NCBI GenBank assembly: GCA_965229645.1
Contig: OZ245893.1
Coordinates: forward strand, 1,465,383 to 1,529,382
DNA: 64,000 bases
Source of the DNA: Alphaproteobacteria bacterium
Lineage (GTDB): Bacteria; Pseudomonadota; Alphaproteobacteria; UBA7985
Reading direction: 5' to 3'
Below are positions 1 through 64,000 of this stretch, one piece after another. The notes under the pieces were generated by a model. It did no database searches. It was not told the origin of the DNA and worked only from the letters and a program-made list of their open reading frames with translations. How positions within the stretch are numbered: the stretch's first letter is position 1; every line of letters begins with the position of its first letter. Both the position numbers and the translations under genes were made by a program.

Positions 1-287
1 GTGGCCGTGGACAAGATGCGGTGGCTGGAGAGCATGCCCGTTTCGGGCGTGCCCGACCAGATCACGTCTTCGCCGTAAAGGGTCCGGTCAGGAAATTCGG
101 CCAGGGTCGCCTGCGTCGCCGCGATCACGGGTCCATTGCCGACAACCAGCGAACCAGGGGAGCGAACGGGAATGTCCTGGGCGTAGAGATGCTGGAGGGA
201 GGCGATGTCTCGGTCTTCCCAAATTTGCTTGGTGATGCCGATGATATAGTCGGGGAAGTCTCGATACTCGGGATCAAATCCCGCCAT
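1..287 (-). CDS. SnoaL/NTF2-like protein, 5' part only (gene runs off the window start)
   Basis: The minus-strand ORF is open to position 1, with ATG at 287-285. The translation MAGFDPEYRDFPDYIIGITKQIWEDRDIASLQHLYAQD... has normal composition and resembles the neighbour at 1300-2334. The overlapping plus ORF 21-572 is Arg/Gly-rich and looks spurious. Confidence 0.4.
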   Translation of the reverse strand, partial: MAGFDPEYRDFPDYIIGITKQIWEDRDIASLQHLYAQDIPVRSPGSLVVGNGPVIAATQATLAEFPDRTLYGEDVIWSGTPETGMLSSHRILSTA

Positions 288-332
288 GGGTGCGTTGGAT
301 GCTGTCTTCGATGTCATGGATCGCTCTTTATC

Positions 333-525
333 CCAACGGCCAAAAAAGTTGACACTTTTATGGCCGTTTCGTGTCTCACGGCAGAAACGCTTCGCGTTTC
401 GCCTCCGACGGGGCCTCCGCTTATACCCCGAGGCGCTTTCGCGCTATTCTCGGGGCCGCTGCGGGGGCCGCCGTCGCGGCCCTTATACCAGCGAACACAA
501 GAGTCATTCCTGGTCGTCGCTGGCA
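333..525 (+). repeat. Copy 1 of a dispersed ~190-390 bp multi-hairpin intergenic repeat (called RE here)
   Basis: Head hairpin ccaacggccaaaaaagt-tgac-acttttatggccgtt. Internal stems gaaacgc-ttc-gcgtttc (384-400) and ccccgag...ctcgggg. Tail hairpin ataccagcg...cgctgg. Near-identical copies lie at 52891 and 55681, reversed at 53957, a long variant at 42101, and head only at 9848. Confidence 0.8.
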
Positions 526-1290
526 TTAGTCCGCCGTCCAACCGCCGTCCACCAGCAGTGACGTGCCAGTGATCAAGGCGCTGGCGTCCGAGGCTAGGAA
601 CACCACGGGGCCCATAAGGTCCTCCACCTCTCCAACGCGGCCCAGCTTGATCTTGTCCTCGATCCAGGCTTTGCGCTCGGGATTGGCAAAGGTCGATGCG
701 GTCAGCGCGGTGCGGATGAAGGTGGGGCAGAGCGTATTGACACGGATGCCGCGGGGTCCCCACTCGATCGCCATGGCTTTGGTGAACCCCTCGACCGCGT
801 GCTTGGTCGCGCAATAGACGGATCGGTCGATGCCCCCCACATGGGCCATTTGCGAGGAAATGTTGATCAGGGACCCAGGTTTCTCCGCCGCAATGAGACG
901 CGCCGCAACTGCGCGGGTCAGGAAGAACGCGCCCTTGAGGTTCAGGGCGACGACGGCGTCGAAGTCGCCTGGGTCGGCGTCGAGCGCGGGGCCATGGCGC
1001 GCCAGACCCGCAGAGTTGACCAAGATGTCGAAGGGATCGGCGGCGGCGATGGCGGCTTGCGTTGCCCCCGTATCGGTGACGTCCAGGGGCAGGGCGGTCG
1101 CGTCGGCGCCCTGGGCCGTCAAGGCTGTCACCAGCGCGGCCAACTTGTCGGCGCGGCGGGCCGCGACGGTGACTGCGGCGCCTGCCTGGGCCAGTGCCAC
1201 GGCGCACGCCTGACCGATACCCGAGGACGCCCCCGCGACAAGGGCACGCTTGCCCCCCAAGGCGAAAGATGGCGTCTGCGGAAGGGGCAT
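526..1290 (-). CDS. Short-chain dehydrogenase/reductase (SDR) family oxidoreductase
   Basis: 254 aa. Cofactor motif GASSGIGQA, NSAG, and catalytic YxxxK (YCATKHAV). Confidence 0.9.
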   Translation of the reverse strand: MPLPQTPSFALGGKRALVAGASSGIGQACAVALAQAGAAVTVAARRADKLAALVTALTAQGADATALPLDVTDTGATQAAIAAADPFDILVNSAGLARHGPALDADPGDFDAVVALNLKGAFFLTRAVAARLIAAEKPGSLINISSQMAHVGGIDRSVYCATKHAVEGFTKAMAIEWGPRGIRVNTLCPTFIRTALTASTFANPERKAWIEDKIKLGRVGEVEDLMGPVVFLASDASALITGTSLLVDGGWTAD

Positions 1291-1299
1291 GGTCAGGGC

Positions 1300-2334
1300 C
1301 TATACGGATAAGTTCATGGGGTAGCGGGCCTTGTTGAACTCGCGCATACGGCCCAGCACATCGACGCCGATCTGGTCGTAGAAGTCGAGCAAATCGACCA
1401 GCACCCAGTTCTCGCGAATCAGCCCCCGCTCCAGCCGCCAGAAATCCAGCGACTTCATGGTCACGCGCTGGCCCAGGGGCGGAATCCCAAGCCAACCATC
1501 ATGTGAAAGCGTTTGGATCATATTGGGCCATCCCGTCACCGCGCAGTAAGGGCCGTCGCCAAAGAAGTGGTAGGTGATTTTGTGCCGCTCAAAGCCTCGG
1601 TCGGGCATGGCCTTCAAAAACGGGATTTGATGCCAGTTGCGAAACCCAGCAAAACCACGGCCCGTGCCGATCCCCGCTGGCCCGTACCAGGACATGCGCG
1701 GGTGCCAAAACCGCTCGGGTTCCATGACCTCGGGCCCACCTTGGCTCGGGTGTTTTTTCAGGTGTTCGAGCATGTCGATGACCTGCGCGCAGGACTGCGC
1801 GCCTGCGTCGCCGTCGTAGGTATGGCGCAGGCCGTCGTTGCTGGCGGGCCCTGGGATATGCCATTCCTTGCCGAGCGATGGTGCCAGCGGCCAGGCCCCC
1901 GCTTGCATCATAACTTCGGGAATGTCCCAGAGCGCTTGGGTCTCGACGACCGTGCCGTCGCGAAACCGGTAAAATTCGTGAAAGCGCATATGGACCATAT
2001 GGCCCGTGGGCGGAATGTCCAGCCAGGGCGCGGCGAAGGTCCCAGTATAAAAACCGCCGATGCCCACCCAGTCGAGCCCCTGGTCGGTCGGCCCTGCCAT
2101 GCAAATCCACTCGCGCCGTTCAAGGTCGGGGATCGCCTGCACGAGCGGTGCGTATGCGGCGGCGTAGTAAGCCTCCGCCCCCTCGACTTCGGGAATCGGA
2201 AAGGCGGAGCGAAAACAGGCGTCGGGCGCGCAAACTTCGGCGAGCTCTGCGCGCACCGTCTGCGCGTCAAAATCGTAAAGGGCCTGCCGCAAAGGCCGCA
2301 AAGCCTCGCGGTGCTGGTCGTGAAGGCAGGTCAT
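1300..2334 (-). CDS. Hypothetical protein with two SnoaL/NTF2-like (ester-cyclase-type) halves
   Basis: 344-aa ORF with coding-like composition, 9 nt upstream of the SDR gene. The fold assignment is by eye only. Confidence 0.6.
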   Translation of the reverse strand: MTCLHDQHREALRPLRQALYDFDAQTVRAELAEVCAPDACFRSAFPIPEVEGAEAYYAAAYAPLVQAIPDLERREWICMAGPTDQGLDWVGIGGFYTGTFAAPWLDIPPTGHMVHMRFHEFYRFRDGTVVETQALWDIPEVMMQAGAWPLAPSLGKEWHIPGPASNDGLRHTYDGDAGAQSCAQVIDMLEHLKKHPSQGGPEVMEPERFWHPRMSWYGPAGIGTGRGFAGFRNWHQIPFLKAMPDRGFERHKITYHFFGDGPYCAVTGWPNMIQTLSHDGWLGIPPLGQRVTMKSLDFWRLERGLIRENWVLVDLLDFYDQIGVDVLGRMREFNKARYPMNLSV

Positions 2335-2608
2335 GGTCGTGCTTTAGGAACTCGGGCCCAGGTCTCAAGTGTTTTTTACATAGGCCTCCCTATACATGAA
2401 GTTGAACAGACAAGTCTCAATCGCCCCTGGTATGACAAATGTTGTTATGGACAAAGACTGGTACAATAAGGCGTAAATTTTGCTGAATTGTGGGGCATGT
2501 CTGGCGTATCGTATTGGCGATTGAGGGAATCCTATTGGCCCCAAGTGCGCCAAAGGGACCATAAGATGGGTCCCAATCCTGGGAAGCCCTTTTTTGGGAG
2601 GAAAGCAC

Positions 2609-3892
2609 ATGAAAAAGAGTCTTTTGACTTCAGCGAGTTTGGCGCTCGCAATTTCGGCAGTTGCGTCAGCGCAAGAGCTGACCATTGCCACGGTGAACAA
2701 CGGCCACATGGTCAATATGCAAGAACTATCATCGATCTACGAGTCGGAAACAGGCGTTTCGCTGAATTGGGTTACCCTTGATGAGGGCACCCTGCGGGAG
2801 CAAGTGACGCTCGACGCTGGTACGGGCGGGGGCGCATACGACGTCTTTACCATCGGCATGTACGAGGCCCCGATTTGGGGCGACGCGGGCTGGATCCAGG
2901 CCCTTGAGTTTGGCGACGACTACGACGTTGACGACATTCTGCCTGCCATGGCTGGCGGCTTGTCCTCCAACGGAAACCTCTACGCCGCGCCCTTCTACGG
3001 GGAGTCGTCCATGGTCATGTACCGCAGCGACCTCGCGGAAGCGGCGGGTGTGAGCATCCGAGACAAGGATTCCTGGGGGAACATCAAGGCGGCAGCGGCG
3101 GCCATGCACGACCCCGACAATGGCGTCTATGGGGCCTGCTTGCGCGGCAAGCCAGGCTGGGGCGACAATATGGCCTTCATCACCACGGTGGTTAACTCCT
3201 TTGGCGGCGCCTGGTTCGACGCCGACGGCACTCCCACGCTGGACACGCCCGAGTGGCACGCCGCCATCAACTTCTACGTGGACTTGTTGAATTCCTACGG
3301 CCCTCCAGGGTCCGAAGGCAACTCCTTCAACGAAATCCTCGGCCTCTACCGTGAGGGTTCCTGCGGCATGTGGATCGACGCGACCATCGCAGCGTCCTTC
3401 TTAGAAGGCGACGGCTCTGCGGCGACGGGCAACGTCGCTTACGCTCAATCCCCCAACGCGACCAACCCTGTCGGGGCCAACTGGTTGTGGGCCTGGGCGC
3501 TGGCTGTTCCCGCCAACACGGAAAACGCCGATGCGGCGGTTGCCTTCATCGAGTGGGCGACGTCCAAAGACTATATCCAGTTGGTCGGTGAGGAACTGGG
3601 ATGGGGGTCTGTGCCCACTGGCACGCGCGCCTCAACCTACGACATCGCCGAGTTTCAAGCGGTCACCAACTTCGCGGACGCCGAGCTCGCGGCGATCTTC
3701 TCTGCCGCCCCAGGGGCAAGCGACATGAAGCCCTACGTTGGGGTTCAGTTCGCAGCGATTCCTGAGTTCCAGGAAATCGGGATCGGCGTCGGCCAGGAAA
3801 TGGCAGCAGCCCTGTCGGGGGCCAAGTCGGTTGAGGACGCTCTGGCGGCTTCACAGGCCCATGCCGAAGCTGTTATGGCGGCTTCTGAATAG
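2609..3892 (+). CDS. ABC transporter substrate-binding protein, polyol (sorbitol/mannitol)-type family 1
   Basis: ATG 2609 with GGAGG 7 nt upstream. Signal peptide MKKSLLTSASLALAISAVASA. Sequence style of sugar/polyol family-1 SBPs. First gene of the ABC operon. Confidence 0.85.
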   Translation: MKKSLLTSASLALAISAVASAQELTIATVNNGHMVNMQELSSIYESETGVSLNWVTLDEGTLREQVTLDAGTGGGAYDVFTIGMYEAPIWGDAGWIQALEFGDDYDVDDILPAMAGGLSSNGNLYAAPFYGESSMVMYRSDLAEAAGVSIRDKDSWGNIKAAAAAMHDPDNGVYGACLRGKPGWGDNMAFITTVVNSFGGAWFDADGTPTLDTPEWHAAINFYVDLLNSYGPPGSEGNSFNEILGLYREGSCGMWIDATIAASFLEGDGSAATGNVAYAQSPNATNPVGANWLWAWALAVPANTENADAAVAFIEWATSKDYIQLVGEELGWGSVPTGTRASTYDIAEFQAVTNFADAELAAIFSAAPGASDMKPYVGVQFAAIPEFQEIGIGVGQEMAAALSGAKSVEDALAASQAHAEAVMAASE

Positions 3893-3989
3893 AGTCTCCT
3901 CCGAGTTCAAGCGGGGCGGCCACGCGCCGTCCCGCTTTTGGTCTTGGGAGGGACCAATAGATGATATTTGAGGGAGGAAACGAGATAAG

Positions 3990-4853
3990 ATGAGCCGCAC
4001 CCTGGCAAACTGGTTGCTTGCCCCTGCCGTGGTCCTGCTGTTCGTATGGATGATCGTGCCGCTGAGCATGACCATCTACTTTTCCTTTGTCGATTACAGT
4101 CTTTACGATGCGGCCGCCGAGCGCGGGGCCTTCGTCGGCTTCCGCAATTTCCGCAATTTCATGGACGCGGAATTTTGGTATGTTGTCCGCAATACTTTTC
4201 TCTTGGTCAGCGGGATTTTGCTGATCACGCTCGTATTTGGGGTCCTGATCGCCCTGCTGGTCAATCGGGCCTTTCCAGGGCGCGGATTTGTCCGCGTCTT
4301 GCTGATCTCCCCTTTCTTTATCATGCCCGCGGTCAACGCCATGTTGTGGAAGAACCTCATGCTCCACCCCGCCAACGGCCTAATCGCGTTTCTCTCGCAA
4401 CTCATGGGCGTCGAGGCGGTTGAGATGTTCAGCCCGACCAATTCGCTACTGGGCGTAATCCTGATCGTGTCCTGGCAATGGGTGCCGTTCGCGGTCCTGA
4501 TTTTTATGACCTCGTTGCAATCTGAAGATCAGGAGCAGAAGGAAGCGGCGGTTCTCGACGGCGCCAGCGCCCTCTCGCAATTTTGGAACCTGACCTTGCC
4601 GCATCTCGCCCGGCCCATCGCCATCGTCATGATGATCCAGCTGATTTTCCACCTGGGCATCTTTGCCGAAATTTTACTCACCTCGGGCGGGGCTGGCAAC
4701 GAAACCCTGGCCTTCAAGATTCATACGACGGGATCGGGGGCGGCGCTCGACATCGGCCGGGCCTCGGCGGGGGGGATTTTCGCGGTGATTTTGGCCAACA
4801 TCGCCGCGATTTTCTTGATCCGGTTGGTCGGCAAGAGCATTCGGACGACCTGA
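3990..4853 (+). CDS. Sugar/polyol ABC transporter permease (MalF/UgpA type)
   Basis: 287 aa with multiple TM segments. Directly follows the SBP gene. Confidence 0.9.
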   Translation: MSRTLANWLLAPAVVLLFVWMIVPLSMTIYFSFVDYSLYDAAAERGAFVGFRNFRNFMDAEFWYVVRNTFLLVSGILLITLVFGVLIALLVNRAFPGRGFVRVLLISPFFIMPAVNAMLWKNLMLHPANGLIAFLSQLMGVEAVEMFSPTNSLLGVILIVSWQWVPFAVLIFMTSLQSEDQEQKEAAVLDGASALSQFWNLTLPHLARPIAIVMMIQLIFHLGIFAEILLTSGGAGNETLAFKIHTTGSGAALDIGRASAGGIFAVILANIAAIFLIRLVGKSIRTT

Positions 4854-4856
4854 CCT

Positions 4857-6512
4857 ATGGCCATCGCTGGAACCCAATCGCCTTGGCGCGACCGCAGTCT
4901 GACCACACTGGCCTGGCTGGTGGGGCTTGCCCTGTTCTTCCCGATTTTGTGGCTCGGCCTATCGAGCCTCAAGACCGATTTGGAAGCGCAGTCCGCCACA
5001 CCCGAATTCTTGGTCACCTTTGATCGCGATTGGATCGAGGCGCGCAACCAAGCCCTCGAGCGGGGGGAGGACGTGCCCCTTAGGGACCGGCTGTTTTTCA
5101 TGCCGACCTTGGCCAACTATCAGGGCCTGACCGAGGCAGCGGACGGATTTTGGAAGTTTGTTTTCAACACCAGTTCCATCGCCATCATCGCGACGATTTT
5201 GTGCATGGTCATCGCCATTCCCGCCGCGTACTCCATGGCGTTTCGGCCCAGCAATTGGACCGCCGATATCTTGCTGTGGATGCTCTCGACCAAGATGTTG
5301 CCCGCGGTTGGGGTGATCATGCCGATTTTCTTCTTGTTTCAGGGTTTTACGGTCTCCTTGCCGCATTTGCAGTTTGAGGGGCAGGAAACCGTTGAGTTGC
5401 AGCTTGATGCGCCCGAGGGCCTCGACCTAGAGCTCGGGGCTTTGGACGCTGCCACGATCCTGATCGACAACCCCGACAAGACCCCGACCCTTACCCTACA
5501 AAGCACGGGCGCCATCGTCGAAGGCACCCGCCACAGCGGCTTCATCGTCTCGCTGTCGCCCCCCTTGGACGAAGATTTGGAGGTCACCTATAAAGCGTCG
5601 AGCCGGGCGGCGCGCGACGGCCAGATCGAGGCCCTGCCTGGCCGCGTTACCCTTCCCGCGGGCCAAAGCCATGTACTGATCCCCGTGGCCGCGGTTGGCG
5701 ATAGCGTTCGCGAAAGCCCCATGACGCTGCGCCTGACTTTGGAGGGCCTGTCGTCCAATGCCGCGCGCCTTGGCAAAGTGTTCGTTGCCTCGAGCAAAGT
5801 GGTCGATGCAGTGGAAACCCCGCAGGTCGCCATCACCCCGCTGAGCCACAGTGTCGAGGGCGCGGTCGCGGGCCGTGCGCGCGTCACGCTTTCCAAGCCC
5901 CAGCAAGTGCCGACCGACCTCACCTATACCGTCGGCGGGACGGCAGCCCCTGGCCAAGACTTTTCGGCCTTGTCGGGCAGCCTCACCCTGCCCGCGGGCG
6001 AGACCAGCACGGACATAGCCTTTGAGGCCCCATCGGGCGGGCGCTTTGAGGACTTTGCCGTGACGTGGCAGCCGACCAAGCTGGCCTTGCAAGACACGCG
6101 CGCGGGCATCATTCTGGTCTATGTGTTGATCAATATGCCGATTTTGATCTGGATTCTGTTCACCTACTTCAAAGAAATCCCGAAGGAAATTCTGGAGGCC
6201 AGTCGCATGGACGGGGCGAGCACCTGGTCGGAGTTGCGATCAATTATTCTGCCCTTGGCCTGGGGGGGAATCGCTGCAACGGCACTGCTTTCGATCATAT
6301 TTTGTTGGAACGAAGCCTACTGGTCGATCCGCCTCGCGTCCGAAGATGCTTTGGGGCTCGGAGCCATGGTCACCTCTAAGGAGGATCCGCGCGAACCGTT
6401 TTACGCCAAAATGTCGGCGGCCTCAATCGTCGCCATCGCCCCCATCATTATCATGGGCTGGTTCACGCAGAAGCAGTTGGTCCAGGGTTTGACCTTTGGC
6501 GCCGTCAAATAA
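4857..6512 (+). CDS. Sugar/polyol ABC transporter permease (MalG/UgpE type) with a large internal insertion
   Basis: 551 aa. Residues 1-163 and 409-551 (EAA loop KEILEASRMDGAS) together make a normal ~300-aa permease. About 245 extra residues lie between TM3 and TM4. Confidence 0.85.
   Translation: MAIAGTQSPWRDRSLTTLAWLVGLALFFPILWLGLSSLKTDLEAQSATPEFLVTFDRDWIEARNQALERGEDVPLRDRLFFMPTLANYQGLTEAADGFWKFVFNTSSIAIIATILCMVIAIPAAYSMAFRPSNWTADILLWMLSTKMLPAVGVIMPIFFLFQGFTVSLPHLQFEGQETVELQLDAPEGLDLELGALDAATILIDNPDKTPTLTLQSTGAIVEGTRHSGFIVSLSPPLDEDLEVTYKASSRAARDGQIEALPGRVTLPAGQSHVLIPVAAVGDSVRESPMTLRLTLEGLSSNAARLGKVFVASSKVVDAVETPQVAITPLSHSVEGAVAGRARVTLSKPQQVPTDLTYTVGGTAAPGQDFSALSGSLTLPAGETSTDIAFEAPSGGRFEDFAVTWQPTKLALQDTRAGIILVYVLINMPILIWILFTYFKEIPKEILEASRMDGASTWSELRSIILPLAWGGIAATALLSIIFCWNEAYWSIRLASEDALGLGAMVTSKEDPREPFYAKMSAASIVAIAPIIIMGWFTQKQLVQGLTFGAVK
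5346..6080 (+). other. Calx-beta-like tandem domain insertion inside the permease
   Basis: Two repeats with the Calx-beta signature: DLEVTYKASS...GRVTLPAGQSHVLIPV and DLTYTVGGTAAPGQDFSALSGSLTLPAGETSTDIAFEA. They replace the normally ~8-aa TM3-TM4 loop. Confidence 0.65.
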
Positions 6513-6517
6513 ACCCC

Positions 6518-7420
6518 ATGCCCTCGCCCCCTGAACTGGAGATTGTCGATTGGTCCACCCAATCGGTACGGTACTTGGAACACGGCTGGCCGTCGGATCT
6601 GTGCCGCTGGCACGCCCACGCGGAATACGAGGTCCATTTGATCGTCGCGGGCACGGGCACCGCTTTTGTCGGTGACTATATAGGGGACTTTGCCGCGGGG
6701 TCGCTTTTCATCACTGGCCCCCATGTCCCGCACAACTGGGTATCGGATCGGGCGGGTCCTGGCGTCGTGCCCCTGCGCGACATGCTGGTGCAGTTCCCCG
6801 AGGCGAGCATGGTCAACCTCATGACCGCCTTTTCTGATTTCAAAGAAATCCGTCCGCTGCTCGACGATGCCCAGGCTGGCGTCGAAGTCCATGGCATCCC
6901 CCTGGACCAGTCGCAAGCCATGCTCGCGGCGGTGCGCGATGCCCGCGGCGCGGCGCAGGTTGTGGCCTTCATTGACCTGCTGGTTCAACTGGCGGCGCAT
7001 CAAAACCGCACCACCTTGTCGCTCGTCAACTTGAGCCAAAGGGCCAATTCCAAACGCCAAGCACAAATTGGCGAGGCGGTGGACTATATCGTGCAAAATT
7101 ACGACGCCGACCTCTCGGTGACGACCGTCTCAAAGGTCGCAGGTTTATCGGAGGCGAGCTTTACCCGCCATTTCAAGCACATTACTGGCAATCGCTTTTC
7201 CGAATTTGTCAATCTGGTGCGCGTGCGCCAAGCCTGCGCCTTTCTGATCGATACGTCGGACCCCGTTTCGGCGATTTGCTACGACAGCGGGTTTCAAAAC
7301 CTCGCCAACTTCAACCGGCAATTTTTGCGGCTCAAGGGCTGCACCCCCAGCCAGTATCGCAACCAAACTCTGGTGGGCCTGCGCGGGGATGCGCCCAAAA
7401 TGCAGCGGAGGGCCGCCTAG
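6518..7420 (+). CDS. AraC-family transcriptional regulator (cupin sensor + HTH)
   Basis: 300 aa. C-terminal AraC HTH: SFTRHFKHITGNRFSEFVNLVRVRQA...GFQNLANFNRQF. Confidence 0.9.
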   Translation: MPSPPELEIVDWSTQSVRYLEHGWPSDLCRWHAHAEYEVHLIVAGTGTAFVGDYIGDFAAGSLFITGPHVPHNWVSDRAGPGVVPLRDMLVQFPEASMVNLMTAFSDFKEIRPLLDDAQAGVEVHGIPLDQSQAMLAAVRDARGAAQVVAFIDLLVQLAAHQNRTTLSLVNLSQRANSKRQAQIGEAVDYIVQNYDADLSVTTVSKVAGLSEASFTRHFKHITGNRFSEFVNLVRVRQACAFLIDTSDPVSAICYDSGFQNLANFNRQFLRLKGCTPSQYRNQTLVGLRGDAPKMQRRAA

Positions 7421-7431
7421 TGCCGCAAGCC

Positions 7432-8763
7432 ATGATCCATATCGGCTACGGCGCCTTTCATCGGGCGCATCAGGCGGTCTATCTGCAACGCTTGGCCGAT
7501 CAAGGCGTGGCCAATTGGTCGATCTATACCGTCAACTTGCGCCCCGCCGATAGCGCGCAATTCGCCATTGAGGCAGAAAAGCCTGGCTACAACCTTTGGA
7601 CCTACAGCGCCGATGGCGGCCAGGAGACCATGCGCATCGACCGGCACCGCGCCTTCTTCGATTGGGCGGTGGATCGACCCGCTGCCGAAACGGCCTTGGC
7701 CCAAGACGACGTGACGCTGGTAACGCTCACCGTGTCCGAGGCGGGGTATTACTTTGATGCGAGCGGAGACCTGGACCTGTCCCAGCCGCTCATCGCCGCC
7801 GAACTGGCGGGAACACGTCGCGAGAGTCTCTACGCCTATCTGGCGGGGGGGCTGGAGGCGCGGCGGGCAGCCAAGGCAGGCCCCCTGACCTTCCTGTGCT
7901 GCGATAATCTGCGCAACAACGGCGCCATGCTGGCGCGGAATTTTGCCACCTACCTGCACCACCTGGGCAAGGACGACTTGGCGGCCTGGGTCGCGAGCAA
8001 CTGCACCTTTCCCTGTTCGATGGTTGATCGCATTACGCCTGCGCCCGCGACGCGCGCGACGCGCGCCGACCCCTTGGGCACGACGATCGTGGGGGAGGAC
8101 TTTATTCAGTGGGTGATCGAAGATCGGTTCTGCGCCGCCCGACCCCCGCTGGAGCGGGTGGGGGTTGAGTTGGTAGCCGATGTGCATCCTTACGAGGAGA
8201 CCAAGATTCGGGTGCTGAACGGTGGCCATATTTCGATCAGTTTTTTGGGCGCGCTCGCCGGGTACGAAACCTTCGATAGGGCCATGGACGACCGCGAGTT
8301 GCGCGACCACTTCAATCGGTTTGAGCGGGTCGAGGTTCAACGGGCCATGCCCGCCGATGTACCTATCGACACACTGGCCTATATTGAGCGGGTCGAGGGA
8401 CGCTTCACCAACAGGTCCATCGGCGATGCGATCGAGCGCATTTGCACCGATGGCTTCGCCAAGATGAGCATTTTTATGCGTCCAACTTTGGAAGGGTGCT
8501 TTGCCGCAGGCCAGGTTCCTGCTTTCGCCATTCGCTCGATTGCGGGGTGGTTCCACTACGCCCGCCTGATCAAGCTCGGCCTTCGGACCTATGCCTACCA
8601 TGAGCCCAACTGGGATCGGCTCGAACCCCTTCTGGATCGGGAGGACCCCAGCGGTTTTTTGGGCGCACGCACGCTCTTTGGCGACTTGGCGCAGCGGCAT
8701 CCCGAATTTGGGCAAGAATTTGAACGTCAACTACACTACCTGGAGCAGAAATGGCCAGCTTAA
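7432..8763 (+). CDS. Mannitol dehydrogenase family protein (mannitol/arabinitol 2-/4-dehydrogenase type)
   Basis: Track ORF 7276-8763. Likely start is ATG 7432, or GTG 7420 overlapping the araC stop. Motifs [19 protein letters not shown] and FIQWVIED. Confidence 0.85.
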
Positions 8764-9803
8764 CCCTTACAGAAATTCGCAAAGCTTACGGCAAGGCCGA
8801 GGTCATTCGCGGCGTCAATTTGGACATAGGCGACGGCGAATTCGTGGTCTTCGTCGGTCCATCGGGCTGCGGCAAGTCCACCTTGCTGCGCACCATCGCC
8901 GGCTTAGAAGACATTACGAGCGGGGAGTTGAAGATCGGCGATCGCCCCGTCAACGACGTGCGCCCGTCCGAACGCGGGGTCGCCATGGTGTTTCAAACCT
9001 ACGCGCTCTACCCCCATATGACCGTCGCTAAGAATATGGCCTTTGGTCTTCTACAGGCCAAAACCCCGAAGGACGAGATCGACCAGCGGGTCAAGGCCGC
9101 CGCCAAAATCCTGCAAATCGAGGACTACTTGGACCGCTTGCCTAAGAACCTATCGGGCGGCCAGCGGCAGCGCGTCGCGATTGGCCGCGCCATCGTGCGC
9201 GAGCCCGAGGTGTTTTTGTTCGACGAGCCGCTATCCAATCTCGACGCGGCCTTGCGCGTCCAAACCCGATTGGAAATTGCCAAGCTGCATGAGGACCTTG
9301 GCACGACTATGATCTATGTGACGCACGATCAGGTTGAGGCCATGACGCTGGCCGACCGCATCGTCGTCTTGCGCGACGGCGTGATCGAACAGGTCGGCTC
9401 GCCCAAGGAACTCTACGACAGCCCCGCAAACGAATTCGTCGCGGGCTTCATCGGTTCGCCCAAGATGAACTTCTTCGACGGCGACGGCGATGGAACCAAG
9501 ATCCGCCTTGCGGGCGGGGGCACGCTCAAAGGCCATGACAAGGGACCCGTCCGCGTCGGGATTCGCCCCGAACACCTGCGCCTTGGTCAGAAAAGCCCCC
9601 TCATGCAGGCGACGTTGGAGGTTGTGGAGTACTTGGGCGAAAGCACCTATCTGCACTTGCGCAACGGCGCAGGGGAACCGCTGATCATCAAGTCCGACGA
9701 CCACGAGACACCGCCCATCGGCGCGCAAGTCGGCGTCTGCCAAACCGACGGCAAGGCCCATGTTTTTGCCGATGAGGATAGAACCGAGGTCGCGAAGGTT
9801 TGA
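8751..9803 (+). CDS. Sugar/polyol ABC transporter ATP-binding protein (MalK/UgpC type)
   Basis: 350 aa. Walker [10 protein letters not shown], signature LSGGQRQR, Walker B FLFDEPLS. Overlaps the dehydrogenase gene by 13 nt. Confidence 0.95.
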
Positions 9804-9847
9804 GACCAGCTAGAAGATAAGCGGACCTACCCACCAACCTGCGTCCC

Positions 9848-9890
9848 ATACCAACTGCCAAAAAAGTTGACCCTTTTTTGGTCGTTGGTA
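9848..9890 (+). repeat. Solo head hairpin of the RE repeat at the left island junction
   Basis: ataccaactgccaaaaaagt-tgac-ccttttttggtcgttggta. The rest of RE is absent and the sequence turns AT-rich immediately afterwards. Confidence 0.7.
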
Positions 9891-9964
9891 GAACCGAAAT
9901 CTCGGTATGATTCTTGAAACTCTTAACGGGCGACGAGTTATCCAGGACAACCCATCAAACATAT

Positions 9965-11602
9965 TTAGTCGTCCGTCAAGAATTCCAAGAGTCATACAGG
10001 GGTTTGGGTTAGCAGTTTTTTCGCTCCATTTTTCTACAAGTTTTTGAATATAGGGGTTTAGAACCTTGTAGCCAACTTTTTGCTTTCCTTCTGAACTGAG
10101 ATGTGATTCGCTCATCTGAACCAAATATAGAGGTCAGATCTATGAGCTCCCCCCGACCCACTCACCTTCATTTCAATCACGATCTTTTCAAGCCACGCCT
10201 GGATAGTTTCATTGACATGAATCATGAACTTGTATTGTTATCTGATCGTATTGATTGGAAGGCTTTGGACGCAAAAGCTGCTGAGAAATTTCCTGCCTCC
10301 AGAGGTCGTAAAGCCCTGCCTACACGCTTTACGCTTGGACTTTTGATCCTGAAGTCCATTGATAACTTAAGTGACGAAAAATTGATCCGCCTTTGGGTGC
10401 AAAACCCCTACTATCGGTACTTCACAGGTGAGGAATTTTTTCAACACAAGTGTCCCCACCAACGCGCGAATCTATCTCATATACGAAGCCGCAGGGGCGA
10501 AGACCTAGAAGGGCTTTTGACTGAGAGTTTGTGTGTTGCAATCGATAGTGGCGCTCTTGATCCAAGTACCTTGAACGAGGTCTCGGTGGATACAACGGTA
10601 ATGGAAAAGAACATCACTTATCCCACCGATGCAAAGTTAATGGTTCGCGCGATAACCGCGATTGCTGAGTTGTGCAAAGACAAGGAAATCAAGCAGCGCC
10701 AAACCTATGAAAAGGTCATCAAGACAGCCCATGTGCGGGTCAATCGCTATGCGCATGCGCGCTAGCTTAAACGTATGAAACGGCAATTGAAGTTCATCCA
10801 TACCCGCTTGGAGCGTGTAATCAGGGAGGTATAGCGCAAGACAGAGGGCCAACCTCTGCTGCAGGAGGCCTTTGCCGATGTCCTTTTTAAGGCCAAGCTC
10901 ATTCAGATTGAGTGCGATCCGAGACGAAAGTCGAACAAGGGTCGAAAGATGTACTCCTGGCATGCGACTGAAGTTGAATGCATCGGCAAAGGCAAGGCAC
11001 ATAAGCGTTTTGAGTTTGGTGTTAAGGTTTCGATTGTCATTCCGAATTCTTTATCTCCTGGAGGAACCTTTGTGTTAGACAGCCAGGCCCTACATGGCAA
11101 ACCTCATGACGGAAAAACCCTGAAGGCGGCTATGGAGAGAACACAGGAGAGGATTGATGCTCAAATCCAGGGTATCTTTGTAGACAAGGGTTATCGAGGT
11201 CATGGTTTGACGGGTGTAAAACAATTTAAAATCTATCACGACGGTCAAAAATCTTTGGATAAGGCGTTGCGCGCTAAAGTTAAGCGACGAGCAGCAATCG
11301 AACCTGTGATTGGGCATCTGAAAGAAGATGGACCTATGGGACGGAATTATCTCGCAGGTGAGACGGGAGACAAGATCAACGCTATCATGGCAGCGGTTGG
11401 TTACAACTTCAGACAAATGCTCAATTGGTTGAGGATTCTTTGTGTCCGAATTTGGGTTCAAATTAGAGTCTCATATATAATCAATTTGACCAAATCTGTC
11501 CCTCATTTGCGTCAGATCAGCAATTGCTCCTTTGGCCGAACGACGGTGAAAATGAAATCTTGCATCGTCGCGCTATAAACTGAATTCTTGACGGACGACT
11601 AA
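9965..11602 (+). mobile_element. IS5/IS1182-family insertion sequence (inactive)
   Basis: Perfect 21-bp terminal inverted repeats ttagtcgtccgtcaagaattc (9965-9985) and gaattcttgacggacgactaa (11582-11602) enclose the transposase frame. No clear target duplication. Confidence 0.75.
10142..11578 (+). pseudogene. IS5/IS1182-family transposase with two in-frame amber codons
   Basis: A single frame with a DUF772-like N-part and a DDE C-part (FVDKGYRG, IEPVIGHLK). It is interrupted by TAG at 10763-10765 and 10832-10834. Track ORFs 10103-10765 and 10949-11578 are in the same frame. Confidence 0.8.
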
Positions 11603-11800
11603 CTAGTAACGTCGCCCGACCACTAGAGAAACGCCCATCGCTGTCCTCCATCATCCGAAAGGTTATATCAGCTCTTTGGCCTGGCAGCAGCTTACCATCT
11701 TCGTCAATTCGTGTGTTGTCTATGCCATATCTTGTCGCCGACTCTCCGTTGGCGGGATCGCGCCAATCGATTGCCAACATATCGTCTAGTATTGAGGGGT

Positions 11801-11980
11801 TTACAACTCGGCTCCCGAACGGTCAATCCAAGACTCGAATGAGTTTTGGAGCAGGACAGGAAGCTCCGCAATTACCACATCTGGGATCACATATGTGACG
11901 CCCTCTGTTGGGAGTCCCCTAAACCCCAACTGCCAAAAATCGCTTAACGCGCCTGCATCAAGATAAATTTCTCTTGCCAT
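11801..11980 (-). CDS. 59-aa hypothetical protein with a PIN-like/LDxGA N-terminal unit
   Basis: Below the track cutoff. ATG 11980 abuts the stop of the upstream ORF. MAREIYLDAGALSDFWQLGF..VIPDVVIAEL shows the same pattern as the 71-aa cassette protein. TAA at 11801. Confidence 0.35.
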   Translation of the reverse strand: MAREIYLDAGALSDFWQLGFRGLPTEGVTYVIPDVVIAELPVLLQNSFESWIDRSGAEL

Positions 11981-12202
11981 TTAACCTTCATCTTTCACAA
12001 AATCTTCGTTTCTTACTATGCATATCATTTCGCCCAAGGAAATTTCTGGATTTTCTCGCAAAGCCTTGTAAAGTAATGATTCAACTTTAACAAACACCGC
12101 ACTATGCATTAGCTGCTGCGCTTCATACTCTGTTTTGTAAAGCACGGACCTTTGTCGCTCATTCTCAATTAGAGCAATAGACCTTAATTCTTCATCTGAC
12201 AT
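11981..12202 (-). CDS. 73-aa hypothetical protein (antitoxin-like position)
   Basis: Track ORF, acidic and helical. Its stop TAA is immediately followed by the ATG of the 59-aa ORF. Confidence 0.4.
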   Translation of the reverse strand: MSDEELRSIALIENERQRSVLYKTEYEAQQLMHSAVFVKVESLLYKALRENPEISLGEMICIVRNEDFVKDEG

Positions 12203-12217
12203 TAATTTAATAATCTG

Positions 12218-12379
12218 TTAATCCCACCTTCCCAAAAACTCTAACCTCGATATTTCTGATTTCAAAATATTCTGAATATACTTACTAATTATGCTCAGTG
12301 GCAAAGCGATACGGCTCCAATCATCTCTATTTCGGGGGAATAAATAGGGTCTAAGGTCGTAAGATTTATGGATATTCAT
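12218..12379 (-). CDS. 53-aa hypothetical ORF
   Basis: MNIHKSYDLRPYLF... The ATG lies 2 nt after the stop of the 98-aa gene. Tight operon packing is the only support. Confidence 0.2.
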   Translation of the reverse strand: MNIHKSYDLRPYLFPRNRDDWSRIALPLSIISKYIQNILKSEISRLEFLGRWD

Positions 12380-12381
12380 TT

Positions 12382-12678
12382 CTAATTCCCTTGGTCAACC
12401 TGTAGGCCGTCAAGGGCTAACCCATATGTCGTTAGAATTATGGTAAAGTGAGCTCCTTGACCAGAGTCAGGATCGATATCCACACCATTAGCCAGTCTGT
12501 TTATTTTTGCGGCTTCTTGGAACCAAAAACGGTGATATGCATCCTTGGCCCTAAGAGCCAGGAGGTCATATGCCAGATATAAGTTCTGACCTGATTTATA
12601 TATAAACTCTATATAATCAAGGTCTTTTTGGGTTAGATTTGTAATACTCTTTTTTAGTCTCCTGAATTTACTTTCCAA
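12382..12678 (-). CDS. 98-aa hypothetical protein
   Basis: Track ORF (TTG start). Overlaps the 3' end of the upstream gene by 25 nt. No recognisable domain. Confidence 0.4.
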   Translation of the reverse strand: MESKFRRLKKSITNLTQKDLDYIEFIYKSGQNLYLAYDLLALRAKDAYHRFWFQEAAKINRLANGVDIDPDSGQGAHFTIILTTYGLALDGLQVDQGN

Positions 12679-13493
12679 CTGCTTGATAGAATAAAGACAT
12701 CTTCGACCATTCTATCCATTAACTGCCTTCGGCCCACTGTTGGATCAAATAAGGGGAAACTCAAAAAATAGGCAAAATCCTCCTCTGGCAACCACACCCA
12801 ACCACTACACCCACGACCCTCAGCGCATCGCAAATTCTGATGATACAAAATACTTAGAACAGAGTCTGTGGTGTAGGTTAGCGTCCCATAACGACGAAAC
12901 CGCTGAGCTACATCGCTGGACTCACTGTTGGGTAGCCCTGGCCACAGTATGTGAAATCGAACAATAAACTCATTGGATGCGGGCCGGGGCAAACCAGCTT
13001 CACAAAGTTGCGGCGCAGGCTCAAACTTAGTGTTACGTTCAACATATCTCCGAGAGGGATGCCAAAATGAAAATTCTTTTGATCCCAAATCTCTGGTTTG
13101 AATACTCGGATCATATAGCCCAGTTGCAATATTAAAACCTGTAAAGTGAGATATTTTGGCAGATCTAGCCAAATGTTCCATAGGATCGGCAGCATCTATA
13201 GGGGGATCTAAATACCATGGGTTAAAGTAACCGTAAGGAATTTCAAACCATACCCCCTTATACCAGTATGGCGATAAGACATCCAACCTAGGCCCTGGCC
13301 TAACAGGTTCATTGGTTACGCTAGTCAAATACTGAAAAGTACGTTCAATTCGAGGACTATCTTCTGATGCCCAGTCGGGACAAGGCTCAGAATACGCCAT
13401 GTTCAAAGCCAGTGCCGCGTTCAGTACACTAGCAGCAATCATCCTAATGATCCTGGACTGGATATGAAAATTAGTCTGCATCAAAATACACAA
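12654..13493 (-). CDS. Secreted hypothetical protein (cargo of cassette head a)
   Basis: 279-codon ORF with TTG at 13493 and ATG alternatives at 13481 and 13442. Signal-like segment MIAASVLNAALALNMAYS. The mature part is W/Y/P-rich with no recognisable domain. Confidence 0.55.
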   Translation of the reverse strand: MCILMQTNFHIQSRIIRMIAASVLNAALALNMAYSEPCPDWASEDSPRIERTFQYLTSVTNEPVRPGPRLDVLSPYWYKGVWFEIPYGYFNPWYLDPPIDAADPMEHLARSAKISHFTGFNIATGLYDPSIQTRDLGSKEFSFWHPSRRYVERNTKFEPAPQLCEAGLPRPASNEFIVRFHILWPGLPNSESSDVAQRFRRYGTLTYTTDSVLSILYHQNLRCAEGRGCSGWVWLPEEDFAYFLSFPLFDPTVGRRQLMDRMVEDVFILSSSWKVNSGD

Positions 13494-13671
13494 CCATCAA
13501 CTTCTTAGGACGGTTGTGCCCAAATCTCGAGGCCTGACTACACACTAGCCCTGCGACTTGCCGCATAAGAACGATGGGCCAACGCAACACGCTTCACCCA
13601 CTCCCTCGAGTGTTCTGAAACCTATTCATACGCCTAAGCGTAAACCTTCGACTGGTAAGGTCAACGACATT

Positions 13672-13701
13672 TGTGTAACAAGAGGCCTCAGCATAAGTCA
13701 A
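13672..13701 (-). promoter_or_regulatory. Cassette head box a (sigma70-like TTGACT-N18-TACACA)
   Basis: One of six copies of a conserved 30-nt box. About 75 nt downstream lie GGGAG and the GTG (13590) of the conserved VLRWPIVL start. Confidence 0.35.
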
Positions 13702-13877
13702 GGGGTTGAAAAATAGTTGCAAAATGTAGTATCTAACTCGCTTGCGTGAAACTATAGGCCCGCTTCATAACTAGTTGATTTTTCTAATTTTCTTTGCGCT
13801 CGCGCAACCTTCCTAGCTATGTATGTATCATGAAGGTTCTTAAGGTCGGGTGCAATAAGTTCTGAGCCTGCCTTGCT

Positions 13878-14205
13878 TCAAGTTAAGAAGTGGTTTTCAT
13901 TGCGGCTTGTCCATCGACTCAACGGCAAGGTTGATTGCCTGCAAATCTCGCTGGGTCTCACCGCTCCCCATAAGCTGACCATCCGTCCCAATGTCATCCA
14001 GATTAGTAGAATCTGTGCCAGCAGATGCAATGACAAGGAGGTTGTCCTTTCCTGGATGGAATGAGCGCCTTGTAAGGCCCGTTTCACCTGTAAAAATTCC
14101 GCGGAGGGGGAATAGGCAGTCCACCATCTTTGAATCTAGGTATGTTTCAGAATGCAAAGACTCACAGTCGCTGGAGACATTTGGGCTATCTTCATAGCAT
14201 CTCAT
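13878..14205 (-). pseudogene. Lipase_3-like fragment fused to the last codons of the T1SS domain
   Basis: The N-part (LLVIASAGTDSTNLDD..QRDLQAINLAVESM) ends before the GHSLGG elbow. It is joined to ...NENHFLT* (13878-13898). This is an internal-deletion derivative of 16187-16918. Confidence 0.7.
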
Positions 14206-14314
14206 TTAGCTGCTTTTTTCTCTTGACACTTATGATCCAATTCTTCTTCATAAGACAAATTCGCCAAATCCGCAAACAAACCATACTCTTCCACCTCATA
14301 TTTATCAGCTCCGC

Positions 14315-14875
14315 TCACAACAGTTTCACCAATTCAAGTTCGTCTATTACTCCAATACGATCGGAATTTTCTATTACCCTCCAACTCCAATTTCCCTTGC
14401 GCTCATCTCCGAAATTAGGTGTGCGCCAAATTGAATTGCCATTTACATACACCGCAAATAGACCACTTAAGGTCGCCGTCTCCTGGAATATGGACGACTT
14501 TGAATTGAAACTAGGAAAAAGTGGAGGGAAAAAAAATGGATGAGGTCCTCTACGAGCTAAAGTGAATCTAGAATATCGTTCTGAACCAACTATGTCGTCT
14601 GAATCCACTCTAAAACATATCTGGTAAGGATAAATAGTTAAAAACTTCTTGATCCCACAATAATGATACCCAACACCTCGAGTTTCATAATCTTCCTGTG
14701 ACTTCTCTATCATCCAGTCAGTTTTTGCTAGCAATTCTTGGTCTAGTGTCCATGGAACAAAAATGTCTCTAGCTATCCAAGAAACAGCTTGGTCCCCTAT
14801 CGCCAAAGATGATAAGGTCAATCCCAAGATACGTCCCCAAGACCTTCTTTCCTGGTTAAACTCTATTGCGCTCAT
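14315..14875 (-). CDS. 186-aa single-pass membrane protein (cassette gene)
   Basis: N-terminal TM segment WGRILGLTLSSLAIGDQAVSWIA. ATGA overlap with the upstream gene. Paralogue at 16915-17475. Confidence 0.6.
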   Translation of the reverse strand: MSAIEFNQERRSWGRILGLTLSSLAIGDQAVSWIARDIFVPWTLDQELLAKTDWMIEKSQEDYETRGVGYHYCGIKKFLTIYPYQICFRVDSDDIVGSERYSRFTLARRGPHPFFFPPLFPSFNSKSSIFQETATLSGLFAVYVNGNSIWRTPNFGDERKGNWSWRVIENSDRIGVIDELELVKLL

Positions 14876-15087
14876 AGCAGCTCATCCAATTCAATTTGAG
14901 CTATACCTAATAACCCCACCATCTGATTATTGCCATAACTCTCAGGTTTAAAATCCCTCAATATTTCATCATAGACTTGTCGAGTTATTACAACTTTAGC
15001 GTCACCCAAAATTAGCATGTCAAGGCCACCTGGCGTCTGCATTACGCTATATGCAGCGCCTGTATCTAGAACATTAACTTGCGACAT
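14872..15087 (-). CDS. 71-aa protein equal to the stand-alone N-module (LDTGA module) of the 168-codon cassette gene
   Basis: VNVLDTGAAYSVMQTPGGLDML..VVITRQVYDEI..SYGNNQ aligns with GLVLDTGAAFSLVKTLGGLDIL..GVIIWQIYCEV..SYSENQ of 41127-41633. TAATG and ATGA couplings to the neighbouring genes. Confidence 0.55.
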   Translation of the reverse strand: MSQVNVLDTGAAYSVMQTPGGLDMLILGDAKVVITRQVYDEILRDFKPESYGNNQMVGLLGIAQIELDELL

Positions 15088-15533
15088 TATTCATCTCCTA
15101 CAACAGATGGATTCAGCATAATTTCGGCCTTTATCTTAACAAGATTCTTAGGAATAAGGCCAATGTATGTCTTATAGGCTAAGGAGTCGACTCCCTGAAG
15201 TGCAGATATTGTATCCCCCAAGTTATTGACTTCAGAATAATAGTTTTGAAAATTTCCTGTCTCTTCCAAGCATTCCCAGGGATACTCTTCGTCATCTATA
15301 GCTTCCATGTCGTTTTGACGAAGATAATTTTCTCTTTCGGTTCCTTTTCTTGCACAATCTAAGATATCTGGCTCATTGAGAACCCAAAAGAAATAGGGCA
15401 GAACATCATCAATATGCTTAGTAGCTCCTGCGCCATGCCACACTCGAATCTTGTATATTTCTTTATAGTGCGCTCGCCAATTTTTTGGCGGCTTAAATGC
15501 ACTTAAGCACTCTTCGTATGTATCAGGTAACAT
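15087..15533 (-). CDS. 148-aa acidic cytoplasmic protein (immunity-like partner of the 168-codon gene)
   Basis: Track ORF with AGGGGT upstream. It always lies directly after the 168-codon gene. Paralogues at 17579-18025 and 40660-41106, and a fragment at 36304-36414. Confidence 0.65.
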   Translation of the reverse strand: MLPDTYEECLSAFKPPKNWRAHYKEIYKIRVWHGAGATKHIDDVLPYFFWVLNEPDILDCARKGTERENYLRQNDMEAIDDEEYPWECLEETGNFQNYYSEVNNLGDTISALQGVDSLAYKTYIGLIPKNLVKIKAEIMLNPSVVGDE

Positions 15534-15553
15534 TTGTTAACTACCCCTCAAGG

Positions 15554-16060
15554 TCAATAAATCTGATAAGCCAGATCGGAATTCTCAAAAACAAATCCAG
15601 CCGAAGCACCAATAGCTTTTAAATTTCCTGGTCCACCATACTTCTCATGATCGGGTCAGTTCACCAAACCTCTATCATCCAAAACAATATTAATTGTATC
15701 GTTATTGCTTAAGCCAGATGCCTCTGGTTTGTTCACAACAATAGGTATAGATGTATCACCCAGCTGATTTCCAGATGCAAACATGTTATGGTGTGCTTGA
15801 GTCATGTCGAAACCTGAGTCGATAAAACTTGACGAATTGGAATCGCACCAATTCTTACGCCTAAGTTGATTATCACTATAACTTCCTGGCGACAAATCTT
15901 CCATGACTTCATGCTAAATCTACTGGGTTATTACAACTCTTGACCTACTAGTTGTCCGCATATCCGACCTGACCCAGGTCTTCTCTAAGCTAAATGCTGG
16001 GCCAGCATCCAAAACTAGCCTTGCATCTTCACGCATGAGAACAAAAGACCTACGCAGCAC
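15554..16060 (-). pseudogene. 168-codon cassette gene, copy 1 (nonsense-disrupted)
   Basis: Exactly 507 nt, like the intact copy. TAG at codons 47 and 49, and TGA replacing a Trp codon at 15656-15658. Track ORF 15656-15904 is its middle part. Confidence 0.75.
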
Positions 16061-16143
16061 GGCTCTCTCATCTCCTTTGAGTGTCTTCAGACCCAATTGA
16101 TCACCACTTCATAAGCGCCCTATCTGTTGGGGCCAACGGCATC

Positions 16144-16173
16144 TTTGTAACAAGAGACTTCAATATAAGTCAA
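16144..16173 (-). promoter_or_regulatory. Cassette head box b (TTGACT-N18-TACAAA)
   Basis: Same 30-nt box, starting 14 nt downstream of the stop of the 243-aa gene. AGGAG plus GTG 16060 follow. Confidence 0.35.
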
Positions 16174-16186
16174 AGAATTGAACACT

Positions 16187-16918
16187 TCAAGTTAAGAAGT
16201 GGTTTTCGTTGAGGCCGTGTCCCTTACCTAAAATACGGACTTGGAAGTCGCTGCCTTTGATCCATATCTCTGTCTCATCATTGGTCTCGGTGATGATCAG
16301 GTCGGCGAAGCTGACGCCCAGCTCTGATAGATCAATACGATCTTCTGCGCTGTCGAAGTCCCCGATAACGTCGATCCACTCAGCAATACTATCATCAAAC
16401 GACTCACCCAAACGTTGAGACACGACCTGGGACAGAAAGCCACCCAGAGAATGCCCTGTAATGACAATCTCAAGATCACTGCCTGCTCTACCATCTGCAG
16501 ACAGCATTTTCATGGACTCAACAGCAAAGTTGATTGCCTGCAAATCTTGCTGGGTCGCACCAAAGTTCCAAAGCTGGGCATCCGTCACAAGATCATCCAG
16601 ATCAGTGGGATCTGTGCCAGCAAATGCAATGACAAGGCGATTGTCATTTTCTGAATAGAAAGAGTGCCCTGTGAAACCCGTTCCACCTCTAAGCGCTCCA
16701 TAGGCGGGGAATAGCCAATCCATGTACTTTGAATCTAGGTCTGTATCAAAATGCAAAGATTCATAATCGGTAGAGACATTTTGGCTATTTGCGTAACGTC
16801 TCATATAATTATTTAGCTTCTTTTGAAACTCCACATCCGACTTTTCTTCGTAGGACAAATTCGCTAAGTCCGCGAACAAGCCATACTCTTCTGCACTATA
16901 TTTGTCAGGTTCGCTCAT
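16187..16918 (-). CDS. Chimeric protein: truncated class-3 lipase/alpha-beta hydrolase N-part fused to the T1SS C-terminal domain
   Basis: Residues 1-170 are Lipase_3-like with the elbow ITGHSLGG, but no downstream Asp/His region. By eye, residues 171-243 (16187-16393) are the same nucleotide sequence as 18679-18885, the 3' end of the giant gene. Confidence 0.75.
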   Translation of the reverse strand: MSEPDKYSAEEYGLFADLANLSYEEKSDVEFQKKLNNYMRRYANSQNVSTDYESLHFDTDLDSKYMDWLFPAYGALRGGTGFTGHSFYSENDNRLVIAFAGTDPTDLDDLVTDAQLWNFGATQQDLQAINFAVESMKMLSADGRAGSDLEIVITGHSLGGFLSQVVSQRLGESFDDSIAEWIDVIGDFDSAEDRIDLSELGVSFADLIITETNDETEIWIKGSDFQVRILGKGHGLNENHFLT

Positions 16919-17475
16919 AACAATTTCTCCAATTCAAGTTCATCTATTACCCTAATACGATCAGAATTTTCCATTACCCTCCAACTCCAATTTTCATTGC
17001 GCTCTTCTCCGAAATCAAGTGTGCGCCAAATTGAATTTCCATTTACATACACCGCAAATCGATCACTTAAGAGCGCCGTTTCCTGGAATATGGACGATCT
17101 TGAATTAAAACTAGGAAAAAGTGGAGGGAAAAAAAATGGATAAGGTCCCCTGTGAGCTAAAGTGTATCTGGAGTATCTTTCTGAGCCAACTATATCGTCC
17201 GAACTTGCTCTAAAACATATCTGATGAGGATAAATAATCAGAAATCTCTTGATTTCACAATAATAATACCTAAAATCACGAGCCTCATAATCTTCCTGTG
17301 ATTTCTCTATCATCCAATCAGCTTTTGCCAACACTTCTTGATTGAGCGTCCATGGAACAAAAATGTCTCGCGCTATCCAAGTAACAGCTTGGTCCGCTAT
17401 CGTCAAAAAAACTAGCGACAATCCCAAGATTTGCCCCCAAGGTCTTCTCCTTTGGTCAATTTCTATCATGCCCAT
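16915..17475 (-). CDS. 186-aa single-pass membrane protein, copy 2
   Basis: Paralogue of 14315-14875. ATGA overlaps with both neighbours. Confidence 0.6.
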   Translation of the reverse strand: MGMIEIDQRRRPWGQILGLSLVFLTIADQAVTWIARDIFVPWTLNQEVLAKADWMIEKSQEDYEARDFRYYYCEIKRFLIIYPHQICFRASSDDIVGSERYSRYTLAHRGPYPFFFPPLFPSFNSRSSIFQETALLSDRFAVYVNGNSIWRTLDFGEERNENWSWRVMENSDRIRVIDELELEKLL

Positions 17476-17579
17476 AGCAACTTGTCCATCTCAAGTTCAG
17501 CTATGATTGGAATCTCACCATCTGGCGTCTGCATTAAGCTATATGCAGCGCCTGTATCTAGAACATTAACTTGCGACAT
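17466..17579 (-). pseudogene. Internal-deletion (37-codon) version of the 71-aa gene
   Basis: MSQVNVLDTGAAYSLMQTPDGEIPIIAELEMDKLLWA*. Keeps the TAATG and ATGA couplings. Confidence 0.5.
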
Positions 17580-18025
17580 TATTCATCTCCTACAACAGAT
17601 GGATTCAGCATAATTCTGGCCCTTATCTTAGCAAGATTCTTAGGAATAAGGCCGATGTATGTCTTATAGGCTAAGGACTCGACTCCCTGAAGCGCAGATA
17701 TTGTATTGCCCAAGTTATTGACCTCAGAATAATAGTTTTGAAACCTTCCTGTCTCTTCCAAGCATTCCCAGGGATACTCTTCGTCATCTATAGGTTCCAT
17801 GTCGTTTTGACGAAGATAGTTTCCTCGTTCGGTTCCTTTTCTTGCACAATCTAAGATATCGGGTTCATTGAGAACCCAAAAGAAATAGGGTAGAACATCA
17901 TCAATATGCTTGGTAGTTTCTTCGCCACGCCACACTCGAATTCTATATATTTCTTCATAGTGCGCTCGCCAATTTTTTGGCGACTTAAAAGCACTTAAGC
18001 ACTCTTCGTATGTATCACATAACAT
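17579..18025 (-). CDS. 148-aa immunity-like protein, copy 2
   Basis: Paralogue of 15087-15533, roughly 90% aa identity by eye. Confidence 0.65.
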   Translation of the reverse strand: MLCDTYEECLSAFKSPKNWRAHYEEIYRIRVWRGEETTKHIDDVLPYFFWVLNEPDILDCARKGTERGNYLRQNDMEPIDDEEYPWECLEETGRFQNYYSEVNNLGNTISALQGVESLAYKTYIGLIPKNLAKIRARIMLNPSVVGDE

Positions 18026-18045
18026 TTGTTAACTACCCCTTAAGG

Positions 18046-18552
18046 TCAATAAATCTGATAAGCCAGATCGGAATTCTCAAAAACAAATCCAATCGAAGCA
18101 CCACTAGCTGTTAAGTTCCCTGGTCCGCCATACTTCTTATGATCGGGCCAGTTCACCAAACCTCTATCATCCGAAACAATATTGATTGTATCTGTAGTAC
18201 TTAAGCCAAATGCCTCTGGTTTTTTCACAACAATAGATATAGATGTATCGCCCAGCTGATTTCCAGATGCAAACCTGTTATGGTGCGCTTGATTTATGTC
18301 CAAATTTGAATCGATAACACTTGGCTAATTGGGGTCATACCAATTCTTAAGCCTAAGTTGATTATCACTATAATTTCCTGGCGACAAATCTTCCATGACT
18401 TCATACTAAATCTACTGGGTTATTACAACTCTTGACCCGCTAGCTGTCCACATATCCGACCTGACCCAGGCCTTCTCTAAGCTAAATGCTGGGCCAGCAT
18501 CCAAAACTAGCCTTGCATCTTCACGCATGAGAACAAAAGACCTACGCAGCAC
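18046..18552 (-). pseudogene. 168-codon cassette gene, copy 2 (nonsense-disrupted)
   Basis: 507 nt. TAG at codons 47 and 49, plus a third TAG (..WYDPN*PSVID..). Track ORF 18046-18303 is the remaining 3' part. Confidence 0.75.
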
Positions 18553-18635
18553 GGCTACCTCATCTCCTCTGAGTGTTTTCAGACCCAATTGATCGCCACT
18601 TCATAAGCGCCCTATCTGTTGGGGTCAACGACATC

Positions 18636-18665
18636 TTTGTAACAAGAAACTTCAGTATAAGTCAA
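18636..18665 (-). promoter_or_regulatory. Cassette head box c (TTGACT-N18-TACAAA)
   Basis: Same 30-nt box, 14 nt downstream of the giant gene stop. Confidence 0.35.
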
Positions 18666-36414: not shown

Positions 36415-36434
36415 TTGTTTACCACCCCTCAAAG

Positions 36435-36941
36435 TCAATAAATCTGATAAGCCAGATCGGAATTCTCAAAAATAAATCCAATCGAAGCACCACTAGCTGT
36501 TAAGTTCCCTGGTCCACCATACTTATAATGATCGGGCCAGTTCACCAGACCTCTATCATCCGAAACAATATTGATTGTATCTGTATTACTTAAGCCAAAT
36601 GCCTCTGGTTTTTTTACAATAATAGATATAGATGTATCGCCCAGCTGATTTCCAGATGCAAACCTGTTATGGTGTGCTTGAGTCATATCAAAACCTGGAT
36701 CGATAACACTTGACGAATTGGAATCACACCAATTCTTACGCCTAAGTTGATTATCACTATAATTTCCTGGCGACAAATCTTCCATGACTTCATACTAAGT
36801 CTACTGGGTTATTACAACTCTTGACCCACTAGTTGTCCGCATATCCAACCCGATCGGGATCTTCACCAAGCTAATTGCTGGGCCAGCATCTAAAACTAGC
36901 CTTGCATCTTCACGCATGAGACCAAAAGACCTACGCAGCAC
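36435..36941 (-). pseudogene. 168-codon cassette gene, copy 3 (two amber codons; 116-aa ORF intact from Met53)
   Basis: 507 nt with TAG at codons 47 and 49. Track ORF 36435-36785 is uninterrupted. Confidence 0.7.
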
Positions 36942-37000
36942 GGCTCACTCATCTCCCCTGAGTGGTTTGAAACCCATTTATTCATTAATTGGTAAGCGCC

Positions 37001-37357
37001 CTATCTGTTAGGGTCAATGGCATCTTTGTAACAAGAGACTTCAGCACAAGTCATGGCAATGTCTAAACCACTAGTTCGAATCCACAACCTAGCCCCTCCC
37101 GCACTAGGGAAGAGATCAATAAATTCATCTGAATTGTTTTTGAAGTGCTCCAATATCGCATCTTTCTCGGCCAGAGTATATGCGTTTATACCTGAAGCAT
37201 CTATTGGGCCACCCGCACCTGCAATTACTGACTGATCTACACCATTGTACAGCATCGTTGTGCCAGGCGGCCTACCAGAAAATGCACCATTTGCTATAGC
37301 TAACTCTAGGTCTTGTAGAGTATTTATTTGACTCCAATCTATAACGAAATTTTCCAA
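37001..37357 (-). CDS. Orphan paralogue of the giant-gene N-terminus (118 aa)
   Basis: TTG start with GGAGG 10 nt upstream. TTMLYNGV/NSMFYSGI, IDASGINAY/RDASGIYAN and DEFIDLF/AEYMDRA align with the reconstructed giant N-terminus. The 3' end runs into degenerate head box e (37025-37054). Confidence 0.55.
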   Translation of the reverse strand: MENFVIDWSQINTLQDLELAIANGAFSGRPPGTTMLYNGVDQSVIAGAGGPIDASGINAYTLAEKDAILEHFKNNSDEFIDLFPSAGGARLWIRTSGLDIAMTCAEVSCYKDAIDPNR

Positions 37358-37511
37358 TTTGATTACCCTCCCATCCCCAAGTAAGACTTGGCATCTTCAG
37401 TAAAAGCACTGCTCGCATCCATTTGCTTCTCATCTATCCCAAAACCAAATTCGCCAAATAAGTCGGGAATAAGATCACTCATTTCCAAAGTAACATCTGA
37501 GGGCGGAAGGC

Positions 37512-37991
37512 TTATCCGCTCGCCACGCCAATAGTCTGCCCAGCTAACGCCCTGAAAAAAACCGTTTTCGCTAAAGCCTTTCTTACCAACCGATTATTAG
37601 TTCTGACTTCTGCACCTACAGAGTTTTGGGAATAAACCTTCTGGTCATATATAGGCAGGGAGAAATAGCCAATCTTAAATCTGTCCTTCTCCAAAACTCC
37701 TGAAGCCTCGGGCGATGCAGGATGTGTAAACTTCGAATGAAAATCTAAAGTTGTAAAGCTCATCACATGTGAAAAATAGCGAAAAATAAAACTCAGAGGA
37801 CACTCTCCAAATATCGGAGATCTCATCTCAATAAAAACTTCATCCAAATTAGTTCGTATGGACATGACACTATCGAAATCTGCCCAATCTCCTTCAAGCC
37901 AATAAAAAAAACTCTCTCCATTCAAAGCTTCTAAAACGCGTCTGGGAAGTTCTCTGGAATACTCTATCTTTTTTACTGTTTTCTCTGTCAT
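37512..37991 (-). CDS. 159-aa hypothetical protein
   Basis: Track ORF with no TM and no recognisable domain. Preceded by a partial copy of the cassette upstream region. Confidence 0.5.
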   Translation of the reverse strand: MTEKTVKKIEYSRELPRRVLEALNGESFFYWLEGDWADFDSVMSIRTNLDEVFIEMRSPIFGECPLSFIFRYFSHVMSFTTLDFHSKFTHPASPEASGVLEKDRFKIGYFSLPIYDQKVYSQNSVGAEVRTNNRLVRKALAKTVFFRALAGQTIGVASG

Positions 37992-38149
37992 TTTGCAATC
38001 TCCGTTGCTCTACTTACCGTTAACGATACACGAAATCAATGCAAAATATTAGTTTTCCTAATTTTTTTTCTGCGCTCGACCAACTTTCGTGATTATGTAT
38101 CATGAAGGCTCTTAAGGTCGGGTGCCATAGGTTTTGATCCTGCCTTGCT

Positions 38150-38647
38150 CTAAGTTAAGAAGTGGTTTTCGTTGAGGCCGTGTCCCTTACTTAAAATACG
38201 GACTTGGAAGTCGCTGCCTTTGATCCATATCTCTGTCTCATCATTGGTCTCGGTGATGATCAGGTCGGCGAAGCTGACGCCCAGCTCTGATAGATCGATA
38301 CGATCTTCTGCGCTGTCGAAATCCCCAATAACGTCGATCCACTCAGCAATACTATCGTCAAGGGCATTAAACTTGAACGTATCTGCGCCCGCGCCACCGT
38401 AAAGAAGATCTGCGCCCGCGCCCCCAATCAGCAAATCGTTGCTGTCGCCGCCGAAGAGCTGGTCGGCGCCCAGGCCACCATAGAGCTCGTCCGCCCCTTG
38501 ATCACCATGGAGAATATCATTCTTGGTGCCGCCATTTAAGGTATCATTGCCCTCGCCACCACGAAGCAAGTCTTTGCCTGCATCGCCATGGAGAAGGTCA
38601 TCCTCTGCGCCGCCGTCCAGCATGTCTTCGCCGTGGCCACCTTTGAG
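38150..38647 (-). pseudogene. Orphan 3' fragment of the giant RTX gene (last 166 codons incl. T1SS domain)
   Basis: Near-identical to 18679-19176, with two aa differences seen. The 5' side is cut by IS1380. Confidence 0.85.
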
Positions 38648-40470
38648 CCTGCCTTATTCATGAAGATGGCAAATTTTGGAACGAGATCGGGTTTAGGCGG
38701 GGTTTTGAGGCAGGATGCGTTGGAGATTTTGAGCATCGAACGATTTGTTGAGGGCCCTGGGGGCACTACGGCGTAAATTTGGGAACAGGATCGAGTATCT
38801 GGGGTGTTTTTTGCTTCTTTGGCGCAGAGGTGATGGGTCGCCAGATCATCGAGGAGGGCGGCAAGGTTTTCAGGACAGTCTATTTTGCGCTCTGATTTTA
38901 TGGTGGTGGCCATGCCATGCGGTTGATGGCTGGCCATATCAGGCTCCAAAAGTGCTGTGCACTTTGGGCAACGATTAGGATTGCGCGGCGAGCATGGATG
39001 GTTATGCGGGCGCCGATTGAGAGCACGCGTTCACGATAGCGGCGCAAGCTCCAGCCAGTGCGCGTAGCGGTTTCCATACACCGTCGACCAGCGTGCATCA
39101 GACCATAAGCCAGCAGATTGAGTAACAGAAGGGCTTCGTTACGGGCGAAGGCCTCAGCCTCAGCCTTGGTCTCAACCTCAGCCTTGGTCTCAGCCTCAGC
39201 TTCGGGCTTGGATGGGGAGGACGGGGAGGAGCCTTTGGTGTCCTTCCTGGTCCGCACTGTCGATGACAGGGTCGGGCCCAGCACGTCCATCAACTCACCG
39301 AAGCTGTTTTCGGCTGCGCCACGTTTGCGGTAAAGCGCCAGCAGGTCCTGGGCAGGCATATGATCTTGTGTGAAGTTGGTGATCAGCCAGAAGCGATCCA
39401 GCAACAACTGGCCTGGCCGCTCGACGACAACCAGAACAACCCGCCGCGCCTTCGACCATGGCCCCGCCTGATAATCCATCTCGTGAAACTGCTCCCCGCC
39501 ATCTTCTGGTGGGCATCCTTCTGGACGATTCATATTTGGGGCCGCTAGTCGGTCTAGGACTGAGTTGCTGCCTAGCCGCGCCACGTAGGAGATGCCGCGC
39601 TCCTCAAGTCCGCCCAGCACCTTCTCACACGGAAAGCCCGCATCCATGCGCACCGTCGCTACCTGACACAGCTTCGTCTTCGCCCGATCAATCAGCTCCA
39701 GAATGAAGCTGAGCGCTCCGTCGGCGGTGTGGACACTGCCCTTGCGAAGCCGTGCGTCCAGCAAATCTCCAGTCTCGGCAATGCCAGCAATGATCGGGTG
39801 ATACATGCGTTGACGATAGTGCCCGTTCCAAGCTGAACCAGGCTGCTTGCCATGCACCTCGATGGGCAGACTGTCCACATCAAGGGTCAGATATCGAGGG
39901 CGGTGTCCCCGACGCTCGGCCCGCAGGCGACGGCCAGTCAGTTCCATCACGCTCTCGCGTAAGACCTGAAGGTTGGATTCGCTGGAGAGCAAATCAAGCA
40001 ACCGCGACAAGGTAGGTTGCGAGGGCAGATGGCGCTCTTGGTCCAGAGGCGTCGTGCTGCGCCTGCACGAAGTTGACAGCCGAAACGCCGGATCATAGCG
40101 TAGCGCATCAGCATCGTCTTGATCTCGCCAACCCTGACCCAAAAGCAGAACCCTCGTTCGCAAGAGTTCAGGCAAAGAGTAGATCACCTGGTGGGGACAG
40201 CGCGTATCCTCAAGCCGAGCCATCAGCCACGAGATGATACCTGAGCGCTCCATCAACTCGCGCTGCACAATGGCACCGCCGTCTCCGCTCAGATGCTCGG
40301 CCCGGCTCTCAACAGAAAGACTCCGGTTGAATGATGTTGTGAATAGAGGTAGTGTTTCACCCATGGCGTGGCTCGGTCCTGTTTATCGCGTCTATCGCTA
40401 AAGACTTGATTCTACAGTGTTTTCCGCGTCACGCCATACAAATCAACCGATCAGACGCGAATAAGAGGGG
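38648..40470 (-). mobile_element. IS1380-family insertion sequence
   Basis: 1823 bp. IRs cctgccttattc / cccctcttattc (rc). 5-bp duplication TTGAG at 38643-38647 and 40471-40475. High G+C, unlike its surroundings. Confidence 0.8.
38898..40364 (-). CDS. IS1380-family DDE transposase
   Basis: 488 aa. The overall pattern matches the IS1380/IS4-like group (VRMDAGF, RGAAENSFGELM). Confidence 0.8.
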   Translation of the reverse strand: MGETLPLFTTSFNRSLSVESRAEHLSGDGGAIVQRELMERSGIISWLMARLEDTRCPHQVIYSLPELLRTRVLLLGQGWRDQDDADALRYDPAFRLSTSCRRSTTPLDQERHLPSQPTLSRLLDLLSSESNLQVLRESVMELTGRRLRAERRGHRPRYLTLDVDSLPIEVHGKQPGSAWNGHYRQRMYHPIIAGIAETGDLLDARLRKGSVHTADGALSFILELIDRAKTKLCQVATVRMDAGFPCEKVLGGLEERGISYVARLGSNSVLDRLAAPNMNRPEGCPPEDGGEQFHEMDYQAGPWSKARRVVLVVVERPGQLLLDRFWLITNFTQDHMPAQDLLALYRKRGAAENSFGELMDVLGPTLSSTVRTRKDTKGSSPSSPSKPEAEAETKAEVETKAEAEAFARNEALLLLNLLAYGLMHAGRRCMETATRTGWSLRRYRERVLSIGARITIHARRAILIVAQSAQHFWSLIWPAINRMAWPPP

Positions 40471-40475
40471 TTGAG

Positions 40476-40660
40476 GGTATCTGCACCGTGCTGACCACAA
40501 ATCTGGTCGTTTCCCCGACCACCGCCAATGATGTCACCATTGGTGCCGCCATCAATATAGTCATCGCCAGCACCACCGTCGAGCAAATCGGTTCAAGGCC
40601 ACCTGGCGTCTGCATTAAACTATATTCAGCGCCTGTATCTAGAACATTAACTTGCGACAT
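40476..40660 (-). pseudogene. RTX-repeat fragment fused out of frame to the first 23 codons of a 71-aa-type gene
   Basis: 40476-40590 continues the orphan RTX fragment across the IS. At ~40590 it joins MSQVNVLDTGAEYSLMQTPGGLE (ATG 40660). Confidence 0.65.
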
Positions 40661-41106
40661 TATTCATCTCCTACAACAGATGTATTCAGCATAATTCTGG
40701 CCCTTATCTTAACAAGATTCTTAGGAATAAGGCCAATGTATGTCTTATAGGCTAAGGAGTCGACTCCCTGAAGCGCAGATATTGTATTGCCCAAGTTATT
40801 GACTTCAGAATAATAGTTTTGAAAATTTCCTGTCTCTCGTAAGCATTCCCAGGGGTATTCTTCGTCGTCTATAGGTTCCATGTCGTTTTGACGAAGATAA
40901 TTATCTCGCTCGGTTCCTTTTCTTGCACAATCTAAGATGTCTGGCTCATTGAGAGCCCAAAAGAAATAGGGTAGAACATCATCAATGTGCTTGGTAGTTT
41001 CTTCGCCACACCACACTCGAATTCTATATATTTCTTTATAGTGCGCTCGCCAATTTTTTGGCGGCTTAAAAGCACTTAAGCACTCTTCGTATGTATCAGG
41101 TAACAT
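40660..41106 (-). CDS. 148-aa immunity-like protein, copy 4
   Basis: Paralogue of 15087-15533. Follows the only intact 168-codon gene. Confidence 0.65.
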   Translation of the reverse strand: MLPDTYEECLSAFKPPKNWRAHYKEIYRIRVWCGEETTKHIDDVLPYFFWALNEPDILDCARKGTERDNYLRQNDMEPIDDEEYPWECLRETGNFQNYYSEVNNLGNTISALQGVDSLAYKTYIGLIPKNLVKIRARIMLNTSVVGDE

Positions 41107-41126
41107 TTGTTAACCACCCCTCAAAG

Positions 41127-41633
41127 TCAATAAATCTGATAAGCCAGATCGGAATTCTCAAAAACAAATCCAATCGAAGCGCCACCAGTTTGTAAATTTC
41201 CTGGTCCACCATACTTCTGATGAACGAGCCAGGTCACCAAACCTCTATCATTCGAAACAATATTGATTGTATCTGTATTACTTAAGCTAAATGCCTCTGG
41301 CTTTTTCACAACAATAGATATAGATGTATCGCCCAGTTGATTTCCAGATGCAAACCTGTTATGGTTTGCTTGAGTCATGTCGAAACCTGCGTCGATAAAA
41401 CTTGACGAATTGGGGTCATAACAATTCCTAAATCTAAGTTGATTCTCACTATAACTTCCCGAAACCGAATCCTCCATGACTTCACAGTAAATCTGCCAGA
41501 TGATTACACCTCCGGACCCACCAGATGTCAGTATATCCAACCCGCCAAGGGTTTTCACTAAGCTAAACGCCGCACCAGTATCCAAAACGAGTCCTGCTTC
41601 TTGGGGCTTGAGAACGATGGGCCAACGCAACAC
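41127..41633 (-). CDS. 168-aa cassette protein, only uninterrupted copy (candidate small toxin/effector)
   Basis: GTG 41633 with AGGAG upstream. The N-module is VLDTGAAFSLVKTLGGLDIL..GGVIIWQIYCEV. The C-part is ANHNRFASGNQLGDTS..GGPGNL..IGFVFENSDLAYQIY. No family I can name. Confidence 0.6.
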   Translation of the reverse strand: MLRWPIVLKPQEAGLVLDTGAAFSLVKTLGGLDILTSGGSGGVIIWQIYCEVMEDSVSGSYSENQLRFRNCYDPNSSSFIDAGFDMTQANHNRFASGNQLGDTSISIVVKKPEAFSLSNTDTINIVSNDRGLVTWLVHQKYGGPGNLQTGGASIGFVFENSDLAYQIY

Positions 41634-41715
41634 GGTTCACCCACTCCTCTGAGCGTCTTGAAACCTCTTCATTCACCAATTGCGTAAGATCCTAACTGGT
41701 GAAGTCAACGACATT

Positions 41716-41745
41716 TTTGTAACGGGAAACCTCAGCATAAGTCAA
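41716..41745 (-). promoter_or_regulatory. Cassette head box f (TTGACT-N18-TACAAA)
   Basis: rc = ttgacttatgctgaggtttcccgttacaaa, about 80 nt upstream of GTG 41633. Confidence 0.35.
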
Positions 41746-42100
41746 AGAATTGAGAACTGGTTATAAATGGAGGATCTGTTTCGGGCGCATAGCACCATAG
41801 ACCTACCTCATAGTTGGTTCATTTTTCTGACTTCCTTTGTGTTCGCTCAATTTTTTTTGGTTATGTATGTATCATACGAACTCTAAAAGTCCTCAGAAAG
41901 CAACTTCGATAGTTTTACTGCTTCCCTGGAATCAGATTATCTGTTTTTGAGTAACTTGTTTTAGAAAGAACCATGACATAACAAAGATATCTATAGTGAT
42001 AGTCAACTGCAGAAACCGCCAGTTACCCTTGTTTTGGGGATCTGACATATCAAGGTGCTTCGTGCGAGGCGCCGACAAAGAGATCGTAAAATCAACCACC

Positions 42101-42487
42101 TATACCAACGGTCATAAAAGTTGACACTTTAATGACCGTTTCATGTCTGGCGATAGAAGTGCTTCTTGTTTCGGTTTTTTGGGTGGCGGTGTCACCTCGC
42201 TCGCTATGCTCGCTCAGCCCGACCGCTGAACGGGGCCTTCGCTGATACCCCGAGGCGCTTTCTTAGCTTGTCTTGGGGCCACGCATTTGGAGCGCGGGCG
42301 TTCCCTGCGCCCTTCGGGCTTGGAGCCCAACTGTTTGGAGCGCGGGCGTTCCCTGCGCCCTTCGGGCTTGGAGCCCAACTGTTTGGAGCGCGGGCGTTCC
42401 CTGCGCCCTTCGGGCTTGGAGCCCGCTTGGGGGTCGCGGCCCTTGTGCCAGCGATCATACGCGCCCTTCTCAATCGCCGCTGGCATT
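42101..42487 (+). repeat. RE repeat, long variant, at the right island junction
   Basis: Head hairpin tataccaacggtcataaaagt-tgac-actttaatgaccgtt at 42101. Tail gccagcg...cgctggc ends at 42487. Contains the 48-bp tandem array. Confidence 0.75.
42286..42424 (+). repeat. 48-bp tandem repeat x2.9 inside RE
   Basis: The unit tttggagcgcgggcgttccctgcgcccttcgggcttggagcccaactg is repeated head to tail with no differences seen. Confidence 0.9.
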
Positions 42488-42663
42488 GAGCGAGCTTTGG
42501 TCTTGGGTCGCGCGGATAAGTTCGCAAACCGCTAGTCCTTTGCAATGAAGCGCCCTATAGCGGGGCCAAGTTGGATCGGCCCCACGGGCCATCCACACCA
42601 ACCATAAGGACTTAAAGCCATTCAACCACATCAATATAACCGCGAGTGGCCTTGAAGGAACCT

Positions 42664-43650
42664 ATGCGCGATACGCCTGTCCTCTCGCTCCTGGAGTATC
42701 TGGCCGATCCCATGGCCGAGGTTGATGCCCTGATCTTGCACCATATGCGGTCGGACGTTGCCTTGATCCCGCAGATCGGCAAGCACATTGTCGCTTCGGG
42801 TGGCAAGCGTGTGCGCCCGCTCCTGACTTTGGCGGCTGCACACCTGGGCGGGGCGACAGATCTGAGGGCTGCCTGCCAACTGGCGGCGGCGGTCGAGTTT
42901 ATTCATACCGCCACCTTGCTGCACGACGATGTCGTTGACGGGTCCAACCTGCGTCGCGGCGCCGCAACCGCCAACCAGGTCTGGGGCAACAAGGCGCCCG
43001 TGCTGGTCGGGGATTTTTTGTTTTCGCGCGCTTTTGAATTGATGGTTAGCGTCGATCGTCTCGATGTTTTGGGGGTCCTGTCTGCCGCCTCGGCCAAGAT
43101 CGCCGAGGGGGAAGTGCATCAACTCCGCACCACTCGGGACTTGGCCACCACGGTTGCCGACTACGAGGCGGTGATCGGCGCCAAGACCGCCGCCCTGTTT
43201 GCCGCCGCCACGCACGTCGGTGCGCTCGTGAGTGGTGCAGCCAAGGACGAGGTTGCAGCGCTTACGACCTACGGCACCAGCTTGGGCCTTGCTTTCCAGA
43301 TGGCCGACGATGCCCTCGACTACCAGGCCACGTCTGCCGACATGGGCAAGGAACCTGGCGACGACTTCCGCGAAGGCAAAGTCACCTTGCCCGTTATTTT
43401 GGCCTACGCGGCGGGCGACGCGGGCGAGCGGGCATTCTGGCACCGCACGATCCAGGATCTTAGGCAAGAGGACGGCGATCTCGATCAGGCCGTCGCTTTT
43501 TTGGACGCGCATGGTACCGTTCACGAAACCCTGCGCCAGGCCAGCGCCGCCGCCGACGCAGCCTTTGCGGCCCTAGACCGCTTTCCAGAAAGCCGTCTCA
43601 AGTCTCTGCTGATCGATTTGAGCCAGTTTGTCGTCCATCGACCTTATTGA
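42664..43650 (+). CDS. ispB: Octaprenyl-diphosphate (polyprenyl) synthase
   Basis: ATG 42664 with AAGGA upstream (track ORF starts at GTG 42646). Motifs LHDDVVD and DDALDY. Confidence 0.9.
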   Translation: MRDTPVLSLLEYLADPMAEVDALILHHMRSDVALIPQIGKHIVASGGKRVRPLLTLAAAHLGGATDLRAACQLAAAVEFIHTATLLHDDVVDGSNLRRGAATANQVWGNKAPVLVGDFLFSRAFELMVSVDRLDVLGVLSAASAKIAEGEVHQLRTTRDLATTVADYEAVIGAKTAALFAAATHVGALVSGAAKDEVAALTTYGTSLGLAFQMADDALDYQATSADMGKEPGDDFREGKVTLPVILAYAAGDAGERAFWHRTIQDLRQEDGDLDQAVAFLDAHGTVHETLRQASAAADAAFAALDRFPESRLKSLLIDLSQFVVHRPY

Positions 43651-43905
43651 GATTTCCCGTTGATTTTGCCGCCTTGACTTTGCCGCGCCGCTGCAGCAAG
43701 ATGGTCCCATGGCCAACGTGGGTTCCCTTATGCTTTGTGACGCGCCGCGCGCGTCCGCCCTTGGCCGTGTCTTTTTGCTCGACCTAGACCTAAGCCGCCC
43801 CTGACCGGGGAGCATGCCCTCACATGGGGGCATCGGGCAGGGGACTTCTAAACACAAGCGGTTTCAAGAGGGGCCTCTCGCCCCGCATTCTAAGGGTCTT
43901 ACACC

Positions 43906-45495
43906 ATGACAACACCATCTCAAGCCGACGCGGATCGCGTCCTCATCTTTGACACCACCTTGCGCGACGGCGAGCAGTCGCCAGGTTGCTCCATGAACTT
44001 GGAGGAAAAGCTCGCCCTTGCCGACCTGCTCGATTCCATGGGCGTTGACATAATTGAGGCGGGGTTTCCCATCGCCTCCAACGGCGACTTTGAGGCGGTC
44101 CAGGCCATTGCCAAACAAACCAAACACGCCACCGTGGCAGGGCTTTGCCGCGCGGCCGAAGGGGACATCGATCGCGCGTGGGAGGCCTTGCAGCACGCCG
44201 AACGTGGGCGCATCCATACCTTCATCTCCACCAGCCCTGTCCATATGAAGTACAAGCTGCGGATGGACCCCGACACGGTGCTGGAGCGGGTGCAGGCGTC
44301 CGTCGCCTATGCCCGTAATCTAACCGACGATGTCGAATGGTCGCCCGAGGACGGCACCCGAACCGACCCTGACTTCCTGTGTCGTACGGTCGAGGCAGCG
44401 GTGAAAGCAGGCGCCACCACCATTAACATCCCCGATACGGTCGGCTATTTGGTCGCCGATGAGTACGCGCAGCTGATCGCCATGCTGCTCGCGCGCGTTC
44501 CTGGCCTAGATGACTGTACCCTTTCGACCCACTGCCACAACGATTTGGGGCTTGCCGTCGCCAACTCCTTAGGCGGCGTTCATGCGGGCGCACGCCAAAT
44601 CGAATGCACCATCAACGGCATTGGCGAACGCGCAGGCAACGCCAGCCTAGAGGAGGTGGTCATGGCGCTGAAAACGCGCCGCGATCGCCTGCCCTTCACG
44701 ACCGGAATCGACAGCACAAAACTGGTGCGCGCCAGTCGCTTGCTGGCGTCGATCACTGGCTTTAGCGTGCAACCCAACAAGGCCATCGTCGGCGCCAACG
44801 CCTTCGCCCACGAATCGGGCATCCATCAAGACGGCATGTTGAAAAATGCCGAGACCTACGAAATCATGACGCCCGAGAGCGTCGGTTGGACTGAATCCAA
44901 TCTTGTCATGGGCAAGCATTCTGGACGCCACGCCTTCAAATCCAAGCTGGCGGAATTGGGCTACGACGATTTGGGGGACAACGCTTTTCAGGACGCCTTC
45001 ACCCGATTCAAGGACTTGGCCGATCACAAAAAGGAGGTGACCGACGACGACCTGATCGCCCTGGTCGATGACGCCGCCGTCCGGGTCAACGACCGGGTGC
45101 AATTCGAAGGCCTCAAAGTCCATTCCATCGAACACGGCACCGCCCAAATCGACCTGAGCGTCAGAATCGACGGGGAAGTCAAAACCCTAGCGCAAGCGGG
45201 ATCGGGGGCTGTGGACGCCATTTTCAAAGCGCTCAAGTCGATTTCGGGGTCGGAACCTGCCCTGAAAGTCTATCAAGTCGCAGCCGTTACGGGCGGAACC
45301 GACGCTCAAGCCAAGGTCACGGTTCGACTGGAAGAGGGTGGCAAGATCATCAACGGCCAAGGGGCTGACTACGATACGCTCGTCGCGTCTGCCCGCGCCT
45401 ATATCAACGCCCTGAACAAGTTATGGGTCAAATCCCAGCGCCATGCGCCAGGGGCGCAGGGACTACAAAATGAAGCCCGTCGCCAACCCTGCTAA
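43906..45495 (+). CDS. leuA: 2-isopropylmalate synthase
   Basis: 529 aa. IFDTTLRDGEQSPG, HCHNDLG, and a C-terminal LeuA regulatory domain. Confidence 0.95.
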   Translation: MTTPSQADADRVLIFDTTLRDGEQSPGCSMNLEEKLALADLLDSMGVDIIEAGFPIASNGDFEAVQAIAKQTKHATVAGLCRAAEGDIDRAWEALQHAERGRIHTFISTSPVHMKYKLRMDPDTVLERVQASVAYARNLTDDVEWSPEDGTRTDPDFLCRTVEAAVKAGATTINIPDTVGYLVADEYAQLIAMLLARVPGLDDCTLSTHCHNDLGLAVANSLGGVHAGARQIECTINGIGERAGNASLEEVVMALKTRRDRLPFTTGIDSTKLVRASRLLASITGFSVQPNKAIVGANAFAHESGIHQDGMLKNAETYEIMTPESVGWTESNLVMGKHSGRHAFKSKLAELGYDDLGDNAFQDAFTRFKDLADHKKEVTDDDLIALVDDAAVRVNDRVQFEGLKVHSIEHGTAQIDLSVRIDGEVKTLAQAGSGAVDAIFKALKSISGSEPALKVYQVAAVTGGTDAQAKVTVRLEEGGKIINGQGADYDTLVASARAYINALNKLWVKSQRHAPGAQGLQNEARRQPC

Positions 45496-46563
45496 GATCG
45501 CGCCACCAAGACCTAAGACTAGGTAGAGCGCGAAAACGGGCGGGCGGACCAACGACCAAACAGCAACGGCGGCGGGGATGCACGTGATTCCGCCGCCGAT
45601 CAGGAAGGCCATGGCCGCCCCCTGCGGCAAGCCCTGCTGAACGAAGGTCGCGACGAGCGCTGGGGCGGCATCGCCGTTCAGGTAGGCAGGGATGCCCACC
45701 AGCGCCGACAGCGGAACCGTCAAGGTCCCCAAGTCCGTCAACCAGCTCACGAGCGGCGCGACCAAGTTGAGCTGGAGCATCAGCGCCTCCAGCACAAAGG
45801 CCAAGGTAAGCCACTTGCCCAAAAACAGGGTGGTCGTGCGGGCGCTGGCGACGAAGGCCTGCCGCCGCGGTGCCTCATTCCAAAACTGCCAAACAACCGG
45901 TTTGCTTCCTGTCTTGACGCCGCTGCCGCAGCAGGACTGGGGCAGTACGCCCGAACGCAGCACCGCGCCCGCCGACAAATCAAGGCGGAACGATAGGGCA
46001 TAGGTGGCATAGCCGCCGACGGCGCCGATCAGCAGCGCCAACACCATCTTGGCCGAGGCAAAGTCAAACCCCAAGAAGTGGCCCGTGATGGCGTACTGTT
46101 CTGGTGCCATCAGCGGACTCGCCAACCAAAAGGCCATGATCGGTGCCACGGGCACGCGCGCCACCAGCATGGCCGCGATCAGGGGGATCACCCCGCACGA
46201 ACACAAGGGCGAAAAGGTGCCGGCAACGGCTGCGAAGGCGATGGCCAAGGGCTGATTGTAGCGGAAGGCGCGATTGACAAGCTCCGACGCGTCCGAGGCC
46301 ACGGCGTAGGCCCCAATCCCCACCGCGAGGGCGAAGAACGGGGCGATATAGACCAGCGACTCCAGAACAAAGGCCGGTTGGCTAATCTGGGTCAGATGCA
46401 CATGCCCCCCGTGCCCGCCCGTATGGGCATGGGGCAGATAGAGGAGGGCGTAGCCTTGCGCGTCCAAAACGTACCAGAGCAACGGACTGAAGGCGATAAG
46501 GACCCAGATCCAGTCGATTTGCGCGACAGAAACGGGGGGCCGCGAGGTCAGGGTATCAGACAT
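45463..46563 (-). CDS. Permease (UPF0718/ArsP-like, Cys-pair membrane protein)
   Basis: ATG 46563 with GAGGAGG upstream, overlapping the arsR stop by 8 nt. Polytopic, with the SPLCSCGVIPLIAAML motif. Confidence 0.75.
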   Translation of the reverse strand: MSDTLTSRPPVSVAQIDWIWVLIAFSPLLWYVLDAQGYALLYLPHAHTGGHGGHVHLTQISQPAFVLESLVYIAPFFALAVGIGAYAVASDASELVNRAFRYNQPLAIAFAAVAGTFSPLCSCGVIPLIAAMLVARVPVAPIMAFWLASPLMAPEQYAITGHFLGFDFASAKMVLALLIGAVGGYATYALSFRLDLSAGAVLRSGVLPQSCCGSGVKTGSKPVVWQFWNEAPRRQAFVASARTTTLFLGKWLTLAFVLEALMLQLNLVAPLVSWLTDLGTLTVPLSALVGIPAYLNGDAAPALVATFVQQGLPQGAAMAFLIGGGITCIPAAVAVWSLVRPPVFALYLVLGLGGAILAGLATGFIL

Positions 46564-46933
46564 GGGGGCAATCCTCCTCAAAGCCGACACAACAGTTGCG
46601 GGTCAAATCGGCGATCAGCTGGTCCATGGCCGCACTGCAGACGTAGCAACGAATATGGCGACCCTCGCGCACCCGCTCAATGAGTCCTGCCGACTCCAAG
46701 GTCACGAGATGGTGGTTCAGGGTCGACCCCGCCATGCCCAAGCGGTCCGATATGCGGCCCGTTTTCAACCCTTCCTGCCCTGCCACTACGAGCAAGCGAA
46801 ACAGACTTAAGCGCGGCTCGGACCCCAAAGCCGCAAGCTGAAGGGCGCTGCGCGATAAGTTGGTCCCCCACGCGCCTTTGGCGTGCAGGGTGGGGTCAGG
46901 GCCAAGATCTATCTGAGCGGTTTGCGTATTCAT
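46556..46933 (-). CDS. ArsR/SmtB-family transcriptional regulator
   Basis: 125 aa. Winged HTH: LSLFRLLVVAGQEGLKTGRISDRLGMAGSTLNHHLVTLESAGLI. Confidence 0.9.
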   Translation of the reverse strand: MNTQTAQIDLGPDPTLHAKGAWGTNLSRSALQLAALGSEPRLSLFRLLVVAGQEGLKTGRISDRLGMAGSTLNHHLVTLESAGLIERVREGRHIRCYVCSAAMDQLIADLTRNCCVGFEEDCPHV

Positions 46934-47070
46934 TTCGACACATCTAGAATTATCGAAATAAAAGGCAAGCAGGTTTCTGTTATTTTTTGCAATTCCCCAA
47001 CATCCAGGGGCTTATAGATGTATTGACATGCCCTGAACTCTCCCTTGTGTTTCCCTAGTGAGGGCCCTAG

Positions 47071-48120
<1,050 letters not shown>

Positions 48121-48126
48121 CCCTTC

Positions 48127-49038
48127 ATGAACGCCAGGCGACCCCGATCCCAGGACGAGATCAGCCCGCTGGCCATATGGTTTCAGCGTTTTTTAACGGT
48201 GATCCTGTTCCTGCTCTGCGGCCTGGGTCTCGCGGCCGATCGCCTGTTTCCAGAGCGAATTGAGGCTCTTAGGATCGGCGCGACCGACCTACTCATGCCC
48301 TTGGTGGTTTTTGCCAGCAAGCCCGTGCAGTGGAGCCAAGAGGGGATCCGGGGCTTTCAGGCCTATGTGCAAGCGACCGAACTGGCCATCAAGTCGGACT
48401 CGCTCGCCTCAGAACTCGACTTTTTGCGGCTGGAATTGGCGCGCCGAGACGCGCTGATCAGCAATCTGCGCGCCAACGTCAATTTGCCGCCTGATGGGTT
48501 GGAAACCTATGTAACCGCGCGCGTGTTTGGCCAGGGGTCAAACCTGTTCACCACCAGCCTTATCCTCAATGTCGGCAAAGACGACGGGCGCGACCTCACC
48601 GCCGCAACAGGCGGGATTCGCCCAGGGCTGGCTGTGATCACGCGCAAGGGCTTGCTCGGGCGTTTGCAATCGGTCGGCGATAACGCCTCGCGCGTTCGCC
48701 TGCTGACCAGTCAAGATTCGGCTCTGCCAGTCTTGGTAGGGGAATTCCGCATCCGGGCCACCGTCTTTGGGCAAAACAGCCCTTTGCTGACCTTGACGAC
48801 CGAGGAAGGCTTGCCAGGGACCATTCGCGTCGGCGACCGCGTCACAACCTCCACCATCGACCCCGATTTTCCCTTTCTATTTTACGTCGGGCAAGTCGCC
48901 CAAGTTGTGCCCGAAATCCGCGTTTTGCCCGCCGCGCTCGATAGCCCTGGGTTGAACGAGTTTGTGCAAGTGGTTTTGACCGAGCCCCTGGACCAACAGC
49001 TCGAGGGACTTGAGACGGCTGGGACCGCATCGCCATGA
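48127..49038 (+). CDS. mreC: Rod shape-determining protein MreC
   Basis: 303 aa, N-terminal TM, positioned between mreB and mreD. Confidence 0.85.
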   Translation: MNARRPRSQDEISPLAIWFQRFLTVILFLLCGLGLAADRLFPERIEALRIGATDLLMPLVVFASKPVQWSQEGIRGFQAYVQATELAIKSDSLASELDFLRLELARRDALISNLRANVNLPPDGLETYVTARVFGQGSNLFTTSLILNVGKDDGRDLTAATGGIRPGLAVITRKGLLGRLQSVGDNASRVRLLTSQDSALPVLVGEFRIRATVFGQNSPLLTLTTEEGLPGTIRVGDRVTTSTIDPDFPFLFYVGQVAQVVPEIRVLPAALDSPGLNEFVQVVLTEPLDQQLEGLETAGTASP

Positions 49039-49619
49039 CGACACAGTCCTTGGACATGTTGACCGATGAGATCGCGCCCGCCCCGCTGCTGCCGCGCGTG
49101 CTCGCAGGCCTCGTCGTGCCCGCAACCTTGGTTCTGGCGCTGATCCTTAGCGTCGTTCCTTGGGCGACCAACCTCAGTCGTTTGTTTATCCCCGATGTCC
49201 TGGCCCCTGTTCTGTTCTTTTGGTGCGTCTATCAACCTTCTTATCTGCCGTTGATTTTCGTCTTTGCCCTCGGCATCATGGCCGATATTCTGGACGCCAG
49301 CCCGCTAGGAACCCAAGCCACCGCCTACATGGTCTTTGCTTTGATCGCCAGATCGCAAGGGTCCCAACTGGTCTCGCTCGGCCTGCTCTTCAACTGGGGG
49401 GTGTTTGCGCTCGCCATGTTGGTCTTGGTCGTGATCCATTTTCTCATCTCGGTCCTCGCCACGGTTCCCGTCTTCGACCAGCCACTCTTGCCCGCGGCCC
49501 TCAAGTCTTTGCAGATTTTTCTCACGACAAACCTGGCCTACTTGGGCCTCTACCTGCTGCTGGGGCTGGTCAATCGCCTGTTGCCTTCCCCCTTGGCCCA
49601 GGGGCAGGTCCACCCCTGA
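49035..49619 (+). CDS. mreD: Rod shape-determining protein MreD
   Basis: 194 aa, polytopic. 4-nt overlap with mreC. Confidence 0.8.
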   Translation: MTTQSLDMLTDEIAPAPLLPRVLAGLVVPATLVLALILSVVPWATNLSRLFIPDVLAPVLFFWCVYQPSYLPLIFVFALGIMADILDASPLGTQATAYMVFALIARSQGSQLVSLGLLFNWGVFALAMLVLVVIHFLISVLATVPVFDQPLLPAALKSLQIFLTTNLAYLGLYLLLGLVNRLLPSPLAQGQVHP

Positions 49620-49622
49620 GGC

Positions 49623-51692
49623 ATGGACCGCAAACTCGCCCAGCCGCCGCCCATTTCACGCGGCGCAGTGTTCACCCGCCGCACTGCGCTGCTGGCAGGC
49701 GCGCAGCTGGGGGCCTTCGGGCTCATTGGCTCGCAACTCTATCGACTGCAAGTCGATCGCGCAGCAGAGCTCGCGGCCCAGGGCCGCGACGTCATCACCA
49801 AGCACGAATATACCCTGCCGCAGCGCGGCGGCATCACCGATCGCGCTGGCCGCGCCCTCGCGTTCAACCGTACCAACCGGGTCGTGGTGCTGCGCATTCG
49901 CGACTATCCCAACCCCCCGCGCGAGCGCGATGGGCCACCGAAGCAAAATCTTGCGCGCTTTGTCCGCGAATTTGCCCTGGATGAAGAAACGCAAAAGCGC
50001 ATCCGCCTGGACATAGACTTTGCCCTGCGCCTCATTTCCGCTGAGCAATATTTGGAAAAAATGAAGGAACTCCCGCACGGGATCCAAGAGTCCGCCGACC
50101 TGATCGACCTTGCGGGCCTTGTCCACGCCAAGGAACGAAAGGAGGGCAAGGCCGATACCGACACCTTCGCCGCCGATTTTGCCAACGAACGGTTCGTGAC
50201 CTTGATGGACAACATCTCCAGCACACAACGCGATCTGGTGCAAATTTCCTTGGCCGACATGCCGCTCATTGAGATCACGACCCGATTTGAGCGCCAGTAC
50301 GAAGGCGCGGACGCGGGCGCGGCAGGGGACGAGGCGGCGGCGACCTTTGCCTCCCTTTCCCATGTCCTGGGCTATACACGGCGTGTGTTTCGCGAGGACT
50401 TGTTTTCCGACAGTGACCCCATGCTCGCCCTGCCTGGCGCGCGGATCGGGGCGACGGGGATCGAGCGTGCTTACGACCCTACCCTGCGTGGGATCGCGGG
50501 CCAGCGCACCTGGCAAATCACGGGCGGCGGGCGCAAGCTGAAAGACCTGGGCGAAATCCAGCCGACCAAAGGTCAAGATCTGACGCTCACGATCGACCTG
50601 CCGCTCCAGCGCGCAGCCGTTGGGCTGATCTCGCCGCATCCCGAGGCGGCGGCGGTCGTGCTGAATATCCACAACGGCGAAATTCTCGCCATGGCGTCGC
50701 AACCGTCCTACAACGGCAACGATTTTGTCCCGCGGATCAGCACCCCCGCCTACCAGGCCTATTTGGACGATCCCCATAAGCCGCTATTTGCCCGCGCCAG
50801 CCAGGGCTCCTACCCGCCAGGCTCGACGTTCAAAATGGTCGGTATGTTGGCGGCGTTGGAGGCAGGCTTTGACCCCTCCACCACCATCAATTGCCCTGGC
50901 TACTACGAAGTGTCGGGACAGCGATTTCGCTGCTGGAAACGCACCGGCCACGGCGATGTCGATATGCTTGGTGCCTTGCGCGAATCCTGCGACGTTTGGT
51001 ACTACGAAATGGCAACGCGCCTGCGGTTGGAACAGATGCGGCGCGTGGCGGCCAAGTTTGGCTTTGGAACCGCCATGATCGAAAACTTCCTAGAACAGTC
51101 CACCGCCCTGTTGCCGTCGCGGGCCTGGAAGGAACGCAATCGCGGCGAACCCTGGGTGATCGGGGATTCGATCCAGTTTGCCATTGGCCAAGGCTTTATG
51201 CTAGCAACCCCTTTGCAACTGGCGGCCATGACCGCGAGCATCGCCAACGGCGGCTACGCGGTGCGCCCGCACTTTGTGCGCGCAGGCGGGTTCTTCGACG
51301 CCAAGGAGTCCCTGGGCTTTCAGCCGCAAAATCTCGAACTTATCCGGCAAGCCATGTCGCAAGTGGTCAATTCGGACACGGGCACCGCCCGCAGTTCCTC
51401 GCTGGAATTGCCCTGGGGGCCAGAGGGGCAAATTTGGCGCATCGCGGGCAAGACCGGCACCGCCCAAGTCACCGCCCTACCCCCCAATGAGTCCGAAGAA
51501 ATCGACGAGGACATTCCCTACAAGGAGCGCGACCATGCCCTGTTCGTCGGCTTTGCCCCCCTGGAGGACCCCCAGTTCGCGGCGTCCGTCGTGATCGAAC
51601 ACGGCGGCTCGGGCTCTGCTACGGCCGCGCCCGTGGCGCGCAACCTGCTGTCCTCGACCCTCGCCCGCTACGTGGCAGGAAAACTGACATGA
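49623..51692 (+). CDS. mrdA: Penicillin-binding protein 2 (elongasome transpeptidase)
   Basis: 689 aa. SxxK (GSTFKM) and KTGTA motifs. Confidence 0.9.
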   Translation: MDRKLAQPPPISRGAVFTRRTALLAGAQLGAFGLIGSQLYRLQVDRAAELAAQGRDVITKHEYTLPQRGGITDRAGRALAFNRTNRVVVLRIRDYPNPPRERDGPPKQNLARFVREFALDEETQKRIRLDIDFALRLISAEQYLEKMKELPHGIQESADLIDLAGLVHAKERKEGKADTDTFAADFANERFVTLMDNISSTQRDLVQISLADMPLIEITTRFERQYEGADAGAAGDEAAATFASLSHVLGYTRRVFREDLFSDSDPMLALPGARIGATGIERAYDPTLRGIAGQRTWQITGGGRKLKDLGEIQPTKGQDLTLTIDLPLQRAAVGLISPHPEAAAVVLNIHNGEILAMASQPSYNGNDFVPRISTPAYQAYLDDPHKPLFARASQGSYPPGSTFKMVGMLAALEAGFDPSTTINCPGYYEVSGQRFRCWKRTGHGDVDMLGALRESCDVWYYEMATRLRLEQMRRVAAKFGFGTAMIENFLEQSTALLPSRAWKERNRGEPWVIGDSIQFAIGQGFMLATPLQLAAMTASIANGGYAVRPHFVRAGGFFDAKESLGFQPQNLELIRQAMSQVVNSDTGTARSSSLELPWGPEGQIWRIAGKTGTAQVTALPPNESEEIDEDIPYKERDHALFVGFAPLEDPQFAASVVIEHGGSGSATAAPVARNLLSSTLARYVAGKLT

Positions 51693-52903
51693 CCGCAGTC
51701 CTGCGCGATTTCAACGCATGGGTAGAGCTAGAGGACCGACGCCTGCCCACCACGACCTTTTCAGAACGGCTCAACCGTTTCAACTGGCCGCTGCTCGCAC
51801 TCGTCTTAGCCGTATCTGGCGTAGGCCTCTTCAACCAATACGTCGTTGGGCAAACCACGCCGAACAATTTTTTTTGGGAGCATCTGCTGCACATGGTCGT
51901 CGGCCTTGTGGCGTTCGTATTTGTCTCACTGATCGACGTGCGGTTGCTGCGCCAACTGGCGTTCCTGGGGGCGGTGGTCGCCCTCATTTTGTTGCTGATC
52001 GTGCAGAACTTTGGGTTGGAGTTCAACCAATCGACCCGCTGGATGCGCGTCGGCAGCTTTACTTTGCAGCCCTCAGAGATCGCCCAAGTTGCCTTGGTCG
52101 TCTATCTGGCCTCCTACCTAGAAAACCGCAGTCATGAGCAGTTGGGCAATCCGCTTTGGTTGATCCCCCCTGCCCTTATCATCGGGTCCATGGCCTATCT
52201 GATTTTCGAGCAACCCGATTTGGGCACCACGCTGAAGCTGCTGCTGCTGATGGGGCTCATGATCCTGTGTTCGGGCATTCGCTGGTGGTTTGTCATTCTG
52301 ATCGGCCTCCTGATCGTGGGTTTGGGCGCGGTTCTGATCCGTTGGCCCGATCAATTCTTGAAACCCTACCAGATCGATCGATTGACCTGCTTTGTCTTGG
52401 ACGATTCGGAAATTGAACTCCTGGCCGATGCCTCCCCTTGCGACCAACCCCGCCAAGCGCGCATTGCGATCGGCGGCGCTGGGATCTGGGGCCATGGGCC
52501 GCTGGAGGCCCCGCAGCTACAATCGCTGATCATCTACGAACCCTACAACGACATGATTTTGGCCGTCCATGCCGAACAATTTGGCCTTGCTGGGACCTTG
52601 GCCTTGCTGGCCCTAATCGCGACCCTTGTTCTGTTCGGGTTTGGCGTTGCCGTGTCGTGCAGGGCGCAATTTACCCGGTTTCTCGCGCTCGGCGCCGCGA
52701 TCAATTTTGGGCTCTACGCCACCATCAATTTTATGATGGTGCTCTCACTCTTGCCCGTCGTCGGCATGCCGCTCGCGCTCTTGTCAAAGGGCGGGACCGT
52801 GACCGTCATCGTTTGGGCCTCGTTCGGCCTCATCAACAGCGCCTGGATCAACCGCCACCTGACCTTGGAAACCGACGATCAAAACTTGTACCAACGGCCC
52901 TAA
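51689..52903 (+). CDS. rodA: Rod shape-determining protein RodA (SEDS family)
   Basis: 404 aa, polytopic, FtsW/RodA style. 4-nt overlap with mrdA. Confidence 0.9.
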   Translation: MTAVLRDFNAWVELEDRRLPTTTFSERLNRFNWPLLALVLAVSGVGLFNQYVVGQTTPNNFFWEHLLHMVVGLVAFVFVSLIDVRLLRQLAFLGAVVALILLLIVQNFGLEFNQSTRWMRVGSFTLQPSEIAQVALVVYLASYLENRSHEQLGNPLWLIPPALIIGSMAYLIFEQPDLGTTLKLLLLMGLMILCSGIRWWFVILIGLLIVGLGAVLIRWPDQFLKPYQIDRLTCFVLDDSEIELLADASPCDQPRQARIAIGGAGIWGHGPLEAPQLQSLIIYEPYNDMILAVHAEQFGLAGTLALLALIATLVLFGFGVAVSCRAQFTRFLALGAAINFGLYATINFMMVLSLLPVVGMPLALLSKGGTVTVIVWASFGLINSAWINRHLTLETDDQNLYQRP

Positions 52904-53085
52904 AAATTGACATTTTTAGGACCGTTTTGTGTCTCGCGGCAGAAACGCTTCGCGTTTCGCCTCCGACGGGGCCTCCGCTTATACCCCGAGGCGCTTTCGC
53001 GCTATTCTCGGGGCCGCTACGGGGGCCGCGGTCGCGGCCCTTATACCAGCGAACATAAGAGTCATTCCAGGTCGCCGCTGGTATA
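52891..53085 (+). repeat. RE repeat copy between the convergent rodA and kdsB genes
   Basis: The head overlaps the last 4 rodA codons. The tail hairpin encodes the last ~7 kdsB codons on the other strand. Confidence 0.8.
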
Positions 53086-53895
53086 ATCGCGGCCCAAGCC
53101 TTGCAAGGCTTGGTTCACCACGGCCACATCTTCAGGATTGTTGACCTCCCAAAACACCTGGTCGCCCGCATCGACTTCGACACACTTTAGGGCCATGTCG
53201 TGTTCCAAGAACCGCAACTGCTCCAACCCCTCGATTTGTTCTAAGGGGCTGGGGGCCAAACGAACGTAGGTATCGAGCGCGCTCTTGCGGTAGGCATAGA
53301 GGCCAACGTGGTGAAATACGGGCAACGGGGTGCGCGCCTGCGGATCGAGGTGATCGGCGAAGGGCAGAACTTCCTTAGAGAAGTAGAGCGCGCGTCCCGT
53401 CTTGGAGGCCACCAGCGTGGTCCCACCGACCAGCCCGCGCGCGCGCTGGTCGCGCAAGCGAGCCAGCGTGGTAGCATGGCACCGCAGCGCGGGGGTCGCG
53501 ACCAAGCAGTCGGGATCGCCCGCCATGGCCTCAATCAGGGCCGTGACGAAGTGCGCGGGCGTCAAAGGCGCATCGCCTTGAAAATTGACGACCAGGTCTT
53601 GGCTACGCAAACCCAAGCGCTCTGCGGCTTGCTGCACCCGCTCGGTCCCATTGCGGCAGGCCGCGTCGGTCAGAATCGCCTGCGCCCCAAAGTCTTGGGC
53701 CGTATCGGCGATACGCGCATCGTCGGTGGCGATCCAGACGTGCGCAGTTGGCACGGCGCGAAGGGCCGCTTGGTAGGTCCACCAAATCAGGGGCGCCTGC
53801 GTGCCATCGGGCCCTTCCAGATCCGCGGTCAGAGGCTTGCCCTCAAACCGTGAGGACGCCCAGCGGGCGGGAATGATCAGGGTCGCGGAGGTCAT
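53062..53895 (-). CDS. kdsB: 3-deoxy-manno-octulosonate cytidylyltransferase
   Basis: 277 aa. IIPARWASSRFEGKPL N-terminal motif. Confidence 0.9.
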   Translation of the reverse strand: MTSATLIIPARWASSRFEGKPLTADLEGPDGTQAPLIWWTYQAALRAVPTAHVWIATDDARIADTAQDFGAQAILTDAACRNGTERVQQAAERLGLRSQDLVVNFQGDAPLTPAHFVTALIEAMAGDPDCLVATPALRCHATTLARLRDQRARGLVGGTTLVASKTGRALYFSKEVLPFADHLDPQARTPLPVFHHVGLYAYRKSALDTYVRLAPSPLEQIEGLEQLRFLEHDMALKCVEVDAGDQVFWEVNNPEDVAVVNQALQGLGRDYTSGDLE

Positions 53896-53956
53896 GGGCG
53901 TCTCTTTTCTGTCCAGGAGTGAAGGTCAAGGGCTTTTCATCGGCGGGGCAAAACAG

Positions 53957-54193
53957 TTATACCAGCGACGACTTAGAAGGGCTCTTATGTTCGCTGGTAT
54001 AGGGCCGCGACTGCGGCCCCCGTAGCGGCCCCGAGACAAGCTAAGAAAGCGCCTCGGGGTAAAGCGAAGGTCCCGTCCTGCGGTCGGGCTGAGCGAGCGG
54101 TGCGAGCGAGTAGAGACCGCAACCCAAAACAGGCGAAACGCAAAGCGTTTCTGCCGTGAGACACAAAAAAGTGTCAACTTTTTTGGCCGTTGG
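53957..54193 (-). repeat. RE repeat, long variant, reverse orientation
   Basis: Reverse complement of the RE core. Carries the extra segment also present in the copy at 42101. Confidence 0.75.
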
Positions 54194-54211
54194 CATTAGG
54201 GGCCTCTGCCT

Positions 54212-55201
54212 ATGACCGCTTCGCCTCGATTTCACGTTTGTTCCATTGGCAACGCCATTATCGACGTTTTGTCGGAAGCGCCCGAAAGCGCCGTGGCAGA
54301 GTTCGATCTCAACAAGGGCAGCATGACCCTAATCGACGAAGCGCGCGCCGACTATCTCACATCGGTCATGCTCAAGCGCGTCGAAGAGAGCGGTGGTTCC
54401 GCCGGCAATACCGCCGTTGGCCTCGCGGGGCTGGGTGCCCGCTCCGCCTACATCGGCAAGGTCAAGGACGACTTACTGGGGCGGGCCTTTGCGGAGTCCA
54501 TGCGCCGTTCGCAGGTGCACTTTAGCACGGCCATGGCGAGCGAGGGTCCTGCAACCGCCCGTTCCTTGATTTTCGTCACGCCCGACCATCAGCGTACCAT
54601 GAACACCTACTTGGGCGCTTGCGTCAATTTAGGGCCTGACGACATCGACCCCGACTTGGTCCAAAATTCCGCCATCACCTATATGGAAGGGTATCTATGG
54701 GATATGGAGGCTGCCAAAGCCGCCTTCCGCAAGGCCATCAAGTTGGCGCACAAGGCAGGCCAAAAAACCGCGCTGTCCCTATCGGACCCCTTTTGTGTCG
54801 AGCGGTTTCGCGACGAATTTAAGCAGCTGATCGAACGCGACATTGATATTTTGTTCGCCAATGCCGACGAAATCTGCGCGCTTTACCAATGCGAATACGC
54901 CGCCGCGCGCGAACGTATCCGGGGCAAAGTCGAGATTGCTGTGCTTACCAAAGGGGTCAAGGGGTCGGAAACCATCACCGCGACCCAAACCATTCCTTGC
55001 CCCATCGTACCCGTCAAACATCGCGTCGATACAACGGGCGCGGGCGATCTGTTTGCCGCGGGTTTCCTCTACGGCTTCACCACTGGCCAGGATTTGCAAA
55101 CCTGCGCCTTGCTCGGTTCGGCCGCCGCCGCCGCCATCATCCAAATTTTCGGCGCGCGCCTGACAGCAGAAGACCTGGCCTGGGTACAATCGGTTGCTTG
55201 A
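54212..55201 (+). CDS. PfkB-family carbohydrate/adenosine kinase
   Basis: 329 aa. DTTGAGDLFAAGFLYG motif. Confidence 0.85.
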   Translation: MTASPRFHVCSIGNAIIDVLSEAPESAVAEFDLNKGSMTLIDEARADYLTSVMLKRVEESGGSAGNTAVGLAGLGARSAYIGKVKDDLLGRAFAESMRRSQVHFSTAMASEGPATARSLIFVTPDHQRTMNTYLGACVNLGPDDIDPDLVQNSAITYMEGYLWDMEAAKAAFRKAIKLAHKAGQKTALSLSDPFCVERFRDEFKQLIERDIDILFANADEICALYQCEYAAARERIRGKVEIAVLTKGVKGSETITATQTIPCPIVPVKHRVDTTGAGDLFAAGFLYGFTTGQDLQTCALLGSAAAAAIIQIFGARLTAEDLAWVQSVA

Positions 55202-55646
55202 AAGCCAATTTTTGGCGAGCGAAGCGGCGACCATCGCCGCCGCCAAGGCCCTGGCGCCAAAGCTCCACACCCGCCAAATCATCCTGCTCGACGGCCCCCT
55301 CGGCGCTGGCAAATCCACGTTCGCCCGCGCCCTCATTCAAGCCCTTCCAGGCCCCAAAGGGCAGTCGTGCGCCCAGGAACCCGTCCCGAGCCCCACCTAT
55401 ACCTTGGTACAAACTTACGAGCGCGCCCTGGGAACGGTGGGGCACTTTGACCTTTACCGCCTTACCGATCCCGAGGAGATCTGGGAGTTGGGCCTGGAGC
55501 CCATCCTCGAAAACGGCTTGGCGCTGATTGAATGGGGCGACCGCTTAGGCCCCCTTCGGCCCGCCACAGCGCTGACACTCCGCTTTGAGGATCGGGGGCA
55601 GGGTCGCTATCTGCATGTGGGCCGTATGCAGGATACAGCGTATTGA
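55194..55646 (+). CDS. tsaE: tRNA t6A37 biosynthesis ATPase TsaE
   Basis: 150 aa. LLDGPLGAGKSTFARALI and SPTYTLVQTY. TTG start overlapping the kinase stop. Confidence 0.85.
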   Translation: MLESQFLASEAATIAAAKALAPKLHTRQIILLDGPLGAGKSTFARALIQALPGPKGQSCAQEPVPSPTYTLVQTYERALGTVGHFDLYRLTDPEEIWELGLEPILENGLALIEWGDRLGPLRPATALTLRFEDRGQGRYLHVGRMQDTAY

Positions 55647-55680
55647 GAGACTCCCGTCCTTCCAATCAAACCGTAGGGCT

Positions 55681-55921
55681 TATACCAACGGCAAAAAAAA
55701 GTTGACACTTTTTTGGCCGTTTTGTGTCTCACGGCAGAAACGCTTCGCGTTTCGCCTCCGACAGGGCCTTCGCTTATACCCCGAGGCGCTTTCGCGCTAT
55801 TCTCGGGGCTGCTGCGGGGGCCGCAGTCGCGGCCCTTATACCAGCGATCATTAGAGTCACTCTGGGTCGCCGCTGGTATTATACCAGCGATCAAAAGCGT
55901 CATTCTCAGTCGCCGCTGATA
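55681..55921 (+). repeat. RE repeat copy with duplicated tail hairpin
   Basis: tataccaacggcaaaaaaaagt-tgac-acttttttggccgtt head. Two tandem ataccagcga...cgctg tails. Abuts the choline sulfatase stop. Confidence 0.8.

Positions 55922-64000: not shown

Follow-up and report, generated by a model that had tools for sequence, protein, structure and literature searches.

An IS-riddled island of low G+C content

Within the 64,000-nt window (the whole stretch of alphaproteobacterial DNA analysed here), positions ~9.9–42.1 kb form an island in which the small-gene parts have 41–48% G+C compared with 58–64% in the flanks. The low-G+C island described in the initial annotation (an abrupt fall at ~9.89–42.1 kb) thus stands, though not at a uniform ~40%, as the body of its RTX gene reaches 51–59% and its IS66/IS4-like stretches 55–60%. 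As first noted, every non-IS open reading frame (ORF) of the island lies on the minus strand and the window holds no tRNA; it likewise holds no Rfam family. A comparison of the ispB junction in related genomes had been proposed, and the ispB neighbourhood of the nearest species representative lacks the island.

Seven insertion sequence (IS) copies or fragments were identified: an IS5-like element, an IS110, two ISAs1, an IS30 fragment, an IS66 and an IS4/DDE_Tnp_1_4 element. The IS5-like element (DUF772/DDE_Tnp_1; 10103..11578, plus strand), with a frameshifted transposase, marks the left edge, and a cluster at 32602..36307 comprises the IS30-type fragment (32602..33300), the IS66 (33455..35152, end cut) and ISAs1 copy 2 (~35111–36307). 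Next to the left edge, a minus-strand segment (11517..13723) contains a leader copy (copy F, 13544–13723) followed by ORFs of 279, 98, 73 and 87 aa; the 279-aa ORF has a hydrophobic N-terminal segment, and none of the four matched a known family. The proposed profile search of the island ORFs recognised RTX, Hint and IS families and left the 228-, 148-, 186- and 159/209-aa proteins described below unmatched to immunity families. The analysis supports reading the region as an IS-riddled locus of toxin/immunity type that was acquired horizontally and centres on an RTX protein of the T1SS type.

A giant RTX gene with an ARC-like N-terminal domain

The giant gene (18679..31285, minus strand) comprises ~3,390 codons after removal of two IS and is a pseudogene in this genome. 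The RTX repeats and Hint motifs previously attributed to it are present, but it is not a single ORF. One ISAs1-family element (29927..31119, plus strand), flanked by a 10-bp target duplication (TACTGAAGCC), lies between codons 55 and 56, within the ARC-like domain, and an IS110-family element (25303..26470, ends approximate, minus strand; transposase 25320..26291) lies in the RTX part. Since these two insertions break the gene, nothing can function in this genome. In a related strain (L005), the giant gene begins with the same MTDFNLYDL... and lacks the ISAs1 insertion at codons 55/56.

In reconstructed numbering, the protein starts with an ARC-like toxin domain (aa 1–~175; 31285–31120 plus 29916–~29560), followed by a hydrophobic glycine-zipper segment (aa 320–375; ~29125–28960) and a Hint/BIL autoprotease (aa 508–672; 28561–28069). 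The latter (Pfam E = 2.5e-5) retains Cys1, TPGH and VHN and, judged by these motifs, is predicted to be intact. A non-repeat region then leads into RTX repeats from aa 1048 (Pfam E = 4.5e-225). Pfam also detects discoidin and HpiC1/CBM-like domains, as well as a serralysin-type RTX end (Peptidase_M10_C-type) at the C-terminus. Because no T1SS ABC, MFP or TolC genes occur among the flanking genes scanned in the window, in line with the absence of ABC and MFP genes noted at the outset, we infer T1SS export from the RTX repeats and this C-terminal end.

The N-terminal assignment builds on comparison of aa 1–184 with PDB entries, which returned 9RO8 (ARCtox of P. ananatis, E = 0.0014) and 9OUF (Tac1, E = 0.0047), both experimentally validated antibacterial ARC toxins. 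The next unrelated match had E = 0.4, and Aplysia ADP-ribosyl cyclase aligned colinearly with aa 35–171 (E = 1.8). Glu134, within the motif DELPRIL, aligns with the essential Glu573 of Tac1. The best plasmid tblastn matches were a Massilia protein (pairwise E 5e-8) and a Gloeothece protein, each with a sub-threshold Rib_hydrolase match, and downstream of the Massilia gene lies a genuine Imm74 gene (Pfam E = 8e-20). Motifs shared in this comparison are F(Y/W)SG, ASGxV and ELPxLxxNxxVT. No Pfam or NCBIfam family was reported for the N-terminus, the ARC match staying below the Pfam threshold, and the first 96 residues alone matched nothing related. By sequence, then, the first ~175 residues resemble validated antibacterial CD38-like ARC toxins, with the catalytic Glu kept.

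The stop codon of a 228-aa gene (31282..31968, minus strand) overlaps the giant's start codon at 31285 (ATGA); this gene is a candidate for providing immunity to the ARC domain. Its product matched no known family and is not Imm74.

Repeated PIN-like genes and their 148-aa partners

As initially described, four colinear 507-nt copies of a 168-codon gene are each followed by a 148-aa gene, three copies of which are full-length and one cut by an ISAs1. Only copy D of the 168-codon gene is intact (41127..41633, minus strand; acidic residues D18, E51, D101 and D127), followed by an intact 148-aa partner (40660..41106, minus strand), a candidate immunity or antitoxin gene for the PIN-like proteins. 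Copies A, B and C carry three, three and two in-frame stops, and the copies share the positions of two of these. Module C (36304..36941, minus strand) consists of the pseudogene (36435..36941) and the first 37 codons of the 148-aa gene, which ISAs1 copy 2 cuts. Directly after the giant's stop, junction module B (17579..18678, minus strand) contains a conserved leader with the promoter-like core TTGACTTAT.CTG...GTTACAAA, the pseudogene (18046..18552) and an intact 148-aa gene (17579..18025); junction module A (15026..16186, minus strand) has the same order, with the pseudogene at 15554..16060 and an intact 148-aa gene at 15087..15533. Besides these four, partial copies were found upstream of the 228-aa gene, where the leader precedes a degenerate 5′ half (32008..32527, minus strand; remnant 32008–32279), and as a 16-codon stub at ~13544–13590.

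The 168-aa family is predicted to be a divergent PIN-like nuclease. The AlphaFold model of its homologue P0008 (pLDDT 73, pTM 0.71) matches the PIN domains of VapC, Rrp44 and SMG6 (probability 0.99, TM ~0.5), and sub-threshold Pfam PIN matches were obtained for P0008 (E = 0.0011) and P0004 (E = 0.013). Behind every complete 148-aa gene lies a second PIN-like N-terminal stub, of o71 type: a 71-aa stub lies at 14872..15087 (minus strand), and the first ~22 codons of such a gene (40591..40660, minus strand) start at the stop of 148-aa copy D and are joined to an RTX 3′ fragment. Adjacency of the 168- and 148-aa genes had been read as a pair in that order. The repeated adjacency holds, but two unrelated loci repeat the order [150–169-aa partner][PIN-like], in one case immediately after an RTX-like gene, so the pairing is probably that of the 148-aa gene with the downstream PIN stub, rather than (or as well as) 168 then 148. 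The 168-aa PIN gene is itself complete and free-standing. The pair in L006 is surrounded by housekeeping genes, and the region examined there shows no RTX gene; this arrangement suits an ordinary toxin–antitoxin module. The 148-aa protein matched no known immunity family. Values of dN/dS were 0.25–0.35 for the three 148-aa copies and 0.23 for the 186-aa copies described below, versus 0.5–0.9 for the 168-aa copies.

Lipase stubs and other small genes

Two copies of a gene for a 186-aa transmembrane (TM) protein, each followed by a lipase-like sequence, are present as first reported; both lipases are stubs that lack the catalytic Asp and His. In unit B (16187..17475, minus strand), the TM protein gene (16915..17475) overlaps the start of a 243-aa chimera in which lipase-like residues 1–172 are fused in frame to the last 71 RTX codons (16189–16398). 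The lipase part stops 12 residues past GHSLGG, and since Asp and His are absent it is catalytically incomplete. In unit A (13779..15087, minus strand), the TM protein gene (14315..14875) is followed by a lipase stub (13897..14205; a 102-aa ORF; stub of 136 codons) that runs into the final ~29 nt of the RTX gene together with its type-2 downstream sequence (13779–13906). No known immunity family matched the 186-aa protein.

Further upstream, a frameshifted 159-aa ORF (37512..37991, minus strand) is possibly another immunity-type gene. Its counterpart in L007 encodes 209 aa and ends 5 nt before the 118-aa ORF; the protein matched no known immunity family and shows marginal similarity to the 228-aa protein (shuffle p ~0.01). 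The 118-aa ORF itself (37001..37357, minus strand) runs into the conserved leader. It had been taken for an orphan copy of the giant's N-terminal end, an assignment that we did not recover: BLASTP against the giant's N-terminus returned nothing, shuffling gave p ~0.015–0.04 and hhalign against the ARC profile gave a probability of 0.2%. It is possibly the stub of another N-terminal cargo.

Copies of the giant's 3′ end

Displaced copies of the C-terminal end had been located at 38150–38647 with 40476–40590, 16187–16393 and 13878–13898, and were recovered with slightly shifted limits at 38152–38647 (97.8% identity to the giant), 40471–40590 (92.5%) and 16189–16398 (98.1%), with the last ~29 nt recurring at 13878–13906. 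The first two form an orphan copy of the last ~203 codons (38150..40590, minus strand) split by the IS4-like element (38648–40470; transposase 38898..40364). All RTX 3′ copies include the extreme end with the stop codon, and none of them is preceded by an intact alternative cargo.

The fusions of PIN and lipase 5′ stubs to RTX 3′ ends have three different breakpoints. Reading frame or ORF is lost at two of these junctions, and the PIN-stub/RTX junction in L007 is IS-free and out of frame. Identity differs by segment: 97.6–98.1% for RTX 3′ copies, ~93% for leader/168/148 and ~80% for 186/lipase. The lipase/RTX junction falls on the edge of a 2,492-nt tandem repeat unit and could therefore be a duplication junction instead; L004 has three such units versus two here. 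Module shuffling among relatives, looked for as a test of the initial reading, was found, with units gained, lost and reshuffled between strains. No intact PIN–RTX or lipase–RTX gene was found anywhere searched. The start/stop overlaps of the 228-aa gene with the giant recur between the 148-aa gene and the PIN stub and between the 186-aa gene and the lipase, and each of the four small genes (228, 148, 186 and 159/209 aa) lies directly upstream of an N-terminal cargo.

Interpretation

We lean towards reading the locus as an array of T1SS-type RTX toxins that carried their cargo at the N-terminus, each behind an immunity gene, and of which most units have collapsed through internal deletions; it would be a horizontally acquired, now largely dead interbacterial-toxin locus. 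From N- to C-terminus, the giant would combine an NAD(P)+-degrading ARC domain, a glycine-zipper segment, Hint, an RTX/lectin-like stalk and a T1SS-type end. A T1SS encoded elsewhere would export it C-terminus first, with the toxin end emerging last; binding to the target cell would fall to the lectin-like and RTX parts, and the Hint cut would free an ARC-plus-hydrophobic piece able to cross the target's inner membrane and deplete NAD(P)+. The immunity protein would come from the 228-aa gene that overlaps the toxin's start codon with its stop. Sister units would have carried a PIN-like nuclease after the 148-aa gene, or a lipase-like alpha/beta hydrolase after the 186-aa membrane protein, on the same RTX C-terminal end, before collapsing to [immunity gene][cargo 5′ stub][RTX 3′ stub]. 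Between units, a junction repeat (RTX 3′ end, promoter-like leader, stand-alone 168-aa PIN-like gene and 148-aa gene) may have recombined and, with the seven IS insertions, shuffled, duplicated and deleted units between strains. Here the main toxin has been inactivated, as have three of the four 168-aa PIN genes, and the presumed immunity genes are intact. The anatomy, IS disruptions, repeats and strain variation, the ARC and PIN similarity, the Hint motifs and the RTX repeats are direct observations. Export through a T1SS, use against bacteria, immunity functions and an internal-deletion origin of the stubs are all inferred, the last because the searches yielded no complete sister gene. The constant C-terminal end with variable N-terminal cargo that the initial annotation envisaged is borne out by the ARC match in the giant and by ~80% identical cargo parts on 98% identical RTX ends.

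An ordinary decaying island, in which a large RTX exoprotein or adhesin gene sits beside VapBC-like TA (addiction) modules, made up of the PIN-like 168/o71 genes and the 148-aa partner, and beside unrelated small genes, and in which duplication, unequal crossing-over and IS produced the chimeras, would make the small upstream genes something other than immunity genes; we judge this rather unlikely. It would have a 2.5-kb segmental duplication that happened to start inside the RTX 3′ end, and the tandem unit does begin exactly at the lipase/RTX junction and is present three times in L004. The 168-aa pseudogenes, the seven IS, the discoidin and CBM-like domains typical of RTX adhesins, the small genes' lack of known immunity families, and the classical TA layout of a PIN fold with an adjacent partner, alone among housekeeping genes in L006, fit as well. 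However, it leaves unexplained why the extreme N-terminus is an ARC-like domain that keeps the catalytic Glu, and why a hydrophobic segment and Hint come next. Simple duplication would also predict uniform divergence rather than 98%, 93% and 80% in adjacent segments of one unit, and three independent junctions each lead from a toxin-type 5′ part to an RTX 3′ end in the same orientation, with four upstream genes translationally coupled, or nearly so, to the next cargo.

The alternative that the giant is a host-directed (anti-eukaryotic) MARTX-like exotoxin with an NADase effector, next to unrelated TA modules and accessory genes, appears improbable. A giant T1SS-type RTX protein that combines an autoprocessing domain with an enzymatic effector would suit it, ARC toxins are toxic in yeast too, and discoidin-type lectin domains often bind eukaryotic glycans. 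However, Pfam detects neither a cysteine protease domain nor MARTX-type N-terminal repeats, and the effector lies at the extreme N-terminus rather than centrally in the protein. The tightly coupled upstream gene and the retained, repeated partners fit self-protection, and among ARC proteins the closest relatives are toxins that act against bacteria and have immunity genes.

Working cassette exchange, with the invariant 3′ T1SS domain as recombination handle and the displaced ends as stored cassettes swapped onto the main gene, we regard as very improbable. The ~98% identical RTX 3′ copies beside far more diverged cargo and immunity-like genes, one in-frame lipase/RTX-end fusion kept in several copies and strains, and module content that varies between strains would be expected under it. 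Yet what has been copied is the very 3′ terminus with its stop, not the part adjoining variable cargo, and a crossover there would swap or delete downstream or between-copy DNA rather than the N-terminal cargo. No complete cargo is stored (PIN stubs of 22–71 codons, incomplete lipases), the PIN/RTX junction is out of frame and the main gene is itself inactivated by two IS. Strain differences comprise unit duplications, deletions and IS insertions with no new cargo on the main gene, L005 having the same N-terminus. The exchange through a constant 3′ end initially proposed thus left no sign; recombination there would delete or duplicate whole units, as seen between strains.

The T6SS ARC toxin PANA_2924 has transmembrane helices beside its ARC domain, where the giant has its hydrophobic segment at aa 320–375. 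Compared with the CDI, Rhs and MafB polymorphic toxins, the layout is reversed: here the cargo is N-terminal and the C-terminal end is shared.

Composition and borders of the island

The island (~9.9-42.1 kb) stands out by its base composition, with a G+C content of 41-48% in the small-gene stretches compared to 58-64% in the flanks. It is real, but the ~40% given for it in the initial annotation is not uniform, as the RTX body lies at 51-59% and the IS66/IS4-like stretches at 55-60%. As had been described, all non-IS ORFs of the island are on the minus strand and no tRNA lies in it; the window as a whole contains neither a tRNA nor an Rfam family. The left flank is a sugar ABC importer and the right flank contains ispB, leuA, PBP2 and other chromosomal housekeeping genes. 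Genes for a type 1 secretion system (T1SS; ABC, MFP and TolC components) are indeed absent from the 64-kb window, in which the ABC genes are those of sugar and amino-acid importers.

Pfam assigned the mobile elements to an IS5-like element, IS110, two copies of ISAs1, an IS30-type fragment, IS66 and IS4/DDE_Tnp_1_4, which together make up ~9 of the island's 32 kb. The two ISAs1 copies are 97% identical and inverted relative to each other. Within the IS4-like transposase (38898-40364; TRF 39153-39200), an acidic KAEAETKAEVETK repeat varies in length by strain (cf. 13289-15658 of the sister-strain locus L007). At the left island border, the strain of ENA assembly ERZ25074182 carries an IS256-type element (Transposase_mut; L001 11194-12565) in place of window positions 9944-10106, and is otherwise 99.6% identical to the window over the 9.9 kb to the left. 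At the right border, a perfect 48-nt x 2.9 tandem repeat (42286-42424) lies within a ~200-400-nt dispersed, REP/MITE-like repeat family (328-529, 42101-42487, 52885-53084, 53959-54168 and 55679-55881) that also occurs in the genome of the nearest relative (L008). A second patch of lower G+C (47-55%) at 56000-61800, with genes for a sulfatase, a class IV aminotransferase and the two permeases, ATPase and binding protein of an amino-acid ABC importer, may be another acquired segment.

The giant RTX gene and its probable ARC domain

The giant RTX gene (18679..31285, minus strand) is split by two IS elements. ORF 25320..26291 is an IS110 transposase within the RTX region, and an ISAs1 copy (29927-31119) is bordered by a 10-bp duplication, TACTGAAGCC. 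Excision of this ISAs1 adds 55 codons (31285..31120) in frame to an ORF that had previously seemed to begin at 29917; the actual start codon shares the sequence ATGA with the stop of the 228-aa gene (31282..31968, minus strand), and the repaired giant gene comprises ~3,390 codons. In a sister strain (L005) this junction is uninterrupted and the start, MTDFNLYDL..., is identical.

The RTX repeats, tandem GGxGxDxUx nonapeptides, were recognised by Pfam HemolysinCabind in 49 stretches of 18679..25353 (E=4.5e-225) and in the upstream piece (E=1.2e-23). The C-terminal ~70 residues match Peptidase_M10_C, the serralysin C-terminal region (E=6e-10), and may act as the secretion signal. Pfam further identified discoidin (F5/8 type C) and HpiC1/CBM-like domains, as well as a Hint domain at aa 508-672 (E=2.5e-5, below the gathering score) with the catalytic motifs Cys1 (CFPHD), TPGH and a terminal VHN. 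A hydrophobic glycine-zipper segment at aa 320-375 would account for about two membrane spans. A word-indexed homology search with the giant's 984 non-RTX residues gave no match, and a metagenome scan with the C-terminal 91 residues retrieved generic RTX ends only (<=60% identity) and no other protein with this C-terminal end.

When the first ~175 residues were compared with all PDB sequences using phmmer, the best two matches were 9RO8 (E=0.0014), the ARC toxin domain of PANA_2924, a PAAR toxin (PAAR-TM-ARC) of the P. ananatis T6SS, and 9OUF (E=0.0047), the T7SS toxin Tac1, which kills through NAD(P)+ depletion; the next, unrelated match followed at E=0.4. Aplysia ADP-ribosyl cyclase was colinear over aa 35-171 (phmmer, E=1.8). 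Residue E134 (DELPRIL) lines up with the Glu in iELPRL of Tac1 and in vELPRL of ARCtox and corresponds to Tac1 Glu573 (CD38 E226), which is essential in Tac1. It is invariant in the three-protein alignment, whose common motifs are F(Y/W)SG, ASGxV and ELPxLxxNxxVT. The new start of the giant gene is also supported by this alignment, because F(Y/W)SG falls within the 55 codons upstream of ISAs1. Judged by these sequence likenesses, the N-terminus of the giant protein is very probably an ARC domain, which Pfam and NCBIfam do not report for the window protein. The N-terminal 96 residues alone retrieved no ARC proteins or anything related.

A tblastn search against plasmids yielded just three weak matches, two of them on proteins with sub-threshold Pfam ADP-ribosyl-cyclase matches. 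In a pairwise comparison, the giant N-terminus matches a Massilia protein at E=5e-8, behind whose gene comes a bona fide Imm74 gene (E=8e-20); Imm74 has been named the main Tox-ARC immunity protein. Recorded as a 'hypothetical protein' of 247 aa, the Massilia protein matches ADP-ribosyl cyclase below threshold and is encoded ahead of an annotated Imm74 gene on the Massilia sp. H6 plasmid NZ_CP103373.1 (62590-63644; L169 3767-4821), and the two genes look like an unannotated Tox-ARC toxin/immunity pair. Beside the ARC-like domain of the window, no Imm74/Imm63-type gene was found, and the adjacent 228-aa protein had no Pfam match at E up to 10.

A divergent PIN-like family and its partner genes

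Self-comparison bore out the repeat structure that had been read from the sequence: the 168-codon gene is present in four colinear copies of 507 nt each (A, 15554..16060; B, 18046..18552; C, 36435..36941; D, 41127..41633), the 148-aa gene that follows it in three full copies and one IS-truncated copy, and the 186-aa/lipase pair in two copies. Three of the four 168-codon copies have in-frame stops, two of them at identical codons, and copy D alone is intact.

An exhaustive HMMER scan of 1.84 billion representatives returned only seven matches to the 168-aa protein, mostly sister-strain fragments; its true distant homologues are P0004 (297 aa) and, via profile search, P0008 (182 aa). The N-termini of P0008 and P0004 gave sub-threshold Pfam PIN matches (PF20698, E=0.0011 and 0.013, respectively). 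With the AlphaFold model of P0008 (pLDDT 73, pTM 0.71), the top Foldseek matches were nearly all PIN domains (VapC, Rrp44, SMG6, PAE2754; probability 0.99, TM 0.4-0.5, E from 4e-3); a model made of the 168-aa protein from the window itself reached pLDDT 46 and could not be used. The acidic residues D18, E51, D101 and D127 of copy D correspond to D9, E41, D92 and D115 of P0008, the last two pairs being placed by eye. The 168-aa family is a divergent PIN-like nuclease, with Pfam PIN scores that stay below threshold. Database relatives were otherwise scarce: the PIN-like profile found no loci in genome-collection or metagenome scans, PDB profile searches with the PIN-like alignments gave nothing relevant, and a word-indexed search with the concatenated 168- and 148-aa sequences gave nothing.

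In both foreign loci (L002, L006), a 150-169-aa gene precedes the PIN-like gene, and the L002 pair lies directly behind an RTX-like gene. These foreign partners show a weak likeness to the 148-aa protein (BLASTP E=0.004; hhalign E=7.5e-4, probability 25%). No small DNA-binding antitoxin was found upstream of the PIN-like gene, the partner being a protein of 148-169 aa with no known domain. Each complete 148-aa gene in the window ends where a second PIN-like ORF (o71-type) begins, which is 49% identical to the 168-aa N-terminus and truncated everywhere. The ratio dN/dS is 0.25-0.35 among the 148-aa copies and 0.5-0.9 among the 168-aa copies; between the pseudogene copies it rises above 1 over the N-terminal part.

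Two contigs from the JGI metagenomes 3300082554/5, L002 (1-4161) and L003, encode an RTX-like protein ending ...DPLVLDLDGDGIETV..., followed by a 150-aa gene and the 297-aa PIN-like protein, which has a glycine-zipper tail. Their G+C content of 45.5% is near that of the island, and both contigs end at the same base, 94 nt past the PIN-like gene, as if at a repeat edge. Homology of the P0004 glycine-zipper tail to the giant's hydrophobic segment was considered and dropped, the match not being significant after composition correction. In L006 (198-1270; GCA_965188405.1, CBCZDS010000101.1), a stand-alone 169-aa gene and P0008 adjoin cspA, infA and maf; P0008 is the sole PIN-like family member found in an NCBI assembly.

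Lipase stubs and other small genes

Both 186-aa genes run into the beginning of a lipase-like gene that has the motif GHSLGG. One N-terminal hydrophobic segment was predicted above the cut-off in 186B, and 186A stays under the cut-off; between the two copies dS is 0.5 and dN/dS 0.23. The lipase part matches no more of Lipase_3 than positions 59-84 out of 140, and of DUF6792 than positions 55-146 out of 220, with RTX sequence beginning 12 residues after GHSLGG. A complete Ser-Asp-His triad is not present in it, and a tblastn search with the stub against plasmids gave no match. The 148-, 186-, 228-, 159/209- (37512..37991), 118- and 279-aa proteins matched nothing in Pfam, NCBIfam or PADLOC. As the 228-aa gene overlaps the start codon of the predicted ARC toxin, so the 148-aa and PIN-like genes and the 186-aa and lipase genes are similarly coupled, and none of these small genes matches a known immunity family.

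For the 118-aa ORF (37001..37357), two candidate origins were considered and dropped. An internally deleted giant gene with an RTX stop was not supported, as DNA similarity begins only at the leader core, and neither was an ARC stub, as adding the ORF to the profile lost all PDB matches and hhalign gave a probability of 0.2%.

Leaders, RTX junctions and strain variation

A conserved leader of ~180 nt lies upstream of every 168-codon copy and also before the 228-aa and 279-aa genes; its invariant core is TTGACTTAT.CTG...GTTACAAA. In a promoter scan, the leaders of modules A and B contained predicted sites, but the overall number of sites was no greater than in shuffled sequence.

Copies of the giant gene's 3' end were recovered close to where the initial annotation had placed them, namely at 38152-38647 (97.8% identity), 40471-40590 (92.5%) and 16189-16398 (98.1%), with the last ~29 nt at 13878-13906. 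Three cargo stubs are fused to such RTX 3' ends, each at another breakpoint. The o71-type PIN sequence passes at codon ~22 into the last ~203 RTX codons out of frame (strain L007 has this junction without an IS), lipase B at codon 172 into the last 71 RTX codons in frame, giving a 243-aa ORF, and lipase A at codon ~136 into the last ~9 RTX codons. The tandem-looking units A and B are 98% identical in the RTX end, ~93% in leader, 168- and 148-codon genes, and ~80% in o71, 186-aa and lipase genes. Such a gradient across adjacent segments disfavours a single recent duplication, which would give uniform divergence.

Exact-protein look-ups led to four sister-strain contigs, three of them in ENA assembly ERZ25074195 and the fourth in ERZ25074182. 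The sister strains carry the island at the same chromosomal place with a different structure. L004 has three units compared to two in the window, together with a 250-aa variant ORF; L005 has ISAs1 within copy D of the 168-codon gene and A-type sequence after its 148-aa partner; and in L007 the RTX orphan is unbroken, the 159-aa ORF takes a 209-aa form and extra modules are present. The L004 variant (2013-2765; P0003, 250 aa) combines a 168-like C-terminal half with a deletion, ~130 unique residues replacing the 148-aa gene, and an o71-stub tail, and so adds one more type of module among the sister strains. L005 (9305-10361) and L007 (16886-17942) also contain ORFs of 155 and 177 aa that belong to no known family and are missing from the window. 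The nearest species representative, an uncultured alphaproteobacterial MAG with an 88% identical IspB, keeps synteny downstream of ispB and has unrelated DNA of normal G+C upstream of it; no empty insertion site could be defined from it.

Interpretation and alternative explanations

We lean towards reading the island as an array of T1SS-type toxins in reverse order, with immunity genes upstream and most units collapsed. A unit would run from immunity gene through N-terminal toxin, membrane-entry segment, Hint domain and RTX/lectin stalk to the C-terminal signal. The ARC unit would be nearly complete but struck by two IS elements, the PIN and lipase units would have shrunk to stubs, and a conserved junction repeat (RTX end, leader, 168-aa PIN gene and 148-aa gene) would lie between units. 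T1SS exports its substrates C-terminus first, so that an N-terminal toxin leaves last; the toxin proposed here would mirror in its topology the C-terminal toxin of CdiA, which is exported N-terminus first. That the 148- and 186-aa genes are intact and under selective constraint next to decayed toxins agrees with orphan immunity. All functional steps of this reading are ones that we infer, and this copy of the locus is degraded. Against it stand the absence of T1SS genes from the window, the lack of a match between the small genes and any known immunity family, and the fact that no intact gene for an alternative toxin was found, the PIN-like and lipase-like sequences joined to 98%-identical RTX 3' ends being 5' stubs. 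More tentatively, and in our view possible rather than probable, the locus could be the relic of an undescribed class of T1SS-delivered polymorphic toxins, inverted because T1SS exports the C-terminus first, in which interchangeable N-terminal toxins (ARC NADase, PIN nuclease, lipase) share one scaffold whose RTX stalk would bind a receptor. The toxin end of such a protein may stay in the producer until target contact, as a topological counterpart of CdiA secretion arrest.

The reverse-order array has to be weighed against a plain decaying island made up of toxin-antitoxin (TA) modules and the by-products of duplication. The PIN and 148-aa genes can plausibly be read as TA modules, and the lipase/RTX junction falls on a repeat-unit edge; however, given the ARC result and the 98/93/80% identity gradient, we downgraded the view of the RTX stubs as mere tandem-duplication junctions, and the plain decaying island appears rather unlikely. 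A host-directed, MARTX-like toxin would share the giant size and the RTX repeats, but Pfam detected neither a cysteine protease domain nor MARTX N-terminal A/B repeats in any piece of the giant gene, and we regard this origin as improbable. Slightly less probable still is active cassette exchange through the constant C-terminal end. This had been suggested by the displaced gene ends, but the orphans proved to consist of the far 3' end joined to truncated cargo (PIN at codon 22, out of frame; lipase at codons 136 and 172), and no complete spare cargo was found stored in the island. Since what has been copied is the extreme 3' end together with its stop codon, crossovers there delete or duplicate units and cannot swap N-terminal cargo.

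Comparison with known systems

Classical polymorphic toxins (CdiA/CdiI, Rhs, MafB; Zhang et al. 2012, PMC3482391) share with the locus a giant modular exoprotein that ends on one side in an enzymatic toxin and contains a Hint-type autoprotease, a small gene closely linked to the end that codes for the toxin, arrays of extra modules that are degraded but have kept their partner genes, reshuffling between strains and a foreign composition. They differ in that the toxin is C-terminal behind a constant N-terminal trafficking region, whereas here the ARC-like domain occupies aa 1-~175, the presumed immunity gene is upstream and the constant part is the C-terminal RTX region. Their orphans are complete cassettes with a recombination handle adjoining the variable toxin, which allows in-frame replacement; those of the window are collapsed stubs. 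The same survey (PMC3482391) lists polymorphic toxins with T2SS, T5SS, T6SS, T7SS and PVC delivery, mentions T1SS for RTX toxins only, and did not see PIN domains in polymorphic toxins.

Among ARC toxins, Tac1 (9OUF) and PANA_2924 ARCtox (9RO8) resemble the giant N-terminus over the catalytic region, keep the essential Glu and have a domain of ~150-175 residues; in PANA_2924, hydrophobic helices likewise adjoin the ARC domain. In known ARC toxins, by contrast, the domain is C-terminal behind PAAR, RHS, LXG, TPS and other modules; the 2025 ARC papers list PAAR, RHS, FIX, LXG, EsxA, TPS, pyocin and others, with RTX/T1SS not among them and no such association reported. Unlike in Tox-ARC/Imm74 pairs, the 228-aa neighbour here is not Imm74 and the ARC similarity is below the Pfam threshold.

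CdzC/CdzD/CdzI of Caulobacter (PMC5380434) are likewise alphaproteobacterial and provide T1SS-dependent contact killing with glycine-zipper segments and an immunity protein; the Cdz proteins are small aggregating peptides without an enzymatic toxin, Hint domain or RTX stalk. The 168/o71/P0008 family resembles VapBC systems in its PIN-like fold, in the conservation of four acidic residues and in its close linkage to a partner gene. It differs in that the partner has 148-169 aa and no recognisable DNA-binding antitoxin domain, the family fails the Pfam PIN thresholds, and one PIN-like member has a glycine-zipper tail and sits behind an RTX-like gene.

MARTX toxins, like other modular RTX exoproteins, are giant substrates of T1SS; these proteins have RTX repeats and a C-terminal signal, undergo autoprocessing and exchange effector modules through recombination. 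In MARTX toxins, however, a cysteine protease domain takes the place of Hint, the effectors are internal and the targets eukaryotic, and immunity genes are not known. Family I.3 lipases and serralysins also combine an N-terminal enzyme with a C-terminal RTX/T1SS end, and the end found here matches Peptidase_M10_C; unlike Family I.3 lipases, the lipase part here is a class-3/DUF6792-like fragment cut after the nucleophile elbow, with a membrane-protein gene before it.

Each part of the locus has a precedent: RTX/T1SS ends, release modules of the Hint type, toxins of the ARC and PIN kinds, and lipase effectors paired with immunity proteins of the membrane. A T1SS polymorphic toxin with N-terminal cargo and an upstream immunity gene was not found in the literature searched, the coverage of which is incomplete; the polymorphic-toxin and ARC-toxin surveys describe T2SS, T4SS, T5SS, T6SS, T7SS and PVC-type delivery, with the toxin always C-terminal. 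As the window's copy is mostly dead, its value is that of a pointer to an architecture rather than a functioning system. If a T1SS version of this kind is real, T1SS would join the delivery routes of enzymatic interbacterial toxins, standard screens for a C-terminal toxin with a downstream immunity gene would overlook the entire class, and three new candidate families of immunity proteins would come with it, together with a divergent family of PIN-like toxins that has hardly any relatives in the databases.

Follow-up and report, generated by a model that had tools for sequence, protein, structure and literature searches.

We find that the six heads recurring in this stretch of DNA (hereafter the window, the whole 64 kb analyzed) are probably diverged copies of the promoter, leader and 5′ end of one rare gene with a PIN-like domain, which has been duplicated, recombined and mostly inactivated. 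The best reading, and the one that we favor on balance, is of a decaying, amplified module resembling a toxin-antitoxin pair, whose promoter-bearing 5′ stumps now precede other genes. Apart from one odd hotspot of recombination, this is gene-family decay of an ordinary kind, and it reveals no new targeting module and no new mechanism of modular fusion.

The ancestral unit would have been a small operon comprising a promoter, an unstructured ~70-nt leader, AGGAG, a GTG start, the PIN-like gene and a partner gene. The six heads would then be paralogous copies of the 5′ end of this operon, falling into four lineages (a, d, f and b/c/e) and amplified within a foreign, IS-rich island through segmental duplication and unequal homologous recombination. 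Afterwards most of the PIN-like copies would have decayed, with the partner genes kept under purifying selection, and rearrangement in a and d would have left unrelated genes preceded by a promoter-bearing stump.

A conserved box, leader and translation start

A 30-nt box, TTGACT-N18-TACAAA, occurs six times in the 64-kb window by pattern count, on the minus strand only; 0.18 occurrences would be expected by chance, and none of 100 shuffles yields as many as six. Pattern search places the boxes at 13672..13701 (a), 16144..16173 (b), 18636..18665 (c), 32321..32350 (d), 37025..37054 (e) and 41716..41745 (f, a putative promoter on pattern and conservation alike). These are the positions given in the original prediction, with the addition that box a as well as box e carries one mismatch: the second hexamer of box a reads TACACA, and box e begins ATGACT. 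Behind all six boxes we found, as predicted, a ~70-nt leader, GGAG and GTG(T/C)TGCGT.

Conservation was counted over four independent sequence lineages (a, d, f and b/c/e). Invariant columns make up 21 of 30 in the box against 19 of 67 in the leader, which at 28% is the least conserved part of the head (Fisher p = 2.7e-4), and 16 of 28 in the region from SD to start (p = 0.01); TTGACTTAT is invariant in 9 of its 9 columns. This pattern would fit a shared regulatory function of the head as promoter and translation start. Judged by its sequence, the box is a candidate sigma-70-type promoter and may be active as one. Five of the six boxes have TGT at the end of the 18-nt spacer, and the box of copy f, the sole intact copy of the gene, lacks the TG of an extended −10 element. 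Between strains, substitutions in the box occur at about the background rate. A sigma-70 consensus scan of the window left the box out of its calls because the second hexamer ends in A, not T; among three alphaproteobacteria, −7T is found in only 30-43% of analyzed promoters (PMC7703639), a figure that softens the missing call.

It is unlikely that the box is instead a regulator site, the 3′ end of an upstream gene, or the slowest-decaying patch of a functionless duplicate. Besides the absent final T of the −10 hexamer and the silent consensus scan, this idea draws on boxes b and c, which lie just past a hairpin and 14 nt past an RTX stop codon (that of a 243-aa lipase-like gene with an RTX tail for b, and of a 2224-aa RTX gene for c), and on mutations of the −35, −10 and SD that arise in orthologous copies. 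However, the most conserved columns are the two hexamers themselves, correctly spaced and suitably placed relative to a conserved SD and start; all six copies share one orientation relative to the downstream gene; and the upstream contexts of heads a, d and f are quite unlike those of b and c. The box was also considered as a transposon end or MITE and set aside, since its six copies share one orientation with no inverted partner.

A further alternative is that the head acts as RNA, whether as a structured cis-regulatory leader, a small RNA, or an antisense, type I or type III antitoxin. Nucleotide conservation does last in the copies that are untranslatable (b, c, d and e), and b, c and e resemble one another more closely in the head than in the body. 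Against this, we found neither an Rfam match nor a stable covarying fold: the consensus fold is weak (−12.7 kcal/mol, promoter included), single-sequence z-scores lie between −2.0 and +0.9, none of them significant and four of the six positive, and the leader is the very part that varies most, so that we regard an RNA role as very unlikely. A tRNA search found none.

One PIN-like domain and its decaying copies

According to the original prediction, a 168-codon gene follows the head four times. Four collinear copies do exist, all on the minus strand, but only copy f (41127..41633) is intact, with its GTG 10 nt after AGGAG. Copy e (36435..36941) has two in-frame TAG stops, its 116-aa C part still being open, and copies c (18046..18552) and b (15554..16060) are pseudogenes with three stops each; the TAG stops at codons 47 and 49 are common to b, c and e, and b and c each have one extra stop. 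The N-terminus VLRWPIVL, expected of every head, is that of a and f, whereas b/c/e read VLRRSF(V/G)L and d reads VLR*PSVL. In a strain contig, L001, an IS splits copy f as well. The ~50-aa N-terminal segment, or N-module, is broken by stops or cut to 16 codons in five of the six heads. Its dN/dS among b/c/e is 1.4-2.0; it evolves neutrally there.

An exhaustive profile search returned 10 distant homologues among 1.84 billion representative proteins. P0007, P0008, P0010 and P0011 span profile positions 8-153, N and C parts together, and in the 168-aa protein an HMM built from the distant homologues only gives a single match, over residues 17-160 (E = 2e-13). On this profile evidence the two parts are one domain of ~150 aa and, because the match covers them as a unit, the N-module is neither autonomous nor a free-standing or targeting module.

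The view of the N-module as an autonomous regulatory, leader or targeting peptide on diverse cargo is thus already largely refuted, and we rate it as extremely improbable. It could appeal to a free-standing 71-aa homologue, to head a of L001, and to the C-terminal extensions, several of them Gly-rich and hydrophobic, that differ among distant homologues past the whole domain. Yet N and C parts always occur together in the distant homologues, the N part holds half of the predicted PIN-like core, stops interrupt b, c, d and e under neutral dN/dS, the 71-aa ORF looks internally deleted, and no protein in the exhaustive profile search has the N part alone joined to another recognized domain. Short ORFs that consist of the N part only (P0009, P0012 and P0013) exist, and their tails are unrelated.

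The 71-aa ORF (14872..15087, minus strand) had been presented as a free-standing version of the module. Homology to the N part of copy f holds (49% over 51 aa, E = 3e-14), but its free-standing nature does not: the ORF consists of the N part of a second PIN-like paralogue and a short tail, IELDELL, which resembles the C-terminus of the 186-aa family, and from its sequence it is probably an internally deleted gene. The start of a second PIN-like paralogue (MSQVNVLDTGA..., 40454..40663, minus strand) runs for ~22 codons and then gives way to an RTX fragment, which belongs to repeat family D19. The 186-aa gene (14315..14875, minus strand; second copy at 16915-17475; dN/dS 0.23) was considered as a PIN-like paralogue and rejected: its protein does not match the PIN-like profile, and its residues 47-186 align with the C-terminal half of P0004, a separate domain that is fused there to a PIN-like C part (BLASTP E = 3e-15). 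A 59-aa ORF at 11801-11980 had been assigned the same pattern, and its membership is unproven: BLASTP and hmmsearch return nothing, and hhalign gives E = 6e-4 with a probability of 29%.

By its motifs, weak Pfam matches and predicted fold, the ~150-aa domain looks like a PIN nuclease domain. PF20698 matches N-terminally in four homologues, one of which also matches PF16289 (E 0.001-0.06), with scores of 13-20 bits that are below the gathering scores of 27.8 and 32, respectively. The 168-aa protein matches no curated PIN family at threshold and has no Pfam match at E ≤ 1; searches of Pfam, NCBIfam, PADLOC and PDB sequences return nothing for the 168-, 148-, 186- and 71-aa proteins, and place the 228- and 279-aa proteins discussed below in no known family.

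An AlphaFold2 model of the 168-aa protein (alignment A5) is of moderate confidence (pLDDT 63, pTM 0.62), with its elements in the order b-a-a-b-a-a-b-a-a-b-a-b-a. In a Foldseek search of the PDB, 12 of the 13 best matches are PIN-domain proteins or PIN-bearing exosome chains, the latter presumably Rrp44, at marginal E-values (9.5e-4 to 0.018) and TM 0.44-0.5; SMG6/EST1A is among the matches, and VapC, AF0591 and PAE2754 stand further down. The best match in a viral structure library is also a PIN protein. Model and Foldseek together point, with moderate confidence, to a PIN-like three-layer α/β/α fold whose central sheet is parallel. A first model, from a shallow alignment, had a pLDDT of 28 and was useless.

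The family motifs are VLDTGAA, VVITxQVxxE, QxGDxSI and IVSDDxDL. Residues D18, E51, D101 and D128 fall on invariant or conserved family columns and, in the predicted model, at strand ends or helix starts; they are candidate catalytic residues, and the 168-aa protein may have metal-dependent nuclease activity. The N-module corresponds to strand 1 through the third helix of the predicted fold and carries D18 and E51, the first two acidic residues. Two other assignments were rejected: a retropepsin, suggested by the DTGA motif, because the predicted fold is α/β and the D ends the first strand of the PIN-like fold; and a double-glycine leader (TLGG, SGGSGG), whose consensus positions misfit by eye and for which the scanned ORFs hold no peptidase-transporter.

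Like PIN nucleases (VapC, the SMG6 and Rrp44 PIN domains, PF20698 PIN-TPR-GreABC and PF16289 PIN_12), the family has a predicted α/β fold, a size of ~150 aa, a small adjoining gene, and an acid ending strand 1 (LDTGA) followed by E ~33 residues on and then by GDxS and SDD. Unlike them, it reaches no Pfam threshold, its second and third acidic motifs are separated by a long insert, several homologues have Gly-rich hydrophobic C-terminal extensions, and its partner, of 148-170 aa, has no known antitoxin DNA-binding domain. It is also extremely rare. Word-indexed protein searches returned only near-identical proteins, all from one ENA sample; the box pattern has no match in species-representative genomes, nor do the family patterns in genome and metagenome contig collections. 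The PIN-like family thus defined is very rare and unannotated, keeps a conserved partner gene and turns up repeatedly near RTX loci.

The partner gene

Twenty nucleotides downstream of the 168-aa gene lies a 148-aa gene (copy f, 40660..41106, minus strand), which abuts the start of the second PIN-like paralogue, giving the order PIN-like gene, partner, second PIN-like gene in the window. Copies c (17579..18025) and b (15087..15533), also on the minus strand, are supported by dN/dS and by the HMM of distant partners, and of partner e a 5′ fragment remains (36308..36414, minus strand), cut by an IS at 35111-36307. Partner dN/dS is 0.25-0.35, against 1.4-2.0 for the N-module: the partner genes are kept under purifying selection while most PIN-like copies have decayed.

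In 5 of 5 distant loci, a partner of 148-170 aa lies directly upstream of the PIN-like homologue, and in one (L084) the two overlap by 4 nt. Window and distant partners are homologous (hhalign E = 4.5e-5), and a distant-partner HMM run against the six-frame translation of the window finds the three 148-aa ORFs and nothing else. Upstream in one distant locus (L086) is an RTX-like gene, and HlyC accompanies another (L089), that is, two of the five; these co-occurrence counts are small, as the family is very rare.

By analogy with known systems, the PIN-like gene most likely encodes a toxin, and its partner the cognate antitoxin or immunity protein. As in type II toxin-antitoxin systems and orphan immunity genes, they form a module of two genes that sit close together or overlap, and the distant loci have the gene order of VapBC, in which a small antitoxin gene lies upstream of or overlaps the toxin gene. 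As in toxin islands, there are multiple copies in a mobile island, the toxin-like genes are inactivated and the partners intact, and secreted RTX toxins or HlyC recur as neighbors. Unlike type II systems, the window has the order PIN-like gene, partner, second PIN-like gene, and the partner is related to no known family of antitoxins or immunity proteins; Pfam, NCBIfam and PADLOC reveal no antitoxin DNA-binding domain (RHH, AbrB, HTH or Phd) in the partners, such as a VapBC-like system would have. The two genes offer a testable candidate toxin-antitoxin or toxin-immunity pair for uncultured alphaproteobacteria.

Stumps, junctions and strain differences

The island that carries these genes has a GC content of 41-55%, compared with 60% for the host alphaproteobacterium, and holds many IS elements; it is foreign, low in GC and ridden with transposons. 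Within it, heads a and d stand before unrelated genes, which bears out the prediction of heads with differing cargo, but not that of fusions: in the window these are out-of-frame rearrangement stumps. The head d stump (32009..32240, minus strand) comprises codons 1-77, where its homology ends, and is interrupted by three in-frame stops. It is not fused to the 228-aa ORF that had been listed as its cargo (31282..31968, minus strand; probable ATG 31953), which begins ~40 nt further on in a different frame. Head a had been placed on a 279-aa secreted protein. That protein (12654..13493, minus strand; probable ATG 13481) does have a signal-peptide-like N-terminus, but the head a stump (13471..13590, minus strand) shares only codons 1-16 with the other heads, and its ORF stops after 39 codons, at a stop that overlaps the ATG of the 279-aa gene. 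The one exception is strain contig L001, where codons 1-16 of head a are in frame with the signal-peptide-bearing 279-aa cargo. Both stumps may now drive the unrelated genes downstream, and they provide a worked example of promoter-bearing 5′ stumps spreading through a decaying island to front unrelated genes.

Similarity among heads extends beyond the box: the full extent of head f (41401..41900, minus strand; ~150 nt of upstream sequence, box, leader and codons 1-77) is homologous to head d, at 76% identity with 32008-32505, and its upstream part is also common to head a. Putative mobile promoters (Matus-Garcia, Nijveen, van Passel 2012) are similar in that like upstream sequences precede unrelated genes in IS-rich settings. 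They are defined by an identity of 80% or more across 50 nt or more, with genes of paralogous coding sequence excluded (PMC3575422). The heads fall outside this definition: lineages a, d and f are 73-76% identical, below 80%, and similarity enters the coding region because the heads are paralogous 5′ gene stumps.

Copy f is a mosaic. Compared with b/c/e, it has 68 fixed differences in the 312 columns of the head (box to ~codon 71) and 13 in the following 411 columns, and windowed identity climbs from ~70% to 90-95%. The head thus recombines as a unit, in keeping with the modular recombination that had been suggested as one possibility; of the shared module suggested as the other, a regulatory role fits and a targeting role is unsupported. 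An inverted repeat, GAATTGG-N7-CCAATTC, occupies codons 70-76 of copy f (41407..41427, minus strand) and recurs at 15834, 18326, 32014 and 36715; its five matches, against 0.32 expected, are found only at heads b-f. Three rearrangement junctions coincide at the 3′ foot of this repeat, near codon 77: the homology of head d stops after CCAATTCGT, an 84-nt deletion in P0004 of contig L088 begins directly after CCAATTCGTC, and the mosaic boundary of f versus b/c/e falls inside the same 55 nt. A hairpin formed by the repeat may have promoted breakage.

These coincidences raise the alternative that the head is an exchange platform, a cassette system for an RTX-linked toxin/immunity array in which a recombinase uses the inverted repeat near codon 77 to swap gene bodies behind a constant promoter and N-terminus. 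If so, exchange at the repeat would give an RTX-associated toxin/immunity locus with built-in reshuffling of its content between strains. Three independent junctions at one place, at the foot of a 7-bp inverted repeat confined to heads b-f, speak for it. However, the repeat is absent from the far end of every cargo and sits in coding sequence for a conserved NW.D.NS stretch, the scanned island ORFs include IS transposases only and no tyrosine or serine recombinase, head a has its junction elsewhere, at codon 16, and the second paralogue breaks off at about the position of codon 66, and the supposed products are mostly pseudogenes; we consider such a platform quite improbable. Nor is the arrangement that of an integron, with an integrase and a site at each cassette end, as the repeat lies only inside five heads. 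A diversity-generating retroelement was set aside, there being no reverse transcriptase among the scanned ORFs.

Polymorphic toxins with orphan modules (CDI, Rhs) and the mycoplasma vlp/vsp genes combine a conserved 5′ region with variable bodies. In the heads, too, a conserved 5′ segment gives way at a sharp homology boundary to variable sequence, and copy numbers change between strains. They differ in that the constant part comprises 16-77 codons inside a predicted catalytic fold and most variants are non-coding, the bodies behind heads a and d being out of frame in the window; nor was a secretion domain or demarcation motif, as in CDI and Rhs toxins, found. Decay of an amplified toxin-antitoxin-like module remains our preferred reading. 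Among related contigs, whose flanks diverge by ~1%, full-length cassettes number one in L001, two in L082, at least three in L088 and four in the window, documenting rapid copy-number change between co-occurring strains.

The repeated head and the reading frames behind it

The 30-nt box TTGACT-N18-TACAAA occurs six times in the window, always on the minus strand (heads a to f, at 13672, 16144, 18636, 32321, 37025 and 41716), against a chance expectation of 0.18, and downstream of every box come a ~70-nt leader, GGAG and GTG(T/C)TGCGT, as the original prediction had described. The heads comprise four sequence lineages (a, d, f and b/c/e) that are pairwise 70–76% identical, with b, c and e closely related. 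Across these lineages, 21 of the 30 box columns are invariant (9/9 in TTGACTTAT and 7/9 in TGTTACAAA), as are 16/28 columns of the SD-to-start region and 19/67 of the leader (Fisher tests: box versus leader, p = 2.7e-4; start region versus leader, p = 0.01). This is the conservation expected of a promoter and translation-initiation region, unlike that of a structured RNA. The head matched no Rfam family, its consensus RNA fold is weak, and single-sequence folds are no stabler than shuffles. A sigma-70 scan leaves the box unlisted, since the last base of its second hexamer is A; the final T of the −10 element is carried by only 30–43% of promoters analysed in three alphaproteobacteria (PMC7703639). 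We conclude that the head repeat is real and probably regulatory, and take the box as a putative promoter. The box pattern has no match in species-representative genomes, and among 90 loci fetched it is present only in the window-related contigs of ENA sample ERZ25074195.

A 168-codon gene had been proposed to lie behind four of these heads. Four collinear copies do exist (b, c, e and f), but the frame is open only in f (41127–41633); in copies b, c and e, which keep the frame of f, codons 47 and 49 are both TAG stops, and b and c carry one further stop each. Head d does not form one coding unit with a 228-aa gene: it is homologous to f over 77 codons, with three in-frame stops, and the 228-aa ORF (31282–31968) begins ~40 nt past the end of this homology in a different frame. 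Head a does sit before a 279-aa gene (12654–13493), but has only 16 codons in common with the other heads, and its separate ORF, 39 codons long, overlaps that gene at its ATG. In contig L001 of a related strain (8442–8800), 76 nt of the window are deleted, so that these 16 codons run in frame into the 279-aa gene at its signal-peptide-like N-terminus; this fusion copy carries a nonsense mutation farther downstream.

A divergent PIN-like family and its partner

A word-indexed search of 5.8 billion proteins with the 168-aa protein and its 148-aa neighbour returned no relatives beyond near-identical copies, all of them in a single ENA sample. Profile searching, run exhaustively over 1.84 billion representatives, gave ten proteins; in four of these (P0007, 297 aa; P0008, 549 aa; P0010, 182 aa; P0011, 286 aa) the match covers positions 8–153 of the profile, N and C parts together. 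An HMM built solely from P0007, P0010 and P0011 matches the 168-aa ORF over residues 17–160 (E = 2e-13) and a 71-aa ORF (E = 1e-8). Because the profile of these distant homologues alone spans residues 17–160, the 168-aa ORF is a single domain with the ~50-aa LDTGA N-module as its first third, rather than the module being an independent targeting or regulatory peptide, as had been suggested.

Four homologues show weak N-terminal matches to the PIN families PF20698 and PF16289, and an AlphaFold2 model from an alignment including homologues (pLDDT 63, pTM 0.62) has alternating strands and helices. Among the 13 top-ranked Foldseek matches in the PDB, 12 are PIN-domain proteins or PIN-bearing exosome chains (the latter we take to be Rrp44), SMG6/EST1A included, and VapC, AF0591 and PAE2754 come next; the top viral-library match is also a PIN protein. 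The family motifs (VLDTGAA, VVITxQVxxE, QxGDxSI and IVSDDxDL) place two of four expected acidic residues, D18 and E51, within the N-module. On these grounds we regard the 168-aa protein, with moderate confidence, as a divergent PIN-like putative nuclease; it reaches no curated family threshold.

At all five distant loci, the PIN-like gene is directly preceded by a gene of 150–169 aa. These partners are homologous to the 148-aa protein (BLASTP E = 4e-4; hhalign E = 4.5e-5), and their HMM matches solely the three 148-aa ORFs in a six-frame translation of the window. Here the 148-aa gene follows the 168-aa gene at a distance of 20 nt and directly adjoins the beginning of a second PIN-like paralogue (MSQVNVLDTGA...), represented in cassette b by the 71-aa ORF and in cassettes c and f by mere remnants. 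The tail of the ORF in b (IELDELL) resembles the C-terminus of a 186-aa family (14315–14875 and 16915–17475) and of P0004, a PIN-like C part fused to a 186-like domain, so the 71-aa ORF is probably an internally deleted gene. The partner/PIN-like pair is preceded by an RTX-like protein at locus L086 and by HlyC, an RTX-toxin acyltransferase, at L089; in the window, RTX genes stop 14 nt ahead of boxes b and c.

By eye, ORFs of 73, 59 and 87 aa at 11517–12202 carry the motifs NPEI, YLDAGA...VIAEL and GQRADITF, respectively, and may represent a third, very degraded pair, the sole statistical support being an hhalign match of the 59-aa ORF to the family (E = 6e-4, probability 29%). Eight stretches of P0006 (2854 aa) match profile positions 71–117 (E = 5e-13), which could be a repeated segment resembling the middle of the family or a compositional match. 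P0008 has a PIN-like N-terminus and a long Lys-rich, Gly-rich hydrophobic C-terminus; in L090 (689–5107), it and its partner immediately precede Mu-type genes for DNA circulation and the baseplate, the slot expected for a tape-measure protein.

Recombination, decay and strain variation

Among cassettes b, c, e and f, there are 68 fixed differences between f and b/c/e in the 312 columns from the box to ~codon 71, versus 13 in the following 411, and windowed identity climbs from ~70% to 90–95%. Head and body thus differ in their histories. The boundary falls inside the same 55 nt, near codon 77, as two other junctions: d homology terminates after CCAATTCGT, and an 84-nt in-frame deletion in P0004 starts directly after CCAATTCGTC. 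The junction site is the 3' foot of a 7-bp inverted repeat, GAATTGG-N7-CCAATTC, restricted to heads b–f (5 matches versus 0.32 expected), and the clustering marks a possible recombination hotspot. It is improbable that the repeat is a dedicated recombination site, since the cargos are not bordered by it and the scanned island ORFs showed no recombinase; we favour hairpin-promoted slippage or recombination at the inverted repeat.

The N-module has a dN/dS of 1.4–2.0 among b, c and e; the value is 0.4–0.7 in the C part, 0.25–0.35 in the partner and 0.23 in the 186-aa gene. The PIN-like copies are decaying and the partners maintained. In three further contigs from sample ERZ25074195, the flanking LeuA and polyprenyl-synthase genes are ~99% identical to those of the window, but island layouts differ: L001 has one full-length cassette, its PIN-like gene interrupted by an IS; L082 has two; L088 at least three, P0004 being the novel body of one of them; and the window four.

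The proposed picture of a constant head with swapped cargo is the product of a PIN-like/partner module that was amplified, recombined and decayed inside a foreign island; of that proposal, the repeat itself and the separate histories of head and body stand. The new elements are confined to the PIN-like family, rare and unannotated, its partner and the possible hotspot.

The island and its other repeats

The window derives from an uncultured alphaproteobacterium whose LeuA is at closest 62–69% identical to that of any species-representative genome. GC content is ~60% in host DNA versus 41–55% at 10–42 kb, an island rich in insertion sequences (IS66, IS110, IS5-like, a 488-aa DDE transposase and a paired 366-aa DDE transposase element). 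The two copies of the last (29923–31119 and 35111–36307) are inverted and 97% identical. Between them lie ~4 kb with head d, the 228-aa ORF, IS66 genes and a fragment of an rve integrase, an arrangement resembling a composite transposon; in L001 this IS interrupts the PIN-like gene.

Two RTX proteins (2224 and 1158 aa), a lipase-like protein of 243 aa and an RTX fragment of 157 aa are also encoded in the island. The 1158-aa RTX-repeat protein (26441–29917) has a weak, below-cut-off Hint (intein/hedgehog-type) match at residues 446–489 (E = 2.5e-5). The other three have in common a ~70-aa RTX-type C-terminal tail (...NENHFLT; 97–98% nucleotide identity), found at 16187–16398, 18679–18890 (reaching 19173) and 38150–38644, with a pseudogene at 13878–14087. 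This constant, secretion-signal-like end on differing passengers is arguably the clearest modular swap of the island.

A ~200-nt repeat of 60%-GC host DNA is present in 4–5 copies (328–531, 42101–42491, 52885–53089 and 55679–55927; inverted, 53957–54193). One copy coincides exactly with the right-hand edge of the low-GC island, so the repeat may be a hotspot for insertion or else a small mobile element. Beside this edge, 42286–42424 contains a perfect 48-nt tandem repeat (100% identity over 91 nt at offset 48), whose unit on one strand reads FGARAFPAPFGLGAQL, repeated.
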